A DNA stretch of 64,000 nucleotides from Geosiphon pyriformis uo1 (GCA_016748015.1 JAAOMT010000608.1:186001-250000), one strand, 5' to 3'. Counted from the stretch's first letter, positions 1-64,000 are shown. Program-made: numbers and translations. The notes: generated by a model not told the origin, from the sequence alone.

Positions 1-2900
1 TAATTAGTGTAATTAAGCTTGATAAAATTAATAATAAATATAACTATTAAAGATATTTAAAATTATTTAAATCAAGAAATTTATTTATTTATCTCTTTTT
101 AAAATTATTTACTTTTAAAACTAAGAATTTTTTGTAAGCATAGCATCTAAACCAACATTTTCAACCTCTTTAGAATCTTTTATACTATAAAATATTTTGA
201 TCTAATAATATGTTTTCAACTGGTAAAGTAAAACAATTTTAAAGCTATGTCTATGTAAATAAAGATTCATTAATTGAAAATTAATTAAAAATATATTTAA
301 AAATGTACAGAATAAGCATTTTATAGGTTATCATTAATTACATTTAGATTATTTGGAACTAAAACTATGTAATAATTAAAAATTATATTTTTAAAATATT
401 ATCTTTTATTGAAATAAAGTATGAGTGTTTTATTTACAATAGCTTTATTAAAAGTATTTAATATATAATATTAATAAAAAATGTAAATGTAATACATTTT
501 TATTCAAAACAATAAAAATTTTTTGAAAATTTGTTTTTCAATGTTAAAATTTAATAATTAATATAAAAAAAAACTTAATTACATTATGTATTATTATTTT
601 AAATTGTTTATAGTATTTTAAAAAAATATCTTTTATGATTATAATTTAATTGTTATTTATTATTTCTGTTAATTTCATTTTGAAAAGTATTTAAATATTT
701 TTCAATAGCAATTGAGATCAAACTTAATTAATACTTAAATATAAATAAAATTTAAATTAAATTTTAAAACTTATTATAAATAGTATTTTGTATATAAAAC
801 TGTTAAAATTAACTCTGTATTAATAAATAATAAGAAAATAGATTACACCTTTTATTTTTTATATAAAAACAAATAATTGTAAATGTCACAATATTTAAAA
901 AATAAAATAAAATAAAATAAAATTTTTAACTATTTGTGTTAATAAATATTATATTTTTTATAATATTTATTTTAATACAATTTATTGTTACAATAACTAA
1001 TTTCAAATATTGACATAACTCTTTTTTTGGTTAATAATTTTTACATTTTTTTTATTGCTTTGAAAGTGTATAGTAATGTGCTTTCTACAAGTGACTAGTA
1101 ATCCATTTACATTTTTTATTATATTTCAAATTAATTTGTATTTTTCAAAATTATTTATTTAATTAAAACTTTTCAACATTTAAAAAACCACTAAACTATT
1201 ACGAAATCAATTTTCTCAATTAAATTTGCTATTGATTATTTTTTTATTTTTTCTATTTTTTTTATTGGAGTGTAATTTATAGCATTGTTCATTTAACAAT
1301 TATAAATATGGCATAATTATTAAACAAATAAAACAAAAAAAACCTATTTAAAAAATTAAACTTTAACTTTAAATGATTAATTTAAAAATAATAAAACATG
1401 AAAATTTGGTATCATTTGCATAAAAAACGAAATTAAGGTAAAATGGATATGTTTATAACTTGTTAAAAAAATTGAAATAGTTTTGTTTCGTATTTTTAAA
1501 TAGTTGTTTGAAAATAAAGTAATATAAAATTGTTTTTGTAATAAGTTGTAAGTTTAAAATAATTATATACCGAGTAACAGTTTTTAATTGCTGTTTTAAT
1601 TTACAACTCAATTTAAATGTTTATTTTTATGTTTCTAATATTTGAACATGCATTAATATTAAATTGTGAAATATAAAGTTTTGAACACATTAGATTATTA
1701 TTATTATTATTTTAATTATAAACTTGCTTTAATTTTAAATTTATGGTTGCTATCTTTCTATTATGTCCATTTTTTTTATAAAATACAATCACTAATTTTT
1801 GTATTTATTTTGCTTGTTTTATATTAAAAAATTTCTAATTGTTAAAAATAAAAAAAATAAAAATTTTGTCCTTGAAAATTTTTTATATTTATTCTATATT
1901 TGTTTTTTATGATATTTTTCAAAATAGGATTTAGTTTTAAAACTGTATTTGGAAATATTATTTAATTTAAAATAAGTATTTAGATTGAGATATTAAGTAG
2001 CATAAGCAATGTAATTAATAGTATTTGAGTCAATAAAAAAGATTTATAAATAAATTTTGATCTTATTTAACTTTTTTCACAGCTGTTTGAATAAATATTT
2101 AAAATGTATATTTATTATTAATTATTATATTAGTTTGCATTAAAAATTATATAATAAGCAATAATAAGATTTGAATTTTTATGAATTGAAAAGTTAACAA
2201 AGTTTTCATAATCTTTAGATTGTTTGTTTTTAGCTTAACAGGAGTTATTATGTATGTAATTTACACAAAAAATAATGATAGCAAGATTAACAATAAAATC
2301 TTTTGTTATCTATCATTTGCCAAATACAATTTATGTTAATCGACATTTATAATCTATTTTATATATTGTATACTATTTTTGCTTCTTTTCTTTTGGAAAT
2401 AGACAAACCAGTTTGAGATTCAAACCACAAAAAAAAAAAATAATTTTTTGCAATATTTTTTTAAATGTCGAACCAAATGATTGTCATAAAAGTCATGAAG
2501 TTTCATCAAAAGCTGGCATTCCACTTTGTTTTTACAAATGGGTGTAAAAATATTATCTGTAAAATATTATCAAATTAATAAACCAATAAATAGAAATTAT
2601 TTTTTTATAACAGTTAAAATAAAAACTCACAGAATTTAAATAAGAGTTCAAACTGTTTGTAATAAGCTTTTCAAGCTTTATTATGTTGTTAATTTGCCAA
2701 AACGCATTTTTTTCTTATTTAACAATTTAAAAAAAAATTGATTTCAATGAGCAAAAAATCACTTCAATTATGACTAGTGTAAATTATGTTTTTTAATAAG
2801 ATAATTTTGTAATCATTTAAAAATACTTGTTTGCCATTGTTGCATTTCAAAAAAAAAAACTGGTTTATTAATGGTAAAAGCATTCATTTAAGCTTCACAT
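1..2900. other. Extremely AT-rich, CpG-poor non-coding block (probable decayed repeat DNA)
   Basis: No ORF >=60 aa and CG dinucleotides are very rare. Same texture as 19200-22230 and 33000-34900. Origin not assignable. Confidence 0.5.
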
Positions 2901-3359
2901 GTAAAAAACAACAACTTGTGCACATAACATAATTTGAATGTGTCAAATATGAATTAGTATTTGTATTATAAAATTTTTAATAATTACTTAAATAAAAAGA
3001 AAATAAGCTATTTATGGTGGTTCATTTCTGAATTTTTTAGCAAGACAATAATTTGAAATGAACCTCAAAAAATGTTCAAAAAGGAAAAATTTCCTTATCA
3101 AAAATATATTTTTCCAAATTTATTGAACGTAGAAATTGTGACAAGACAGTAAAAAATTTCTAGTTTCAAAGGTAAATAAATAAATTTTTTAATTGAACTT
3201 ATATAAATTTCAAAATAGCTTTATTTCAATTATTTTGTCCAATCCAATTAGCCCAACTTATGGTCATTGGACTAATTTTCAAAAATATCAGTTGATTTGA
3301 TTGGAATAAGTGCAATAGACTTATTTCAATAGATTAATTCACGTCCTTTTTAGGTCATG

Positions 3360-3720
3360 CTCTAGATTCTTGACGAGAATTTTTGCAGGCAAATCCTTAT
3401 TAAGATTTCCTAGCAACTTTTACTAAATCTTTTATATCTTGAAACTTTTCAAATTTGACTGTAGCCCGTTTTATTTGATACTGGTAGTTTTCTCCCTTTA
3501 AAAAATGTTTGGATTTTAGGGAAAATTGACGCCTGATTAATTCGTCGCGATGGAGGTTCAAGAAAAAGCTAAAAGAATTAATATAAATCTTGAAACTGTC
3601 GGCTAAGACTTATGAAAAGAATAAAATGGAAGAGTTTTTTGAATCTGCAAATTAATCCAGTTACAATATAAATACCTCAGAATTTTTAAAAATTATCTTA
3701 GATCAAAAAATTTATTTATT
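3360..3720 (-). pseudogene. Relic of a class 3 lipase first exon (paralogous to exon 1 of the lipase at 39735-41228)
   Basis: Colinear nucleotide similarity to 40890-41270. Examples: tagcaactttt(a/c)actaaatct...atcttgaaacttttcaaat; aattgacgc(c/t)tgatt(a/g)attcgt; tcaagaaaaag. It carries indels, has no intact ORF and no downstream exons. Boundaries approximate. Confidence 0.8.
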
Positions 3721-4555
3721 AATTGAATAGGCTAAAAAAAAGATTTATTGAGCTCATTAATAGGTTGACTTGGTAATTAATTTATATCATTAAGTAGATT
3801 GTTTAAATTGCTAGCTGGCTGTTATAATAAAAATAAACTCCAATTTTCATAATGCTACATGATATAATATGCAAATCAACAGAAATCAATTTAATTCTAA
3901 AATTTCTCAATAGCCTATTTTCTTTTTGTAATAAAATGGAATATTTGCAAAATATAATTTTTGGTCTTCTTTTAAATCTCCCCAAAGAGTATGCGTAAAA
4001 GCGTCAATCACCCATTCTGGCACCAATTTTCTTTCTGGGAATAATAGACTTGGGACATAAAAAATGAATCAATATTATAAATAATTAAATAATTTTCTTA
4101 TAAGATAAATTAGTCAAATCTCATCTCTTTATGGATTTATTAAATTTGAAAATCTCTAAGAGGAATACACTTCGCTTCTGAGCAATTTACTTTACACGAA
4201 TAATAACTATATTTTTAAAAATATGGTAGAAATAAAATCATGCTCTACTTTTTCTGAATTCTCAGTTAAATTTCAACTTTGAAGCCGGAAAATTATATAT
4301 TACACATGAAAGGAGAAATTTTTGGACGCTTTAGAATTATTAATTAAATTAGAAAAAAACTTTTTCCACGTTTTTAGAAATTAAGGATTGTAAGTTTTTA
4401 AAACCTTTTCGACGGATTCTTTCACCCGACTATATCATTCTCTTACAACTAATAAAGGTAGTTTATAAATGAATACATGGTTATTAAGGACTGAATTCAC
4501 TTTGTTGTTGAATTCTTTTCCGCCGTGCCGCTTTTGATTTTATCAAGGGTTGAAA

Positions 4556-4759
4556 TCATATTAACCCAATAATTGCTTTTGAGTCGTAGTCACTTTTTAA
4601 TTTAGCTACTTCGTGTTTTGTTTTTAGGGAGGTATCAATTAATTTTAATTTATGAGTTTTCGAAATTTTTTCGTGCGATACTGGTGCTCCAAAGACAAGA
4701 GTCATTAGGAAAATCAGGAAGAAGACGAAGAGTAACGTTAAGGATTGTGATTTGGCCAT
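4556..4759 (-). CDS. Small secreted peptide 1 (67 aa, signal peptide, C-terminal IIGLI)
   Basis: Single-exon ORF MAKSQSLTLLFVFFLIFLMTLVFG|APVS...DSKAIIGLI. Hydrophobic h-region with an AP cleavage site. Aligns without gaps to the ORF at 7968-8177. Confidence 0.8.
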   Translation of the reverse strand: MAKSQSLTLLFVFFLIFLMTLVFGAPVSHEKISKTHKLKLIDTSLKTKHEVAKLKSDYDSKAIIGLI

Positions 4760-5999
4760 TATTTTTCAAATATTTTTAACCAAAATTTTCGCAAAGCTCC
4801 AGAGCCGCGACTTTAATTTAGATTGGGTTGTGGGAAGGAAGGGAAATGTAAAACGATTGTAGCTCGTAGCAAAATTGAATATCAATATACAACTATGTTA
4901 AACGAGGGAAATTTAAAAGACTTTGAAATGGCCAAAATTTAGCTTTTTTGGTGCGATTTTAAATGTTGAAATATCAACAAAAGGGAATTTTTTTTGTCAA
5001 AGAAAATGACGCAAAGGGATAGGCGAAGGGAGTGAGTGTGAATAAAAAAAAAATCAAGAAAGCCGTTTCTTTTGTAATATTTAATTGTAAAGATCAACCA
5101 ATTCATCAATATTGACCCGGGTGTAAACAACCAATCTGGAAATTTGCCGAAATGATCTTTCTACTTTAGACTTGTTCTCCCTATAAGGGAAAATCTTCAT
5201 CCGTTGGAAAACTCATTCAAAAGAAAAATTTTCTTTTTGCGTTTTCCAACGGTATAAACAAACAAATATAAGGAGCAAGGAAATGTCTCACATTAAAAAA
5301 ATTGATTAAAGCGTTTCAAAAATTGAAGTGATTCGCCGAAATTACCAAGCTGGGAACAATTGTAAGAATATGATGAATGAAGTGAAAGACCATAGTTTTT
5401 TATTTTGTCGGATATTTCCGGTGTTGGAGGTTTTTTTTGTGGCGTAAGCCATCTTTTATCCTTTAACAAGAAATGAAGCATCAATATTTTGTAGCAAGTG
5501 GGAAAGAACTCGAAACTTGCCCATAAGACGTTATTATAAATATGCAAGTAAATACAAAAAATTAAAAACTTTTATGACTTCATTAATGGTAGAGAGTAAA
5601 GCCTCACTTGAAAACAATCAATTTTTTAATCGTCAATAAATGATTAATTCAAAGATATCGAAAATTAACCATGCAATATTAAAAAAAAAACGCCTGTGAA
5701 GATCAAACAATTATCTTGTTACCCAAAATAAACTAGTAACGCAATGCGTTATAAAAAAAAATATTCTCCTGTTTTATTTTAAATTCATAAGGTATAATAA
5801 TCCGCAAGATTTCAGATAACTCTAAATCTCATAATAATTGATCATGAATTGTTTACAAATATTTTCAAATTTTGATATAATCAAACAGCTCTTTGACATG
5901 CGTACCAATAAAGACTTGAAACATGAGAAGTTTTGAGATTATCGATAATTTTAAAAATTCAATACTACCAAATGTACCTATATAAAGGATACAGTTAAA

Positions 6000-7200
6000 T
6001 TTTTCATTTTTTACGATATTTCAAGGGATATTATTAAATACCCTGATTCAGCAAGATTTTGGAGAATAATCTTATAAAACAATCTAGTTATTGGTTGCTA
6101 TACAGAAAATTGATCGGTTTATTCTTTGAAAACTTTAGTAAATATTCAAATGGAAAAATAGTTATGCAAACTTGTTACTCCAAAATAATTTTTTATTTAG
6201 AAGTTTTAACTAAGTAAATCTATTTATTTGAATTTTCAATTTTGCACAGTAAAGGATTTTATTAATTCAAAAATATCTGAAATTATGGCATTCAGACAAA
6301 AATTTTATATTAAATGTCAAATAAGAGAATGATTTAATAAAGATTATATGAAGTTGAACAAGTTTTTTTATGCAATTAAGAGAATTTAATACTTGGTCTG
6401 GAAAAATGAGTCTCGATAATAAATTATTGAAGATGGAAAAATATGAAAAGTGTAATATTATTGAATAAAGATATTGAAAAGTTTATTTCATAGTTTTAAA
6501 ATCACTAAAATGATTCAATTGGTAGCTTTGGAATTATGAAAAATGAGGTCAGAAGATTGTATAGTTACTAATTCGGATGTATTAGATTTTGAACGAATTA
6601 CATTAAACTCCTTTGGTAGATACCTACAATTGATTTGTAATAGAATTCCTTAATTGGCAGTTGAAGATTTTTATATTCCTGATAAGTTAATGAAGGAATT
6701 TTCTGAGCTTTTAGTCAACAAAATAAGCAACCTACAAGTTAAAAGAATGAATATAGCTAAAAATAAACTTGTTTATTTTCAATTTTCCATAATTGATTCT
6801 AAAACTTTCAAATAACCTATCACTTTTACTTGGTTCACAAAAGTTTTGGCATGTATTCAAATGTATAATGTATATAGCTTTTTATATAATAAGTAGGCTG
6901 CTGGTCATTAAATAAAATTCAATGAATTGATGATAAAATATTTTGTTGGCTCTTACAAATTGAACAATCATTTACTGATAATTCTTGTACTCCAGGGATA
7001 CAGCGAGGTAAATTAATATCTGAATTTTGTCATTAGTTTCTTTAATAAACTTCCCATAGATATGAAACCTTTTAGCCATAAAAGGTTTGAATATTGGAAA
7101 AATTTTATTGAACTGCAGCTATTGCATGTTTCTTACCTTTGATATTATCCACGAGGAAATCAAAACTGTGGCAACTCCCAAATTTTTATGCGAGAAGAGT
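6000..7200 (+). pseudogene. Degenerate coding relic, family not confidently assigned
   Basis: Short protein-like stretches (NSDVLDFERITLNSFGRYLQLICNRIP; VLQG; DMKP...FEYWKNFIELQ...DIIHEEIK) interrupted by stops and frameshifts. Loosely resembles C-terminal parts of expanded Glomeromycotina kinase-associated proteins. Confidence 0.3.
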
Positions 7201-7967
7201 GTGTTTTAAGAAAAGAATGACTACGTCATTTGCATGAAATCGTATCATCTATATTTTTAGTGATTAATTTTGCAATCGATTAATTTTTCTAGCTATTCAT
7301 TCATTCATTTATGCATGAAACCAATATTTAACAAATTAATTACTAATATCTAACAAATTGATCACTGATATCTAATGAATTAATCATTAATTTAAAAGAA
7401 ACGAAGGAAAAAACATTGATAATGAAAAAAGACTCGAGTGCTCTCTATGAACTGATTATTTAAAAACAATGAAAGTAAATACATTTCGTTTTCTTAATGG
7501 TTTACAAGAAGTTTGAAGAATTTTCTCCTGATTGGTTGGTTTAAAAACGCTTTCATAAGTTTTAATCTAACTTATTATGAAGAAGAATGAATAATTGTAA
7601 AGGCATTATACGAAGCATTTATATAAATGTTGTTTCAGAAAGAAATATATTACATGCATATTCTGTGAGAAAGAAAAACGCAAAATATGCAACATTATGC
7701 TAATGAGACATCAAAAATAATAAATTTTTCCATGTAGGCATTTAAATAATTCTAATTCTTGAAAATTCAACTTTATAAAAGGAAGCGAAAAAAACCACAC
7801 ATTTGGATAAACTTGTTATTTACTTTATATTATTCTTATATATACAGCACAAACTGTGCGAAATATTATCCAGAAAATTAAAAGTCTAAATTGATAAGTT
7901 TTCTTTAAAAGATTTTCGAATATCTCAATCTAGAAATTTTTAAATTTATTTCCTTTTGAAATTGAAA

Positions 7968-8177
7968 ATGGCAAAATTCTTCACTTTTCACGTATCATTG
8001 TCGTTTTTCATTTTAATCTTGACAAGCTTAACCATGTCGGCACCTATTACATTATCAAATATTGACATTCAAAAACGATTGACCCAAATCTCACCTGATT
8101 CCAAGTCCTCAGAAGAAATCGATATAGCCAAGGCTGAAAACTCTAAACAATACTATATTCAAGTTGGATTGATTTAA
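7968..8177 (+). CDS. Small secreted peptide 2 (69 aa, signal peptide, KR dibasic site, C-terminal VGLI)
   Basis: ATG at 7968 (the ORF track starts at an upstream TTG). MAKFFTFHVSLSFFILILTSLTMS|APIT...QKRL...YYIQVGLI. TATA-like tataaaag ~195 bp upstream. Paralogue of 4556-4759. Confidence 0.8.
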   Translation: MAKFFTFHVSLSFFILILTSLTMSAPITLSNIDIQKRLTQISPDSKSSEEIDIAKAENSKQYYIQVGLI

Positions 8178-8644
8178 TTTTTATTCAGTACACATATTTA
8201 AAAAGATCTAAAATATTTGGTCACTATTCCCCATATAAATATATTCCTCTTTTTCTATGAATATATTATTTAGAGATGGAATAAGCTGATAGAGAAGAGC
8301 AAAGGGTGAAGATAATTAAGACGGTTTTTATTACATGAAAGACCTTTAGTACTTGAATAAAAGTTTCATTAAATGTATTTATTTTTTGTTTACAGTCATA
8401 GATTTCTTATTACAGAAGATTAAACAGATTCATAAGTAAATTTTCTATTGATGTGTGTACAATAATAGAAAACAGAATAAAATTTCGTTTATTAAAAATT
8501 AACAAATAATTATTATATATATATAACCGTCCAATTTTAAAATTAAATAAATTGATATTTTGTCACGCGTTACAACATGATAAAAGAAGCGGATTAATTT
8601 GTGTAAGCATTCGATAACATAAACCACTTTGTACCAAAATATTT

Positions 8645-9100
8645 CTTTTAATGCTAAAATTTTCTCTATGCATATATAGAAATTAATGATTTTCATCTTC
8701 ACAAGTAAAATTTTTATTTTTGAATGAACCTTATTTTAATACTTTATCACTAATAGCTAATCTTACACCACGATTCAAAAAAAAAATAAAGTGTGAAAAT
8801 AAGTTTTTCTCTTAAAGTTACTTTTGCTCCATAAAATGCCGTGTTCTCTTCAAAAAACTACTTTAAAATTCTGTGTGATTTAGGTAAACAGGAGTATTTT
8901 TTTTTCGCATAAATATAATCTTTTTCATGAAAAATGAGATGCCTATTTCCTTGATTTGACTAAAATAACGCTTTTATTACAGTATTCTTTAAATGGCTAT
9001 ATTGTTCCAAAATCACAGTTCTGCTTTATATGCGAACCCAGTGATTGCTAAAACTTGCAAGATAGCCTGAAAAAAATTTGTTGCAACCATGAATTATTTG
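8645..9100. repeat. Dispersed repeat copy A (direct repeat of 26192-26765)
   Basis: Shared blocks tttgaatgaaccttatt, tagctaat(c/a)ttacaccacgat, cttttgctccataaa, gtgttctcttcaaaaa, cagttctgcttta, cagcctgaaaa. Copy B has a ~100 bp insertion. Confidence 0.85.
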
Positions 9101-9817
9101 CCTGAACAATTAAGTAAGATGAATTTTTGCTACAATTTTTTCATATTACCTGGTGTATAATCCTAACTGCTGAAAATTTAATAAGTACATAATCTTTAAA
9201 AACGGCATACACTTGATAAATTGGGTTTAAAATTTGAAAAATTGATATAAATCTCAATCTACCAACTTTCAATTACAAAGAAATATTTTTATTTAAATCA
9301 TTTTTTATAATTCGCAGATTGCTTTGTTTGAGATATCCAAACATGAGTGACCAATTTTCAGTCTTTTTGTTGGTAAACCTTACGTATTTTGAATAAAATT
9401 TAAAATTAAAATATCTCATGAGAGCACGGGAAATAAACCTTCTAAAAATTCAATATATCTGCCTTTAATCAAGACCTTTATGGGTTAATTTTTATAAGTT
9501 TGAAATTGATGGCATTTTCCTTAATCTTAAAAAAGACAGATAATTAAAGGATCAATCTTGAAAAGATTGGCATAAATGTAGCTGATGAAAATGTTTTTTA
9601 TTTAAACTTTCAAGAGGATTTTATGAAAAAATCTTGTATTATTTGTTGATTCATGGATATCTTGAGTAGGATTTCCCTGATATAAAAGAGTTATGATGTC
9701 GGGAAACATAAAATTTACATGTGCAATTATATTTAATCGAGTTAACCTTAGACTCACATTATATATATGTAATTGCGGATAAATGTTTTGCTTTGATTGA
9801 TAAGTTAATTCGTTAAC

Positions 9818-11077
9818 ATGAACCTTTTACTGATTTTAAAAGAATTGATGCAAAAGATTAAAAGTTTAAAATATTTCATATCTTCAAGTTCTTTATTTTT
9901 TTTCATATGGTTTCAGTTCTGTTCATGCCATACAAAACCAATTTACAACGAAAAATACAATATTTATCAAGCACCTGTAACAAGTAGAGAACCTGAACAC
10001 GCAAACACAGTTTCCAATTTTACTCGGCGTAGCATTTGGAAATATTTTATTGAGCCAGTTTCAGATGAACAAAAACAATATTTTGAGAATATGGCTTATT
10101 ATGCAAAACGCGCTTACTGTTTTTCACCCATTACAGGAATAACTTTAGGCCAATTCTCTGGTATTTTTAAAATTCTGATCTTATATTTAAAATTTGTTAT
10201 TAACGTGAAAATAAGTTTTTGGGGTTTGTTTAGCCTGGATTAATACTGCAGAACAACATAATCCTTCTGGTTCGCAATCAAGCCAAACCGTTGTTGTACG
10301 ATTTGCCGGTCCCCTCTTAACTTATTCATATATGTGTGAAATAGAAAAAAGGCAGCTAGTCGCATTCAAAAATATCCCAGAAGCTCTTATTAATTCGGAA
10401 TTTTATAATGAAAAAATAATACATGCCGTAGAAACTTTTGTTGCCAAGTTAAAACTTTTTAGGCATTATGGCAACGTATATATATTCACTGGGCATGGTT
10501 TTGGGGGTGGTAACAAATTAAGAGTTTTTCAAAAAATCCTGTTTTTAAGCGCATATTTAAAATTTTAATAATTTTTCTTTTTCTTCATCTTTATCTAGTT
10601 CTCGCATTACTCACAGCTATCGCTTTTCACGAAGCTACAAATCGAAATATTTTAATTGACGTAACCACATTTGGTGAACCGAGGATTGGGAATAGTGCTT
10701 TTGCTAGATACGTGGATCATAGAATTTCAGTTAATCGAATTACCCATTCAAATGATCATGTACCGTTATTTTTCCCTCAACTGCGACATCATTCAACAGA
10801 ATTTTGGATCCCCCCTGTTACCAAGTTTGATTGTCATTGTGTTAAAAATTTCAAAAATTTAGAAATTTATAAATGTCCCACGGCTTTTAGAATTGAACAT
10901 GAGGTATGTGAGAAAAGTGGGAAATTAATTATCGAGATATTATTCTTAATATTCTTTTTATCTTATTTCTAGGGTTGTAGCAAACAGTTTCAGCCACCAT
11001 ACCCAGAACTCCCCGCAGAGAATATGAGAGCTCATTTAGGGCTATATTTTGGTTACACGATGGGTCCTTGTACATGA
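9818..11077 (+). CDS. Class 3 lipase-like protein L1, catalytic Ser replaced (GHGFGG), 342 aa
   Basis: Exons 9818-10160, 10234-10509, 10599-10903, 10973-11077 (GT-AG, in frame). Motifs YAKRAYC, VRFAGP, FTGHGFGG, TFGEPRIGN, THSNDHVP, EFWI...DCHC, AHLGLYFG. N-terminal hydrophobic segment. Confidence 0.92.
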
Positions 11078-11469
11078 AGCTAGTGTTTCACAAAGTTTTT
11101 ATTTAATTTATTAAATTGTTATGATGCGTCATTAAAATTTGTGCAAAGAGAATATTAATAATCGTTCAATTTTTAAGATTTTCGTATTATTATTAAAATT
11201 TGGCATAAGGTAAAAGGGGTATTTTGGTGAATGGAAGTATTGTAGCGACGTTAACAATTGTGATGGATTGTGATAAAAGAGTATAAAAAATGCTAATTGT
11301 TCAAGTGAGAAAATGGCATACTTTCACGCTTCACATTCTCCCACGTGAATTTCTTTTTTGCTAATTTCGCCACAATACTCTATTATATTAATCTTTTTCA
11401 GGATAAGTATATGTGATAAATTTGCAGTTGAACATTGATTTCTTTTTTCATCACCATTTAACCTTTTCT

Positions 11470-11720
11470 GTTATCTAGTATCTCTGGAATGGAAAATATC
11501 CAAGCATCATTGACATCTTTCATAAGAAAAGTTTCTATCCAAGGTCAAATAACGTGCTTGACAGCAAATGCAAAAATTTCCTTCATGTAAACGTGTGATC
11601 CAATCAACGAACCCTCAATTTTAAAAAATCCTGGGAGAGTTACATAGAAATTACTGAATAAATGAATTCTGAAATAGCTGTCACTTTAGCAGCCCATCTT
11701 TGGCATAGTCAATTTCTTCC
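11470..11720 (-). pseudogene. Fragment of a zinc-binding (MDR, Adh6/CAD-like) alcohol dehydrogenase gene
   Basis: The minus strand reads AKVTAIS and IEGSLIGSHVYMKEIFAFAVKHVI*PWIETFLMKDVNDA, matching the C-terminal GSxIGS...I(K/R)PWIE.....VN.A pattern. In-frame TGA at 11545-11547. Confidence 0.65.
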
Positions 11721-12457
11721 TTAATATGGATGGGAAATTTATCTTTCTAGATATTATCGTAGGAGAAAAAATGCTAGAATAAGCACAAAAAAACTTTGCA
11801 AAAAATAAACATAAAAAGTTGTCATTGTGGATAATTGGTCAAACCCGTTTGTGCGTTTTGATCGAAAAGCTTCAGAGAAAAAGAAGCTCATTTAAAATAC
11901 TGCAATCCAATCTTCATTATAATGTTCGTCTTCTTAAAATCAACTGTTGAATCAAATGTATTCTCTATCTGTTTATTTGTTTATAGCTAACAAACTTCGT
12001 TAGTCTAGGAAAGTTAATGATTAGCCATTTTTGGATTTAAAGCTTATTAAAACTAGGATGCACATGTGGCGTAAGGTGGATCAAGATTTTGACCAATAGT
12101 GCCTTAGCGTTTTGCATCATACTTTTTCTGGTGGTTCGAAGTAGAAAGGAAGCTCAAAAAGCGTTCAAAAATGAATATTTGAATCCTGAAATAATCGCCT
12201 TGGAAAAAAGGTATAATTTATTTTTGGGATATCCCTATGTTAAACATATCTTGGCTAAAGAAAAAATTTCATTTTCCTTATTTGCTTTTTTTTTTCAAGC
12301 TCCTTATGAGACTTTATCACTGCTTACATAATTTCTAGGGAACAAAGATTTCCTTTTGATTTTTATACATGAGTTAAATCTTACAGTCTACGTATATATT
12401 TATATATAAGCTTAATGGTTATGAAGAGAGACATATAACTCTAGAATTTCTTTTAAA

Positions 12458-13974
12458 CTAATAATCGAAATCCACGAAAATATTTCCAGCATTTGAATCA
12501 ATGAAAAGACTTCCGTTTTTAGAGCTTGGGCCAGGTGTAATTACATGACCAGTAGACCAGTTTTTGTGATTCTTCTTTAAGGTTATATTTTTCAAAAGAT
12601 TAATATTGTCAATATAACCTGAATTGGTAGATAGATCGAAATCACCAGAAAATGTGCCGTTCTAATCAAATTAAATATATAGATTTTGATTCAAAATTCA
12701 TCATTCATTTCGATTTTGAATCAGTCAAAAAAAAAACCGTGCCATTAAATAAATGATCCAAATTTACAAACCAATCTTAAAGATATGTCTCCATGAGCAC
12801 TCTTCAGTTCAATTTTTGGATATACGGCAGAAGGAGAAGTCAAGATATCAAGATTAATAGAACCCGATTTGGTATCTGCTAAAAAAATCCCAGTATGATT
12901 TATCACGGTTCCATGAATTTTGCCGCCATCATTTGTTGAAAGTGATGCCGTTTTCGCTGAAAAATTCTTTACCGGAATTGAAAGTAAGCGTTTATTTCTC
13001 AGCAAAGTATTTACTTGAAATATGAGACAAATCATTCACCTTTAATTCAATATTACCATTCACGACACGGATATCTAATTCAGATTGTAAGTATGGCGTC
13101 TCATTTGGCAAGATAGTCACGTCAAATTCTTCAAAATTAAACAATAGTTTTGGTTCGGGGGCTTCATTTTGAGGTAGGTAAACGTAAATTTTTGCTTGAG
13201 CACACATTAAAGCGTCCCAGAATTCTCGTTTCCAAAATGACCAAACCGATTTTGTTTCAGTCTAATCAAAAAATCTACTAAACTGAGTGATCAAAGTTAT
13301 GTTAATTCAGAAAGATTTAAAATATTTGAAAATACCAAAGTTAATAGTTTTGTTGTGCCAATCGAATTAAAATTATGGCTTGCCGCGTAGTCTTTGTATG
13401 AATGAAAATGAACCACAATTGAAATGTTTGCGTTAGATGTTGAATTTTTTTGATTAAAGAATACTTCGCGTCTCTATTTTACCCGAAGGGAATATTCATA
13501 AAAACAAAGATAATGAGTTTGTACAGCAAAAAAAAAAAGGAGAAAAGTTCTTTGATTTGATATACACCATCATCTACTTGCCACGAAGAGACCATTGGTG
13601 GTAACATTCAACTGCATAAATTTTGAAGGATCATATTCATAAAATAATGGCTCGGTTTCCTTGATTAAAAGTTTTTGACATCGTTCGTTATGATAAGCAT
13701 TTGCGATAACAATCTGTTTACATATGTAATGTATATTTAAAATTAAGTAAACAGGAAAATATTGTTATTAGTTTTTGAACTTTCACTTACCATATATAAA
13801 ATATCTATAACGCTAAACAGTATTATTGTTAGTAACAAACAAAAAAATAGAGCAAAAGCCCATTTTTTTCCAGTCACCAAAAAAAATTTCAATGTTCCTC
13901 GAGTCTGATCTGATTAAAAATCATTAGTTTTAAGAATTCAAAGGAATGATAATTTTTTTAATTCTCTTTATATA

Positions 13975-14017
<43 letters not shown>

Positions 14018-14145
14018 GTACCTTCTTGCTGTTCCGCATGAGAAGTGGACCAAGGTGAAAACGTCGTGGCTGCATTTTGAATTGTTTCAGCGATATCATA
14101 CATTGAATCAATCTCACATTGTGATTCTTGTTTAAGATCGCGCAT
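12458..14145 (-). CDS. Type II membrane protein with adhesin-like (DUF4097-type) beta-solenoid repeats, multi-exon
   Basis: ATG 14145 (MRDLKQES...). Exon 1 ends at 14022. Exon 2 starts at 13909 and encodes a TM helix (WAFALFFCLLLTIILFSVIDILY). The C-terminal part has repeated (S/T)xxGxI units: VVNGNIEL, STNDGGKIHG, DTKSGSINL, KSAHGDISL, STNSGYID, DSNAGNIFV. Stop at 12458. Internal exons not all verified. Confidence 0.75.
13976..14017. repeat. (ATT)n microsatellite in intron 1 of the adhesin-like gene
   Basis: Direct inspection. It explains the poly-Ile run in ORF 13930-14325. Confidence 0.9.
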
Positions 14146-15176
14146 TCTGAAAAATATCTTGAACTGTGGGCCAGGTAGAAAGTTTTTGAAAGAGATATAG
14201 GTTAAATAAAAAATTTCCGTTAAATGCAGTGTTCCGAAAATAGTAAGGTACAAGTTTTTTGCCACAATTTTGCTTGGCCAACGGAGTGATGAAAATTTAA
14301 TCCGAATTACCAAAAACGTTTTCACAAAGATACCTCATGCGTTTCTTTTTTAGGAAGCAGGTGAAACGTGAAATTAATAAATTATTGAAGCACTCTTGCA
14401 TCTTTATTATCTCATGCGCCGCTTGGCTTTAATTTACACAATTAAGAAAATTAACACACATGAAAAGCAAAAGAATGTTCTGATTTCTAACTTTTTCAAG
14501 ATAAAGGCAATATTTAGAAGGTTGATTTGGAATACGTGTCATATGTAAAATAAACATGGAAATTTTACACGAAAACATTGATGTGGTTCTTTGATAAATA
14601 TTTTTTGTCGAAAGTGTAAAATGAAGCGTAAAAAAACAAAGAGATTTGGATGAATAAAAAGAAGCATTCACTTTTCATTATTTATGGGCAATCTCTTAAA
14701 AAGCTTATACTTGCAGATAGCAAAAGCAGGGAACGTATCTTCGTGATCAATTCAAAACCTTAAAAGTAAGCTAGATCGACAATTTTATGGTGCACAAAGG
14801 GGGGATGCCTGAATTCATTTCTATCAATTAAAAACTTAACCACCAATGAAATTTCAGGCACAATTTTCTTAGCGTGAGATGCAGATAAATAGACATGGAG
14901 TCATTCTTTAAAATGCAGTATATGGATTACGTTATTTCACTGTCCAAATCAAGTTTTTTTATATTTTTCAAATAATAATTACTTTGAAGAGTGGGTCTAA
15001 CTTTAAGTGTGGCTCAGATACTTGCTGCATGTAACCAGCCACCCGTATTATATATATTTAATCATGTAATTATATTTGATAATGGGTTTATTATACACCT
15101 TGTTATCATATTTTTAATTTGATACTAAAAATATATTATGGAGTTATTTGCTAATATTTTGATTTTTGATTCAAAA

Positions 15177-15208
<32 letters not shown>

Positions 15209-15684
15209 GATAATAATAATAATAATAATAATAACCAATTACTTTTTTTTATATATTTATCAAGTTATATATCAATTTTCAAAATTGGTTTTGAATCAAT
15301 TTATATAACTGATTTAAAATAGAAAAAAAGAATTTGTTCTCAATTTCATTCTAAAAATATGCTTACATAGCAAAAACATGAGGATCTAATTAAATGATTT
15401 CAATTTATTTATTTGATATCTTATGGAATAGATTTTCGAATTGATAAAAAATATTTTGAAGTCTTGATAGGTTAGGTTTGTTTAAAATCCCCAAAATTTT
15501 TTATTGGTTAATTTTTAAAAATGGGGCTGTGGCTATTTTCAAGTTAATCAACTTTTTCATACAAAAAAGAACGCCTAATGATAATTACATCAAAGATCAC
15601 ATATAATTGGATCAATTCTTTTTGAAAGTTAAAGATTTCATAATATTTAATAAAATTAATTTTCTTAATGAAATTATATTTCTC

Positions 15685-18600
15685 AATAATTTCATAACTT
15701 AAATTGTCTGAGTGAACTAAAAAGTAAATATTGATACTCACAAATAATTATCTTACCAAGCATATCTTCTTAGAATTTAAATTTTTTGACCAAATGTAGC
15801 AAGAAATTTTATTATTTTTTGCCAGTTTTTAAAATACTTCTTGTATTTATATATCTTTGCATTCCTTCCATTCCCGTTTTACAGTCCCCTATTGTAATAC
15901 CAAGATAAGAGCCTTTATGGGCTAAATTACTCTCAGCTTCTTTATATAACTGACCGCTGTTACAATTCTAGATAGGATATAAATAGGTAATAAGTTTTAA
16001 AAATTGAAAAAGTGGATCTGAATTTCAACTCATTAGAAAACTTCTTTAACTTTTACCGGATTTTCACCAGGGTCGCCAAATACCTCACATCGGTAAATCG
16101 GTTCATAATCATCTGGATTAGGACAATCACATTCGCGAGAAGCAATCCAATGCTCAACATTTGAATGAACATATTGTTCGCCTTCTTTTGCAACTGGAAA
16201 TTGTGGAACGTAATCATTGGTGTGGGTGACTCGAATGATACTACATTTTTCATTAACAAGTATTGCGAAATCTTTGTTCCCTATTCGAGGTTGCCCAAAT
16301 GTATAAATTTCTGTTTGGTCACCGAATGTATCACTTAAATTATCATTTAGTGCTTCAAGCTCATAAAGACATCCTGCTAAAAGAGCATACGCTATATTGA
16401 AATTAAATAAAGTTAATTTAAAATAGAGAATCTTAAATCCATGGATATATCTTTGAAAAAATTTGGAATTTGATAAGCTTACCGCCCCCTATTCCATGTC
16501 CTGTAAATTTCACCTTTAAGATCTGTTTATATTTTTGTGTTCCTTGAGCCAGCATCAAACGCCTTGCCAGCGACACATATGTTGCGATTTTTTTAAAAAG
16601 CCCTCCCTCGTTTATCATTTTTTGAACATGTTCATACCATACCTTATCAACTAAAGAATTTTTTGATGGAGATTGGAATACAGCCCAGTTTACTTCTCTC
16701 TGTTTCCATTCGTTCAACGATAATTCTTTTCCACGGAAATATACAATAATTTCCCTATTTTCAATTGGAAGATATGTACTTACTTTTTTTATCAGAGTGG
16801 CAGCTAAAATAAAGTTGAATAAAGATAAATGGTAGAATTCCTCAAACTTTAAAATAGTTTCAACAAATTAGAGATATGTAAAAATACCTATCACATCTGG
16901 CTCATTTACAAACTGACCAACATTATTTATCTTCATTGAGCAATAAGGTAAATTTGCGAATTGAGCCATCTCTTTTATATTTTTGCGTGGGATAGCATTT
17001 TTATGCATGGAATATTTAAAAGTTGTTTCAATAGTAGAACGAGATATTAGGACCTCCCGATCATTTTTGGCGTTTGTGTGATTTAATTGTGTTTGATTTC
17101 GTTGAATTTCTGGTTGATAACTTTGTACTATGAATAATTAAGAACTTTCAAAAGTTAGGTGAGAACACTTTGATAGCTTAAGAGTTTTTAAATATTTATG
17201 AGTTACTTTTTTTTATAGAATTTGGTATGTGCGGAAGCTCAATATATCGATTTTTCAGAAAAAATACATCGTAAAATGAAGCGAAAAGCCAAAAGACACC
17301 GATAATTGGGATAATTATTGTCAACCAAGTCTTTTGCGATTCTTTTATTGATGTATTAAGTATTTTCATCGGAAATTTCTTAGAAAGAGATGGTATCTAA
17401 TCACTTTAGTGCTGATGAATTGATTTGGTATATTCACGAAAATTATAAAATGACCCTTTCAATTGTTGGAAATGTAAAATCCGAATGAATAAATCAGGAA
17501 AATTCAATACAAGTTTTTATTATCACAATCTTTAGGATAAACTGATTTTAAATGCTTATTGAAATAAGAAGATGTACATTTTTATCTGTCTAGAAAATTT
17601 TAAATTGTATTCTGCCTTTGAATAAACCATGCAACAACCGGTTTCACCTTAGAGATCTCACAAGATCGATACTCTGGCAGATTCGGAACGCCGTTTCATT
17701 TCCCAGGAATCTTGGTCTTACTAAAAAGTCTGATGGCATCGTAAATACCTGGAGCATATGATAAAGTGCGTCATGCGTACTTAAATTATTTTGTTCTATA
17801 TAGCATTTGTTTTTTATTTTAAAATAACTCATATCAAGTATTTTTATAATTAGATTAAGTTCTTTTATTTTCCAGAAAAGTAAGCTCATAAGGTGATTAT
17901 CTTTCAATATTAAACCCCCACTTTTCTTTATAAGGTAAAAATATCCAAATCTATTAGGCATAATAGTTATGTTTTCTAAAGATTAAATCATGTTTCTCGC
18001 CCAATATATGACAATTTTTTAGTAAGGTCACCAAAATTTATATTGCTTAAAAGCAAACAATAAATCAAATGATATTTTTTATTATGAAAATCTAACACTT
18101 CATTTATCGACGAATTTTGAAAATCAGACTGTTTGCAAATAAAAATTTACTCAAGATTCTGATAATCAATATGAAGATTTCATTTATCAGAAATTCCCAC
18201 GGAGCATAAATTTCTATTTATTGTTAGTTTTCGTTGAAATCAAAATGTATCCTAAAAAGAAACTTATACAATTTCGATTTTTAGGCATTATTTTTTATTC
18301 ATATTAATTTTTTACCACTTATAGCAATATGATAAAAAGATCCTTTCCGAGATTATTAAACGTGAGAAGATGTCTACAAATGATATAAACTAGCGATTTT
18401 CTTGTGGGCAATAAAGTAGAAATAGATAAATAAAAGTTCACATGATTCAAGGGGAATAAATTCTCGGTATAATATCTCATCGCCTTAACTTAATGTATCA
18501 TTTGAATTTTGTCAAAACTAACTTCGATCAAAGCTGAATTGTTGATGGGAAAATGCTCATCCTAAATTTTCAGTTCCATTTGTTAATTCCCAGATCGACA

Positions 18601-19200
18601 TCATTTTATGACATCCGAAAATTACGGCTTTGTCAGAGTATTTTACCAATATTTATTTTACTCACAGAATTTTTGGAATTATTAATATTATTTATATTTA
18701 ATGTTGAAAATAAAAGGCTTTTTATTCTTTTATTGAAGAATACAAATCATCTGTTTACTTAAAATAAAAGTAAAAGAAAACTTAAAGTCATAAGTCATAA
18801 GCCAGAAATCAATGATATTGAACAGTCATCTTTAATATTCAGATTATATTAAAGTTTTTGAAACACAAGTTTTTTATTTTTAAAAAAATCAAAAGTTACA
18901 TAAATTAATATATTAAGATTATATTTCTTAATAAATTATTATAACATTTGGATAATTATTTTTTTATGGCTGCATTTATGTATATATATGTAATTAGTTT
19001 CAAAAAGTTTGAAACAATATATTAACATGATAATAAAAATTAGATAATAAAATATTGAGATATATACTCAAAAAAATAGCTCACATAAATAAACAACATC
19101 AAGTTTAATAGTAAAATGTTATTGTTTTATTTGTAATTCTATTAATTTTATTCTAATTGAGAACCAATTTTTTTTATCAAAAGTGGATAAATATTTGTTA
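15685..19200. repeat. Left arm of a ~3.5 kb inverted segmental duplication
   Basis: Reverse complement of ~22230-26165. Near-identical over the lipase 5' region and upstream DNA (e.g. 17740-18100 vs 23390-23760), decaying towards the inner end. Confidence 0.93.
15812..17369 (-). CDS. Class 3 lipase-like protein L2, catalytic Ser replaced (GHGIGG), 404 aa
   Basis: Exons 17369-17207, 17127-16888, 16803-16483, 16391-16057, 15967-15812 (1215 nt). N-terminal signal anchor WLTIIIPIIGVFWLFASFY. Motifs FANLPYC, VYFRGK, FTGHGIGG, FGQPRIGN, THTNDYVP, EHWIASRECDC, AHKGSYLG. Confidence 0.92.
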
Positions 19201-22200
19201 GAAAGGAAAAAATTTATTAAAATATTTTGATAATTTGACTAAAATTAAAATAATTTTTTGTTGTTTTAAATCTGGGTTTTACATCTGTTTTGTATTAATT
19301 ATATTAACAAAAATAGTTGTTTGTAAACAACAGTGTTTTTTTAATTTGGAATAATAAAAAAATAATATATTTATTAAAATAGATACAGAATAATATTTGG
19401 CTGTATTGTTCAATAAAATTATTTTCAGTCTATTATTACTTATTAAAAAACAAAGCAAGTTATATTTTAAGACACTTTTTTCAATTAACAAAACAATATT
19501 ATTTTAATTTTAAAAAATATATTAAGCTGTTTTGTGTAAAAATTATATTTAAAGATTTTAAATACTGTTATTTGTCAATTTATTTATTTATTTTTATTAT
19601 ACATAAAATTGTTAAATCTGCTGTAATTACAAAATCAATTTTTTTGTTGTATTTTGTATGTTTTATTGGCACACTTTTTAAGAACACCAAGAATTTTTAA
19701 AAATAGTTATTAAAATTATGCTGTTATGTTATTATTTAGTTTAAAAACTTAGTATTTGGTAATATAGCTCTAATTTTTGGGTGTATAACTTATAAAATTA
19801 GCAATATAATTGACATTAAATATGTTTTATTTTCTGGCTTTTAGGCTTATATTATAATTAAAAATATGTAATTGTAACATTTAAAACTTATAAGCCTAGT
19901 CACGTGTAGGAAAAGCATGATTCACATCTAGTTTAAATCACTTAGTTTAATGTATTTTACTAGGTAGTGTTTGGACCTCATTTATTAAACGTAATAAAAA
20001 AAACTTATAAAGCTTTCAATACTACAGATATTAAACTTAATATTTCAAAAAAACCAAATTTATTGCAAAATTTCTGTTTTTTAGTATTATTATAAGTATT
20101 AAAATACAAATTACTTGGCTTAAATCTGTAAAATTGTTGTTACTAGTTAAATTTAAGCCAAAAATTGACATAAATTATTTTTACTTTTTATCATTGACTT
20201 ATTGTATATTATTATTATTTATTTAGTATTTATCCAATTATTACTTATTTAAAGTGTTTATAATTTTTATTTTATTTAATATCTGATTTATACAATACAA
20301 CAAAGTAACTAAATATTTATAAATAAATTATACATTAAAACAAAATATGTAATATTAAAAAGTTTGCCAAAATGGAAATAGTTTAAGCAAATTTAAAAGG
20401 TTGTTAAAATTTTGTAAAAATAACAATATTTAGAATGTATAAAAATAGCTTGAATTTTCAATATTTAAAATAAATACAATCAAGAAAAACTAAAAAAAAT
20501 TATATTTATTTTATTACATTATAAATTAATTAATGACTTCCAACTTTATTAGAATAGATTTTAATATTTAAAGCTTAAAAACATTTTGTTAAAACCACAT
20601 AAATTTATTATTAATTACAAAATTAATTTTTTTTTTTTTGAAATTAGTCTAAAGTTGTATTGTAAATCAAAAAATACTTAATAAAAAACCTAAACAAATT
20701 ATCTCAAGATTAATTTGACATTGGATATTACACAAATTATAACTTGAAAATTTAAAAAATTTAAACTGGCTGTAATTTTTTAAAAAGTGCTTTTTGTTAA
20801 TAATTAAGAAATTAATTTCATTTTTTAGATTTATATACTGTTTATATAAAAAACCACTTGTATTTAAAAAAATTCTAATAAACTTATTGCCTTAATTTCT
20901 AACTTAATATTTATTTAATTTTTAATCATTTTAGTTGATTATATAATTATTTTAAAATAAATCTTTAATATAATTAATTAAGATTCAATATTTTATGCTT
21001 TAGTTAAAAATTTAATAATAAAATAGTTTTGATTAATAAATCAATAACTAAAAAGATTATAAAGAATATTTAATTATTTTTATTTGACTTTTTTGATATT
21101 CAAGTTCTTCAAACTTTTTATATTAATTTTAATTAATAAAAATTATGATAATAATTATAATAAAAATAAAAATAATAATAATAATAAACTTTTAATTAAT
21201 TTTATCATATTAAATAAAGTAAAGAGTATTTGATTTATTTTATTATGTATTTTTTTTTCAATTTGTTAAACCTATTAATATAAAAAATATTTTTATATTT
21301 TGGAGCTCTGTCTTTTTAAATTATTTAAACAATTATGGTTTTTTTGAAGTTTTAAACTTGGTAAGTTGTTAGTATTTAATAAATTTATGTTTCTGGTAAT
21401 TAAAAATTGTTTAAATATAACAAATATAAGCCTAAAAAGATTAAACTTTTTGATTTTTTTAAATCTTTTTGTATATTTAATAATTAAATACAAAATTGAA
21501 TAATCGAAAATTAAAAAGTCTTTATTTAATATTATTAGTTGACAGAAATATATCATTATATAATAATTCTAAAAAAAACCATTATTTTACTCTTGATTAG
21601 TTTTAAAAATAAAAAATGTATTTAATAAATTAATATCAAGCACTTATTAAAATATTTGTAAAAGAAATATTTAAACAAAACACTTATATAAACAGCTGTA
21701 AAAAATGTTAATTCAGCATTTAATAATAATATTATTATCAAATATTTGTTTTAAAAAAACTAGCGAATTTCTTTAAAGAATTTAAAATAGTTATTTATTT
21801 TAAAAAATTATAAAATTCAAAAAATGTAGAAAACAAACAGCGTATTTTTCCAATTTTACAAGAAATTGGTTTAAAAACAGTAGCAGTTTTGAAGTTTTTA
21901 AAAAACACAAAACTGTTGCTTTAAAGCATGCCCAAAAAAAACTTTATTTTGAAATTTTAAAATGATTTATGTTACTATAACTAAAAAGTGGTAATAATAA
22001 CAGTTGTTGCAAAGATTGTCTTTTTTTTGACTAAAAGGTTTTCTTGGTCAAATTTTTTAACAAAGTTCAAATATTTTAATGATAAACTTTTATCAAATTT
22101 TTTACTTTCTTTAGTGTTTTTAAAACAACAAAAAATTATTTTTAATCAATTTTTTTATTATTTTAATAGAAAAATTTAAATTAAAACTTATAAAATAAAA

Positions 22201-22230
22201 ATTAATTTTTAAAATTAAATAAATAATTGA
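19200..22230. other. AT-rich, CpG-poor spacer between the inverted-duplication arms
   Basis: Only low-complexity K/I/N/F ORFs. Probable decayed transposon-derived DNA. Confidence 0.5.
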
Positions 22231-24417
22231 AAATATTTTTTAATAAAAAAATATAATTTTTCAATTAAAATTATTATAATTACAAATAAAAGAATGCTAT
22301 TTTTACCTTTAAATTTGCTGTTGATTATTTATGTTAGCTATGGTTTTAAGTATATATCTCAATATTTACAATTGATTTTATTAAATAAATCAGTTATTTA
22401 ATACTATTTATAAAATTAATTATTAATTTAAGTATTTATATAATTTTTATTATCATGTTAATATATTGTATCAAACTTTTTGAATCTGATATATATAATC
22501 AACCATAAAAAAATAATTATCCAAATTGCTATGACGATTTATTAAGAAAATATAATCTTAATATATCATTTTATAAAATAAGATTCAGTGCTATTTATAC
22601 ATTTTAAAAAAATTTAATAAATAAATGACTCATGGGTTAATAAGATTTTTCTTATTTTGGTTTATTTCTTGACTGGTAATAAATGTAGTTTTTGATCTTT
22701 TAAAATAAAAACTTATATTTCAAAAATTTTAATATAATTTGAATATTAAAGATGACTTATGACTTTAAGTTTTTATTCAATTTTTATTTTAAGTAAACAG
22801 ATGACTTGTATTCTTCAATAAAAGAATAAAAAGTCTTTATTCTCAACATTAAATGTAAATAATATTAATAATTCCATTAATTCTGTGATTAAATAATTTT
22901 CGGATGTCAAAAAAAGATGTCAATCTGGGAATTAACAAACGGAACATGAAATTTATGATGGGCATTTCCCAATGATAGAAATTATTCCCCTTGAATCATG
23001 TGAACTTTTATTTATCTATTTCTCCTATATTGTCCACAAGAAAATCGGTAATGTATATTATTTGAAGACATCTTCTCACGTTTAATAATCTTATTTAAAC
23101 TCGGAAAGAATCTTCTTATCATATTGCTATAAGTGGTAAAAAATTAATATGAATAAAAAATAATGCTTAAAAATCGAAATTGTAAAAATACAACGGTAAT
23201 AAAACTTAAGTTTCCTTTTAGGATACATTTTGATTTCAACGAAAACTAACAATAAATAGTAATTTATGCTCCGTGGGAATTTCTGATAAATTGAAATCTT
23301 CATATTGATTATCAGCATCACAGAATCTTGAGTAAATTTTTATTTGCAAACAGTCTACTCGTGTGATTTTCAAAATTCGCCAATAAATGAAATGTTAGAT
23401 TTCATAATAAAAAATATCATTTGATTCATTGTTTGCTTTTAAGCAATATAAATTTTGGTGACCTTACTAAAAAATTGTCATATATTGGGCGAGAAACATG
23501 ATTTAATCTTTAGAAAACATTATTATTAGGCCTAATAGATTTGGATATTTTTACCTTATAAAGAAAAGTGGGGGTTTAATATTGAAAAATAATCACCTTA
23601 TGAGCTTACTTTTCTGGAAAATAAAAGAACTTAATCTAATTATAAAAATACTTGATATGAGTTATTTTAAAATAAAAAACAAATGCTATATAGAACAAAA
23701 TAATTTAAGTACGCATGACGCACTTTATCATATGCTCCAGGTATTTACGATGCCATCAAACTTTTTAGTAAGAAGATTTCTGGGTGCTCCGAATCTTTCA
23801 GAGTATGAATTTTGTGAGATCTTTAAGATGAAACCAGTTTTTGCGTGTTTTATGCAAAGGCAGAATAAAATTAAAAATAGAATCCGGAAAGAACTAAAAT
23901 TTTTTAGGCTGATAAAAACGTACATCTTCTTATTTCAATAAGCATTTAAAATCAGTTTATCCTAAAGATTGTGATAATAAAAATTTTTATCGAATTTTCC
24001 TCATTTATTCACATTCCCAACAAGTGAAAAGGGTCATTTTATAATTTTCGTGAATATACCAAATCAATTCATCAGCACTAAAGTGATTAGATTCCATCTC
24101 TTTCTAAGAAATTTCCGATGAAAATACTTAATACATCAATAAAAGAATCGCAAAAGACTTGGTTGACAATAATTATCCCAATTATCGGTGTCTTTTGGCT
24201 TTTCGCTTCATTTTACGATGTATTTTTTCTGAAAAATCGATATATTGAGCTTCCGCACATACCAAATTCTATAAAAAAAAGTAACTCATAAATATTTAAA
24301 AACTCTTAAGCTATCAAAGTGTTCTCACCTAACTTTTGAAAGTTCTTGATTATTCATAGTACAAAGTTATCAACCAGAAATTCAACGAAATCAAACACAA
24401 TTAAATCACACAAACGC

Positions 24418-24437
24418 NNNNNNNNNNNNNNNNNNNN
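24418..24437. other. Assembly gap (20 N) with duplicated contig ends
   Basis: 24094-24417 is repeated at 24438-24761, directly after the N run. Confidence 0.95.
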
Positions 24438-24461
24438 CCATCTCTTTCTAAGAAATTTCCG

Positions 24462-26006
24462 ATGAAAATACTTAATACATCAATAAAAGAATCGCAAAAG
24501 ACTTGGTTGACAATAATTATCCCAATTATCGGTGTCTTTTGGCTTTTCGCTTCATTTTACGATGTATTTTTTCTGAAAAATCGATATATTGAGCTTCCGC
24601 ACATACCAAATTCTATAAAAAAAAGTAACTCATAAATATTTAAAAACTCTTAAGCTATCAAAGTGTTCTCACCTAACTTTTGAAAGTTCTTGATTATTCA
24701 TAGTACAAAGTTATCAACCAGAAATTCAACGAAATCAAACACAATTAAATCACACAAACGCCAAAAATGATCGAGAGGTCCTAATATCTCGTTCTACTAT
24801 TGAAACAACTTTTAAATATTCCATGCATAAAAATGCTATCCCACGCAAAAATATAAAAGAGATGGCTCAATTTGCAAATTTACCCTATTGCTTACCGACG
24901 ATGAATAATGTTGATCAGTTTGTAAATGTGCCAGATGTGATAGGTATTTTTACATATCTCTAATTTGTTGAAACTATTTTAAAGTTTGAAGAATTCTACC
25001 ATTTTAGCTTTATTCATCTTTATATTAGTCGACTTTCTGATGAAAAAAGTAAGTCCATTTCCTCCAATTGAAAATCGGGAAATTATTGTATATTTCCGTG
25101 GAAAAGAATTATCGTTGAACGAATGGAAACAGAGAGAAGTAAACTGGGCTGTATTCCAATTTCCAAATGTTTCTTCAATACCATCAAAAAATCCTTTAGT
25201 TGATAAAGTATGGTATGAACATGCTCAAAAAATGATAAACGAGGGACAGCTTTTTAAAAAAATCGCAAGGCTTGTGGTGTTGGCTCGAGAAAAACAAGTT
25301 GAAAATCATATTCAGATCCTAAAGGTGAAATTTACAGGACATGGAATAGGGGGCGGTAAGCTTATCAAAATTCCAAATTTTTTCGTAGATGCATCTATGG
25401 ATTTAAGATTCTCTATTTTAAATTAATTTTATTTATTCTCAATATAGCGTATGCCGTTTTAGCAGGGTGTCTTTATGAACTTGAAGCACTAAAGGATAGT
25501 TTAAGTGATAATCGTGATAGAATGAAGCTATTCAGTGACCAAATAGAAATTTATTCATTTGGGCAACCTAGAATAGGGAACAAAAATTTTGCAAAACTTG
25601 TTAATGAAAAATGTAGTATCGTTCGAGTTACCCACACCAATGATTACGTTCCACAATTTCCAGTTGCAAAAGAAGGCGAACAATATGTTCATTCAAATGT
25701 TGAGCATTGGATTGCTTCTCGCGAATGTGATTGTCCTAATCCAGATGAATATAAACCGATTTACCGATGTGAGGTATTTGGCGACCCTGGTGAAAATCCG
25801 GTAAAAGTTAAAGAAGTTTTCTAATGATTTGAAATTCAGATCCACTTGTTCAATTTTTAAAAATTATTACCGATTTATATCCTATCTAGAATTGTAACAG
25901 CGGTCAGTTATATAAAGAAGCTGAGAGTTATTTGGCCCACAAAGGCCCTTATCTTGGTATTACAATAGGGGATTGTAAAACGGGAATGGAAGGAATGCAA
26001 AGATAA
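24462..26006 (+). CDS. Class 3 lipase-like protein L3, catalytic Ser replaced (GHGIGG), 399 aa; recent duplicate of L2
   Basis: Exons 24462-24624, 24704-24943, 25029-25355, 25448-25800, 25890-26006 (1200 nt). Same motifs as L2, with AHKGPYLG. Confidence 0.92.
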
Positions 26007-26191
26007 TATATATATATACTTGTAAAATTATAAAAGCTAGCAAAAAAAGATAAAATTTTGTCAAAGAATTTAAACCTAAGAAGATATAATGCTTGGTAAG
26101 ATAATTTGTGAGTATCAATATTTACTTTTTAATTCACTCAGACAATTTAAGTTGTGAAATTATTTAGAACTAATTGTGTACGAAAACACTT

Positions 26192-26765
26192 CTTTTGATG
26201 CTAAATTTTCCTTATAATAAAAAATACATATTTTATGTCTATCTAGAAATTAATTATTTTCATCTTCATAAATAAAACTTTTAATTTTGAATGAACCTTA
26301 TTGTAATACTATATCCTTTATAGCTAATATTACACCACGATGTTAAAAAATATAAAGTGTGAAATAAAGTATTTCTCTCAAAGTCACTTTTGCTCCATAA
26401 AGTGCTGTGTTCTCTTCAAAAAACCACTTTAAAAGTTCTCTGTGATTTATATTTTTGATCAAAACACGAACTTTTTCATGAAAATGAAATAGATGCCTAT
26501 TTCTTTGAATTGAAAAAAAACCTTAAAACTCCATACATATTAATAATTAGTTTTCTAAATATTCAAAAAATGCTACGATCTGATTATAATAACACTTAAA
26601 GATATATCTTATACTATGCTATTGTATAATATGCTAAATCAAGAGTTGAACCACTACAATGGCTATGGTGCTTCAAAAATCGCAGTTCTGCTTTACAAGC
26701 AGCAGTTATTGCTAAAATTTGCAAAACAGCCTGAAAAGCATTTGTTATAACCATGAAATTATTTG
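26192..26765. repeat. Dispersed repeat copy B (direct repeat of 8645-9100)
   Basis: See copy A. It begins within ~30 bp of the outer end of the inverted duplication. Confidence 0.85.
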
Positions 26766-28029
26766 TCTCCTTCATTATTTCACAAAGCTTGAAAAGTTTT
26801 TCTTTTTATAAATCATTGAATGGTACTATTTGAGTTTAACACTATTATATTCACCCGATTTTTTCAAAATATCAAAAATTTTGTTCAAACTATTTACATG
26901 TTAGCAAACTTCCTGATACTATATATTTTTCTCTAATGTATAAATTACTCAGAATATTTAATTATATTTTTGTATTGTACAAATCAGAACATTAATGAGA
27001 TAAAAATAATGTACAATTTGAATAAGTAAGAATTGAATAATTAAGACTAAATGTAAAACAATAATGTATATTAACTTAATAATAAAAATTAAAAATAATT
27101 TCATACTAATTTTTGGCTCAAATCTCAATTAGTAATAGGCTGAAGCCAAGTAATTTATATTTTGACACTTATAATAGCACATGTGTTGTACTATATCTGA
27201 TTTTTTTCAAATCTCTAGTTTTAGCACCTGTAATTTTAAAACCTTTATGATTCATAAAAGTTAAAATTTCATATTTTTCATAACAATAAAAGTCTGAAAA
27301 GTAAAAAATAAAACACCGACTAACATTTTTTTAAAAGAAAAAATTTAATGTTATCTTTACATATAAAAATTGACTAATAAATTAGAACTACATTAGTAAA
27401 TTCTAAGTTTTTGAAATAAATAGTGGCATATTACCATATAATCAATCAGTTTCGAATAAATGAATTTTTATCTATTTAAAAAACATATTATTTATTAGAA
27501 TTGTCAATAATATAGGAAATCTTGAAATTTTAATCAAGAATTTTGCGAGTATGACAAAAAACAATATAATTATTGGTTTAAATACTGTGTTTGCATATAT
27601 TAAACATAAAGAATGTGAAAAGACTGAAAAATTCCTAGTTTTAAAGATAAACTACTTCAAAAAAAGATCAATGAATTAATTCTTGAATTTAAATAATCTA
27701 TAATATTTAATATAGTTAATTTATTATTTTAAAATTTTTTGTTTAATTATTTTTAATTATTTTATTTCCTTTTATAAAAGTTTTTTTTGAAATTAAAAAC
27801 TAAGTTGAGAATTTATTACATATAATTTTTATTATATAAAACAACGGTAAATTTAATAACTACATCAATTTTAATTGTTGTATTTATTACACTGTACTCT
27901 TGTTGGATCTTTAAATTTCTAGTTTCCCCATACAAAATTTTGAAACTTCGATAGACTCTTTGTATAATTTAAAAATATCTCTTCAACTTCATCTATTAAA
28001 CCCCACTTCACCTCTCGACTGGTTTGAGA

Positions 28030-29150
28030 AATCAAATCAAAAAAAAATATTAAAATTTTTAGTTATGACGAATTTCATAGCATTCAGAGCGGTCTTTAGT
28101 GCCGAATTGAGAAGAGTTGGTAACGATATTCAATTTGTATTGAGATGTTTAAACTAGTTCTCAGATAGTGATGTATTTAGAATGAAAGAATTTATTAAAG
28201 AAGTATGTATTCCGTCTAGATTAACACTTTCAAAACTTAATAGCTAAACCTAGAATAGGTGATCAAAATAAAACATATGTTCATTTTTGAATATGCAAAC
28301 GAAGGAACTTTAATTTAATATTTGTAATCGAACCTTTTTTTCATAAATAGTACTGAAAAATTGCGACTTGCAAGTAAACTGATTAGCAGGATTACCTATC
28401 TTCATGCAGAGAATATTATTTCTAGCGATCTTGTGAGTGAAATCTGAACTTCAATGAAAATTTATTTATTTAATATTTAATTTGAAATATTCATTTATCT
28501 TTTTTATTTTGTATTCCCAAAAAGAAGTCTTCAAATGATTTGATTCAAAATAATTCGATAAAAATTTCGGATCTTGGATTTTCCAAAAAACATAAAAGTA
28601 ATATCTAGTTCATTACTAACTATTTTATGTTGAGCTTCAGTGCGTACTAGATAATAAATAAAAATCTGATATATATGCACTCGGGGTACTTTTATGGGAG
28701 TTATCAAGTGAACATCCTCCATTTTTGAATATAGGGTTTATAGTAAATGGAGTCGAGAAACGCCAATTCGAAATGCTCTAACAAATTATGTTAAACTTTA
28801 CACTGAATGTCAGCATAATTCACCCCAAGTTTGTCAATCTATAGTTCAAGCTCTTAACTGCCTTGGGGAAATTAAATGGACATTCAGTTGTCCTTTTCAA
28901 AGAAAAATAGATGGGAACAATGAAAAATGGAGAAAAAGCATTTGAATTCTACATGAAAGCAACAGAGGCGGGAAATATAAATGAACAATATAATCTTGGA
29001 CTTTGTTAATTGAAATAAATGAGGAACAACGAAAAATGTTGAAAAAGCATTGGAACTCTATTCAAATGCAGCGGAAATGAAAAATTTAAATGCACAGAAT
29101 ATCTTAGGTGGCTTTATGAAAATGAATCGAAACCAAGAAAAACTTCAAGA
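28030..29150 (+). pseudogene. Tyrosine-kinase-like protein kinase + Sel1-repeat pseudogene
   Basis: Ordered kinase motifs EFIKEV, EYANEGTL, YLHAENII, KISDLGFSK, KSDIYALGVLLWELSSEHPPF, RETPI, YVKLYTEC. These are followed by Sel1-like GTMKNGEKAFEFYMKATEAGNINEQYNLGLC*. Multiple stops and frameshifts. Confidence 0.9.
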
Positions 29151-31248
29151 ATTGTTTGAAATTCTTTCACATTAATAGTATAACCTTTGGTCTTTTTTAA
29201 GAAAGAGATATTACTTTTATGTAGAATATTTTTGAGACCTTTAATTTATTACAGAAATTCAATTAAAAGCTCTAAAATTTGAATAAAGAATGAAGACTTG
29301 TTTTTTTTTTTTAAGAATCTTTTAAATATACTCAGTTTTAAGGTTTTCTTTTCAATTTTTTAAATTTATTATATTAAAATTAAATTAAATTTTTGAATTT
29401 TTTGAAAATTACATTTTTTTATTCTCAGAGTATCACAAATCTTGCAAAAACATTTTTGAATCATCTAAATATATTTAAGATTTGTCAGTTTATTACTAAT
29501 TGCTCATTAAAAATTAACTTGAAATTTATTTAAGCCTTAGTATTTACAATAATTTTTTACTTTCTTTAAAAATATTCACAAGTTAATTGACATGAAACAT
29601 GATATATTAAAGAATTGACTTGAACTCTCAGAGGAATATTTTTATCATGATAATAATTAAATTTGATTTTAAAACTATTAATTTTTAATTAAATATATTT
29701 ACACTTTATAATAATCATTCCCATTTTTTAATATTTAACTGAGTTGATTATCATTATGAAATATCATAATGAAATACTTATCACAATATTAGTAAAATTA
29801 TAATTTTCAAAGCCTCAAAACTATAAGCGATATTAATTTAGCCATTATAAGATTTAATATTGCTTGGAGGGTTATAGTGTTTCATACAGAGTATTGCAGC
29901 AATTGGAATGAAAATTCTTAAATTGTGAAATTTATTGCTTTATTTGTTGGGAAAGCTTTCATAAATAGAAGTTTCCTTAGCAACAAAATTTTACATTATC
30001 CTTTATCAGAATTTTTTTAAATATATATATATATATATATGACTATATGTTATGATAATAATACAAATAATGGAATTGGCTATCTTTACTTATTAGTCAT
30101 GTATTATAAAAAAAAGTTTTTTCCCTTGATTATAGAAATATTTAATATATATATCAATATTTTTACTTTTACTAATTAATATTCTATCGGAAAGGGTTAT
30201 TGCTAATTGATATTTAAATCGATCTTTTTGATTCAAAGAAATCACCAGTTTTTGATTTATAAAAATTAATTATTTTTTAAACCTTCAATTGTTTGCATCG
30301 ATTAACCGTTTCAAAATAATACTCTAGGGTCTATCAATTGGAAATCGTACTTTCTAAAAAATAACACTAAGATAATCTTTAATGATATCGGGGTTTTTTC
30401 TAGTGTCGTGTGCTTAGATATTTTCCATGATTATTTGTGTAAAACATTTGAATCGTAATACTTTTTTTATTATTCTTTCGGTGTTAATTATTTTGTCGAG
30501 GGATCATTAGAAGAATAATAATCGACATCATGAGGAGATTAGTGATCAATAAAGACGTCAGAAGGTCATGTTCTCGATCTCTCTTCTCCTCTCTTCAACA
30601 ATTTGTAATTCAATTGTTTATCCTTTACTAAAACTTTTCACGTGAATTGTATAAACCGGCGAAGTAACTGACAATAGGGAAGGTTGGTAAACATAATAGC
30701 CAGTTGATGTAATACTAGATTTTTTGGTCTGATATTGAAGTTCCTGACTTCTTTTTTATTTTTGCAGATCTTTAGAACTGAAGCCAGGCTACCTGCTCTG
30801 ATGCGGACCGTGTACCCTTCTCGCAGTTTAAATTATTTAGGAACATTTTTTTTGTGAAATCCGAGATATTAAAATAAAAAGAATTGGGTAAAAATGTGTA
30901 TGAAACCAAAAAAAAATTATTTTATTTATAGTTAGTGAAGTCTTAAAACATTTATAATTATCTTTAGTTTCTTTCGTTCGTTAACTGATTCGGTCATAAT
31001 TAACTGAACGCGATAAAAATTTATTTAAATAGCGAAAAATAAAAATTACATTAAAATGTATTTTATTTACTTTTAGCAATCTATATTTCTTCAATAACGA
31101 GATATTCAAATCTCGCAATTGTTTTTTTTCGTTTTCAGTTTCTTCTTTGAGCAATTGTAGATCATCAATTAACAGTCATTATAAAAAAATTCATAAAATT
31201 CAATCACAACTGTTCTTAATGGCCTAATTTTGGCCGTCAGTAATAAAA

Positions 31249-32673
31249 TTATCGATATGTTCGTAGAGGATTATTTGAAATGATAGTTTCAGAAAACCCC
31301 GTCATCCCTTCCTGACAATTCCTAAAAATAATACCAAAATAAGGACCTCTATGTACCTTAGGGTTGTCATAATTCAATTTCCCCGCGTTGCATTCCTGTT
31401 AAATCACATAAAAATCTTGTTTAGCGTGTAATATACGATATTCAAATTCATTAAATAGATCAAGCAATTACTTACTGGATTTTCATAGTAAACCTTACTT
31501 CCTTGTACAAATCCTTCACATCTATATACTTCCAGGGTTTCTGCAAAATTTTTATCTGTACAATCACAATTTAGATTTATCCAGTATTCAGTATCATGAT
31601 GGATGAAAGACCTTTGTCTTGGCATATAGTGGGAATTATAATCATTTGTGTGCGTCACTCTATAAACCTTAAGCTCTTTTTGTGAGTTCACAAAATTAGC
31701 GAAGGTTTTCAGTCCAGTACGTGGTTGTCCGTAAGTGATGACTTTTAAAAAATATTTTGAAAGGTCTACACCTTTTCTTTTATAAATTTCTAAAATTCCT
31801 AAAGCGGCTAGAATAGCGTAGGCTATAAAAAAAAGTGAAATCGATTAAAAAACTTGGAGTTTTTTGTCGTCTAAACTTCAAATTGACACCTACAGCCACC
31901 AATGCCATGCCCAGTAAAACTTATATTCACTTCTTCGTTTTTGTCGTTACGAAAATAGGATATTTTCTTAAAAAGAGGAAGTATTATTTTTTTTACATTA
32001 TTTCCCCATTCTTCATCAATTGAAATGTATGTAGAACTTGAATCGGGTCTGTAAGTAGAAACAATTGTTTTTCTTTTTTCCCAGGCTTCTTGGCTCAATT
32101 CTTCAGTAGAGCCAAAAAACGCAACAAGCTCTCTGGTTTCAGAATCCATTACAACATCAACTATAATAAATAAAAATAATTAGAAAAATATTAGTTTAAA
32201 AAATTCGTAATGAGGGTCATGGACTTGCCTTTTACACCGGGAAAATCTTCACTACCAATATTTTCATCTTTACAATGAGCCCAATTGGCATAACGGGCCA
32301 TTTTTGCGAGAAATTCTAGTGTTGTAACATCTGTGACCAACATCTTTCCCTGGCTTTCCGTATTTCTTTTAGTAAGAGCCACGTTCTGTGCTTTATCCAT
32401 TTGATCTATTGGATCCATGAAATTCGGTTTTGAAAGGTTCAAATGCCATGATTGTGAATTTACTTGATAAGAATTCAATATCTTAAAATCCCCGAAAATT
32501 TGGATTGAATACTTTAAGATCAAATATAAAATGAGCATTGAAAGTGCACAAAAATTGATCTGTCTATGACGTTGAGTTTTGATTTTTAACAATACAGGTC
32601 TAATGATATCCATCAACTTGAGAGATTTTCTCGTAAGAGGTATCATATTATTTTTTTCAACGCGGGCTTGCAT
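31249..32673 (-). CDS. Class 3 lipase-like protein L4, catalytic Ser replaced (GHGIGG), 401 aa
   Basis: Exons 32673-32229, 32160-31894, 31822-31476, 31395-31249 (1206 nt). Intron 1 has a GC donor (G|GCAAGT). Motifs YANWAHC, VAFFGST, FTGHGIGG, TYGQPRTG, THTNDY, EYWINLNCDC, VHRGPYFG. Confidence 0.9.
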
Positions 32674-32999
32674 AATGAGATGATGAGAACAACAAAATTA
32701 TTGATGAAAATTTCCTGGAATCTAAAGGAATGAACTTCAACCTAGGCTCTACTAATAAAAAAATAATTTCCCACGCAATGAAAGTCAGGTGGAGATCATC
32801 GAAAACATTGACCTTTAATTCGAATGAGAATCATGAAAGGTATACAGTTCTCTTTAGAAATTACAGTATGAAATTTCGTCTTCATTTACTCATACAAAAG
32901 AAAACAGACAGACAATAACAATCGAATAATAAAAGAAATTAACAAACTAAAAGGATTTCATCTTCTTATTAATATATACATAAGCACAATATCTAAACC

Positions 33000-34900
33000 A
33001 ACAATTGCATAGTTTAAATACTCTCAATTTCTACTTTTTTAAAATCAAAAGTTTTATTTTTTCAACTAAAAAAGATAAAATTTTTATGAACAAATTTTTT
33101 ATTGGCATTAGAAAAGTTTAATCTAAATAAAAATTTAGTTTACCTTTGTAAAAAATTAAGACATAATGTTATACTATTTAATAGTTATAAAATATATTTA
33201 TAATTTAAAAACTATAAAAAATAAAATAAAATATTATTTTTTAATTAAAACTTTTGATTAAAAATGGAATAATTTAATATTAATATTACTTATTTAGTGC
33301 CAAATTTTAGAGTACCAATTTTTATATTTAAATAAAAAGTGTAATTAGAACAATACATTTCAAATTTTAAAAAATTGTAATTGAATATTTTAAAGCAATT
33401 TAAAATCAATAAAATAAGTAGATTTCAAAAAAAACTGGAAAAATAATATATTTTTTTTTAGTTTGTTTTTGTTGTAAAAATACTAGCTAAATTTCTTAAA
33501 ATTATAATAATTTGGTTTTACTATTACCAATTTTCAAAATAAAAATCTTTAAAATAATAAAAACCACAATTACATTGATTTTTTAGAAAAAAATTTATAA
33601 ACACATTATTTTATATTACTTTTGAACAATTAATAAATTGTTCTGCAATTTTACAAAAGCTTTTGATTCCCAAAGAAATTATTTCAAAAAATAATAATTA
33701 TTTTGATATAGCTGGATATACAAATAACAGTAATATTATTTTATTATTTAAAAATTTTAAAATTTAACCCTCAAAATATAAAAAACAATTGATTATAATT
33801 AAGTATTGCTATAAAAATATTTTTTTAAACGCGAAAAAATTGTTAAATTAGTTTTTATAACTTTTATCAACAATAAAAAGCTTTTTGAACAATATGTAAA
33901 CTAAAAAAATAAATCAAGTTAATTAAAAAACCTATTTGTTAATTTATTATAATATATTATAACAGATATTTGCTAACAGCTTGAAAAAAAGCTTAATAAA
34001 ATTATAGCAACATAATTTTGATGGCAAATATCAAATTTTTTATTTCTTTAATAATAAATATAAAAACTTATTTATTTATTTATTACAAAATTTAAAACTG
34101 ATTAGTTTATTTATCTATTTTAAGATTTAATTTTTCTATTGCCACAATATTAAAAAAAAAATAAAACAAATAGAAAAAAAATTAGATATATATTTTATGA
34201 GTTAAGATAAAAAGCCAACAAAAAGAATTTTAACAAAAGTTTTAAAGCCTAGCTGTCATAATTTTATGTTTCAATTGGCATTTTGAAATTTAATGACAAA
34301 TATCAATTATTTTCAACAGTTTTTTATTCAATTAATTATAAATTAAAAATATAATCTAATTTTATGACTAAATATTTGAATAAAATCAGATAAGTTTAAA
34401 GTTAATAACTAATAATTATTTAAAAATAAGATGGTTAAATATTTAACATTAATGGTTAATACACAATTGATATAAATAAATTTAACTACTCTAATTAATT
34501 AGTATATAATCATTAACTGTAACAATATTATTTTTATTTTTATTAAATATACATATTATTAAATTCTTACATTGTTTTTCTAATACTTTATTTTTTTAAA
34601 ATGGTTTAAAACTGTTAAAATAAATCTTTACAAATGTTTAAAATAACTTTTAAAAATAACAAAATAATTAAGATAAGATTTTTTGCCAGTATGTTTAAAA
34701 GATGACTTTATTACATTATGAGCTTTAATATCATTTTATTACTTTTGGCATTTTTCTCAATAAGGTGTTATTAGGTCCTTTTATTTATTTAAAATTGATT
34801 ATCAACGTTATTATTAAATGAATTTGGTTTTAAAATTATTATCAGAATTTTTCAAACTTCAAGAAAAATCCTTTTTTTTCAGCTTAAATTTCATTTGGTC
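33000..34900. other. AT-rich, CpG-poor block (probable decayed repeat DNA)
   Basis: No ORFs and almost no CG dinucleotides, with sharp transitions to the flanking genic DNA. Confidence 0.5.
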
Positions 34901-35170
34901 TCATGCTTTATGCTGAAAAGATATTTATTCTTGGGTTAAGGCCTTTGCTGACTAATGTTTTTAAAATTAATGTTCAACTTTTGCCTATCATAGAAATAAT
35001 TCAGAATTGAAAGATCTCAATTCAAGTGAAAAGGATTGAACATGAATATGGTAATTTCATGATGCTTATTAATGGTATAACATCAGTTGAGGTTAAATAA
35101 AAATGTAATAGTGAAACTTAATTACAAACTTATAAAAATAAATTTAAAAAAAATCTAAAATATTTATCAT

Positions 35171-37916
35171 TCAGGATATCCTTTGGATATTCGATGACGT
35201 TCTTTGAGCCTCTTCAATAAGGAATGGATCATTCGACGATAGCCTGATACTCCCATCTCGAAGATAACGTTTGGTATTTTCTTCAATATGTGGAAGAATG
35301 TAATTATAATTGGCCATGATACCAAAGGATTGTTGGAATCCTTTATCTTTTTCCGCAACAAATTAACGCAATTATTAAGGCATATATACAAGATTAAATG
35401 AGCAAAAAGGATGGAAGCTTAGGTTTTTATACATACCGGACATATCTCCGAGCCAATTAAGCTGGTGCACACAAGCACCGTTGCGTATGTGGAAGTTTGC
35501 TGAATTTTTAATAACACAAAATGAACAAGCAGAATTCAAAAGTATCGAATTAACAAGAACAAATAAGTACATACCAACCGGATCAAGAGCCAGTGCATTA
35601 CGTTTCTCACTTAGAATGTATCTTTGTATTCACAAGCAGATCAGTTAAAGGAATTCAATGTAAAATAAAGGAGATTTCCAGCAAATACATACCTAGCGCA
35701 TAATCTTAATAAAATTGGTTTTAAAATCTCAATAGTATTTTTGTCTTGACCCCAATCATTTGTCGACAGGAAATTTTTGATATTGTTTGCAAGATCAATG
35801 TTTGCTGAAAAACAAGGGGACTCGGATAAAAGTATTTTTAGATTTGTCTTTTCACCAAGCAAGAATATGTTTGACCCTTCTATATTTAAAGTCTCCTCTA
35901 GCCACCGCCGGAAGCCTGGTATTGGACTTATGGTCGAGAAAGTATGTATATTGGGAAACTCTGTTTGCAATTCAATAACTACCCGTTTGATTAAAAAATT
36001 CCCTAATTGAATTCCGGTAAGGCCTGGTTGACTGGTAATTGAATAGAAAATGGCGCATTGAACTTCTTCAGCAGAGTAGAGAATATGATGGTTCAGAATA
36101 GACTAGCAAAAAATCAAACTCCAAATTAATGAAAGGGCCAAATAAAAGCTTTAGTAAAATATTTGAAATCCATATCATACCTGAACATTTTCCACAAGGT
36201 TTTTGGTCAGTGCTACCTGTAGAAAAACAAGAGGCTCGTTTGGTATGGGCCGATAATAATAGGCAAATATACGCCGACCTAGATTTAAGATTATGTTAGA
36301 ATATTAGTTTTAGTCGTACTATATGCAATTTGAAAATGTTCATGAATGAAATACTCGACCAGGTCCAACTCGTCTATGTTACCAATAATAGAAAGGGAGT
36401 TTTAAACCATGATTTTCCGCAAATATCATTACAAAACTCTAGACTTAACCTTTTTAGATCTTTCCAATCTTTTATCGGGTGAACGCGTTCATAATTTTTT
36501 ATCTGAACATCAGAGATATAAATACGTGCGTCATTGATTATAAAATTGTGAAGGTAAATAATCTCTAATTGATCTTATTAATGAATCTGGCTCTTTAGAT
36601 ACCTTTTCTAAAAGGACTGCAGGGGAATTCCATGTTACTCTTTCAAGTTCAAGAAACCCAACAAGCAATCCTTTTAGCTTTCTGCGTAATGTTTCATTCA
36701 CCTCTGATAGATAAATATCGTCTTTTTCTTGCAAAAAATTCTAGGAGAAAAAAGAATTAAATGAGAATAAATGAAGGAATAAATAAATATCTAAGAATAC
36801 ATACTAAAACGTCAGAACGTATATTCATCAAAAACTTAGTTCCTTCTGGCAAAAGATTAACCCGATTAAAAAATGTATGGTACAATGGTACGAGAATATG
36901 TCGTAAGATTTGAGCAGCTCGAAGATTTGCCTGGACGGACTATTCATCAATGAATACTTTGAGAATAAAAGAATCGTTCATGGACTTTTTACGATGTTGG
37001 CCTAAAATCCGTATTAAATTGGGTGCAGAATAAATAGATATTACAGAATTTCACTATGAATACCTTATCGTCATTCAGAGTACTGATGTATGTCTGTGCA
37101 GCTTTCAATGACTCCTCCTTGGACACTCCTATTTGAGAATTGAATTTGGGTTTCAACAATCATAAATTAAGTTTCAGAATAACTATTAAATATCCCACAG
37201 TCATAAGCAAAATAATAGGTCTATTACCGAAATCCGAAACCAATACTTTTATGAATAATAATTTTCCCTCCTAAAATTCAGAATTTTCATTAAAAGCCCA
37301 ATTTCTAGAGCAAATGATCAAGCGATATATATGTACCTTGTCTAGATGTTCATACATCTCGCAGGTTTTTTTTGCCAAGATGCTGGGTAATAAATCTTCT
37401 TCGGTCCGTTTCCTTGCAATGGCTCCGGAAATCAGTTTGTGCATAAATTTTGGATCCTTCAAAGTAAAACGAGAAGTTGCACTTTCAAAGGAAAATAACC
37501 CTGTATGAAATGGCCGCGTAAACAATGTATTTTGAGCTAACCGGGGAGGAAATAAGCGAAAATACGATATAGAAAATACCTGGCTCATGAATATAAGAAT
37601 CGATGTCATTCCAAGAGTCTTCGATGAAGTTTGCTTCTAAGGATTTAGAAAGAGGTTTTCCGCTTAGATTTGTTTTTTCAACAGAATTTGAATCATTGGC
37701 CGAAAGATTTCTGTGGTAAGTAGTGCTGATAAAGCTTTTGTCGTTTTTTAATGACATAAGGGGAATTTGCTTGAAAAACTGATAAAATGGCACATTAGTG
37801 AGAATGAAAGATCAGTTGCCAGCAGTTAGAAGATAATGAGCAAATCATACTTGAGATGAATACCAAGGAGGTCTAAAGAAATATTTGGTAGAACGGATGA
37901 TTGGCGAGAAAGACAT
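35171..37916 (-). CDS. MLYCD: Malonyl-CoA decarboxylase, multi-exon, probable mitochondrial presequence
   Basis: Family motifs FLELERVTWNSPAVLLEK, VHPIKDWKDLK, EPLVFLQVAL, AIFYSIT, NLGNFLIKRVV, TFSTISPIPGFRRWL, ANFHIRNGA, LNWLGD, SFGIMANYNY. Exon 1 (37916-37851, MSFSPIIRSTKYFFRPPWYSSQ) splices in frame to FFKQIPLMS. Stop TGA at 35171. Confidence 0.93.
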
Positions 37917-37990
37917 AATAATATAACGCATGCGTGCAGGAAAACTAATACCACAGATCTATTCCTGATTTAACGATCAAAAAACCTGAA

Positions 37991-38271
37991 TTACGTAACG
38001 CTAACGAAAGATGGCAAATATGGCTTGCAATGCATTAACAAAAGAAAACTATCGTGACAACTCTAGGGTTTTTGATAAAGCGATATGTCATAATTACAAA
38101 TAAAGCAATTTTGAAAGTTTTATCCTGTACAAAAAATAGTTTATTTTTATACTCATTATGAAAAATCAATTTTAATTATTTCCTAAATTTTCCAATATGT
38201 AATATGTTGATATTTATGGATTTTTTCGAAATATTTTTAATATTTGGGACATGTTGTAACATTTGACGTCA
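37991..38271. promoter_or_regulatory. Candidate bZIP sites upstream of malonyl-CoA decarboxylase (TTACGTAA 37991-37998; TGACGTCA 38264-38271)
   Basis: Two perfect ACGT-core palindromes, ~75 and ~350 bp upstream of the ATG, in a locally CpG-retaining stretch. Function is inferred only. Confidence 0.3.
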
Positions 38272-39734
38272 TATAATGTGGCTTGGTGTGGCCTGAAAAA
38301 TTTTTTGTTGACCAAGCGCGTTATTATTCAAGAAAGTAAATATAGTATAAAACTGGTGATATTTATCAAAACTTTGAAACCGATCAAACCGCTGGCAGCA
38401 AACCGAATATACACTGTCAGATTTTCTTCAGTATGCTGACGCGACCAAAAACTTGATGCCAAAATGGAAGCAACAAAGTAGCTGAACATAATTCGTAAAT
38501 TTATCCAAGGTGAAAGGATTCTGGCAGAAGAAAAGTACACAAAACCTTGTTCAGTATAGCCAGATTAATAAGTGGTCTGGAAACTTATTTTAAAAAAATT
38601 TCATAATTGCAAAAGTTTCAGCGCTTTCTTGTAATTAAAAGTAAACTTGAGTTTTCAAAAGCCCAAATTATAAATAAATTTTCCAGAAATTCAAGTTACT
38701 AAAGACCAATAAATTTAAGGCTTCAAAAGATATAGAAAAAAAAATTAAAGCTCTATTGTTTCCAGTACTTGTACCTCTTTTTATGAAATATGAATAGCAA
38801 GAGTATCTGCACCTCTTTGTCAAAGATGAATAATTTTCATGCTTCTGTTTATTCAAAATTTGTCAGGTCATATTAAAATAAATATAAAATGCAGGATAAT
38901 TTCAACTGTCTTTATTGTTAAATTCGAAATTAACCAAAAAATGTTCAAAATAACTTATAATTGAGATGAAGTATTTAAAAACAAAAATATAAATTATTTT
39001 AGAAGAAAAATCAAAAAAAAATTACATAATCTGTAAAAACCTTGTTTTCTTTTACATAATCTTGACTATCCAGAATAGTTTTTTCAGTTAATTTTTAGCC
39101 CAAAGCCCACATAAATAGTAATCATCAAAGGACACATTGATGATTTAAGAGAAGTGATAAGTAGATATGTTTTCTATGCTCAAAGAGATAACATTACAAA
39201 GATTGATAATTTTTATTTTTTTATTTTTTTATTATCCTCTTGGATATTTTTTTTAGAGATTCCTGTTGGAGAATTGTTTGGACAAAACATTCCCTTAACA
39301 TTTTTACATGCAAGTAATGATCAAGTATAAAAAGTAAAGTTAGTACTAATTTATTAGTAAATCTACTGAAGAACAAGTCAAAAAAATTCAAGAAGTTCTT
39401 CAACCTCACCAAGATGACATTGTTAACGAAAAAAATAAAAAATAAATACTTTGGCGCAAAATTAAGAGATTTTTAGTTTGAAGCGAAAGATTATCTCATC
39501 TTTTAATATTAAAAACATGGGTAACTAAGGTTAAGATATGCATTAAATGTCATATTGATGACTTTAAATGAAAATTTTTTAACAATATTATTAAAATTAA
39601 CTTCCTTACTATAAATTTGGAAATTGACCCCAAATTAAATTATAGAATATAAGATTTTACCATGAAATCTTAGCATTCATAATTTCTGCCTTTATTTAGC
39701 AAAGGTTGAAAGTCCAAGAGAGCGTTTGAAGGAA

Positions 39735-41228
39735 TTATGAAGGTATAGGGTAAAAGTTCCTGCAATTATTAAACCTAATACCTAGATAGGGTCCCCAGTG
39801 ATTTAAATGAGCATCCTCATGAGAGGTATCAGTTGAAAGACTGCATTCCTATATATTAAATAAAAAATTTAAATAAGAATTCCATAATTAAAACTAACAG
39901 AAAAGATCAAATACATACTGAACTTTCATCAGCATTTAATGATACATCTCCTGTAAAACTAGGACATTCGTAAAGCTTAAAAGTATCGGTCTCAGATTCA
40001 ATTGTACGACATTCACAGTTATTTTCGGTGATCCAATATTCTCTTTCATGATGACCAAATCGTTGACCTTTTATTTTCTTTGGGAGATGGACAAACGGAT
40101 CATTTTCATTGGTGATTCGATAAACTTCCAAAGCGCCATTAACCAATCTGGCAAAGGGGAAATTGCCTACTCGTGGTTGACCAAAAGTAATTGCTTTGAA
40201 TTTTATAGAGGATTTTCCCGACTTTTGTTTTAGCTCATTAAACAAAGTAGAGGTGGTAAGAATTTTCATTGCCAAAAGTATTGCGTATGCTTAAATTTTG
40301 AAATCAATAAGTTTTGAAATAAATAATATATATATATATTTTTATAGATGAGAATTTTAAATAAAGCTTTGAAATCAAAAAAATATAGCTTACCACCACC
40401 GACTCCATGCCCGGTAAAAATTACATTAATATCATTTTTCTTTATATTAATTATTTTTTCAGCAATCACATCTATAGTCTTTGTCCAAATAATTTGTTTA
40501 TTTATAACCGAATACCAAGATTGTTCAACCATAGCAAGATCATTGCCCCATTTTGTAAAGGCATAAGTTTTTTTAATGTCAGAAGTTCCTATAATTGATA
40601 TAATTTTAGAAAATATAAAAAAAATGGGATTATTAAAAAACATCAAAAAGAATACCTCGAAAAAATGCCACAACATCAAGGGATGCCTCATCTATAACAG
40701 CATCACCTGAAAGAAAATCGATTATTAAAATCATTTAGATAAAAAAATTGCCAAAAAAGTTTATTTCATATATATATTACCCCTAAATCCAGGGTGACGC
40801 TCGCCGTTTTCATCTTTGCCGATTTCGTTAAAATCAGTGCAATAAGGTGTGTTGGCGATATGAGCTATTCGCCTTAAAAAATCTAATTTTATTGGATCCT
40901 CGACGAGAATTTTAGGGGGTGAATTCTTAATAGGATCTCCCATGTCATTTATAGCAACTTTCACTAAATCTCTTTTATCTTGAAACTTTTCAAATGGCTC
41001 TGAACCAGTTTTAACAAATACTGGAAGTTTTCTAAATTTAAAAAATCTTTCATTCTTTAAGGGGAATTGACGCTTGATTGATTCGTTGCCATGAGGGCTC
41101 AAGAAAAAAGCCAAAAGGATTAAAATAAATGCTGAAACTCCCCACCATGACTTTCGGGAACTTTTAGCAAAAGAATAATATAGAAAATTTTTTTGAACTC
41201 TAGAGATTAATAGAGTTACAGTATACAT
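39735..41228 (-). CDS. Class 3 lipase-like protein L5, catalytic Ser replaced (GHGVGG), 392 aa
   Basis: Exons 41228-40781, 40706-40656, 40588-40394, 40289-39919, 39848-39735 (1179 nt). Signal anchor WWGVSAFILILLAFFL. Motifs IANTPYC, VAFFRG|TSDI, FTGHGVGG, TFGQPRVGN, TNENDPFVHLP, EYWITENNCEC, NHWGPYLG. Confidence 0.92.
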
Positions 41229-41804
41229 ATTACGGGATTTAAAAAAAAATTATATTGGATCAAAAAGTCATTTATAGTGTAAAAAAACTCTGCTTCGTTT
41301 CATAAAAAATGCTTGCAATCTACAAAATATACAAAGTTGATAAAATAGTGCTTCATTAATGTTTCCCCAAAGAAAACATTGTCAATCAAAGTATTAAGCG
41401 CTTAATAATAATTTCTTTCAATTGTTTGAACTCGGCGAATTCTTATTACCGAATGTATCAAAATTTTTCACAAAAGTTATTTTTCTTATTACGTATAAAG
41501 TATCAGCAAAAAATTTTCGAAAAATAATATATACTTCCTTAATGAGACTATCACAAATAATCCCATTAAAAACACTCGATTTATTTGAAATTCACTCTTC
41601 ATAATTAATGAAAGATAACATATATTTAGAATGGAGATTTTAGCCTGTTATTATTCTGTAGTCATTGGTTAAATCGTTTAAAATTCTATCTGCTGTAATA
41701 AATTAATGCTAAATTTAAACATTCTAACCTCCAATTTTCAAGATTTTACACAATTATTCTTGGATCACATAGTTTTTTTATTCAAAGTATATTAATTCCA
41801 GTAC

Positions 41805-42745
41805 TATAGTATGGCCTCCTGCATCTATACAAGCTTTAAAATGCCAGGCATGCTGCGAGTATTAGAAAGAATAATCTCCTTTGGAAGGTTCGCTCACTCT
41901 TCTTCCATAAGTCTAACAAGAACCTCCTGAGGCACCCCCTTTTTTTTCATGTTATGCTTCAAAACACCCAAATTATTCTCGATCTGGTTGAAGTCTAGGC
42001 TACAACAAAATATGACATTGATTCTTGCTTGGAGGTCATCACGCACTTAATTAGAGGTGTGTTTTTAATCATTACCCTGCTGGAATATTCATTAACGCCC
42101 ATACTTTCTGGTCACATTGTCATTAATGTGGTCACTTGGTATCTCATGATAAATATGACTGCTCAAATTCATCGTGAACACACGAATATCAATCCTGTCT
42201 CGTTCACTGATCGTCACCCAAACGTAAAGCTTTAACATTTGTACTATAATGAGACCATACCAAACAGGTGTTTTTGGAACATTTGCCAGTTTTAATGGCA
42301 AATGTTTACGCACCCATTTTAATTGGAGCTTTCAATGAGGAAAGATACGCTTTGGAAAAATATCAATGTAGTCAAGCCTTTGAAAGTTCATCCCAGGTAG
42401 TTCGTTCGCTGACTTCGAAGCCCGGATGCGTTTCTTCGAGCTTTTGCTTTGATTTCAACTCCCATAACCAAATGACTTCTGTGGAAAATTTTGTCAATCT
42501 GGTGACGTTTGTGAGGGTAAGCTTGTATGGGCGGTCAGGACGAATATCCGGAATCTGGCCGTTTTTGCGAAGGAACGTTGCGTTGCGATGATCGTCGCAC
42601 CAAGAGTATTAAAAGACTTCACGGTTCGAAAAAGTGGGTGGCGGGAGGAATGAATGTTGAACAAAATAACATTTATAGATCGGCCATTTTTGGAAGTTGG
42701 TTGGTAGCACGACAAAATTTTACTAATGGTGTTGCAGCCATTTGA
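41805..42745 (-). mobile_element. Decayed Tc1/mariner (DD34E) transposase
   Basis: GC-richer island. The minus strand, with frameshifts and stops, gives LEETHPGFEVSERT, YVWVTIS, IFQQGND-KH, SLDFNQIENNLGVLK and KACIDAGGHT. These match the Tc1 motifs FQQDNxxxH, SPDLNPIENxW and AxIxAxGG. TIRs not identified. Confidence 0.88.
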
Positions 42746-43127
42746 ACTGGCATAGAAAAATAATAATAGAAATATATACTGACTAATTCAATTGTAATAG
42801 ATTCATCAAAAATTTTTTACATGCCAAGTGTAAACGAATATTTTTTGATTGCATTGATTGCAAGATATCAAAAAAGGATCTCATTTGTATTGAAAAAGTT
42901 CTAATCTGAAGATATATGTATTCTTATCTTAAAGTAGGTTTTTGATGGTTTTTACTATTGGGTCTATAATTGAGTTCAAATTTTTATACTCAAATAATAT
43001 TCTGAGAAAAATCATTAATAAATCTTTGGAAATTGATTCTATACTTATAATTATGAACATTGAAAATTTGTGATATAGAATGAGATATCTGCAAAAATAA
43101 AATTTTGAATCTACCTCTGAGTACACA

Positions 43128-44717
43128 TCAAAGGCTATACAGTCTATCAACATAAGAGCGGCAATCACCCATTTTGACACCAAAATAAGGGCCAAAGTGA
43201 GCCACTTCACTTTCCGGGGTCTCTGTCTGCCCAATATTACATTCCTATAAAATTAATGATAAAAGAATAAAAATTTCAATACAGTCTAAAAAAGTATTAT
43301 TTCTAAAAATTTAAAAAATTTAGTACCAAATTTTCCCCTACTGTTTGCTCGTCATGACTAAAGCCATCACATATAAATACTACTAAGCCAGCAAAAAGAG
43401 AGTAATCATCTAAAATACAATCACATCGTGGATAAGATATCCAATGTTCTTGTTCATGATGTATCATGATTAAATTTTCTTGGCTTCTCAAATTCCATGG
43501 ATAATGTGGAACGTAATCATTTGAGTGCGTAATCCGAGAAACATCCAAAAAAAGATTTACGTAGTGGGCAAAATATTCGTTTCCAATTCTTGGCTGACCA
43601 AAAGTTACGGCGAAAACCTCAAATATTGAATCTTCTGAACCTATTGGTCTATATTTATTCATTAATTCATGCTCAAATGAGAGTCCTGCTAGAACCGCGT
43701 AAGCTGTGATATAAAGGGAAGAAAATTACAGAATTCATAATTAATATTGTATAAAAAATTCTAATAGTCAAAACAATCTCAACATTTTACCTCCTCCTAT
43801 TCCATGACCCGTGAAAAAAATAGAAACTCTTTCATTTTGAAAACCCTTCGAATCAATCAAAAATTGGATTTTTTGAAATAATGCATGTTTCATTGCTTCT
43901 ACTTCTTCAAACCAAATCTTTTCCACCATAATTTGGCTCTCATATGATGGAATTCTAATCTCATAAGGTATTAATTGAGGCTTTCTGTCTTTCCATTGTT
44001 GGTTTGTGAGAGTTTTACCACCGAAATATGCTACAATTGCATCTGTCGATGGATCAATAAAGACATCCGCTAAAAATGAGAAAAATATCTCTGAATTCTT
44101 ATATTCGTTGAAAAATTGACAATTAAACATATATTCAAACTTTTACCAATTACTTTTCCACCAGAAACAAATCTTCCAACGGCGTTATTAGATGAACAAT
44201 AAGCTTTGTTAGCCCATCCAGAAGTCCTGACTAACATTTTCAGATATTCATTACTAATTGGTAGTAAAGATCTTTTCAGGAATTCATTTCGTTTTCTCAC
44301 TTTTGAAACTTTTTTAAACTGTATTTTTCGGCGGCCTATCTCACCAATAAAGAACTCAAAAATTTTTGTTCGATTCCTATGATCGTTTTTATTTTTCCTT
44401 TTTGGTGTGATAAATGAACGCATTTTCGATTCCAATATCGTATAAGAGAAATTATTTCGTGATGATTTATTCAAAAAGGATACATTCTTGGGAAATTGAG
44501 ATTCTTTGATAATTGAAGACTTAATTCTTGTCCCTTGAACCTCATTCATTTCCCGTATTTGACTTAAAGCAAAAGACAACCAAAAAACCAAATACAATAA
44601 CAAATTCGAAAGGTGAGTTATTTTGCAATTGGATAGTCGTTTATTTATGACTTTAGAGGTATTAGGCATTCTAAACAATAAAGAATCTTTGTTTAAAGAT
44701 GACCTTAAAGCAATCAT
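43128..44717 (-). CDS. Class 3 lipase-like protein L6, catalytic Ser replaced (GHGIGG), 447 aa
   Basis: Exons 44717-44147, 44069-43791, 43703-43327, 43244-43128 (1344 nt). Motifs WANKAYC, VAYFGGK, FTGHGIGG, TFGQPRIGN, THSNDYVPH, EHWISYPRCDC, AHFGPYFG. Long basic N-terminal extension. Confidence 0.92.
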
Positions 44718-45081
44718 TCTACATAGAATTTGCCGATAGGGATTCAGAAAATTAATGTCATATAATTTAAAAGGTTGTCATTTTTTCAAGTAGTACATAT
44801 TTATTTTTCGAATCAAAACAAAATAAAAAGAGTAGTAAAGGTTTTGTTGTAAACTTTTCATTGGCCATAAAAGTGAGACAAGTTTTTTGCTTCAAACACA
44901 ATCTCGGTAGAAAATTGTTTGTTTAGATCCTAATATTGGATATACATTTACTTAGATACTACTGGCCAATGAAAATTTGCTATAAAATTAATCCTCAAAA
45001 CACAATTATATAAATATATAACCACCCAAAGGATGATTTTACGAGAATCCCCCTTAAAACGATCTATATTTTTGATGTAAA

Positions 45082-46533
45082 CTAAAAGTGATCGCCACCT
45101 GATCTATCAGGACAAACCATTTTCACATCGAAATACGGGCCACGATGGTCACCAATAAGGAAACCATTTGCACTATTGCTACATTTCTGGTTTTTTTTTT
45201 AAAAAAAAGCATATTCAGTTCAGCAAAAATTTCAAATTGATTCAAACTCTGTTATTCATCGTAATTCTGAAATACTGACTTTATTCTCCCTAACTCCTTG
45301 ACTTCCGTTTTCGCTGCAAACTCTTGCCTTGTTATTTAGATCAATCCAATATTCAGGGTTAGCATGAACATAATTTTCATTTGTATGTGGCATGGTGATC
45401 GGGAAATGAGGAACAGGATCAGAAGCATGGGTAATGCGGAAATTATTTGAGCTATATGCAGCGTTAGCATAGTTTTGATTACCAACACGTGGTTCTCCAA
45501 AAGTGATTACTTGCGTTTTCAGATTGGGGAAGGTTTGTTTTAAAATTAACGAGCAAAATTCTGCGTAAACTGCAGCAAATAGATAAATTTTCATTTCGTT
45601 ACTCGAATAAATATCATTTTAAATCCAATATGCAAAACTTACCGCCACCTAAGCTAAAACCAGTTAAATATATCTGTGTTGCTTGTTGTTGAACAATAAA
45701 TTGCACAAAATCCTTGCTTTTTTGACCCCACCATGCCCAGAACGCGTCGAAAAATGCCTTAACTACCAAACTTTTATTTATTTTTGGAAACGGTACTGTG
45801 TCGTCGCCAATTCCATAAGGATTCGTCATCATCTGTCCAACATTGCCTGCAAAAACTATTTTGACACCATTATTTACCTTCGACCAAATGGCTTATTATA
45901 GCAAAAAATTAAATAAAAAATTAGGTCCTCGATTAATATCAAGAATACAAGGTCAAAAAAAAATTTATAATCCTCTTGTATTTTACCATAAATTTGTGTG
46001 TTACTAGGCCTGTTGCACCAAGTATCCTTGGAATCTTTGGCATAACTGGCTAAAATTGATATTTGATTAGGCATCACGGTCTCAAGTAATGGCAATTCCG
46101 ATGTAGATTGAGAAGGTAACGAGGCAATCACAGAATCTGAAAGATTGGGATCGGGAAAATCAGTGAGGCTAGCTGTTAAATCTGTTGTTGAAGCCTGGTT
46201 GATTGATAGAGGGTTGAGTCCAGAATTGAGACCGTCATCTTGGACAAAGGCCAAACTCGAATCAGTTGACAAAATATTGGGATTATCTTCCAACCCCAGA
46301 TTTAATTTGTCATCAAAGTTTTCCCCCATATCCTGAGAATTTTGGGTAGAGCCTATAGTGAAGGAAGACGGTGATAAAAAATCGTTATCCCCTGGAACAA
46401 AATTATTGATATTTGAAGGACCAAAGGGATCCATGTTATTGTTTATTGGCGATGCATTAATGATAGAGTATGAATCAAAAAAACTCGACACAAATACAAA
46501 GTAAAAATAAAAGAAAATGATATAGTTTAACAT
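45082..46533 (-). CDS. Secreted class 3 lipase-like protein L7, Ser retained (GFSLGG), 396 aa
   Basis: Exons 46533-45987, 45891-45643, 45569-45280, 45186-45082 (1191 nt). Signal peptide plus acidic S/N/D-rich pro-region. Motifs IVFAGN, LTGFSLGG, TFGEPRVGN, THASDPVPH, DHRGPYFD. Confidence 0.92.
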
Positions 46534-46706
46534 TGAAAAAAGTAAGTTTATGAAATAGCCGTTTATAGCAAAGAGTTGAAGAGAAAGTATTAGAATATTT
46601 AGGAAAATAAGATTTCTGTTTACAGTTTGCCTCTATTTTGAATCTTTGACTTGCCTTTTTATCTTCCTGTTTGACCTTTTAAAAACTGATAACAGCTAAT
46701 ATGGTG

Positions 46707-46761
<55 letters not shown>
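46707..46761. repeat. (AAT)n followed directly by (ATT)n: palindromic microsatellite
   Basis: Direct inspection. Centre of symmetry at 46741/46742, with perfect arms of ~20 bp. Confidence 0.9.
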
Positions 46762-47343
46762 AGATTCCGGGAAAATGAAAATTTTTTGTATAACAAATGA
46801 GGAAAAGTTACCAACCTAAAGATTATCAAGCAGGGTGCAAAGAAAAATCAAAGGTTATTTGATAAATTCTGAAATTTACAATAAATAAATTTTTTTAGAA
46901 ATTCCATGTTGTTATCTTAATAAAATTTTAGTACTGTAGTTATCTATTTTTATTTTTTGTGGTCTATGATAAGCAATTAAAATTTTTGATTTTCCGTAAT
47001 TAAGGGTGGTCATTGATAAGATTCTTTTCAAATCTCAACGTCACAATTAGGCTTGAAATAGATTTTTCGGTATTGCATGACAGTTTTGGTTTGATAAATG
47101 AAGCAGGCCTTTTAGGTTACATTCTTAAATTAATGTATAATTGATATTCAAAATTTTTCAATCTATAAATATTTAATTTATTGGAAATGATCAATTAAAA
47201 AATTTTGAATTTAAATTTAATTCTGAAATCACGAAAAGAAAAAAAATTGGACCATAAAAACATTTTGACTGTTTAAAGAAAATACTATTCTTGACAATTT
47301 TTAAACTTAAAAAATAAGTAATTAATGTTGCAGAAAATTATCT

Positions 47344-48861
47344 CTAGCAAGAGGATGGCAACATTGAAAATCCAAAATAAGGTCCAAAGTGATCCAGTTG
47401 TACCACTTGTTGACTCTGATTTATACAAGACTAGAAAAAAATTTGAATCGGTTAAAGCATAAATTTTCGGCTAAACAATACTAAATTCGATGTCAAAACC
47501 ACTACACTCACTTTACTCTCGGTAGCAACTCCCAAATTTTTTTCTGGAGCTGGGCACGGTGCACCAGTTACTTTTCCTCTTGGGATATAAAATTCAAACC
47601 CAGGATGTTTAAATTTGCCATTAGATGGTTTACGTGGATACGGATCTAAACCATACGTCACTCGCCAGACCAGTGCTTTACTTTCCACATAGTTTGCATT
47701 CACTTGATCGCTTACTCGTGGCATACCGTATGTAATTACATAAGGCAATGGCAAATCTTTAACGGCTTGGTTTATTTCTACTGCAGCAAATTCAGCCAAG
47801 GCTATAAACATGAAATGTATATTAAAAAAAATGAAATTTATCCAACATCAATAACTTATGCCATATTGTAAAGCTCACCACCACCAATTCCAAATCCAAC
47901 AAAATAAACAACCGGTTTTCCTTTCTCCTCGATCACATTTTTGTAACTTTCAATATTTTGGTTGCTCCAACTTTTATATAGTGTGTATAGGTCCCCATGA
48001 ACAGAACCTCCGTCTTTATGAGGCCATGATTTCATTGAAATATCATTATTTGGGAAATAAGAATCAATAAAGTTTTCATTTGCTGCAAAAACGACGACGA
48101 TTCGGTTTCGATTATTCTTATTGTCGTAATAAATCTCCGCTGGGTGATTAAGAAATTTAGAGTGTTATTTAAAGTAATTTTTTGCAAATTTAATTTTAAT
48201 AGGAAATTGTACCATTGATCGTATCAGAATTACCGCCACTCAAAACTCGTTTGCAATAAGTCGCTTTAGCAATTGTTGCGAAATACTGTAACATAATTGT
48301 TGGATCCGCTGCTAGACGTTCAAATTCTTTTACTGGAATTTTTTGTACTTGTTTCTCTTGTGAATCAGTTGCTGCTGTCTCTTCATAAAATGAAAAATCT
48401 TTATCAGCTAAAGTTATTGGTGAAGAATTGAACTCTTGATTTGGGTTTGGTTGAAATGCAAGTATATTGTCTTGATTAGTTAAAAATGAAGTGTCAGGTG
48501 ACAAAGTTTCCTCCATTGATGTTAAGTTATTTGAATCATCATCATCCGGAAGAGAAGCAAACAGGTTGTTTTCAGTATTCTGATCATTGATAGAACTGAA
48601 TGATGTATCTTTAAAGGTATTGAAAGGGTTTTGATTTCCAAAATTTATTTGACCAAAAGGAATGTCCGAATTTGAATCTAATCCTAAAAAATTCTCGTCA
48701 TTTCTTTTCGAGAGTTGATTTAATGGTGTCGATCTTACAGGAGGTATGATTAAAAGTTTTATTAAAAGGACAAAGATGGTAAAAAACTTCAAGAAAGTTG
48801 TTTGAATTTTGAATGTCTTGAAGAGGATTCTTATTAAATTTGATAGAACTTTCTCACTCAT
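47344..48861 (-). CDS. Class 3 lipase-like protein L8, catalytic Ser replaced (GFGIGG), 428 aa
   Basis: Exons 48861-48213, 48139-47879, 47801-47512, 47430-47344 (1287 nt). Signal peptide, KR site and acidic pro-region. Motifs IAKATYC, VVFAAN, FVGFGIGG, TYGMPRVSD, TYGLDPYP, DHFGPYFG. Confidence 0.92.
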
Positions 48862-49544
48862 GATTCTAAAGGTAATTAATATTTTTGAAATGGTTTAATC
48901 AGATCGAAAGAAGTTAGTTGCCAAAATTTTTAGGAGAATTTTAAAATTTTTAATTCAACCTTAAAATTAATTGTTAAAAAGCTCAACCCCAGCAAGGTGG
49001 GAATCAGAAATTATAAATAATTTTTAATTTTCTATACGTTTTTCCTAAAATGGGCTTCGATTTATAAAAAGTTGTTGAAGAATTTGATAGATAAAAGATG
49101 TTCCGGATGGTTTGGAGGGATGAGCTTCAAAACATTTATCCGAATTTTTGTGAGTCCGAAATGTAATTTCAAAAGATTATTCCCCTTATTATTATTATTT
49201 TGGAATTAAAGATTTGATAAATCATGTTGAAATGTTAATTTTTTGATAAACTAATTTAAAGTAAGCAATCGCAAAAATTTTGTTTATGTTACTAGATTCA
49301 AATACTCAAATATTTTTTTTATTATAGAGCACTTGAAACAAAAATTTAAATAGACCCCTGATATTGCCAAGTATGGAAAATCTATGATGAAATTCCCTTT
49401 AAGAGAGATGTGCATTTCCTAGGTTATTATAAGGGGAAAAACAATTTTTCGAAATCTATTCAAATTTTGAATAATTTCTTAACTCTTTAAAATATTTTCA
49501 AACAACGTTAAAAAAAGGATCAAAAATTCTATTTAATAACTTAT

Positions 49545-50926
49545 ATGACTTTAATATATATAAATCATGTATTTTCTAAGAACCATCGGAAAATATTAGT
49601 TTCATATTTTATTTTTATATTAGAATTGAGTTTAATATCTTATCTAGTTAAAGGGAACCCAATTGATTTGATTACATATGATAATGACTACGGGAATAGT
49701 CTAAATTTAATTAAACCCCTTCAAGAACTAAATCAAACTTTTTATATTGAAAAAAATATTGAAGGGTTGTCGAATGCAAGAAATACAAATCTTTTGAACT
49801 CGGTTGATGATACGTTAACAAATTTGATTGATTCGAATATGGAAAAAAACTCATTTACCGAATTCAACTTCGATTCTTTGATTAAATCAGTAAATTCTGA
49901 ATTAGATCTTACAAATATGCTCAGATATTTTGTGACTAAAACGTTATATACTTATTGTGAACGTGAAGCACAAAAAGATAAAAGTGTGACTATATATGGT
50001 AAAATTTCAACAGATATTTAAATCTAAGAATTTGTATGCTTATAATTTTATAATTTTACCTCTATAAAGTTTTAATATTTTATTTCTAGATAATACTACT
50101 TATGAAATATGGGAGAATGAGAAAAGAGTATTCATATTTTTCGCAGGGAACGAATTAACAATGAAATATATATTGGATCCAAATGAAGGAACTTTGATGA
50201 GAGAATACCCTTATTATCAGAAAGGAGGACTTGTAAATGCCAGACTGTTGATCACTTTTATATATTGGAAGAAGTTGAGATTAATTTTTTTAGCAGATTT
50301 TATTAAAATGCACGAGATGCCAAAAGTTTATTTAGCTGGATTCAGTTTAGGTGGTGGTAATTTTTGAAATGATTTAATATTTATTTTTCTCTTATGAACT
50401 TTTGAACAATTTCCAAAAAATTTTAATTCAAATTTTTCTTTCATAAAGCTTTTGCACAATTAGCAGCCATCGCATTGAAAGAAATAATTCCTAATCTTCC
50501 AAAACCGACGGTAATCACTTATGGCTCTCCACGTATAGGAAATCAAGACTTTGCTAATTATGTTGAACGAAATACAAATCTCTTGAGGGTAAATTATGGT
50601 TTAGATCCAATTGTACGAAATCCTACAATTTTTAATAAAGTAAAATACGTGCATGCCGGAATTGAATATTACATTGCTGAAGGAAAAAGAGAAGGAAAAA
50701 TTATAGATATTGAGGAGAAAATTATTGGTGTTGCTGCTGAATCACAAGTATGTGACTAATTAATTAATGATGAATAATTTTTATTATTTTTTTAATTTTG
50801 AAAATTTATTTTATGATAATTTATATTCTAAATTTACAGTTTAACGGAATAAATCAGTTTAAAAATTTTCGAAAATCAGATCATTTTGGGCCGTATTTCA
50901 TTTCGAAAATGATTTGTAATATGTAA
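49545..50926 (+). CDS. Secreted class 3 lipase-like protein L9, Ser retained (GFSLGG), 368 aa
   Basis: Exons 49545-49998, 50090-50356, 50449-50747, 50840-50926 (1107 nt). Motifs TLYTYC, IFFAGN, LAGFSLGG, TYGSPRIGN, NYGLDPIV, DHFGPYF. Confidence 0.92.
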
Positions 50927-51741
50927 AATGATTCCATGTCAATGAATCGTCTTTAATTTTATTTTAATTATTATGATAATAATAAAATTGGTAGTCATTT
51001 TTGAGAATTGAAAATAAAAAATCTATGAAATTTTGAATTTGGGACAAGGTCTGAGTGTTAGGAAAACTTATCTTGTTTACACAAGGAACATTTGTAGATA
51101 AGATAGTGTGGTAAAACATGGATTCAAAGTGAAGATATATGGTCTGGTCTGAACTAAAAATGGCAGAATTTTTTTTGTCTTTTTCTTAAACTATGTTTAA
51201 TTAAATTTGGAAGAAAGAAATCAATTTTCAAAAAACGTACTATTCCTCTTCAGCCTATTGGAATGAATGTAGACCTGAAAATTTTTTAATGAAAAGTAGT
51301 ACATAAAGAACCATATCAAAATACTATAATCATATAAGCAAAAGTTAAAAAATAATATTAAAAATCAATTTATAACTTTTTCATCTTCATGCAGAAAAGG
51401 TGAAACCTATTATTATTATTATTATTATTCAACGTTGTTCTGGGAATTCTAATTTCAAGGATAAAACTATATTAATCAAATTAAATCAAAAAATTAAATT
51501 GAGATGTTTATTTAAATGAGAATTTGAAATAAGTTTCAAAAATTAAAAAGCCTTAATAAAAATTCACCTAGTATAACTTTGAAGTTTAGGACTATATTAT
51601 TCATTCAAATTTTCTGAAAGCTTTGAATAAATTGAAACCAATATTTTATTATTCAATTCCAATTTTTTTTTTTTTTCATTTCAAAGAAATCCCTCTATTG
51701 AAAAAATTAATAGTATCATGCGTGAAATGTAATGGAATGAA

Positions 51742-53328
51742 TCACTGATGATCACATCGCATCAAAACTCCATAATAAGGTCCAGAATGATCTTTTGGAG
51801 TTTTTTTGGTACTTCGATTAATGCATTCCTTGGATTCAAAAGAAAATTTTAAAATATTTAGTTTCAAATAGAACAAATATTTTATGGTATAATTAAAAAA
51901 AACAAAAAAAACAAAAAAAAACTACTCGATTAACTTACCAAATTTTCCCTCGAAAATGCTCCTTGGTCAGTGGCACAGAACACACCATAAGCTCCAGGCT
52001 TTTCAATCCAAACTTCAACCCCACTGTGAACATATTTTTCATTTGCATCTTTTACAGGAAGACGTGGAATTGGATCATTGATATATGTGAATCTTAAAAT
52101 ACGTCCAGCGGAAAAAAGGGCTTTACTAAAAGCTTCATTGCCAATACGAGGTGCACCAAAAGCATACACGGTAATTCGTATGTTGCTGTTCACATGATTT
52201 ATTGATAATGCTGCTAATTGAGCATATACTGATAATAGATTTTCAAATTCTCAAATTAAATTGAATAGTCAAATTTTGTTAGTGAACGAAAAAGTCTAAA
52301 AAAATAATTGAAAAGTCATACCTCCACCTAAACTATATCCCGATATTGTAATTTCATATTCATATTTCTCAGTAACTTTTATCCTTTCGAAATTATTACG
52401 GTGCTTTGACCACCACTTTTCAAAGAGCGTATACCAGCCTTTGTGAACCTTAGCCCCTGGTAGACCTGGGTAATTAATCATCGTGGAATCTTGAATATCC
52501 TTTGAAAGATTTTCTTCATTCCCACTAAAGACAAAATAACCACCCAAAGGATCCGCGTCTCCTCCTGTGATTTTAGTAAAAAGTTTATATTTTGACTGGA
52601 ATTAGTGTGAAAATAAGTCTATAGCATTAATTAACAGATTGATAGGATAAAAAAGATTTCACACCTAATACATAATCATCCGTCTGAGATCTGACACAAT
52701 AAAAAGCTTTTGCATGTTTCGCCATCTGTGCAAAAAATTCTACTTGTCCTTTCGTTATAGAAATAAAGTTTGAACTTTTTTTTTCTGCCGCAGCTAACAA
52801 GGAGTTAGCTGATACGATTTTAGCGATAGTAGGTTCCATTTTTTGAGGTAAAATACTTAATGGTGTCTCATGAATGAGGAAATTCTCCGAATTTTGACTA
52901 TCTTCTAATTGAGGGATAGAAATAATATTGAGCTGCTCAGTTGTAAAACTATCCGAGACATCTTCAAATGAGGTTTTCAAATTTGAAAAATCAATATCTG
53001 TATTAGTCTGTCCTGCTAGATTTTCACCGGGAAAGTCTAAAGTTAGATCTTTGGAATAAGAAAATGGTAAAGTGTTATCAGCTTCAAGATATTTGAATTG
53101 AAATTGTGGAAAGTTTTTATTATATTTTGAAGAAAATTGTGAAATATCGGGATTAAGGTAGGGTAATAAATTACGCTTATAGGTGATTGAATCTTGAATG
53201 AGAGGATTTAAAGGCTTCTGATTTTGGCTAATTCCAAAAATTGGGGTTGCGTAAACTTTGAAGCAAAAAAATTTCACAATTAAATATGACAAGAAAAAGC
53301 TTCTCATCATCATCATCATCATCATCAT
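51742..53328 (-). CDS. Secreted class 3 lipase-like protein L10, Ser retained (GYSLGG), ~427 aa
   Basis: Exons 53328-52665, 52564-52322, 52228-51939, 51828-51742. An alternative in-frame intron-1 donor/acceptor pair is also possible. The start lies in an (ATG)8 run. Motifs HAKAFYC, FVFSGN, KVHKGW, ISGYSLGG, AFGAPRIGN, YINDPIPRLP, DHSGPYYG. Confidence 0.9.
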
Positions 53329-55273
53329 TATTATTATTATTATAATTATTTTCTTTTAACCAAGAAATGGTTTAGTAACTTTGTTTTTTTAATAGATATT
53401 TGATTTTCCACATGATTTAAAAATTCTTCAATCATTTGCCACAACAAACCGGAAGTCTTAAATCATAATATTATTCAACAAATGATATTGCAAAATTCTG
53501 TTGATCATGATGATTACATTTTTTTATTTTTCCGACAAGCTTTAAATTTAAAAATTAACTATTTTTCAAATAAAAGAGTATTTCATTAAAGAAGAAGAAT
53601 TAATTTCGATAAAATTTAACAGTTTTTTTTTTTCAATATTTAACTTATTTTGAATTAATCTTTTAAATACAAATGTATATCTATTAAAACAAAAATCAAA
53701 TTTTCCTTTTGATAATATATATTATGTAATATTCTGGAATTATATAAATTAATTTATTAACAGATTATCAGAAATTTATTATTTTATCATATTTATTATA
53801 CAAGTTTCTATTTTTCTTTAATATGAAGCAAAATAATTTATTATTTTAAAATGTGAATGGTATTTTAATGTTAAGTAAGATGTATGCAACCACCATTTAT
53901 CACCAAAATTTTCCAAAAATTCATTTTATAAATAAGAATAATTTTTATTAAAGACATAATTTTTTTCAAAAAAGTACAATAAAATAAATTGAATAAAAAT
54001 TTTATTTTATTTTCTTGAATTTATGTCATTTAAAAGTTCTAAAATCTAGGTATTTAAATTTTTCAAGTTTTAAGTTATCAATATAGCCTTTTAAAACTCA
54101 TCTTTTATGTGATTAGTGTAAAAGAAAAATTATTTCAAATAAATAAAATATATTATTATTATTATTATTATTATAATTTTAAAATTAATCTTGTGTCTGG
54201 CAGCTATAAAAAATAGCCATCTTAACTTGTAGCTAAATCTGATTATGATATTTATTTATATTCACGTATTTTGGTAAACTTTCATTAAATCGATTAAAAA
54301 ACTTTACGAATTTTTAAGTAATTTTTGTTTACTTTTTTCCCTTTAATTACTTTGATTGTTTTTTCTATAAATATCTCAATTTAACTGACGCTAGGTTTGA
54401 ATTAACTATCAATTTTCCGAGTGTTAATATCATCGGACTCATTCCTGTAAATCATATTTAAACTTAATAAATAAGTCAGAGTAATTTCGTTACATATGGA
54501 ATTCTAACCCAAATTTAATTGAGGGATTATTATTAAATTTTTTGAAGCCATGCTCGAAAGCCTAACTTTCCATATTCACCAATTGAGTTTAATAATAATT
54601 AGATATTTTGACATTTTGATCAGAATTTCATTGGGAACACTTATAGATTGATCTCGCATTTATCACAATTGAGGTTTTTTTAGTTGCAAAGATTTGGTGT
54701 GAAAAAAGTATGTACGCTTAATTTTCAAAGTTTTAGGATTATAAAATGAGGTTGTGTGAAACGTGAAAACTATCCAAATTTAATCTTTAAAAATCTTTAA
54801 AAATTTTTTGTTGAACCAATTATCATTTAAAATTTTTATATATTAATTTCAAAAAATCTTCTTGGACTCATGACTAACGTTCAAATATATTTAATTTTTG
54901 AAATTCAATCGAAAATTTTGCAGCCCAAATAAATTTTGAATTTTCAAAAAGGTTGTCTATTAACAAGAAAATTTCAAAGAAAATATTTGGATTTAGATAG
55001 TCTTAGTAATTTTAAATAATTCCCTTATTTGGTATCAACTAAATTTTAAGAATTCAAATCAAAAATTCAATCACTTTTTATCAATATATAATTTTAACTC
55101 TTTATCAAACTCTCAGATTATCTTATTGTAAATTTTGCAGCTTCATTGAGATCTTAAAATGATCTTGAGAAATTAATTTTTCTGTTTTTAAGTTTCACTT
55201 GAGATTTCAACGATATAAAAAAGGTCTCATATCCTTTCAATTTTGTCATAAAAGTCACATAATAAAATTAATA

Positions 55274-56739
55274 ATGTCTTCCACTAATCAAATAAAGATT
55301 GGTCCAATTTTAAAGATTTTTACAATAATCATTTTATTTTTTATAGTTGTCTTGTTTCTTGACCAATTTTTTCAACACATCAAAATTCCTGATTATCAAC
55401 CAGAGGTCTTTAAAAAGAATCCACACTACAGAGAAAAACGAACACTTCCTGTTAGACCTGATGTGGAAGAAGCTTTCAAGTATTGGGTTAAATATGCAAA
55501 GTAAGAGGACGTTTCATTTTAAAAAGTTTTATCACATAAAAAAGCAAAAAGTTTTGAATCAAATTTCTGAATTTTTCAAATTAGCGCGGCGTATTGTAAT
55601 GTAACGAATTGGAAATGTGGTCAAGCGTGTCGTGGAATTACTAGAGATACAAAATTATTGCATTGGTTTCATGAGACGTCTAATAAAGCATATGGTGAGT
55701 TAACTTAACCCTACTTTTGACTTCAAAATTATTATTTTCAAGAGAAATATCATATTACTCATTTGTTAGCTTTTTTAAAGTCGCTGTTAATGATGAAAAA
55801 AAGGCTGTAATTATGTCCTTTAAAGGTTTTGAACTCGAAATTTATTGTTTTTAGTAAAAATCAACTATATATTTGATTAACTATTGTGTTTCTCGAAAGG
55901 AACTTCGGATATCCCATCCGTAATTACAGATTCTAAGGCTAGGTTGTTGAATTATCCTGGAGTTCAAAATGCAAAGGTGCATAGTGGGTAAGTGACAAAA
56001 AAAATTTACTCACTTATCTAAAACTTTTTATTTGAACTTGAAACAAAAAAAATTATTCTTTTCTACAATAAATTTCAAGGTTTTGGGCTACATACCTTGG
56101 GACACGTAATGAAACAGTTGGATTTATTCAAAAAATATTTCCACAATATCGCAATTACACATTTATTTTAACAGGTCATAGTCTTGGAGGAGGTGAGATA
56201 ATTTATAATTCAAAATCTTTGTTTCCTACTTTTTCTTATATTGAAACTTTTATAAATTTTGATTTTATTAGCAATTGCGATTTTACAATTACTTGACTTG
56301 GTGAATCTTCGTGTGTTCACCCCCAGAAACTTGATAACTTTTACTTATGGACAACCACGGGTTGGAAATGGCGCTTTTGCGAATTATGTCGATTCAATAA
56401 ATTTTCCAATTTTCAGAATTGTCAACAAAAATGATATCGTTCCACATCTTCCACCGTGGACACCAGTTGTCGGATATCGTCATCATTCTCCGGAATTTTG
56501 GATTCAATTGTAAGAATAATTTTTTTATCACTGATCCAGTCTCTTTTGAATTTATTTATTTATTTATTTATTTATTAAATCCATGCAATTTGAACAGTAA
56601 CAACACGATGATAGAGTGCACAGGACCAGAAGACTGGCAATGCAGTAAATCACTTTCTCCCAATTTCGATCCCTTTGCACACATGAATTATTTCCACACT
56701 GATTTTCTTATTACTTGTTTGGCTCATGAGCGTCATTAG
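55274..56739 (+). CDS. Canonical class 3 triacylglycerol lipase L11 (Rhizomucor/Rhizopus type, GHSLGG), 320 aa
   Basis: Seven exons: 55274-55500, 55585-55694, 55781-55825, 55900-55987, 56080-56192, 56272-56509, 56598-56739 (963 nt). Full motif set YANAAYC..WKC..C, SFKGTSD, KVHSGF, TGHSLGGA, TYGQPRVGN, NKNDIVPHLPP, YRHHSPEFWI, ED..CS, AHMNYF. N-terminal hydrophobic segment and KR site. Confidence 0.95.
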
Positions 56740-57538
56740 TTTAAAGCTCTTAAATATTCATGCAATTTTCACCAACATTCTTGGCGTTTACAGGGACTAG
56801 CATTCTTATTCAACTTTGAAATTATCGTCGATTTCGCAAAAGAGTTTGGTTAAAATTCATGATATATGCTAATTATAAACTAGACTCAAATTTCTGTATG
56901 ACTAAACTAAAAATGCTGTATTAATAGATAAATTTTAAAATAATAATGATATAAAAAGTATGTGAATAAATATTGTTCATAATTTTAATTTATAAACTTT
57001 TGATGATTAAACAAATTTATATTAATGATTTTATTTTAAATTGAAAAGAAATTTCAGCTAAATGAGTTGTTTTGTTATTTTTAATTAATCTTTCTGAGCT
57101 TTGATTTTTACTTTAATATTATTGTAGTTTCAATATATCAAAATTCAAAGAAATAACTAGTCAAAAAATTTTTATAATTAAACAAAAATGATACTTTTAA
57201 AATAAACTAGATTTATCAAAGTCAAAAAAATGAAATTTTTTTGAAATTTCATATTCTGCTAAAATTCTCACCTTTGGTTTTCTAATTTGTTCAAACTCGA
57301 ATATTTCATGTGTGACAGAGTGGTTTGAACCTTTTTCGTAAAATTATACCGGAAAAATTTTTTTTGCATTTCAGCAAAGTTCACTTGTCGTTAAGAGAAT
57401 TGAAATTCGGTTAACTAGCTCAAAACTATCAGAATCATTTCAATTACTTTATCATTGATACATATTACTTGGATTGAATAAGAAATTGTATTATACGCAA
57501 TATCAAAACGAAATATATCTATTTTTTGCAATTTCACC

Positions 57539-58364
57539 TTATTTTGAATAATTTAAAAAATGCCTAGCATTATTGTTCAACCTTGAGAAAGTTGGATTAA
57601 ACTTTAAAATTTTGCGGAAATTTAAAAAGAAAGGATGAAAAGGTGAATCATCTTTTTCATATTTCACATTTGTGATTTCTTGTTCTTTTTGTTTATCGAC
57701 CATGTAGTCAAGTCGGTCCAAGGCTCTACGATTATCCAATCTAAATTTTCTTCCTTTACCATTAGGGTCAATATCAAGAGCATATCCATCTCCTGCCACG
57801 CAAACTGCAAGGTTATTATAAAGATTATTAATCAAATAAGTCTACATAATAAAACTAGGGAAAAACTTTTCTTGTGAACGATAAGGCCAATGATCAAATA
57901 TTTTCCCTCAGTATTGCTTTTTACATGGCATGTGGCTCACCTATTTTTCCCATGAAAATTATTCTCCAAACTATTGAATTATTTGGGCATTCTTTAAAAA
58001 TAATACCACGCCAGGAATGGTTTCGAATCTTGAAGGAATCACGGCCAATATTGTGTTCAATATCATATTTGTGACGCCTAATCATTTCATTCATAACTCT
58101 TTGTTCATTCACGTACATTCCTACATCGAAACCTTCTGGTATAAGGGTTGGCAGTTGGGGTTTTATGTATAGTAGTCCGTAGATATTTTTTCCTGCGAGA
58201 TTTCGAGGAAAAGGTCGTATTGAAGAAAATTTGCGAATAGTGTGATTTATATCAAAATATTGTATGGTTGTCGGTTTTATTTTTTGTACTTGCTTAGTTA
58301 GAAATGGTTGGCTGGCACTTTTTATATGAAACTTGTTTTGTTTTAAAACCTCTTGGATTACCAT
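57539..58364 (-). CDS. Hypothetical protein, two exons, 229 aa
   Basis: Exon 1 58364-57941 (donor G|GTGAGC) and exon 2 57804-57539 (acceptor TTGCAG) join in frame (690 nt): ...WRIIFMGKI|VCVAGDGYALDIDPNGKGRKF... The N-terminus is basic with IRKFSS, a possible mitochondrial presequence. No family recognised. Confidence 0.7.
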
Positions 58365-58646
58365 GTTCGAAAGAAAATTTGACAGAAAATTTATTATCTG
58401 CTGTCACAAGAAATTTTTGATCATAAAAATCTTTTTTTGTCCTACGATGATTTCTGACTGTGATAAATTTTGTGATCAATACAGACAATAGACCAGTCCA
58501 GGACCCAAGTACATGTGTAATAGATCGTTTTTAGCCAATAGATACACGTGGGAGACATCCCGAACGGACTCATAAAAGATTGAGTCAAGACGTAATGTGA
58601 TGGAGGGACGATCATTAAAACTTCACCATTTGATGCACAACACCAA

Positions 58647-60212
58647 TCAAATTCTGCCCTTTTGAGGAGCACTTAACTCTTTCTCACAACTAGCCATTGA
58701 TATTCCAAAATATGGCCCGAAATGATGCTCAAGAATTTTTATAGGATTCTTATTGATGCATTCCTAAAAAATGACATTCATCAATAAATTAATTGCGACT
58801 TTTAGATTGATGGAAAAGTTAAATCATTTAAGTATTCTACCTGATTTTCACTTTCTACATCTGCCTTCAATGGATCCTTTACAGGTTGACAAATTAAAAA
58901 TTTTCCATTCTGTCCACTGTTCCATATCTCAGTTCCAGCATGTAGATAAGGATCATATCCCGGGCCGATTGGAAGTCTGGGAATAGGATCATTCTGATTT
59001 GTAAAGCGGGTCACAGTGGCAATCGAGCTCAGATGTTTTGCAAATGCTGCATTACCAATTCGTGGTTTACCGAATGAGAACACAGCTATGATTAAAGGCC
59101 TTTTAAGTCTTTTATGGAGCGAAATTGCAGCGAATTCTGCTGCAACTATTGATTAAAAAATGTTTGAGCTTTGTTTTATTCGACCAAATTTATCAAATAA
59201 ACAAACAGATTAATAGAAATTCAAACAGACTAACCACCACCAAATCCATAACCATAAAATTGAACCGTATTCCATGACGGATGGTTATCAATTTGATTCA
59301 ACAAATCAGGGAGTCCATACGTTTCCCATTCAATATAATGCTCATACAATACTTGGTGTACTTTTGCACCATTTACCCCAGGAAAATCTATCCTTCCTGA
59401 ATTTTCCAAAGTCATAAATTCTTTCAAGTTTTCTTCATTTGCTCCGAAACCAACCAGGGCTAATGTATCTGCGGCGTCAGGTAATCCTGCTTTAACGGTC
59501 AAGTAATTTGAATAAAAATTTATCTCAACAAAATCATGCAAGAACCTAATTATGAATTCAAAGTAATCATGAAATACTTACGGTTAGCAAAAAGGAGTCT
59601 GCTGAAAATATACTCAGATGGACTTTTCATACTTTTGCGAATACAGTAGATTTTTTTGGCAGCTTTTGCATATTCTTTGATATATTTTGCTAAAATTTGT
59701 CCTGTAGTTGGATCAAATTCTTTTCCATTGCCCTTGTTATTGTTGAAAACATTATCTGAATATGTATTAAAACCGGGAAGATATCCTTCATCAACAATTT
59801 GGTCGGCGTTACTAAAATCCCAATTTATTGGAAAGGAACCATTTTGATCTTGGATATCATGAAAGTTGTCTGGAAAGGCAGAATCAATTTCCGTCGGATT
59901 ACTGGCGACTACTTCTCCCTTTGGGTTAAAGATCGCAGTCTCACTAATATCCGGTTGATTATTCATTAAATTAGCTTCTTGATCATTCAAAGATGTAAAA
60001 AAAAGATTTAATTTGGTCTCTTGATTAGGGTGGTATAAATTGAGTCCACTTTTAAACCTTAGTACATCATAAAGCTGAGAGTCATATGTATCTGGCCAGT
60101 TTGAATATTCCAAGATAGGTATTGCTTGAACCAGTAAAAGAAAACAATTTGGATAGAAAATCACGAGGCATATTATCGTATTGGAAATCAAGTTAAAAAT
60201 TAATATCGCCAT
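58647..60212 (-). CDS. Secreted class 3 lipase-like protein L12, catalytic Ser replaced (GYGFGG), 435 aa
   Basis: Exons 60212-59582, 59489-59235, 59145-58841, 58763-58647 (1308 nt). Signal peptide plus acidic pro-region. Motifs AAKKIYC, VGFGAN, KVHQVL, FYGYGFGG, SFGKPRIGN, NQNDPIPRLP, HHFGPYFG. Confidence 0.92.
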
Positions 60213-60714
60213 GAAAAATTTTCACTTAAATATATAAGAAAGCTATTAAAGAAATTAGCAGTTGAAACATTATTTTTAAACATTTCTGATAGATTTCTAG
60301 ATAACGAGAGTCAATTCGTAAGTAAATATTTTGATTATTTTTTGATTGGCAAATTTTCTGCCTCATTAGCTAAATTTCTAAATATTTTTAAATAGTTTCG
60401 GAAACGAAAGTTTTAATATTTTTGGACAAAAGCCTATCTTTCTAATTTGAAATGAGGCATAATCAAGTATTCATATTAAAATAATCTTTATGCTCCGGTT
60501 GTTAAGAAAATTTTAATAAGTAAAATATATTATCTTTTAATTTTTAATGAAAGTAATATCTCATATAAATTCACGAATCCGCGATTAAAAGCTGGGAATA
60601 AAATTTTGATTCAATTATGAAAAAAATAAATAAAGATTTGTTAAAAATGTATTTATTAAGAATGAAATTGATGATCAAGGAAAATTTTATCAAATTAACT
60701 TTCTACATTATACA

Positions 60715-61972
60715 TTAATCCCGGCTCGCATCTTTGATTGGTTGTGCCCAAACTCGCCGAAAAATCATGTAGCTGTGATATTTGTCCAATTCTTCAATAA
60801 TATCTTGAAAAAAGTTTTCATACTCCTCATTTGTCATGTTTAAGGCAGGCATTAAAAATCCTTTTATCGATTGTCCGTTACGTCGAACATCTCTGGCACA
60901 AGCTTCACCTAATTTTCCACCCCAAAGGCCAGCGGGGCAATTTTGTTCCTTTATCTCAATTTTCCAGAAAAGTTCCGTTTCTCCGAGCCAGCTTGGTATC
61001 CGGTTCATAAACTTTTTTTCGAATCCTTTTGTCGGTAGAAATTGTTGCACTTAAATAAAAAAATATAAATTTTGACATTATTTCTCAAATTATAAATTGA
61101 TTTCGAAATATTAAATGAAAACTTTAAAATAATCCTTCTACCAGCTTCTACACCAATGGTCATGAGAGGTCCTTGATTCTGAAAGGTTGCTGGATAACCA
61201 GCAAGCTCGATGAATCCATTTTCCCTCGTTATTCTTGCTACTTCTTTGAAGATAAATCGATTCCATTCATCAATAGTAAAAGTTGTTCCAAGATTTCTCA
61301 AAAATATGTAATCAAAACTATTATCCTCAAACGGAATTGTTTCATACAGGCCGGCTTGAAAAAATGTTACGTTTGGTGGTTTGATTTGTTCGGGATAATT
61401 TTTCAGAATGTCGATCCCCACAAAAAAAGAATTTGGATATTCATTTGCCATCTCTAATGTCCAAGTACCTTCTCCACAACTTCAAATGGACATAATATCA
61501 GAAAAAGATTAACGAGAAATTTGGATAATGATAAAATTAACATACCATAAATCGAGTACTTTGATTCCTTTTTTTAGTCTCTCTTCGATCGGGGCGGAAA
61601 AGTTTGACTGGAAAACAAGTCTATGCAAGTAATGGAGGTCAATCATACCGTCTTGTTCTTGTAAATCATTCTATTATTTTGAAATTGTAATTGTGTTAAC
61701 ATAAAAAGTGATTAGATTTGATTTTACTTTAGTGAGAAACTTGCCTTATACAAATAGTTTGTATTCTCAGGATTTGAAAATTTTCTTTTTCCAATCAGTA
61801 GGGTATCAAGATTCGATGAATTGTTGATTACTTTTAAATGATTAACTTTTTGGAAAGGGAGATTGTAAAAAGATTATTTGATTTCAGGTGAACTCTACCT
61901 CAAGATTTAAAAAGTTTTCTAATTATTACCACTATTTCGTTTCGTTCGGATCTTTGTCATCTGGGCACCCAT
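60715..61972 (-). CDS. Class I SAM-dependent methyltransferase (LaeA-like fungal family), multi-exon
   Basis: MGAQMT N-myristoylation-type start at 61972. Motifs NFSAPIEERLKKGIKVLDLCCGEGTWTLEMANEYPNSFFVGIDI, PPNVTF, IPFEDNSFDYIFLR, EVARITRENGFIEL, WGGKLG, RVWAQ. One intron appears to use a GC donor at 61744. Confidence 0.92.
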
Positions 61973-64000
61973 TGAGAAAAGCAATCAAAAAATAGAAATT
62001 ATCGGAGTTTCTTTTTAGTTTTGCAATTGAACTTTGATATAAAAAAACCTTTAGCTTCTTTATAGAATTTTGATGAAGTTACGCAAACTCTTACAAAAAT
62101 TTTGTCTACTTGGCGCAAATTTCTGTGTTGCTAAGTTATTGTTTGACGAAATCGCGTTATATGAACCGGTTAGAATTTTTGAAGCTAATCTTTTTGATAG
62201 TCTATTTCGAACAAATCGTTGGCAAAGTTTAAGTTCACGCCAACTTTTATGGTCCGTTCAAATTAAAAAGTTCTTTTTTTAAGTCTTTTTGTAACGATGG
62301 AGTTGAATGTAACCTTTGAACAAACAAAGACTGAATCTTAAAATGAATTTGTTATCTAAGCATGGCATTAGGTGTGCTACCTTCTTCGGTGAATTTTTTG
62401 CATAAAATTAAAACACAATTTTGGTTTTATTCGTGCGTTGAATAATACAAAAACTTTTAAATTCTTGTACCGAAAAGCAAAAATTTGACAATTTTTTGTA
62501 TTCAAGTATCAGTTCATATTTGATTGAGAATTTTTAATTCAGAACTTTTGAGCACCGACTATATCACATGCTTTGCTTTGATCAATCCACTTGAACCCAA
62601 AGGGTTTAAACAATAATTTGGTAATGTTTATGCTTATTACCAATACAAAAACTAATTTAGAAGATTGATATAAAAGATTTAAAAATCAGGGGTCTGAATA
62701 AAACTGGTTGATGGGTATTGTTTACTTTGAATAATTTTGTGATGACATAATATAACTGTTGAATGAAAATTTCGTTTCAAACACAAAATCAAATTTTTTG
62801 TGTTTTATTGTTTCAATTTAAAATTACATGTATTACAAAAATAGATGTACTTGAATTTTTTTTAATCCAATTGGCAATTTTAATTATAAGTACTTTTAAT
62901 AACAAAAAGATCTTAAAGAATTTATTTCACCAATATTTATTATTCAAAATCAAAATGATAATGCATAATTTTTAGTCAAGATTTAGTTCCAATTTTTAAA
63001 AGTAACTCAATAGAATATAATAACTGATTAAGAAATTTTTTCATTTTCTCAAAATGTTTTAAGTAACTAATTTGGAATATGTGAGAGTTTTAAAATCTTA
63101 ATGTTTTTGCATTTTGGAATGAAATTTTTATAAAATGATTTTTTAGTTGGGCAAAATAATTAGTTCAATTAAAGAAATAAAAAATTTGAATCATAATCTA
63201 TTTATTTCTTTTATTTCAATTTCAAATAGACATTAATCTTTAAAGACCAAAGTTTTGATCATTTTTGAAAATAATTTTTTTTTGCTTGTTTGGAAATCCT
63301 GGATATCTTTAACAAATTATCAATAAATTAAGGTTGACATGGGAGAATTCTATTGTTAATATCATGATTTGTGAAAGTGAAAACGTGTTCTTGATTCTAC
63401 TTAAAAAAACTATTTTATTATTATTATTTATATTGAGCATCTACATGAAAATGACTAAGCTTAAATATTTAAATTTATATAGATTTTTGGCGTTTTTCAC
63501 TTGAAACATCATGATATTCGTGTAATTAAATACAATAGGGCTTTTCATGCAAGATCTGTGTCGTCCGATTTTAGGCTTTCTCTCGTAGGATAAATTATTA
63601 CGGCATGCATGTACAGTATCTGAAATAATACTAAGAAGTGGCAAAAATTGGTTGGTTTAACAAAAAAAATTATTTCATTGTGAATGAAAAAGGAAATATA
63701 AAATATACAATCTTTTTGATACAGTTTAATATACATTATATATAAACTGTTAAATTTTCCCAGTCTTTGTTCGAATTTTTGGGAAAAAAGAATTGCATAA
63801 TATGTCATCGGTGAAACTAACTACATGTACATCCATTAAATCTGCATGCCAAGGCATGCTAAATTTGTATGATGATACACAAAATGTAAAAGAACAAAAT
63901 GTAATACGAATAAACCGTCCCTAAAAATATTTTTTAAACAGGATTTTTTTTGGTGATTAAACAAGATGATACGCAAACTTAGGGAGATTGAACTCGTTTC

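Follow-up and report, generated by a model that had tools for sequence, protein, structure and literature searches.

Does an array of lipase genes in which most copies lack the catalytic serine encode decaying enzymes, or proteins maintained for a purpose other than hydrolysis? This question is raised by a stretch of 64,000 nucleotides (the window) on contig C419 of Geosiphon pyriformis, a cyanobacterium-hosting relative of the mycorrhizal fungi, which agrees with the AM-lineage host assumed in an earlier note on this DNA.

Gene models and layout of the array

We modelled 12 genes in the window with GT-AG splicing. The earlier note had described them as spliceable, stop-free Lipase_3 genes sharing a phase-1 intron right after the nucleophile elbow, and both points are borne out: all 12 models are open over 320-442 aa, for which the chance expectation in DNA of 27% GC is 1e-13 to 1e-17 per gene, and the intron is present in 12 of 12. 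The nucleophile codons and strands were likewise verified at the positions below. The Ser of G-x-S-x-G is absent from eight of the 12 genes, which carry Gly (L1-L6, L8 and L12), and is present in L7, L9, L10 and L11. One detail of the elbow is to be corrected: splicing gives G-H-G-x-G-G-A/V/S in the Gly copies and not G-G-G, e.g. GHGIGGS in L4.

9818..11077, + strand: L1, predicted Gly-type pseudo-lipase, subfamily A, 342 aa; exons 9818-10160, 10234-10509, 10599-10903, 10973-11077; Gly codon GGT 10497-10499
15812..17369, - strand: L2, Gly-type, subfamily A, 404 aa; exons 17369-17207, 17127-16888, 16803-16483, 16391-16057, 15967-15812; Gly codon 16493-16495
15677..26172, no strand: inverted duplication with L2 and L3, arms 15677-18798 and 22752-26172, ~90% nucleotide identity
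24094..24761, no strand: assembly gap 24418-24437 with an exact 324-bp direct repeat (24094-24417 = 24438-24761, 100%)
24462..26006, + strand: L3, Gly-type, subfamily A, 399 aa; exons 24462-24624, 24704-24943, 25029-25355, 25448-25800, 25890-26006; Gly codon 25343-25345
31249..32673, - strand: L4, Gly-type, subfamily A, 398 aa; exons 32673-32238, 32160-31894, 31822-31476, 31395-31249; Gly codon 31904-31906
39735..41228, - strand: L5, Gly-type, subfamily A, 392 aa; five exons 41228-40781, 40706-40656, 40588-40394, 40289-39919, 39848-39735; Gly codon 40404-40406
43128..44717, - strand: L6, Gly-type, subfamily A, 442 aa; exons 44717-44147, 44069-43791, 43703-43342, 43244-43128; Gly codon 43801-43803
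45082..46533, - strand: L7, Ser-type, subfamily B, 396 aa; exons 46533-45987, 45891-45643, 45569-45280, 45186-45082; Ser codon AGC 45653-45655
47344..48861, - strand: L8, Gly-type, subfamily B, 421 aa; exons 48861-48234 (first-intron donor 48234 or 48213), 48139-47879, 47801-47512, 47430-47344; Gly codon GGA 47889-47891
49545..50926, + strand: L9, Ser-type, subfamily B, 368 aa; exons 49545-49998, 50090-50356, 50449-50747, 50840-50926; Ser codon AGT 50344-50346
51742..53328, - strand: L10, Ser-type, subfamily B, 427 aa; exons 53328-52665, 52564-52322, 52228-51939, 51828-51742; Ser codon AGT 52332-52334
55274..56739, + strand: L11, canonical class 3 lipase, 320 aa, seven exons; K-G-T oxyanion motif, GHSLGG, Asp and His; Ser codon AGT 56180-56182
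58647..60212, - strand: L12, Gly-type, subfamily B, 435 aa; exons 60212-59582, 59489-59235, 59145-58841 (last-intron donor one among three in-frame options), 58763-58647; Gly codon GGA 59245-59247

Several models coincide with NCBI proteins. L3 is identical to G9A89_002337, residues 92-342 of L1 equal G9A89_002334 (251 aa) and residues 95-404 of L2 equal G9A89_002336 (P0007; 310 aa), both at 100% identity, while L6 and L5 are 97% identical to G9A89_002340 and to part of the fused model G9A89_002339, respectively. The gap at 24418-24437 represents an unmerged contig overlap, because its flanking repeat is exact and colinearity with the paralogue L2 continues through the junction. In the left repeat copy, L3 exon 1 is duplicated together with a portion of exon 2; the L3 ATG (24462) lies to the right of the gap, which is thus upstream of the gene start and crossed by no coding sequence.

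Conservation of the fold and remodelling of the active site

The PF01764 profile matches the post-elbow exon of seven Gly copies with 37-45 bits (E 1e-9 to 1e-11; cut-off 22 bits) and that of L8 with 20.6 bits (E 4e-4), slightly below the cut-off. The profile is interrupted at position 75/76, which is the exact intron site; the subfamily A elbow exon by itself scores under the PF01764 threshold, and the domain is found in complete NCBI proteins of the family. Searching the PDB with a family profile placed GHGiGGaYA on GHSLGGALA of the Thermomyces lipase (TLL; E 4e-33), with the elbow Gly opposite Ser146 and the Gly-type G-P opposite G-S83. The AF2 model of L2 (G9A89_002336) has the fungal lipase fold with pLDDT 90.9 and pTM 0.92, and its top Foldseek matches are the FaeA, Rhizomucor and Thermomyces lipases (1UWC, 6QPP, 1TIC and 3TGL; probability 1.0, TM 0.5-0.67).

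The triad Asp, the His and G-x-P-R, which had been reported as retained, are present in all 12 window genes. Across 136 diverged Gly-type domains of the whole family, Asp is kept in 135 and His in 101 of 118, with Asn replacing His in 12 members, and five Cys are conserved at near 100%. The near-universal Asp and frequent His could mean residual or altered catalysis and not binding. The oxyanion Ser/Thr occurs in 11 of 125 Gly-type domains versus 84 of 86 canonical ones (from 89 outside lipases), its replacement being mostly Pro or Lys. The eight window Gly copies read AGP, RGK, RGK, -GS, RGT, GGK, AAN and GAN at this motif, so that Ser/Thr is found only in L4 (S) and L5 (T). In addition, V-H-x-G-F has been remodelled to V-D-x-x-W, the substitute residues being newly conserved, and the G-x-P-R-x-G-N loop is retained across the deep divergence of the family.

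All 12 window proteins have a hydrophobic 15-mer (KD 1.5-3.5) in their N-terminal 55 residues and contain 2-9 Cys, and the basic n-regions of 25-39 residues in L4, L5, L6 and L8 give these an anchor-like look. Judged by hydrophobicity and Cys pattern, the proteins would be secreted; the conserved Cys are in keeping with an extracellular location.

A family specific to Geosiphon

Genome-wide, G-H-G-x-G-G followed by gt has 293 matches (control 1), and the same elbow with W-S-N at the nucleophile codon has 50, of which 45 are Ser. For the F/Y-type elbows, the Gly pattern gave 35 raw matches (control 5), ~30 of them seemingly genuine, and the Ser pattern ~22. Of all intron-bearing Geosiphon elbows in these counts, ~83% do not have Ser. 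Among the best 150 cluster representatives at 50% identity, the elbow residue is Gly in 122, Ser in 14, Ala in 8 and Asp in 3. All database relatives with E better than 1e-34 are Geosiphon proteins, and the next-ranked homologues are Ser-bearing lipases of nematodes, plants and Dikarya. The array in the window samples a family of ~300 Gly-type copies that is specific to Geosiphon. The earlier note expected automated annotation to call these proteins lipases; NCBI labels them 'hypothetical protein'. In the literature accessible to us, we found no description of this Gly-type family.

The two types are intermingled within arrays. The Gly copy L8 is sister to the Ser copy L9 (support 100/99) and the Gly copy L12 to the Ser copy L10 (96/90), while L11 groups with GHSLGGA lipases of animals and Dikarya. 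At least three switches between Ser and Gly at the nucleophile are required. Asp occupies this site in three separate lineages and Ser copies are nested within Gly clades.

Selection and expression

The copies are strongly diverged, as was claimed before, with pairwise identities of 20-30%, yet their reading frames are intact and their intron positions conserved. L2 and L3 share 89% of their amino acids with dN/dS 0.54 (binomial p 0.03 against neutrality). Recent Gly pairs have dN/dS of 0.53-0.84, some pairs containing mis-modelled intron sequence; these fairly high values indicate weak average constraint and a family that evolves fast outside its core.

Transcript evidence came from the cDNA-like contigs of a small public run (X1), labelled only 'RNA?', which were compared over 43100-48900. 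A spliced 516-nt contig of L8 (47374-47430 / 47512-47801 / 47879-48036) includes the Gly codon and has 0 differences, and a spliced 1041-nt contig confirms all three introns of L7. The predicted splicing therefore stands for introns of a Gly copy (L8) and a Ser copy (L7); L6 has no contig in X1, and in the compared interval transcript support among the Gly copies is limited to L8, a member of subfamily B.

The proposal that these are maintained genes and not decaying enzymes agrees with the intact reading frames at 20-30% identity, the conserved Asp, Cys and most His over 136 members, the transcribed and spliced L8 and the L2/L3 dN/dS. With a pseudoenzyme taken as a protein whose catalytic motif is lost and whose gene is kept intact, the sequences support the Gly-type genes being selected pseudo-lipases, presumably non-catalytic.

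Comparison with known systems

The alpha/beta-hydrolase fold is common to the Geosiphon family and to the fungal class 3 lipases and FaeA (Thermomyces lanuginosus 1TIB/1DT3, Rhizomucor miehei 3TGL/6QPP and Aspergillus niger FaeA 1UWC; PF01764). Further elements found in both are the strand-elbow-helix G-H-x-x-G-G-A, the G-x-P-R-x-G-N loop, the triad Asp within N-D-x-V-P, the H-x-x-x-E-Y-W-I motif and the C-terminal His loop. The fungal lipases are secreted and have disulfides, as predicted for the Geosiphon family. The latter differs by Gly for Ser146 (TLL numbering), Pro, Lys or another residue for Ser/Thr83, V-D-x-x-W instead of V-H-x-G-F, and an extra cysteine-rich insert C-x-C...C...C-N-x-G after E-Y-W-I. 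Many of its copies are also much longer at the N-terminus, where a segment resembles a signal anchor.

The lipase-like immune regulators EDS1, PAD4 and SAG101 of plants have a non-hydrolytic function, and SAG101 has no triad. The Geosiphon family profile matches them with E 1e-11 to 5e-4 in the lipase-like domain only; they too derive from Lipase_3, with no kinship closer than the Pfam family. They differ from the Geosiphon proteins, which are predicted to be extracellular, in their intracellular location, their fusion with an EP domain, their action as heterodimers and their few copies per genome, and EDS1 and PAD4 keep the Ser. No EP domain is found in the window proteins, which end soon after the His loop.

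Insects have lipase-fold proteins without catalysis (the yolk proteins of Cyclorrhapha and lipase homologues of venom and ovary), with incomplete triads and a proposed or known role in binding and carrying lipids without cleavage. They are animal proteins of PF00151 and PF04083, and the inactive ones make up a minority of the repertoire, the catalytic motif being absent from ~10% of the neutral and acid lipases of insects (PMC7240578), against the ~83% of Ser-less elbows in Geosiphon. The RALPH effectors of powdery mildews, which are obligate biotrophs, are likewise a very large, lineage-specific and fast-evolving family built on an enzyme fold; they are secreted, as predicted for the Geosiphon proteins, and one preprint describes cereal powdery-mildew members without catalytic residues (bioRxiv 10.64898/2026.08.13.744637). 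They differ in being small proteins of the RNase T1/F1 fold, with a role in host manipulation established for some; the partner of Geosiphon is a cyanobacterium.

Discussion

We consider it probable that the Gly-type proteins form a Geosiphon-specific, extracellular family of lipase fold that has abandoned serine-hydrolase chemistry and binds a ligand without hydrolysis. The many tandem arrays, one of which lies in the window, would be products of a birth-and-death family specific to Geosiphon. Its members would be secreted or signal-anchored, disulfide-rich proteins of the class 3 lipase fold, whose pocket and lid may be retained as a putative site that binds a lipid, or else some other ligand of hydrophobic or acyl nature. 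They might act non-hydrolytically at the fungal surface by capture, sequestration, presentation or sensing, and any hydrolysis would be supplied by the few Ser-type neighbours L7, L9, L10 and L11. Judging from the fold, a lipid-binding role of the Gly-type proteins is plausible, and any connection with lipid auxotrophy and with the symbiosis with Nostoc is conjectural.

The lipase fold could alternatively serve as a stable secreted scaffold for a diversifying recognition, decoy or effector-like repertoire, with a variable surface that has proteins or structures of partner cells (the Nostoc envelope, competing microbes, inhibitors of active lipases), and not lipids, as its ligands. The lineage-specific expansion to ~300 copies in tandem arrays, the 20-30% identity of paralogues, the dN/dS of recent copies, the mixed Ser/Gly arrays and the recurrent Ser loss would all suit such a repertoire, as would the precedent of the large RALPH family with cereal-mildew members described, in the preprint cited above, as free of RNase catalytic residues. 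However, conservation is strongest around the former active site and lid (the elbow, Asp, His, G-x-P-R-x-G-N and the new W, D and Y), a pattern expected of a conserved pocket and not of a free surface, and we regard this explanation as possible but doubtful.

Less likely still, the proteins remain enzymes, i.e. hydrolases, transferases or lyases with a non-serine mechanism, the His-Asp dyad serving as the general base that activates water or a hydroxyl of the substrate, or a different nucleophile such as the Asp of the rare GHD copies taking over. The retention of Asp and His across the Gly-type domains is in line with this, as is a nucleophile site that is not inert, to judge by its Asp in three lineages and the Ser copies inside Gly clades, and some pseudoenzymes may have relocated catalytic residues, according to a review of pseudoenzymes (PMC10211241). 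Against it, the oxyanion Ser/Thr is also lost, often to Pro, which has no backbone NH; Asn stands at the His position in the 12 members noted above, and in the family alignment no other Ser, Cys or Asp is conserved close to the elbow. That the copies are functionless products of a recent lipase amplification, with the active site lost and the reading frames still unbroken, is very improbable. The dN/dS of 0.75-0.84 in some recent pairs and the transcript support missing for most copies in the small run X1 (43100-48900) would fit decay, but for the family as a whole it is contradicted by stop-free, diverged genes with conserved intron positions, by motifs and Cys near-invariant over 136 clusters, by the spliced transcript of L8 and by fewer nonsynonymous L2/L3 changes than expected under neutrality.

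For the proposed ligand-binding family, we speculate, tentatively and with low confidence, that ~300 secreted or surface proteins of dead lipase fold form an interface for lipid or acyl capture and for recognition towards the Nostoc endosymbiont or the surroundings, in a fungus apparently without type I FAS; two fungal domains of this enzyme searched against the Geosiphon genome gave no match, which is weak negative evidence. If true, Geosiphon would have a nutritional or recognition system without counterpart in arbuscular mycorrhizal fungi, and the remodelled pocket (G-H-G-x-G-G, V-D-x-x-W, the oxyanion Pro and the kept Asp-His) would hold the head group of its ligand uncleaved.

Twelve lipase genes and their models

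A six-frame scan of the window finds exactly 12 lipase elbows followed by G-x-P-R. GT-AG models of all 12 genes give proteins of 320-442 aa with no internal stops, and the chance of a stop-free frame this long at this base composition (27% G+C in the window) is 1e-13 to 1e-17. The earlier note had claimed 12 spliceable, stop-free Lipase_3 (PF01764) genes, eight with Gly and four with Ser at the nucleophile position, and the scan and the models bear this out.

Nucleophile codons of the twelve genes (window position, strand, gene, residue)
10497 (+), L1, Gly
16493 (-), L2, Gly
25343 (+), L3, Gly
31904 (-), L4, Gly
40404 (-), L5, Gly
43801 (-), L6, Gly
45653 (-), L7, Ser
47889 (-), L8, Gly
50344 (+), L9, Ser
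52332 (-), L10, Ser
56180 (+), L11, Ser
59245 (-), L12, Gly

The pairwise identity among the 12 proteins is 18-35%, except for L2 and L3 with 89%, and three groups can be recognized. Subfamily A (L1-L6, all Gly) has the motifs G-H-G-x-G-G and T-H-x-N-D-x-V-P and a C-x-C...C...C-N-x-G cysteine insert. Subfamily B (L7-L10 and L12, Ser and Gly mixed) has G-(F/Y)-(S/G)-x-G-G and a long Asn/Asp/Ser-rich linker after the signal, and L11 is a short canonical lipase with K-G-T and GHSLGG. The alignment confirms that G-x-P-R, the triad Asp and the His are kept in all 12. A hydrophobic N-terminal segment, judged by hydrophobicity only, is also found in 12/12; in L4, L5, L6 and L8 it is preceded by a basic stretch of 25-39 residues, and these N-termini look more like signal anchors than cleaved signals.

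The phase-1 intron said to follow the elbow in every gene is indeed common to all (donors GG|GT(A/G)... in 12/12), and the spliced motif is G-H-G-x-G-G-(A/V/S), not G-G-G. Two more introns are common to L1-L10 and L12, one of phase 1 before the elbow exon and one of phase 0 before the last exon, which carries E-C-N...H-x-G-P-Y-F-G; L11 has seven exons. On the post-elbow exon Pfam matches Lipase_3 from profile position 75/76 on, above the 22-bit cut-off in seven Gly copies (E 1e-9 to 1e-11) and just below it in L8 (20.6 bits), and those elbow exons that score have matches ending at 75/76. Since the matches break here, all the genes have an intron splitting the domain at one common point. Taken alone, the exons of subfamily A that bear the elbow have no Pfam match. 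A true absence of the domain is ruled out by the matches of the next exon and of the complete NCBI proteins, and the blank thus reflects the sensitivity of the search on short fragments.

Our models agree by 100% with the NCBI models for L1 (251 aa), L2 (310 aa) and L3 (all 399 aa, G9A89_002337), and by 97% for L5 and L6. The NCBI counterparts (KAG92895xx) are named 'hypothetical protein G9A89_0023xx [Geosiphon pyriformis]', so the expectation that annotation would label them all as lipases did not hold. Many of the deposited models, among them G9A89_002339 (988 aa), G9A89_002340 (509 aa) and many family proteins of the database with 2-3 lipase domains (P00xx), join adjacent genes of the array or lack the N-terminal signal exon; G9A89_002334 and G9A89_002336, for example, start at an internal Met. 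Predictions of the secretome that rely on the public annotation will hence overlook these proteins. The L10 start, 53305-53328 (-), has eight ATG in a row (MMMMMMMM) adjoining an (ATT/ATC)n run; the start codon thus lies in a trinucleotide repeat.

Assembly gap and duplication

L2 and L3 lie one on each arm of an inverted duplication with 90% nucleotide identity, and an assembly gap falls in the L3 arm.

15677-18798 and 22752-26172: duplication arms with L2 and L3
24094-24417 and 24438-24761: 324 bp, 100% identical, flanking 20 N
24462: ATG of L3
17644-17961 (-) and 23582-23941 (+): ORF of 105-119 aa on both arms, upstream of L2 and L3

The paralogous locus of L2 is colinear with both sides of the gap when the 324 bp are counted once. 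This colinearity and the 324-bp identity indicate that two overlapping contig ends were left unmerged at the gap. To the left of it, L3 exon 1 and a portion of exon 2 appear a second time as an artefact, and the gap interrupts no coding sequence. The duplicated ORF has no Pfam match.

Transcripts of L7 and L8

Transcript coverage comes from one small public run (X1, 46 M letters, labelled only 'RNA?') and extends over part of 43100-48900.

45057-45186, 45280-45569, 45643-45891 and 45987-46347: blocks of the X1 contig on L7
47374-47430, 47512-47801 and 47879-48036: blocks of the X1 contig on L8

In both genes the stretches that the contigs leave out are CT..AC (GT..AG on the coding strand), and their ends coincide exactly with the modelled exon borders. 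They are spliced and hence cDNA, and the Gly copy L8, being covered by such a contig, is transcribed and spliced. The claimed splicing thus stands for the introns of L7 and L8; L6 has no contig in X1, a run too small for this to mean silence. A-to-I editing restoring the Ser can be ruled out, because GGN cannot become Ser in this way and the Gly codon in the L8 contig is identical to the genome. On L7 the X1 contig has one T more in the T6 run of exon 2 at 45712-45717 (CTTTTTTG), which if real would shift the L7 frame, and it has A>G at 46210. Either a homopolymer error, in the assembly or in the contig, or a difference between strains accounts for this.

The family in the genome and beyond

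Geosiphon belongs to the Glomeromycotina (Archaeosporales) and hosts Nostoc. To our knowledge it is the sole fungus known to have an intracellular cyanobacterial symbiont, and it is a sister of AM fungi. We searched its genome assembly (128.3 Mb, 792 contigs) with the pattern GGN CAY GGN NNN GGN GGN G|GT and found 293 occurrences, against one for a reversed-pattern control. With WSN in place of the nucleophile GGN the pattern gave 50 hits, of which 45 encode Ser, 3 Cys and 2 Arg. For the F/Y-type elbows the Gly pattern gives 35 raw hits (control 5; ~30 look genuine) versus ~22 for Ser. Overall the counted elbows are ~325 Gly versus ~67 Ser, and by these counts ~83% of the elbows with this intron lack the Ser. 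A Pfam search of the genome gave 783 first-look candidates. No pseudogene rate can be derived from the automatic exon finder, as it missed 12 of 50 elbows in the sampled loci, including the intact L11. Further Gly elbows lie outside the window on the same contig (44845, 129536 and 1354), contigs C371, C376, C378, C541 and C563 carry arrays of 4-10 copies, and the genome locus L008 has a Gly-Ser-Gly arrangement as in the window.

We built a profile from the post-elbow exons of L1-L6 and searched 1.84 billion cluster representatives with it; 2786 proteins match at E<1e-3, 327 of them at E<1e-10. The elbows in the best 150 matches of this profile are Gly in 122, Ser in 14, Ala in 8, Asp in 3, and Phe and Arg in one each. 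All 18 close relatives looked up are Geosiphon 'hypothetical proteins', and the two GHSLGGA proteins looked up are from one fly and one nematode. The single-protein homologue search gave only 12 Geosiphon matches, the gap between these and the outside lipases being visible only by profile search. The full-length profile search gave Geosiphon proteins only to E 1e-34, except for two multi-copy nematode lipases, and nematode, plant and Dikarya lipases from 1e-31; no other Glomeromycotina protein is among its best 120. The nucleophile is Ser in 88/89 outside domains.

Switching between Ser and Gly

A tree of 173 domains, made with the elbow columns removed, needs at least 9 changes between Ser and non-Ser, 8 of them forced by well-supported branches, and in it lone Ser members lie within Gly clades, Ala forms a single clade and Asp occurs in three separate places. 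The Ala clade (GHA-I-GG) consists of the database proteins P0026, P0029, P0136, P0143, P0152, P0155 and P0156. The Asp members (GHD-x-GG) are P0027, P0106 and P0132, in which the Asp could in principle serve as the nucleophile. In a 25-domain tree L8 (Gly) and L9 (Ser) are sisters (support 100/99), as are L12 (Gly) and L10 (Ser) (support 96/90). The AU test rejects an L8+L12 clade with p 0.0002 for this group, which was chosen after the first tree had been seen. The two mixed pairs and the all-Gly subfamily A imply at least 3 changes among the window genes. Each needs only one transition, since the Ser codons here are AGY and the Gly codons GGN.

Remodelled active site, fold and rival explanations

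Our sample of 136 Gly-type domains consists of cluster representatives and window genes. The five Cys and the G-N after P-R are kept in nearly all of them. The residue after (R/K)-G, which aligns with the oxyanion-hole Ser83 of Thermomyces lipase, is Ser/Thr in 84/86 outside lipases and in only 11/125 Gly-type domains, where Pro (40), Lys (16) and Arg (10) are found. The canonical V-H-x-G-F has become V-D-x-x-W (V 76%, D 64%, W 57%), and two further residues have become conserved, a Trp in the lid region (59%) and a Tyr that follows the elbow (76%). These replaced and newly conserved residues indicate an active site that was remodelled and then conserved, not merely degraded.

AlphaFold2 with a 96-sequence family alignment gave a model of G9A89_002336 (L2 residues 95-404) with pLDDT 90.9 and pTM 0.92. 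Its best PDB matches by Foldseek are Aspergillus FaeA and the Rhizomucor, Rhizopus and Thermomyces lipases, all with probability 1.0, with EDS1 and PAD4 lower in the list. The family profile matches Thermomyces lipase with E 4e-33, aligning GHGiGGaYA on GHSLGGALA.

Taken together, the Gly-type genes are intact, partly expressed and under selection. They belong to a very large family, confined to Geosiphon, that has the fungal lipase fold and lacks two elements needed for serine-hydrolase chemistry. The rival explanation of decay is contradicted by the data, and we reject decaying pseudogenes. The purifying selection claimed earlier is seen between L2 and L3 (dN 0.059, dS 0.110, omega 0.54), where the non-synonymous changes are below the neutral expectation (binomial p 0.03), and in the conserved core; it is less clear in other recent Gly pairs on contig C371, whose omega of 0.53-0.84 is partly inflated by some intron read as exon. 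Young copies are thus only modestly constrained on average, whereas the core has been strongly constrained over the long term. A non-serine catalytic mechanism through the His-Asp dyad is another rival; the triad Asp is kept in 135/136 Gly-type domains, and the His in 101 of the 118 aligned, with Asn in 12. The fold might also serve as a scaffold for diversifying recognition or decoys. RALPH is an example of the large pseudoenzyme effector families of other biotrophs.

We favour ligand binding over these rivals. The proteins would be extracellular, and the retained pocket and lid may bind, not hydrolyse, a hydrophobic ligand, while hydrolysis would be supplied by the Ser-type neighbours of the same arrays. 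A link of the family to lipid dependence is plausible but conjectural. Two fungal FAS domains gave no match for type I FAS in the Geosiphon genome, in a search without a positive control. Two other genes were seen in and beside the array.

35641-35970 (-): exon between L4 and L5 matching the malonyl-CoA decarboxylase C-terminal domain (PF05292, E 5e-13)
61008-61445 (-) and 60715-61050 (-): SAM-dependent methyltransferase gene (Methyltransf_11/25, E ~3e-6) just past L12

The PF05292 exon places a lipid-metabolism gene inside the pseudo-lipase array of a fungus seemingly without type I FAS, and the methyltransferase gene marks the array end on the L12 side.

Relation to known families and implications

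Non-catalytic lipase homologues are a known kind, e.g. the EDS1 family, which lies within PF01764 by family profile match, and the lipase homologues of insect yolk, venom and ovary (PMC7240578), but they occur singly or make up a small minority of a repertoire. What is new here is the scale, with hundreds of copies forming the majority of the repertoire counted, the confinement of the Gly-type family to one lineage, the coordinated remodelling of the nucleophile, the oxyanion residue and the V-H-x-G-F motif, and the repeated Ser/Gly toggling. We found no published description of this family, though the genome paper (Malar et al. 2021, Curr Biol) could mention a Lipase_3 expansion.

In Geosiphon the nucleophile has been lost from most of the class 3 lipases counted, which still keep their fold, their disulfide scaffold and a remodelled active-site region. 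A domain-based count would score the Gly-type proteins as lipases, and the lipolytic capacity of a lipid-dependent lineage would be overestimated. The switching between close paralogues provides natural matched pairs (L8/L9 and L10/L12) for studying a lipase fold without the serine. Should they prove to bind lipids or partner surfaces, the Gly-type proteins would be candidate components of the molecular interface between Geosiphon and its Nostoc symbiont.
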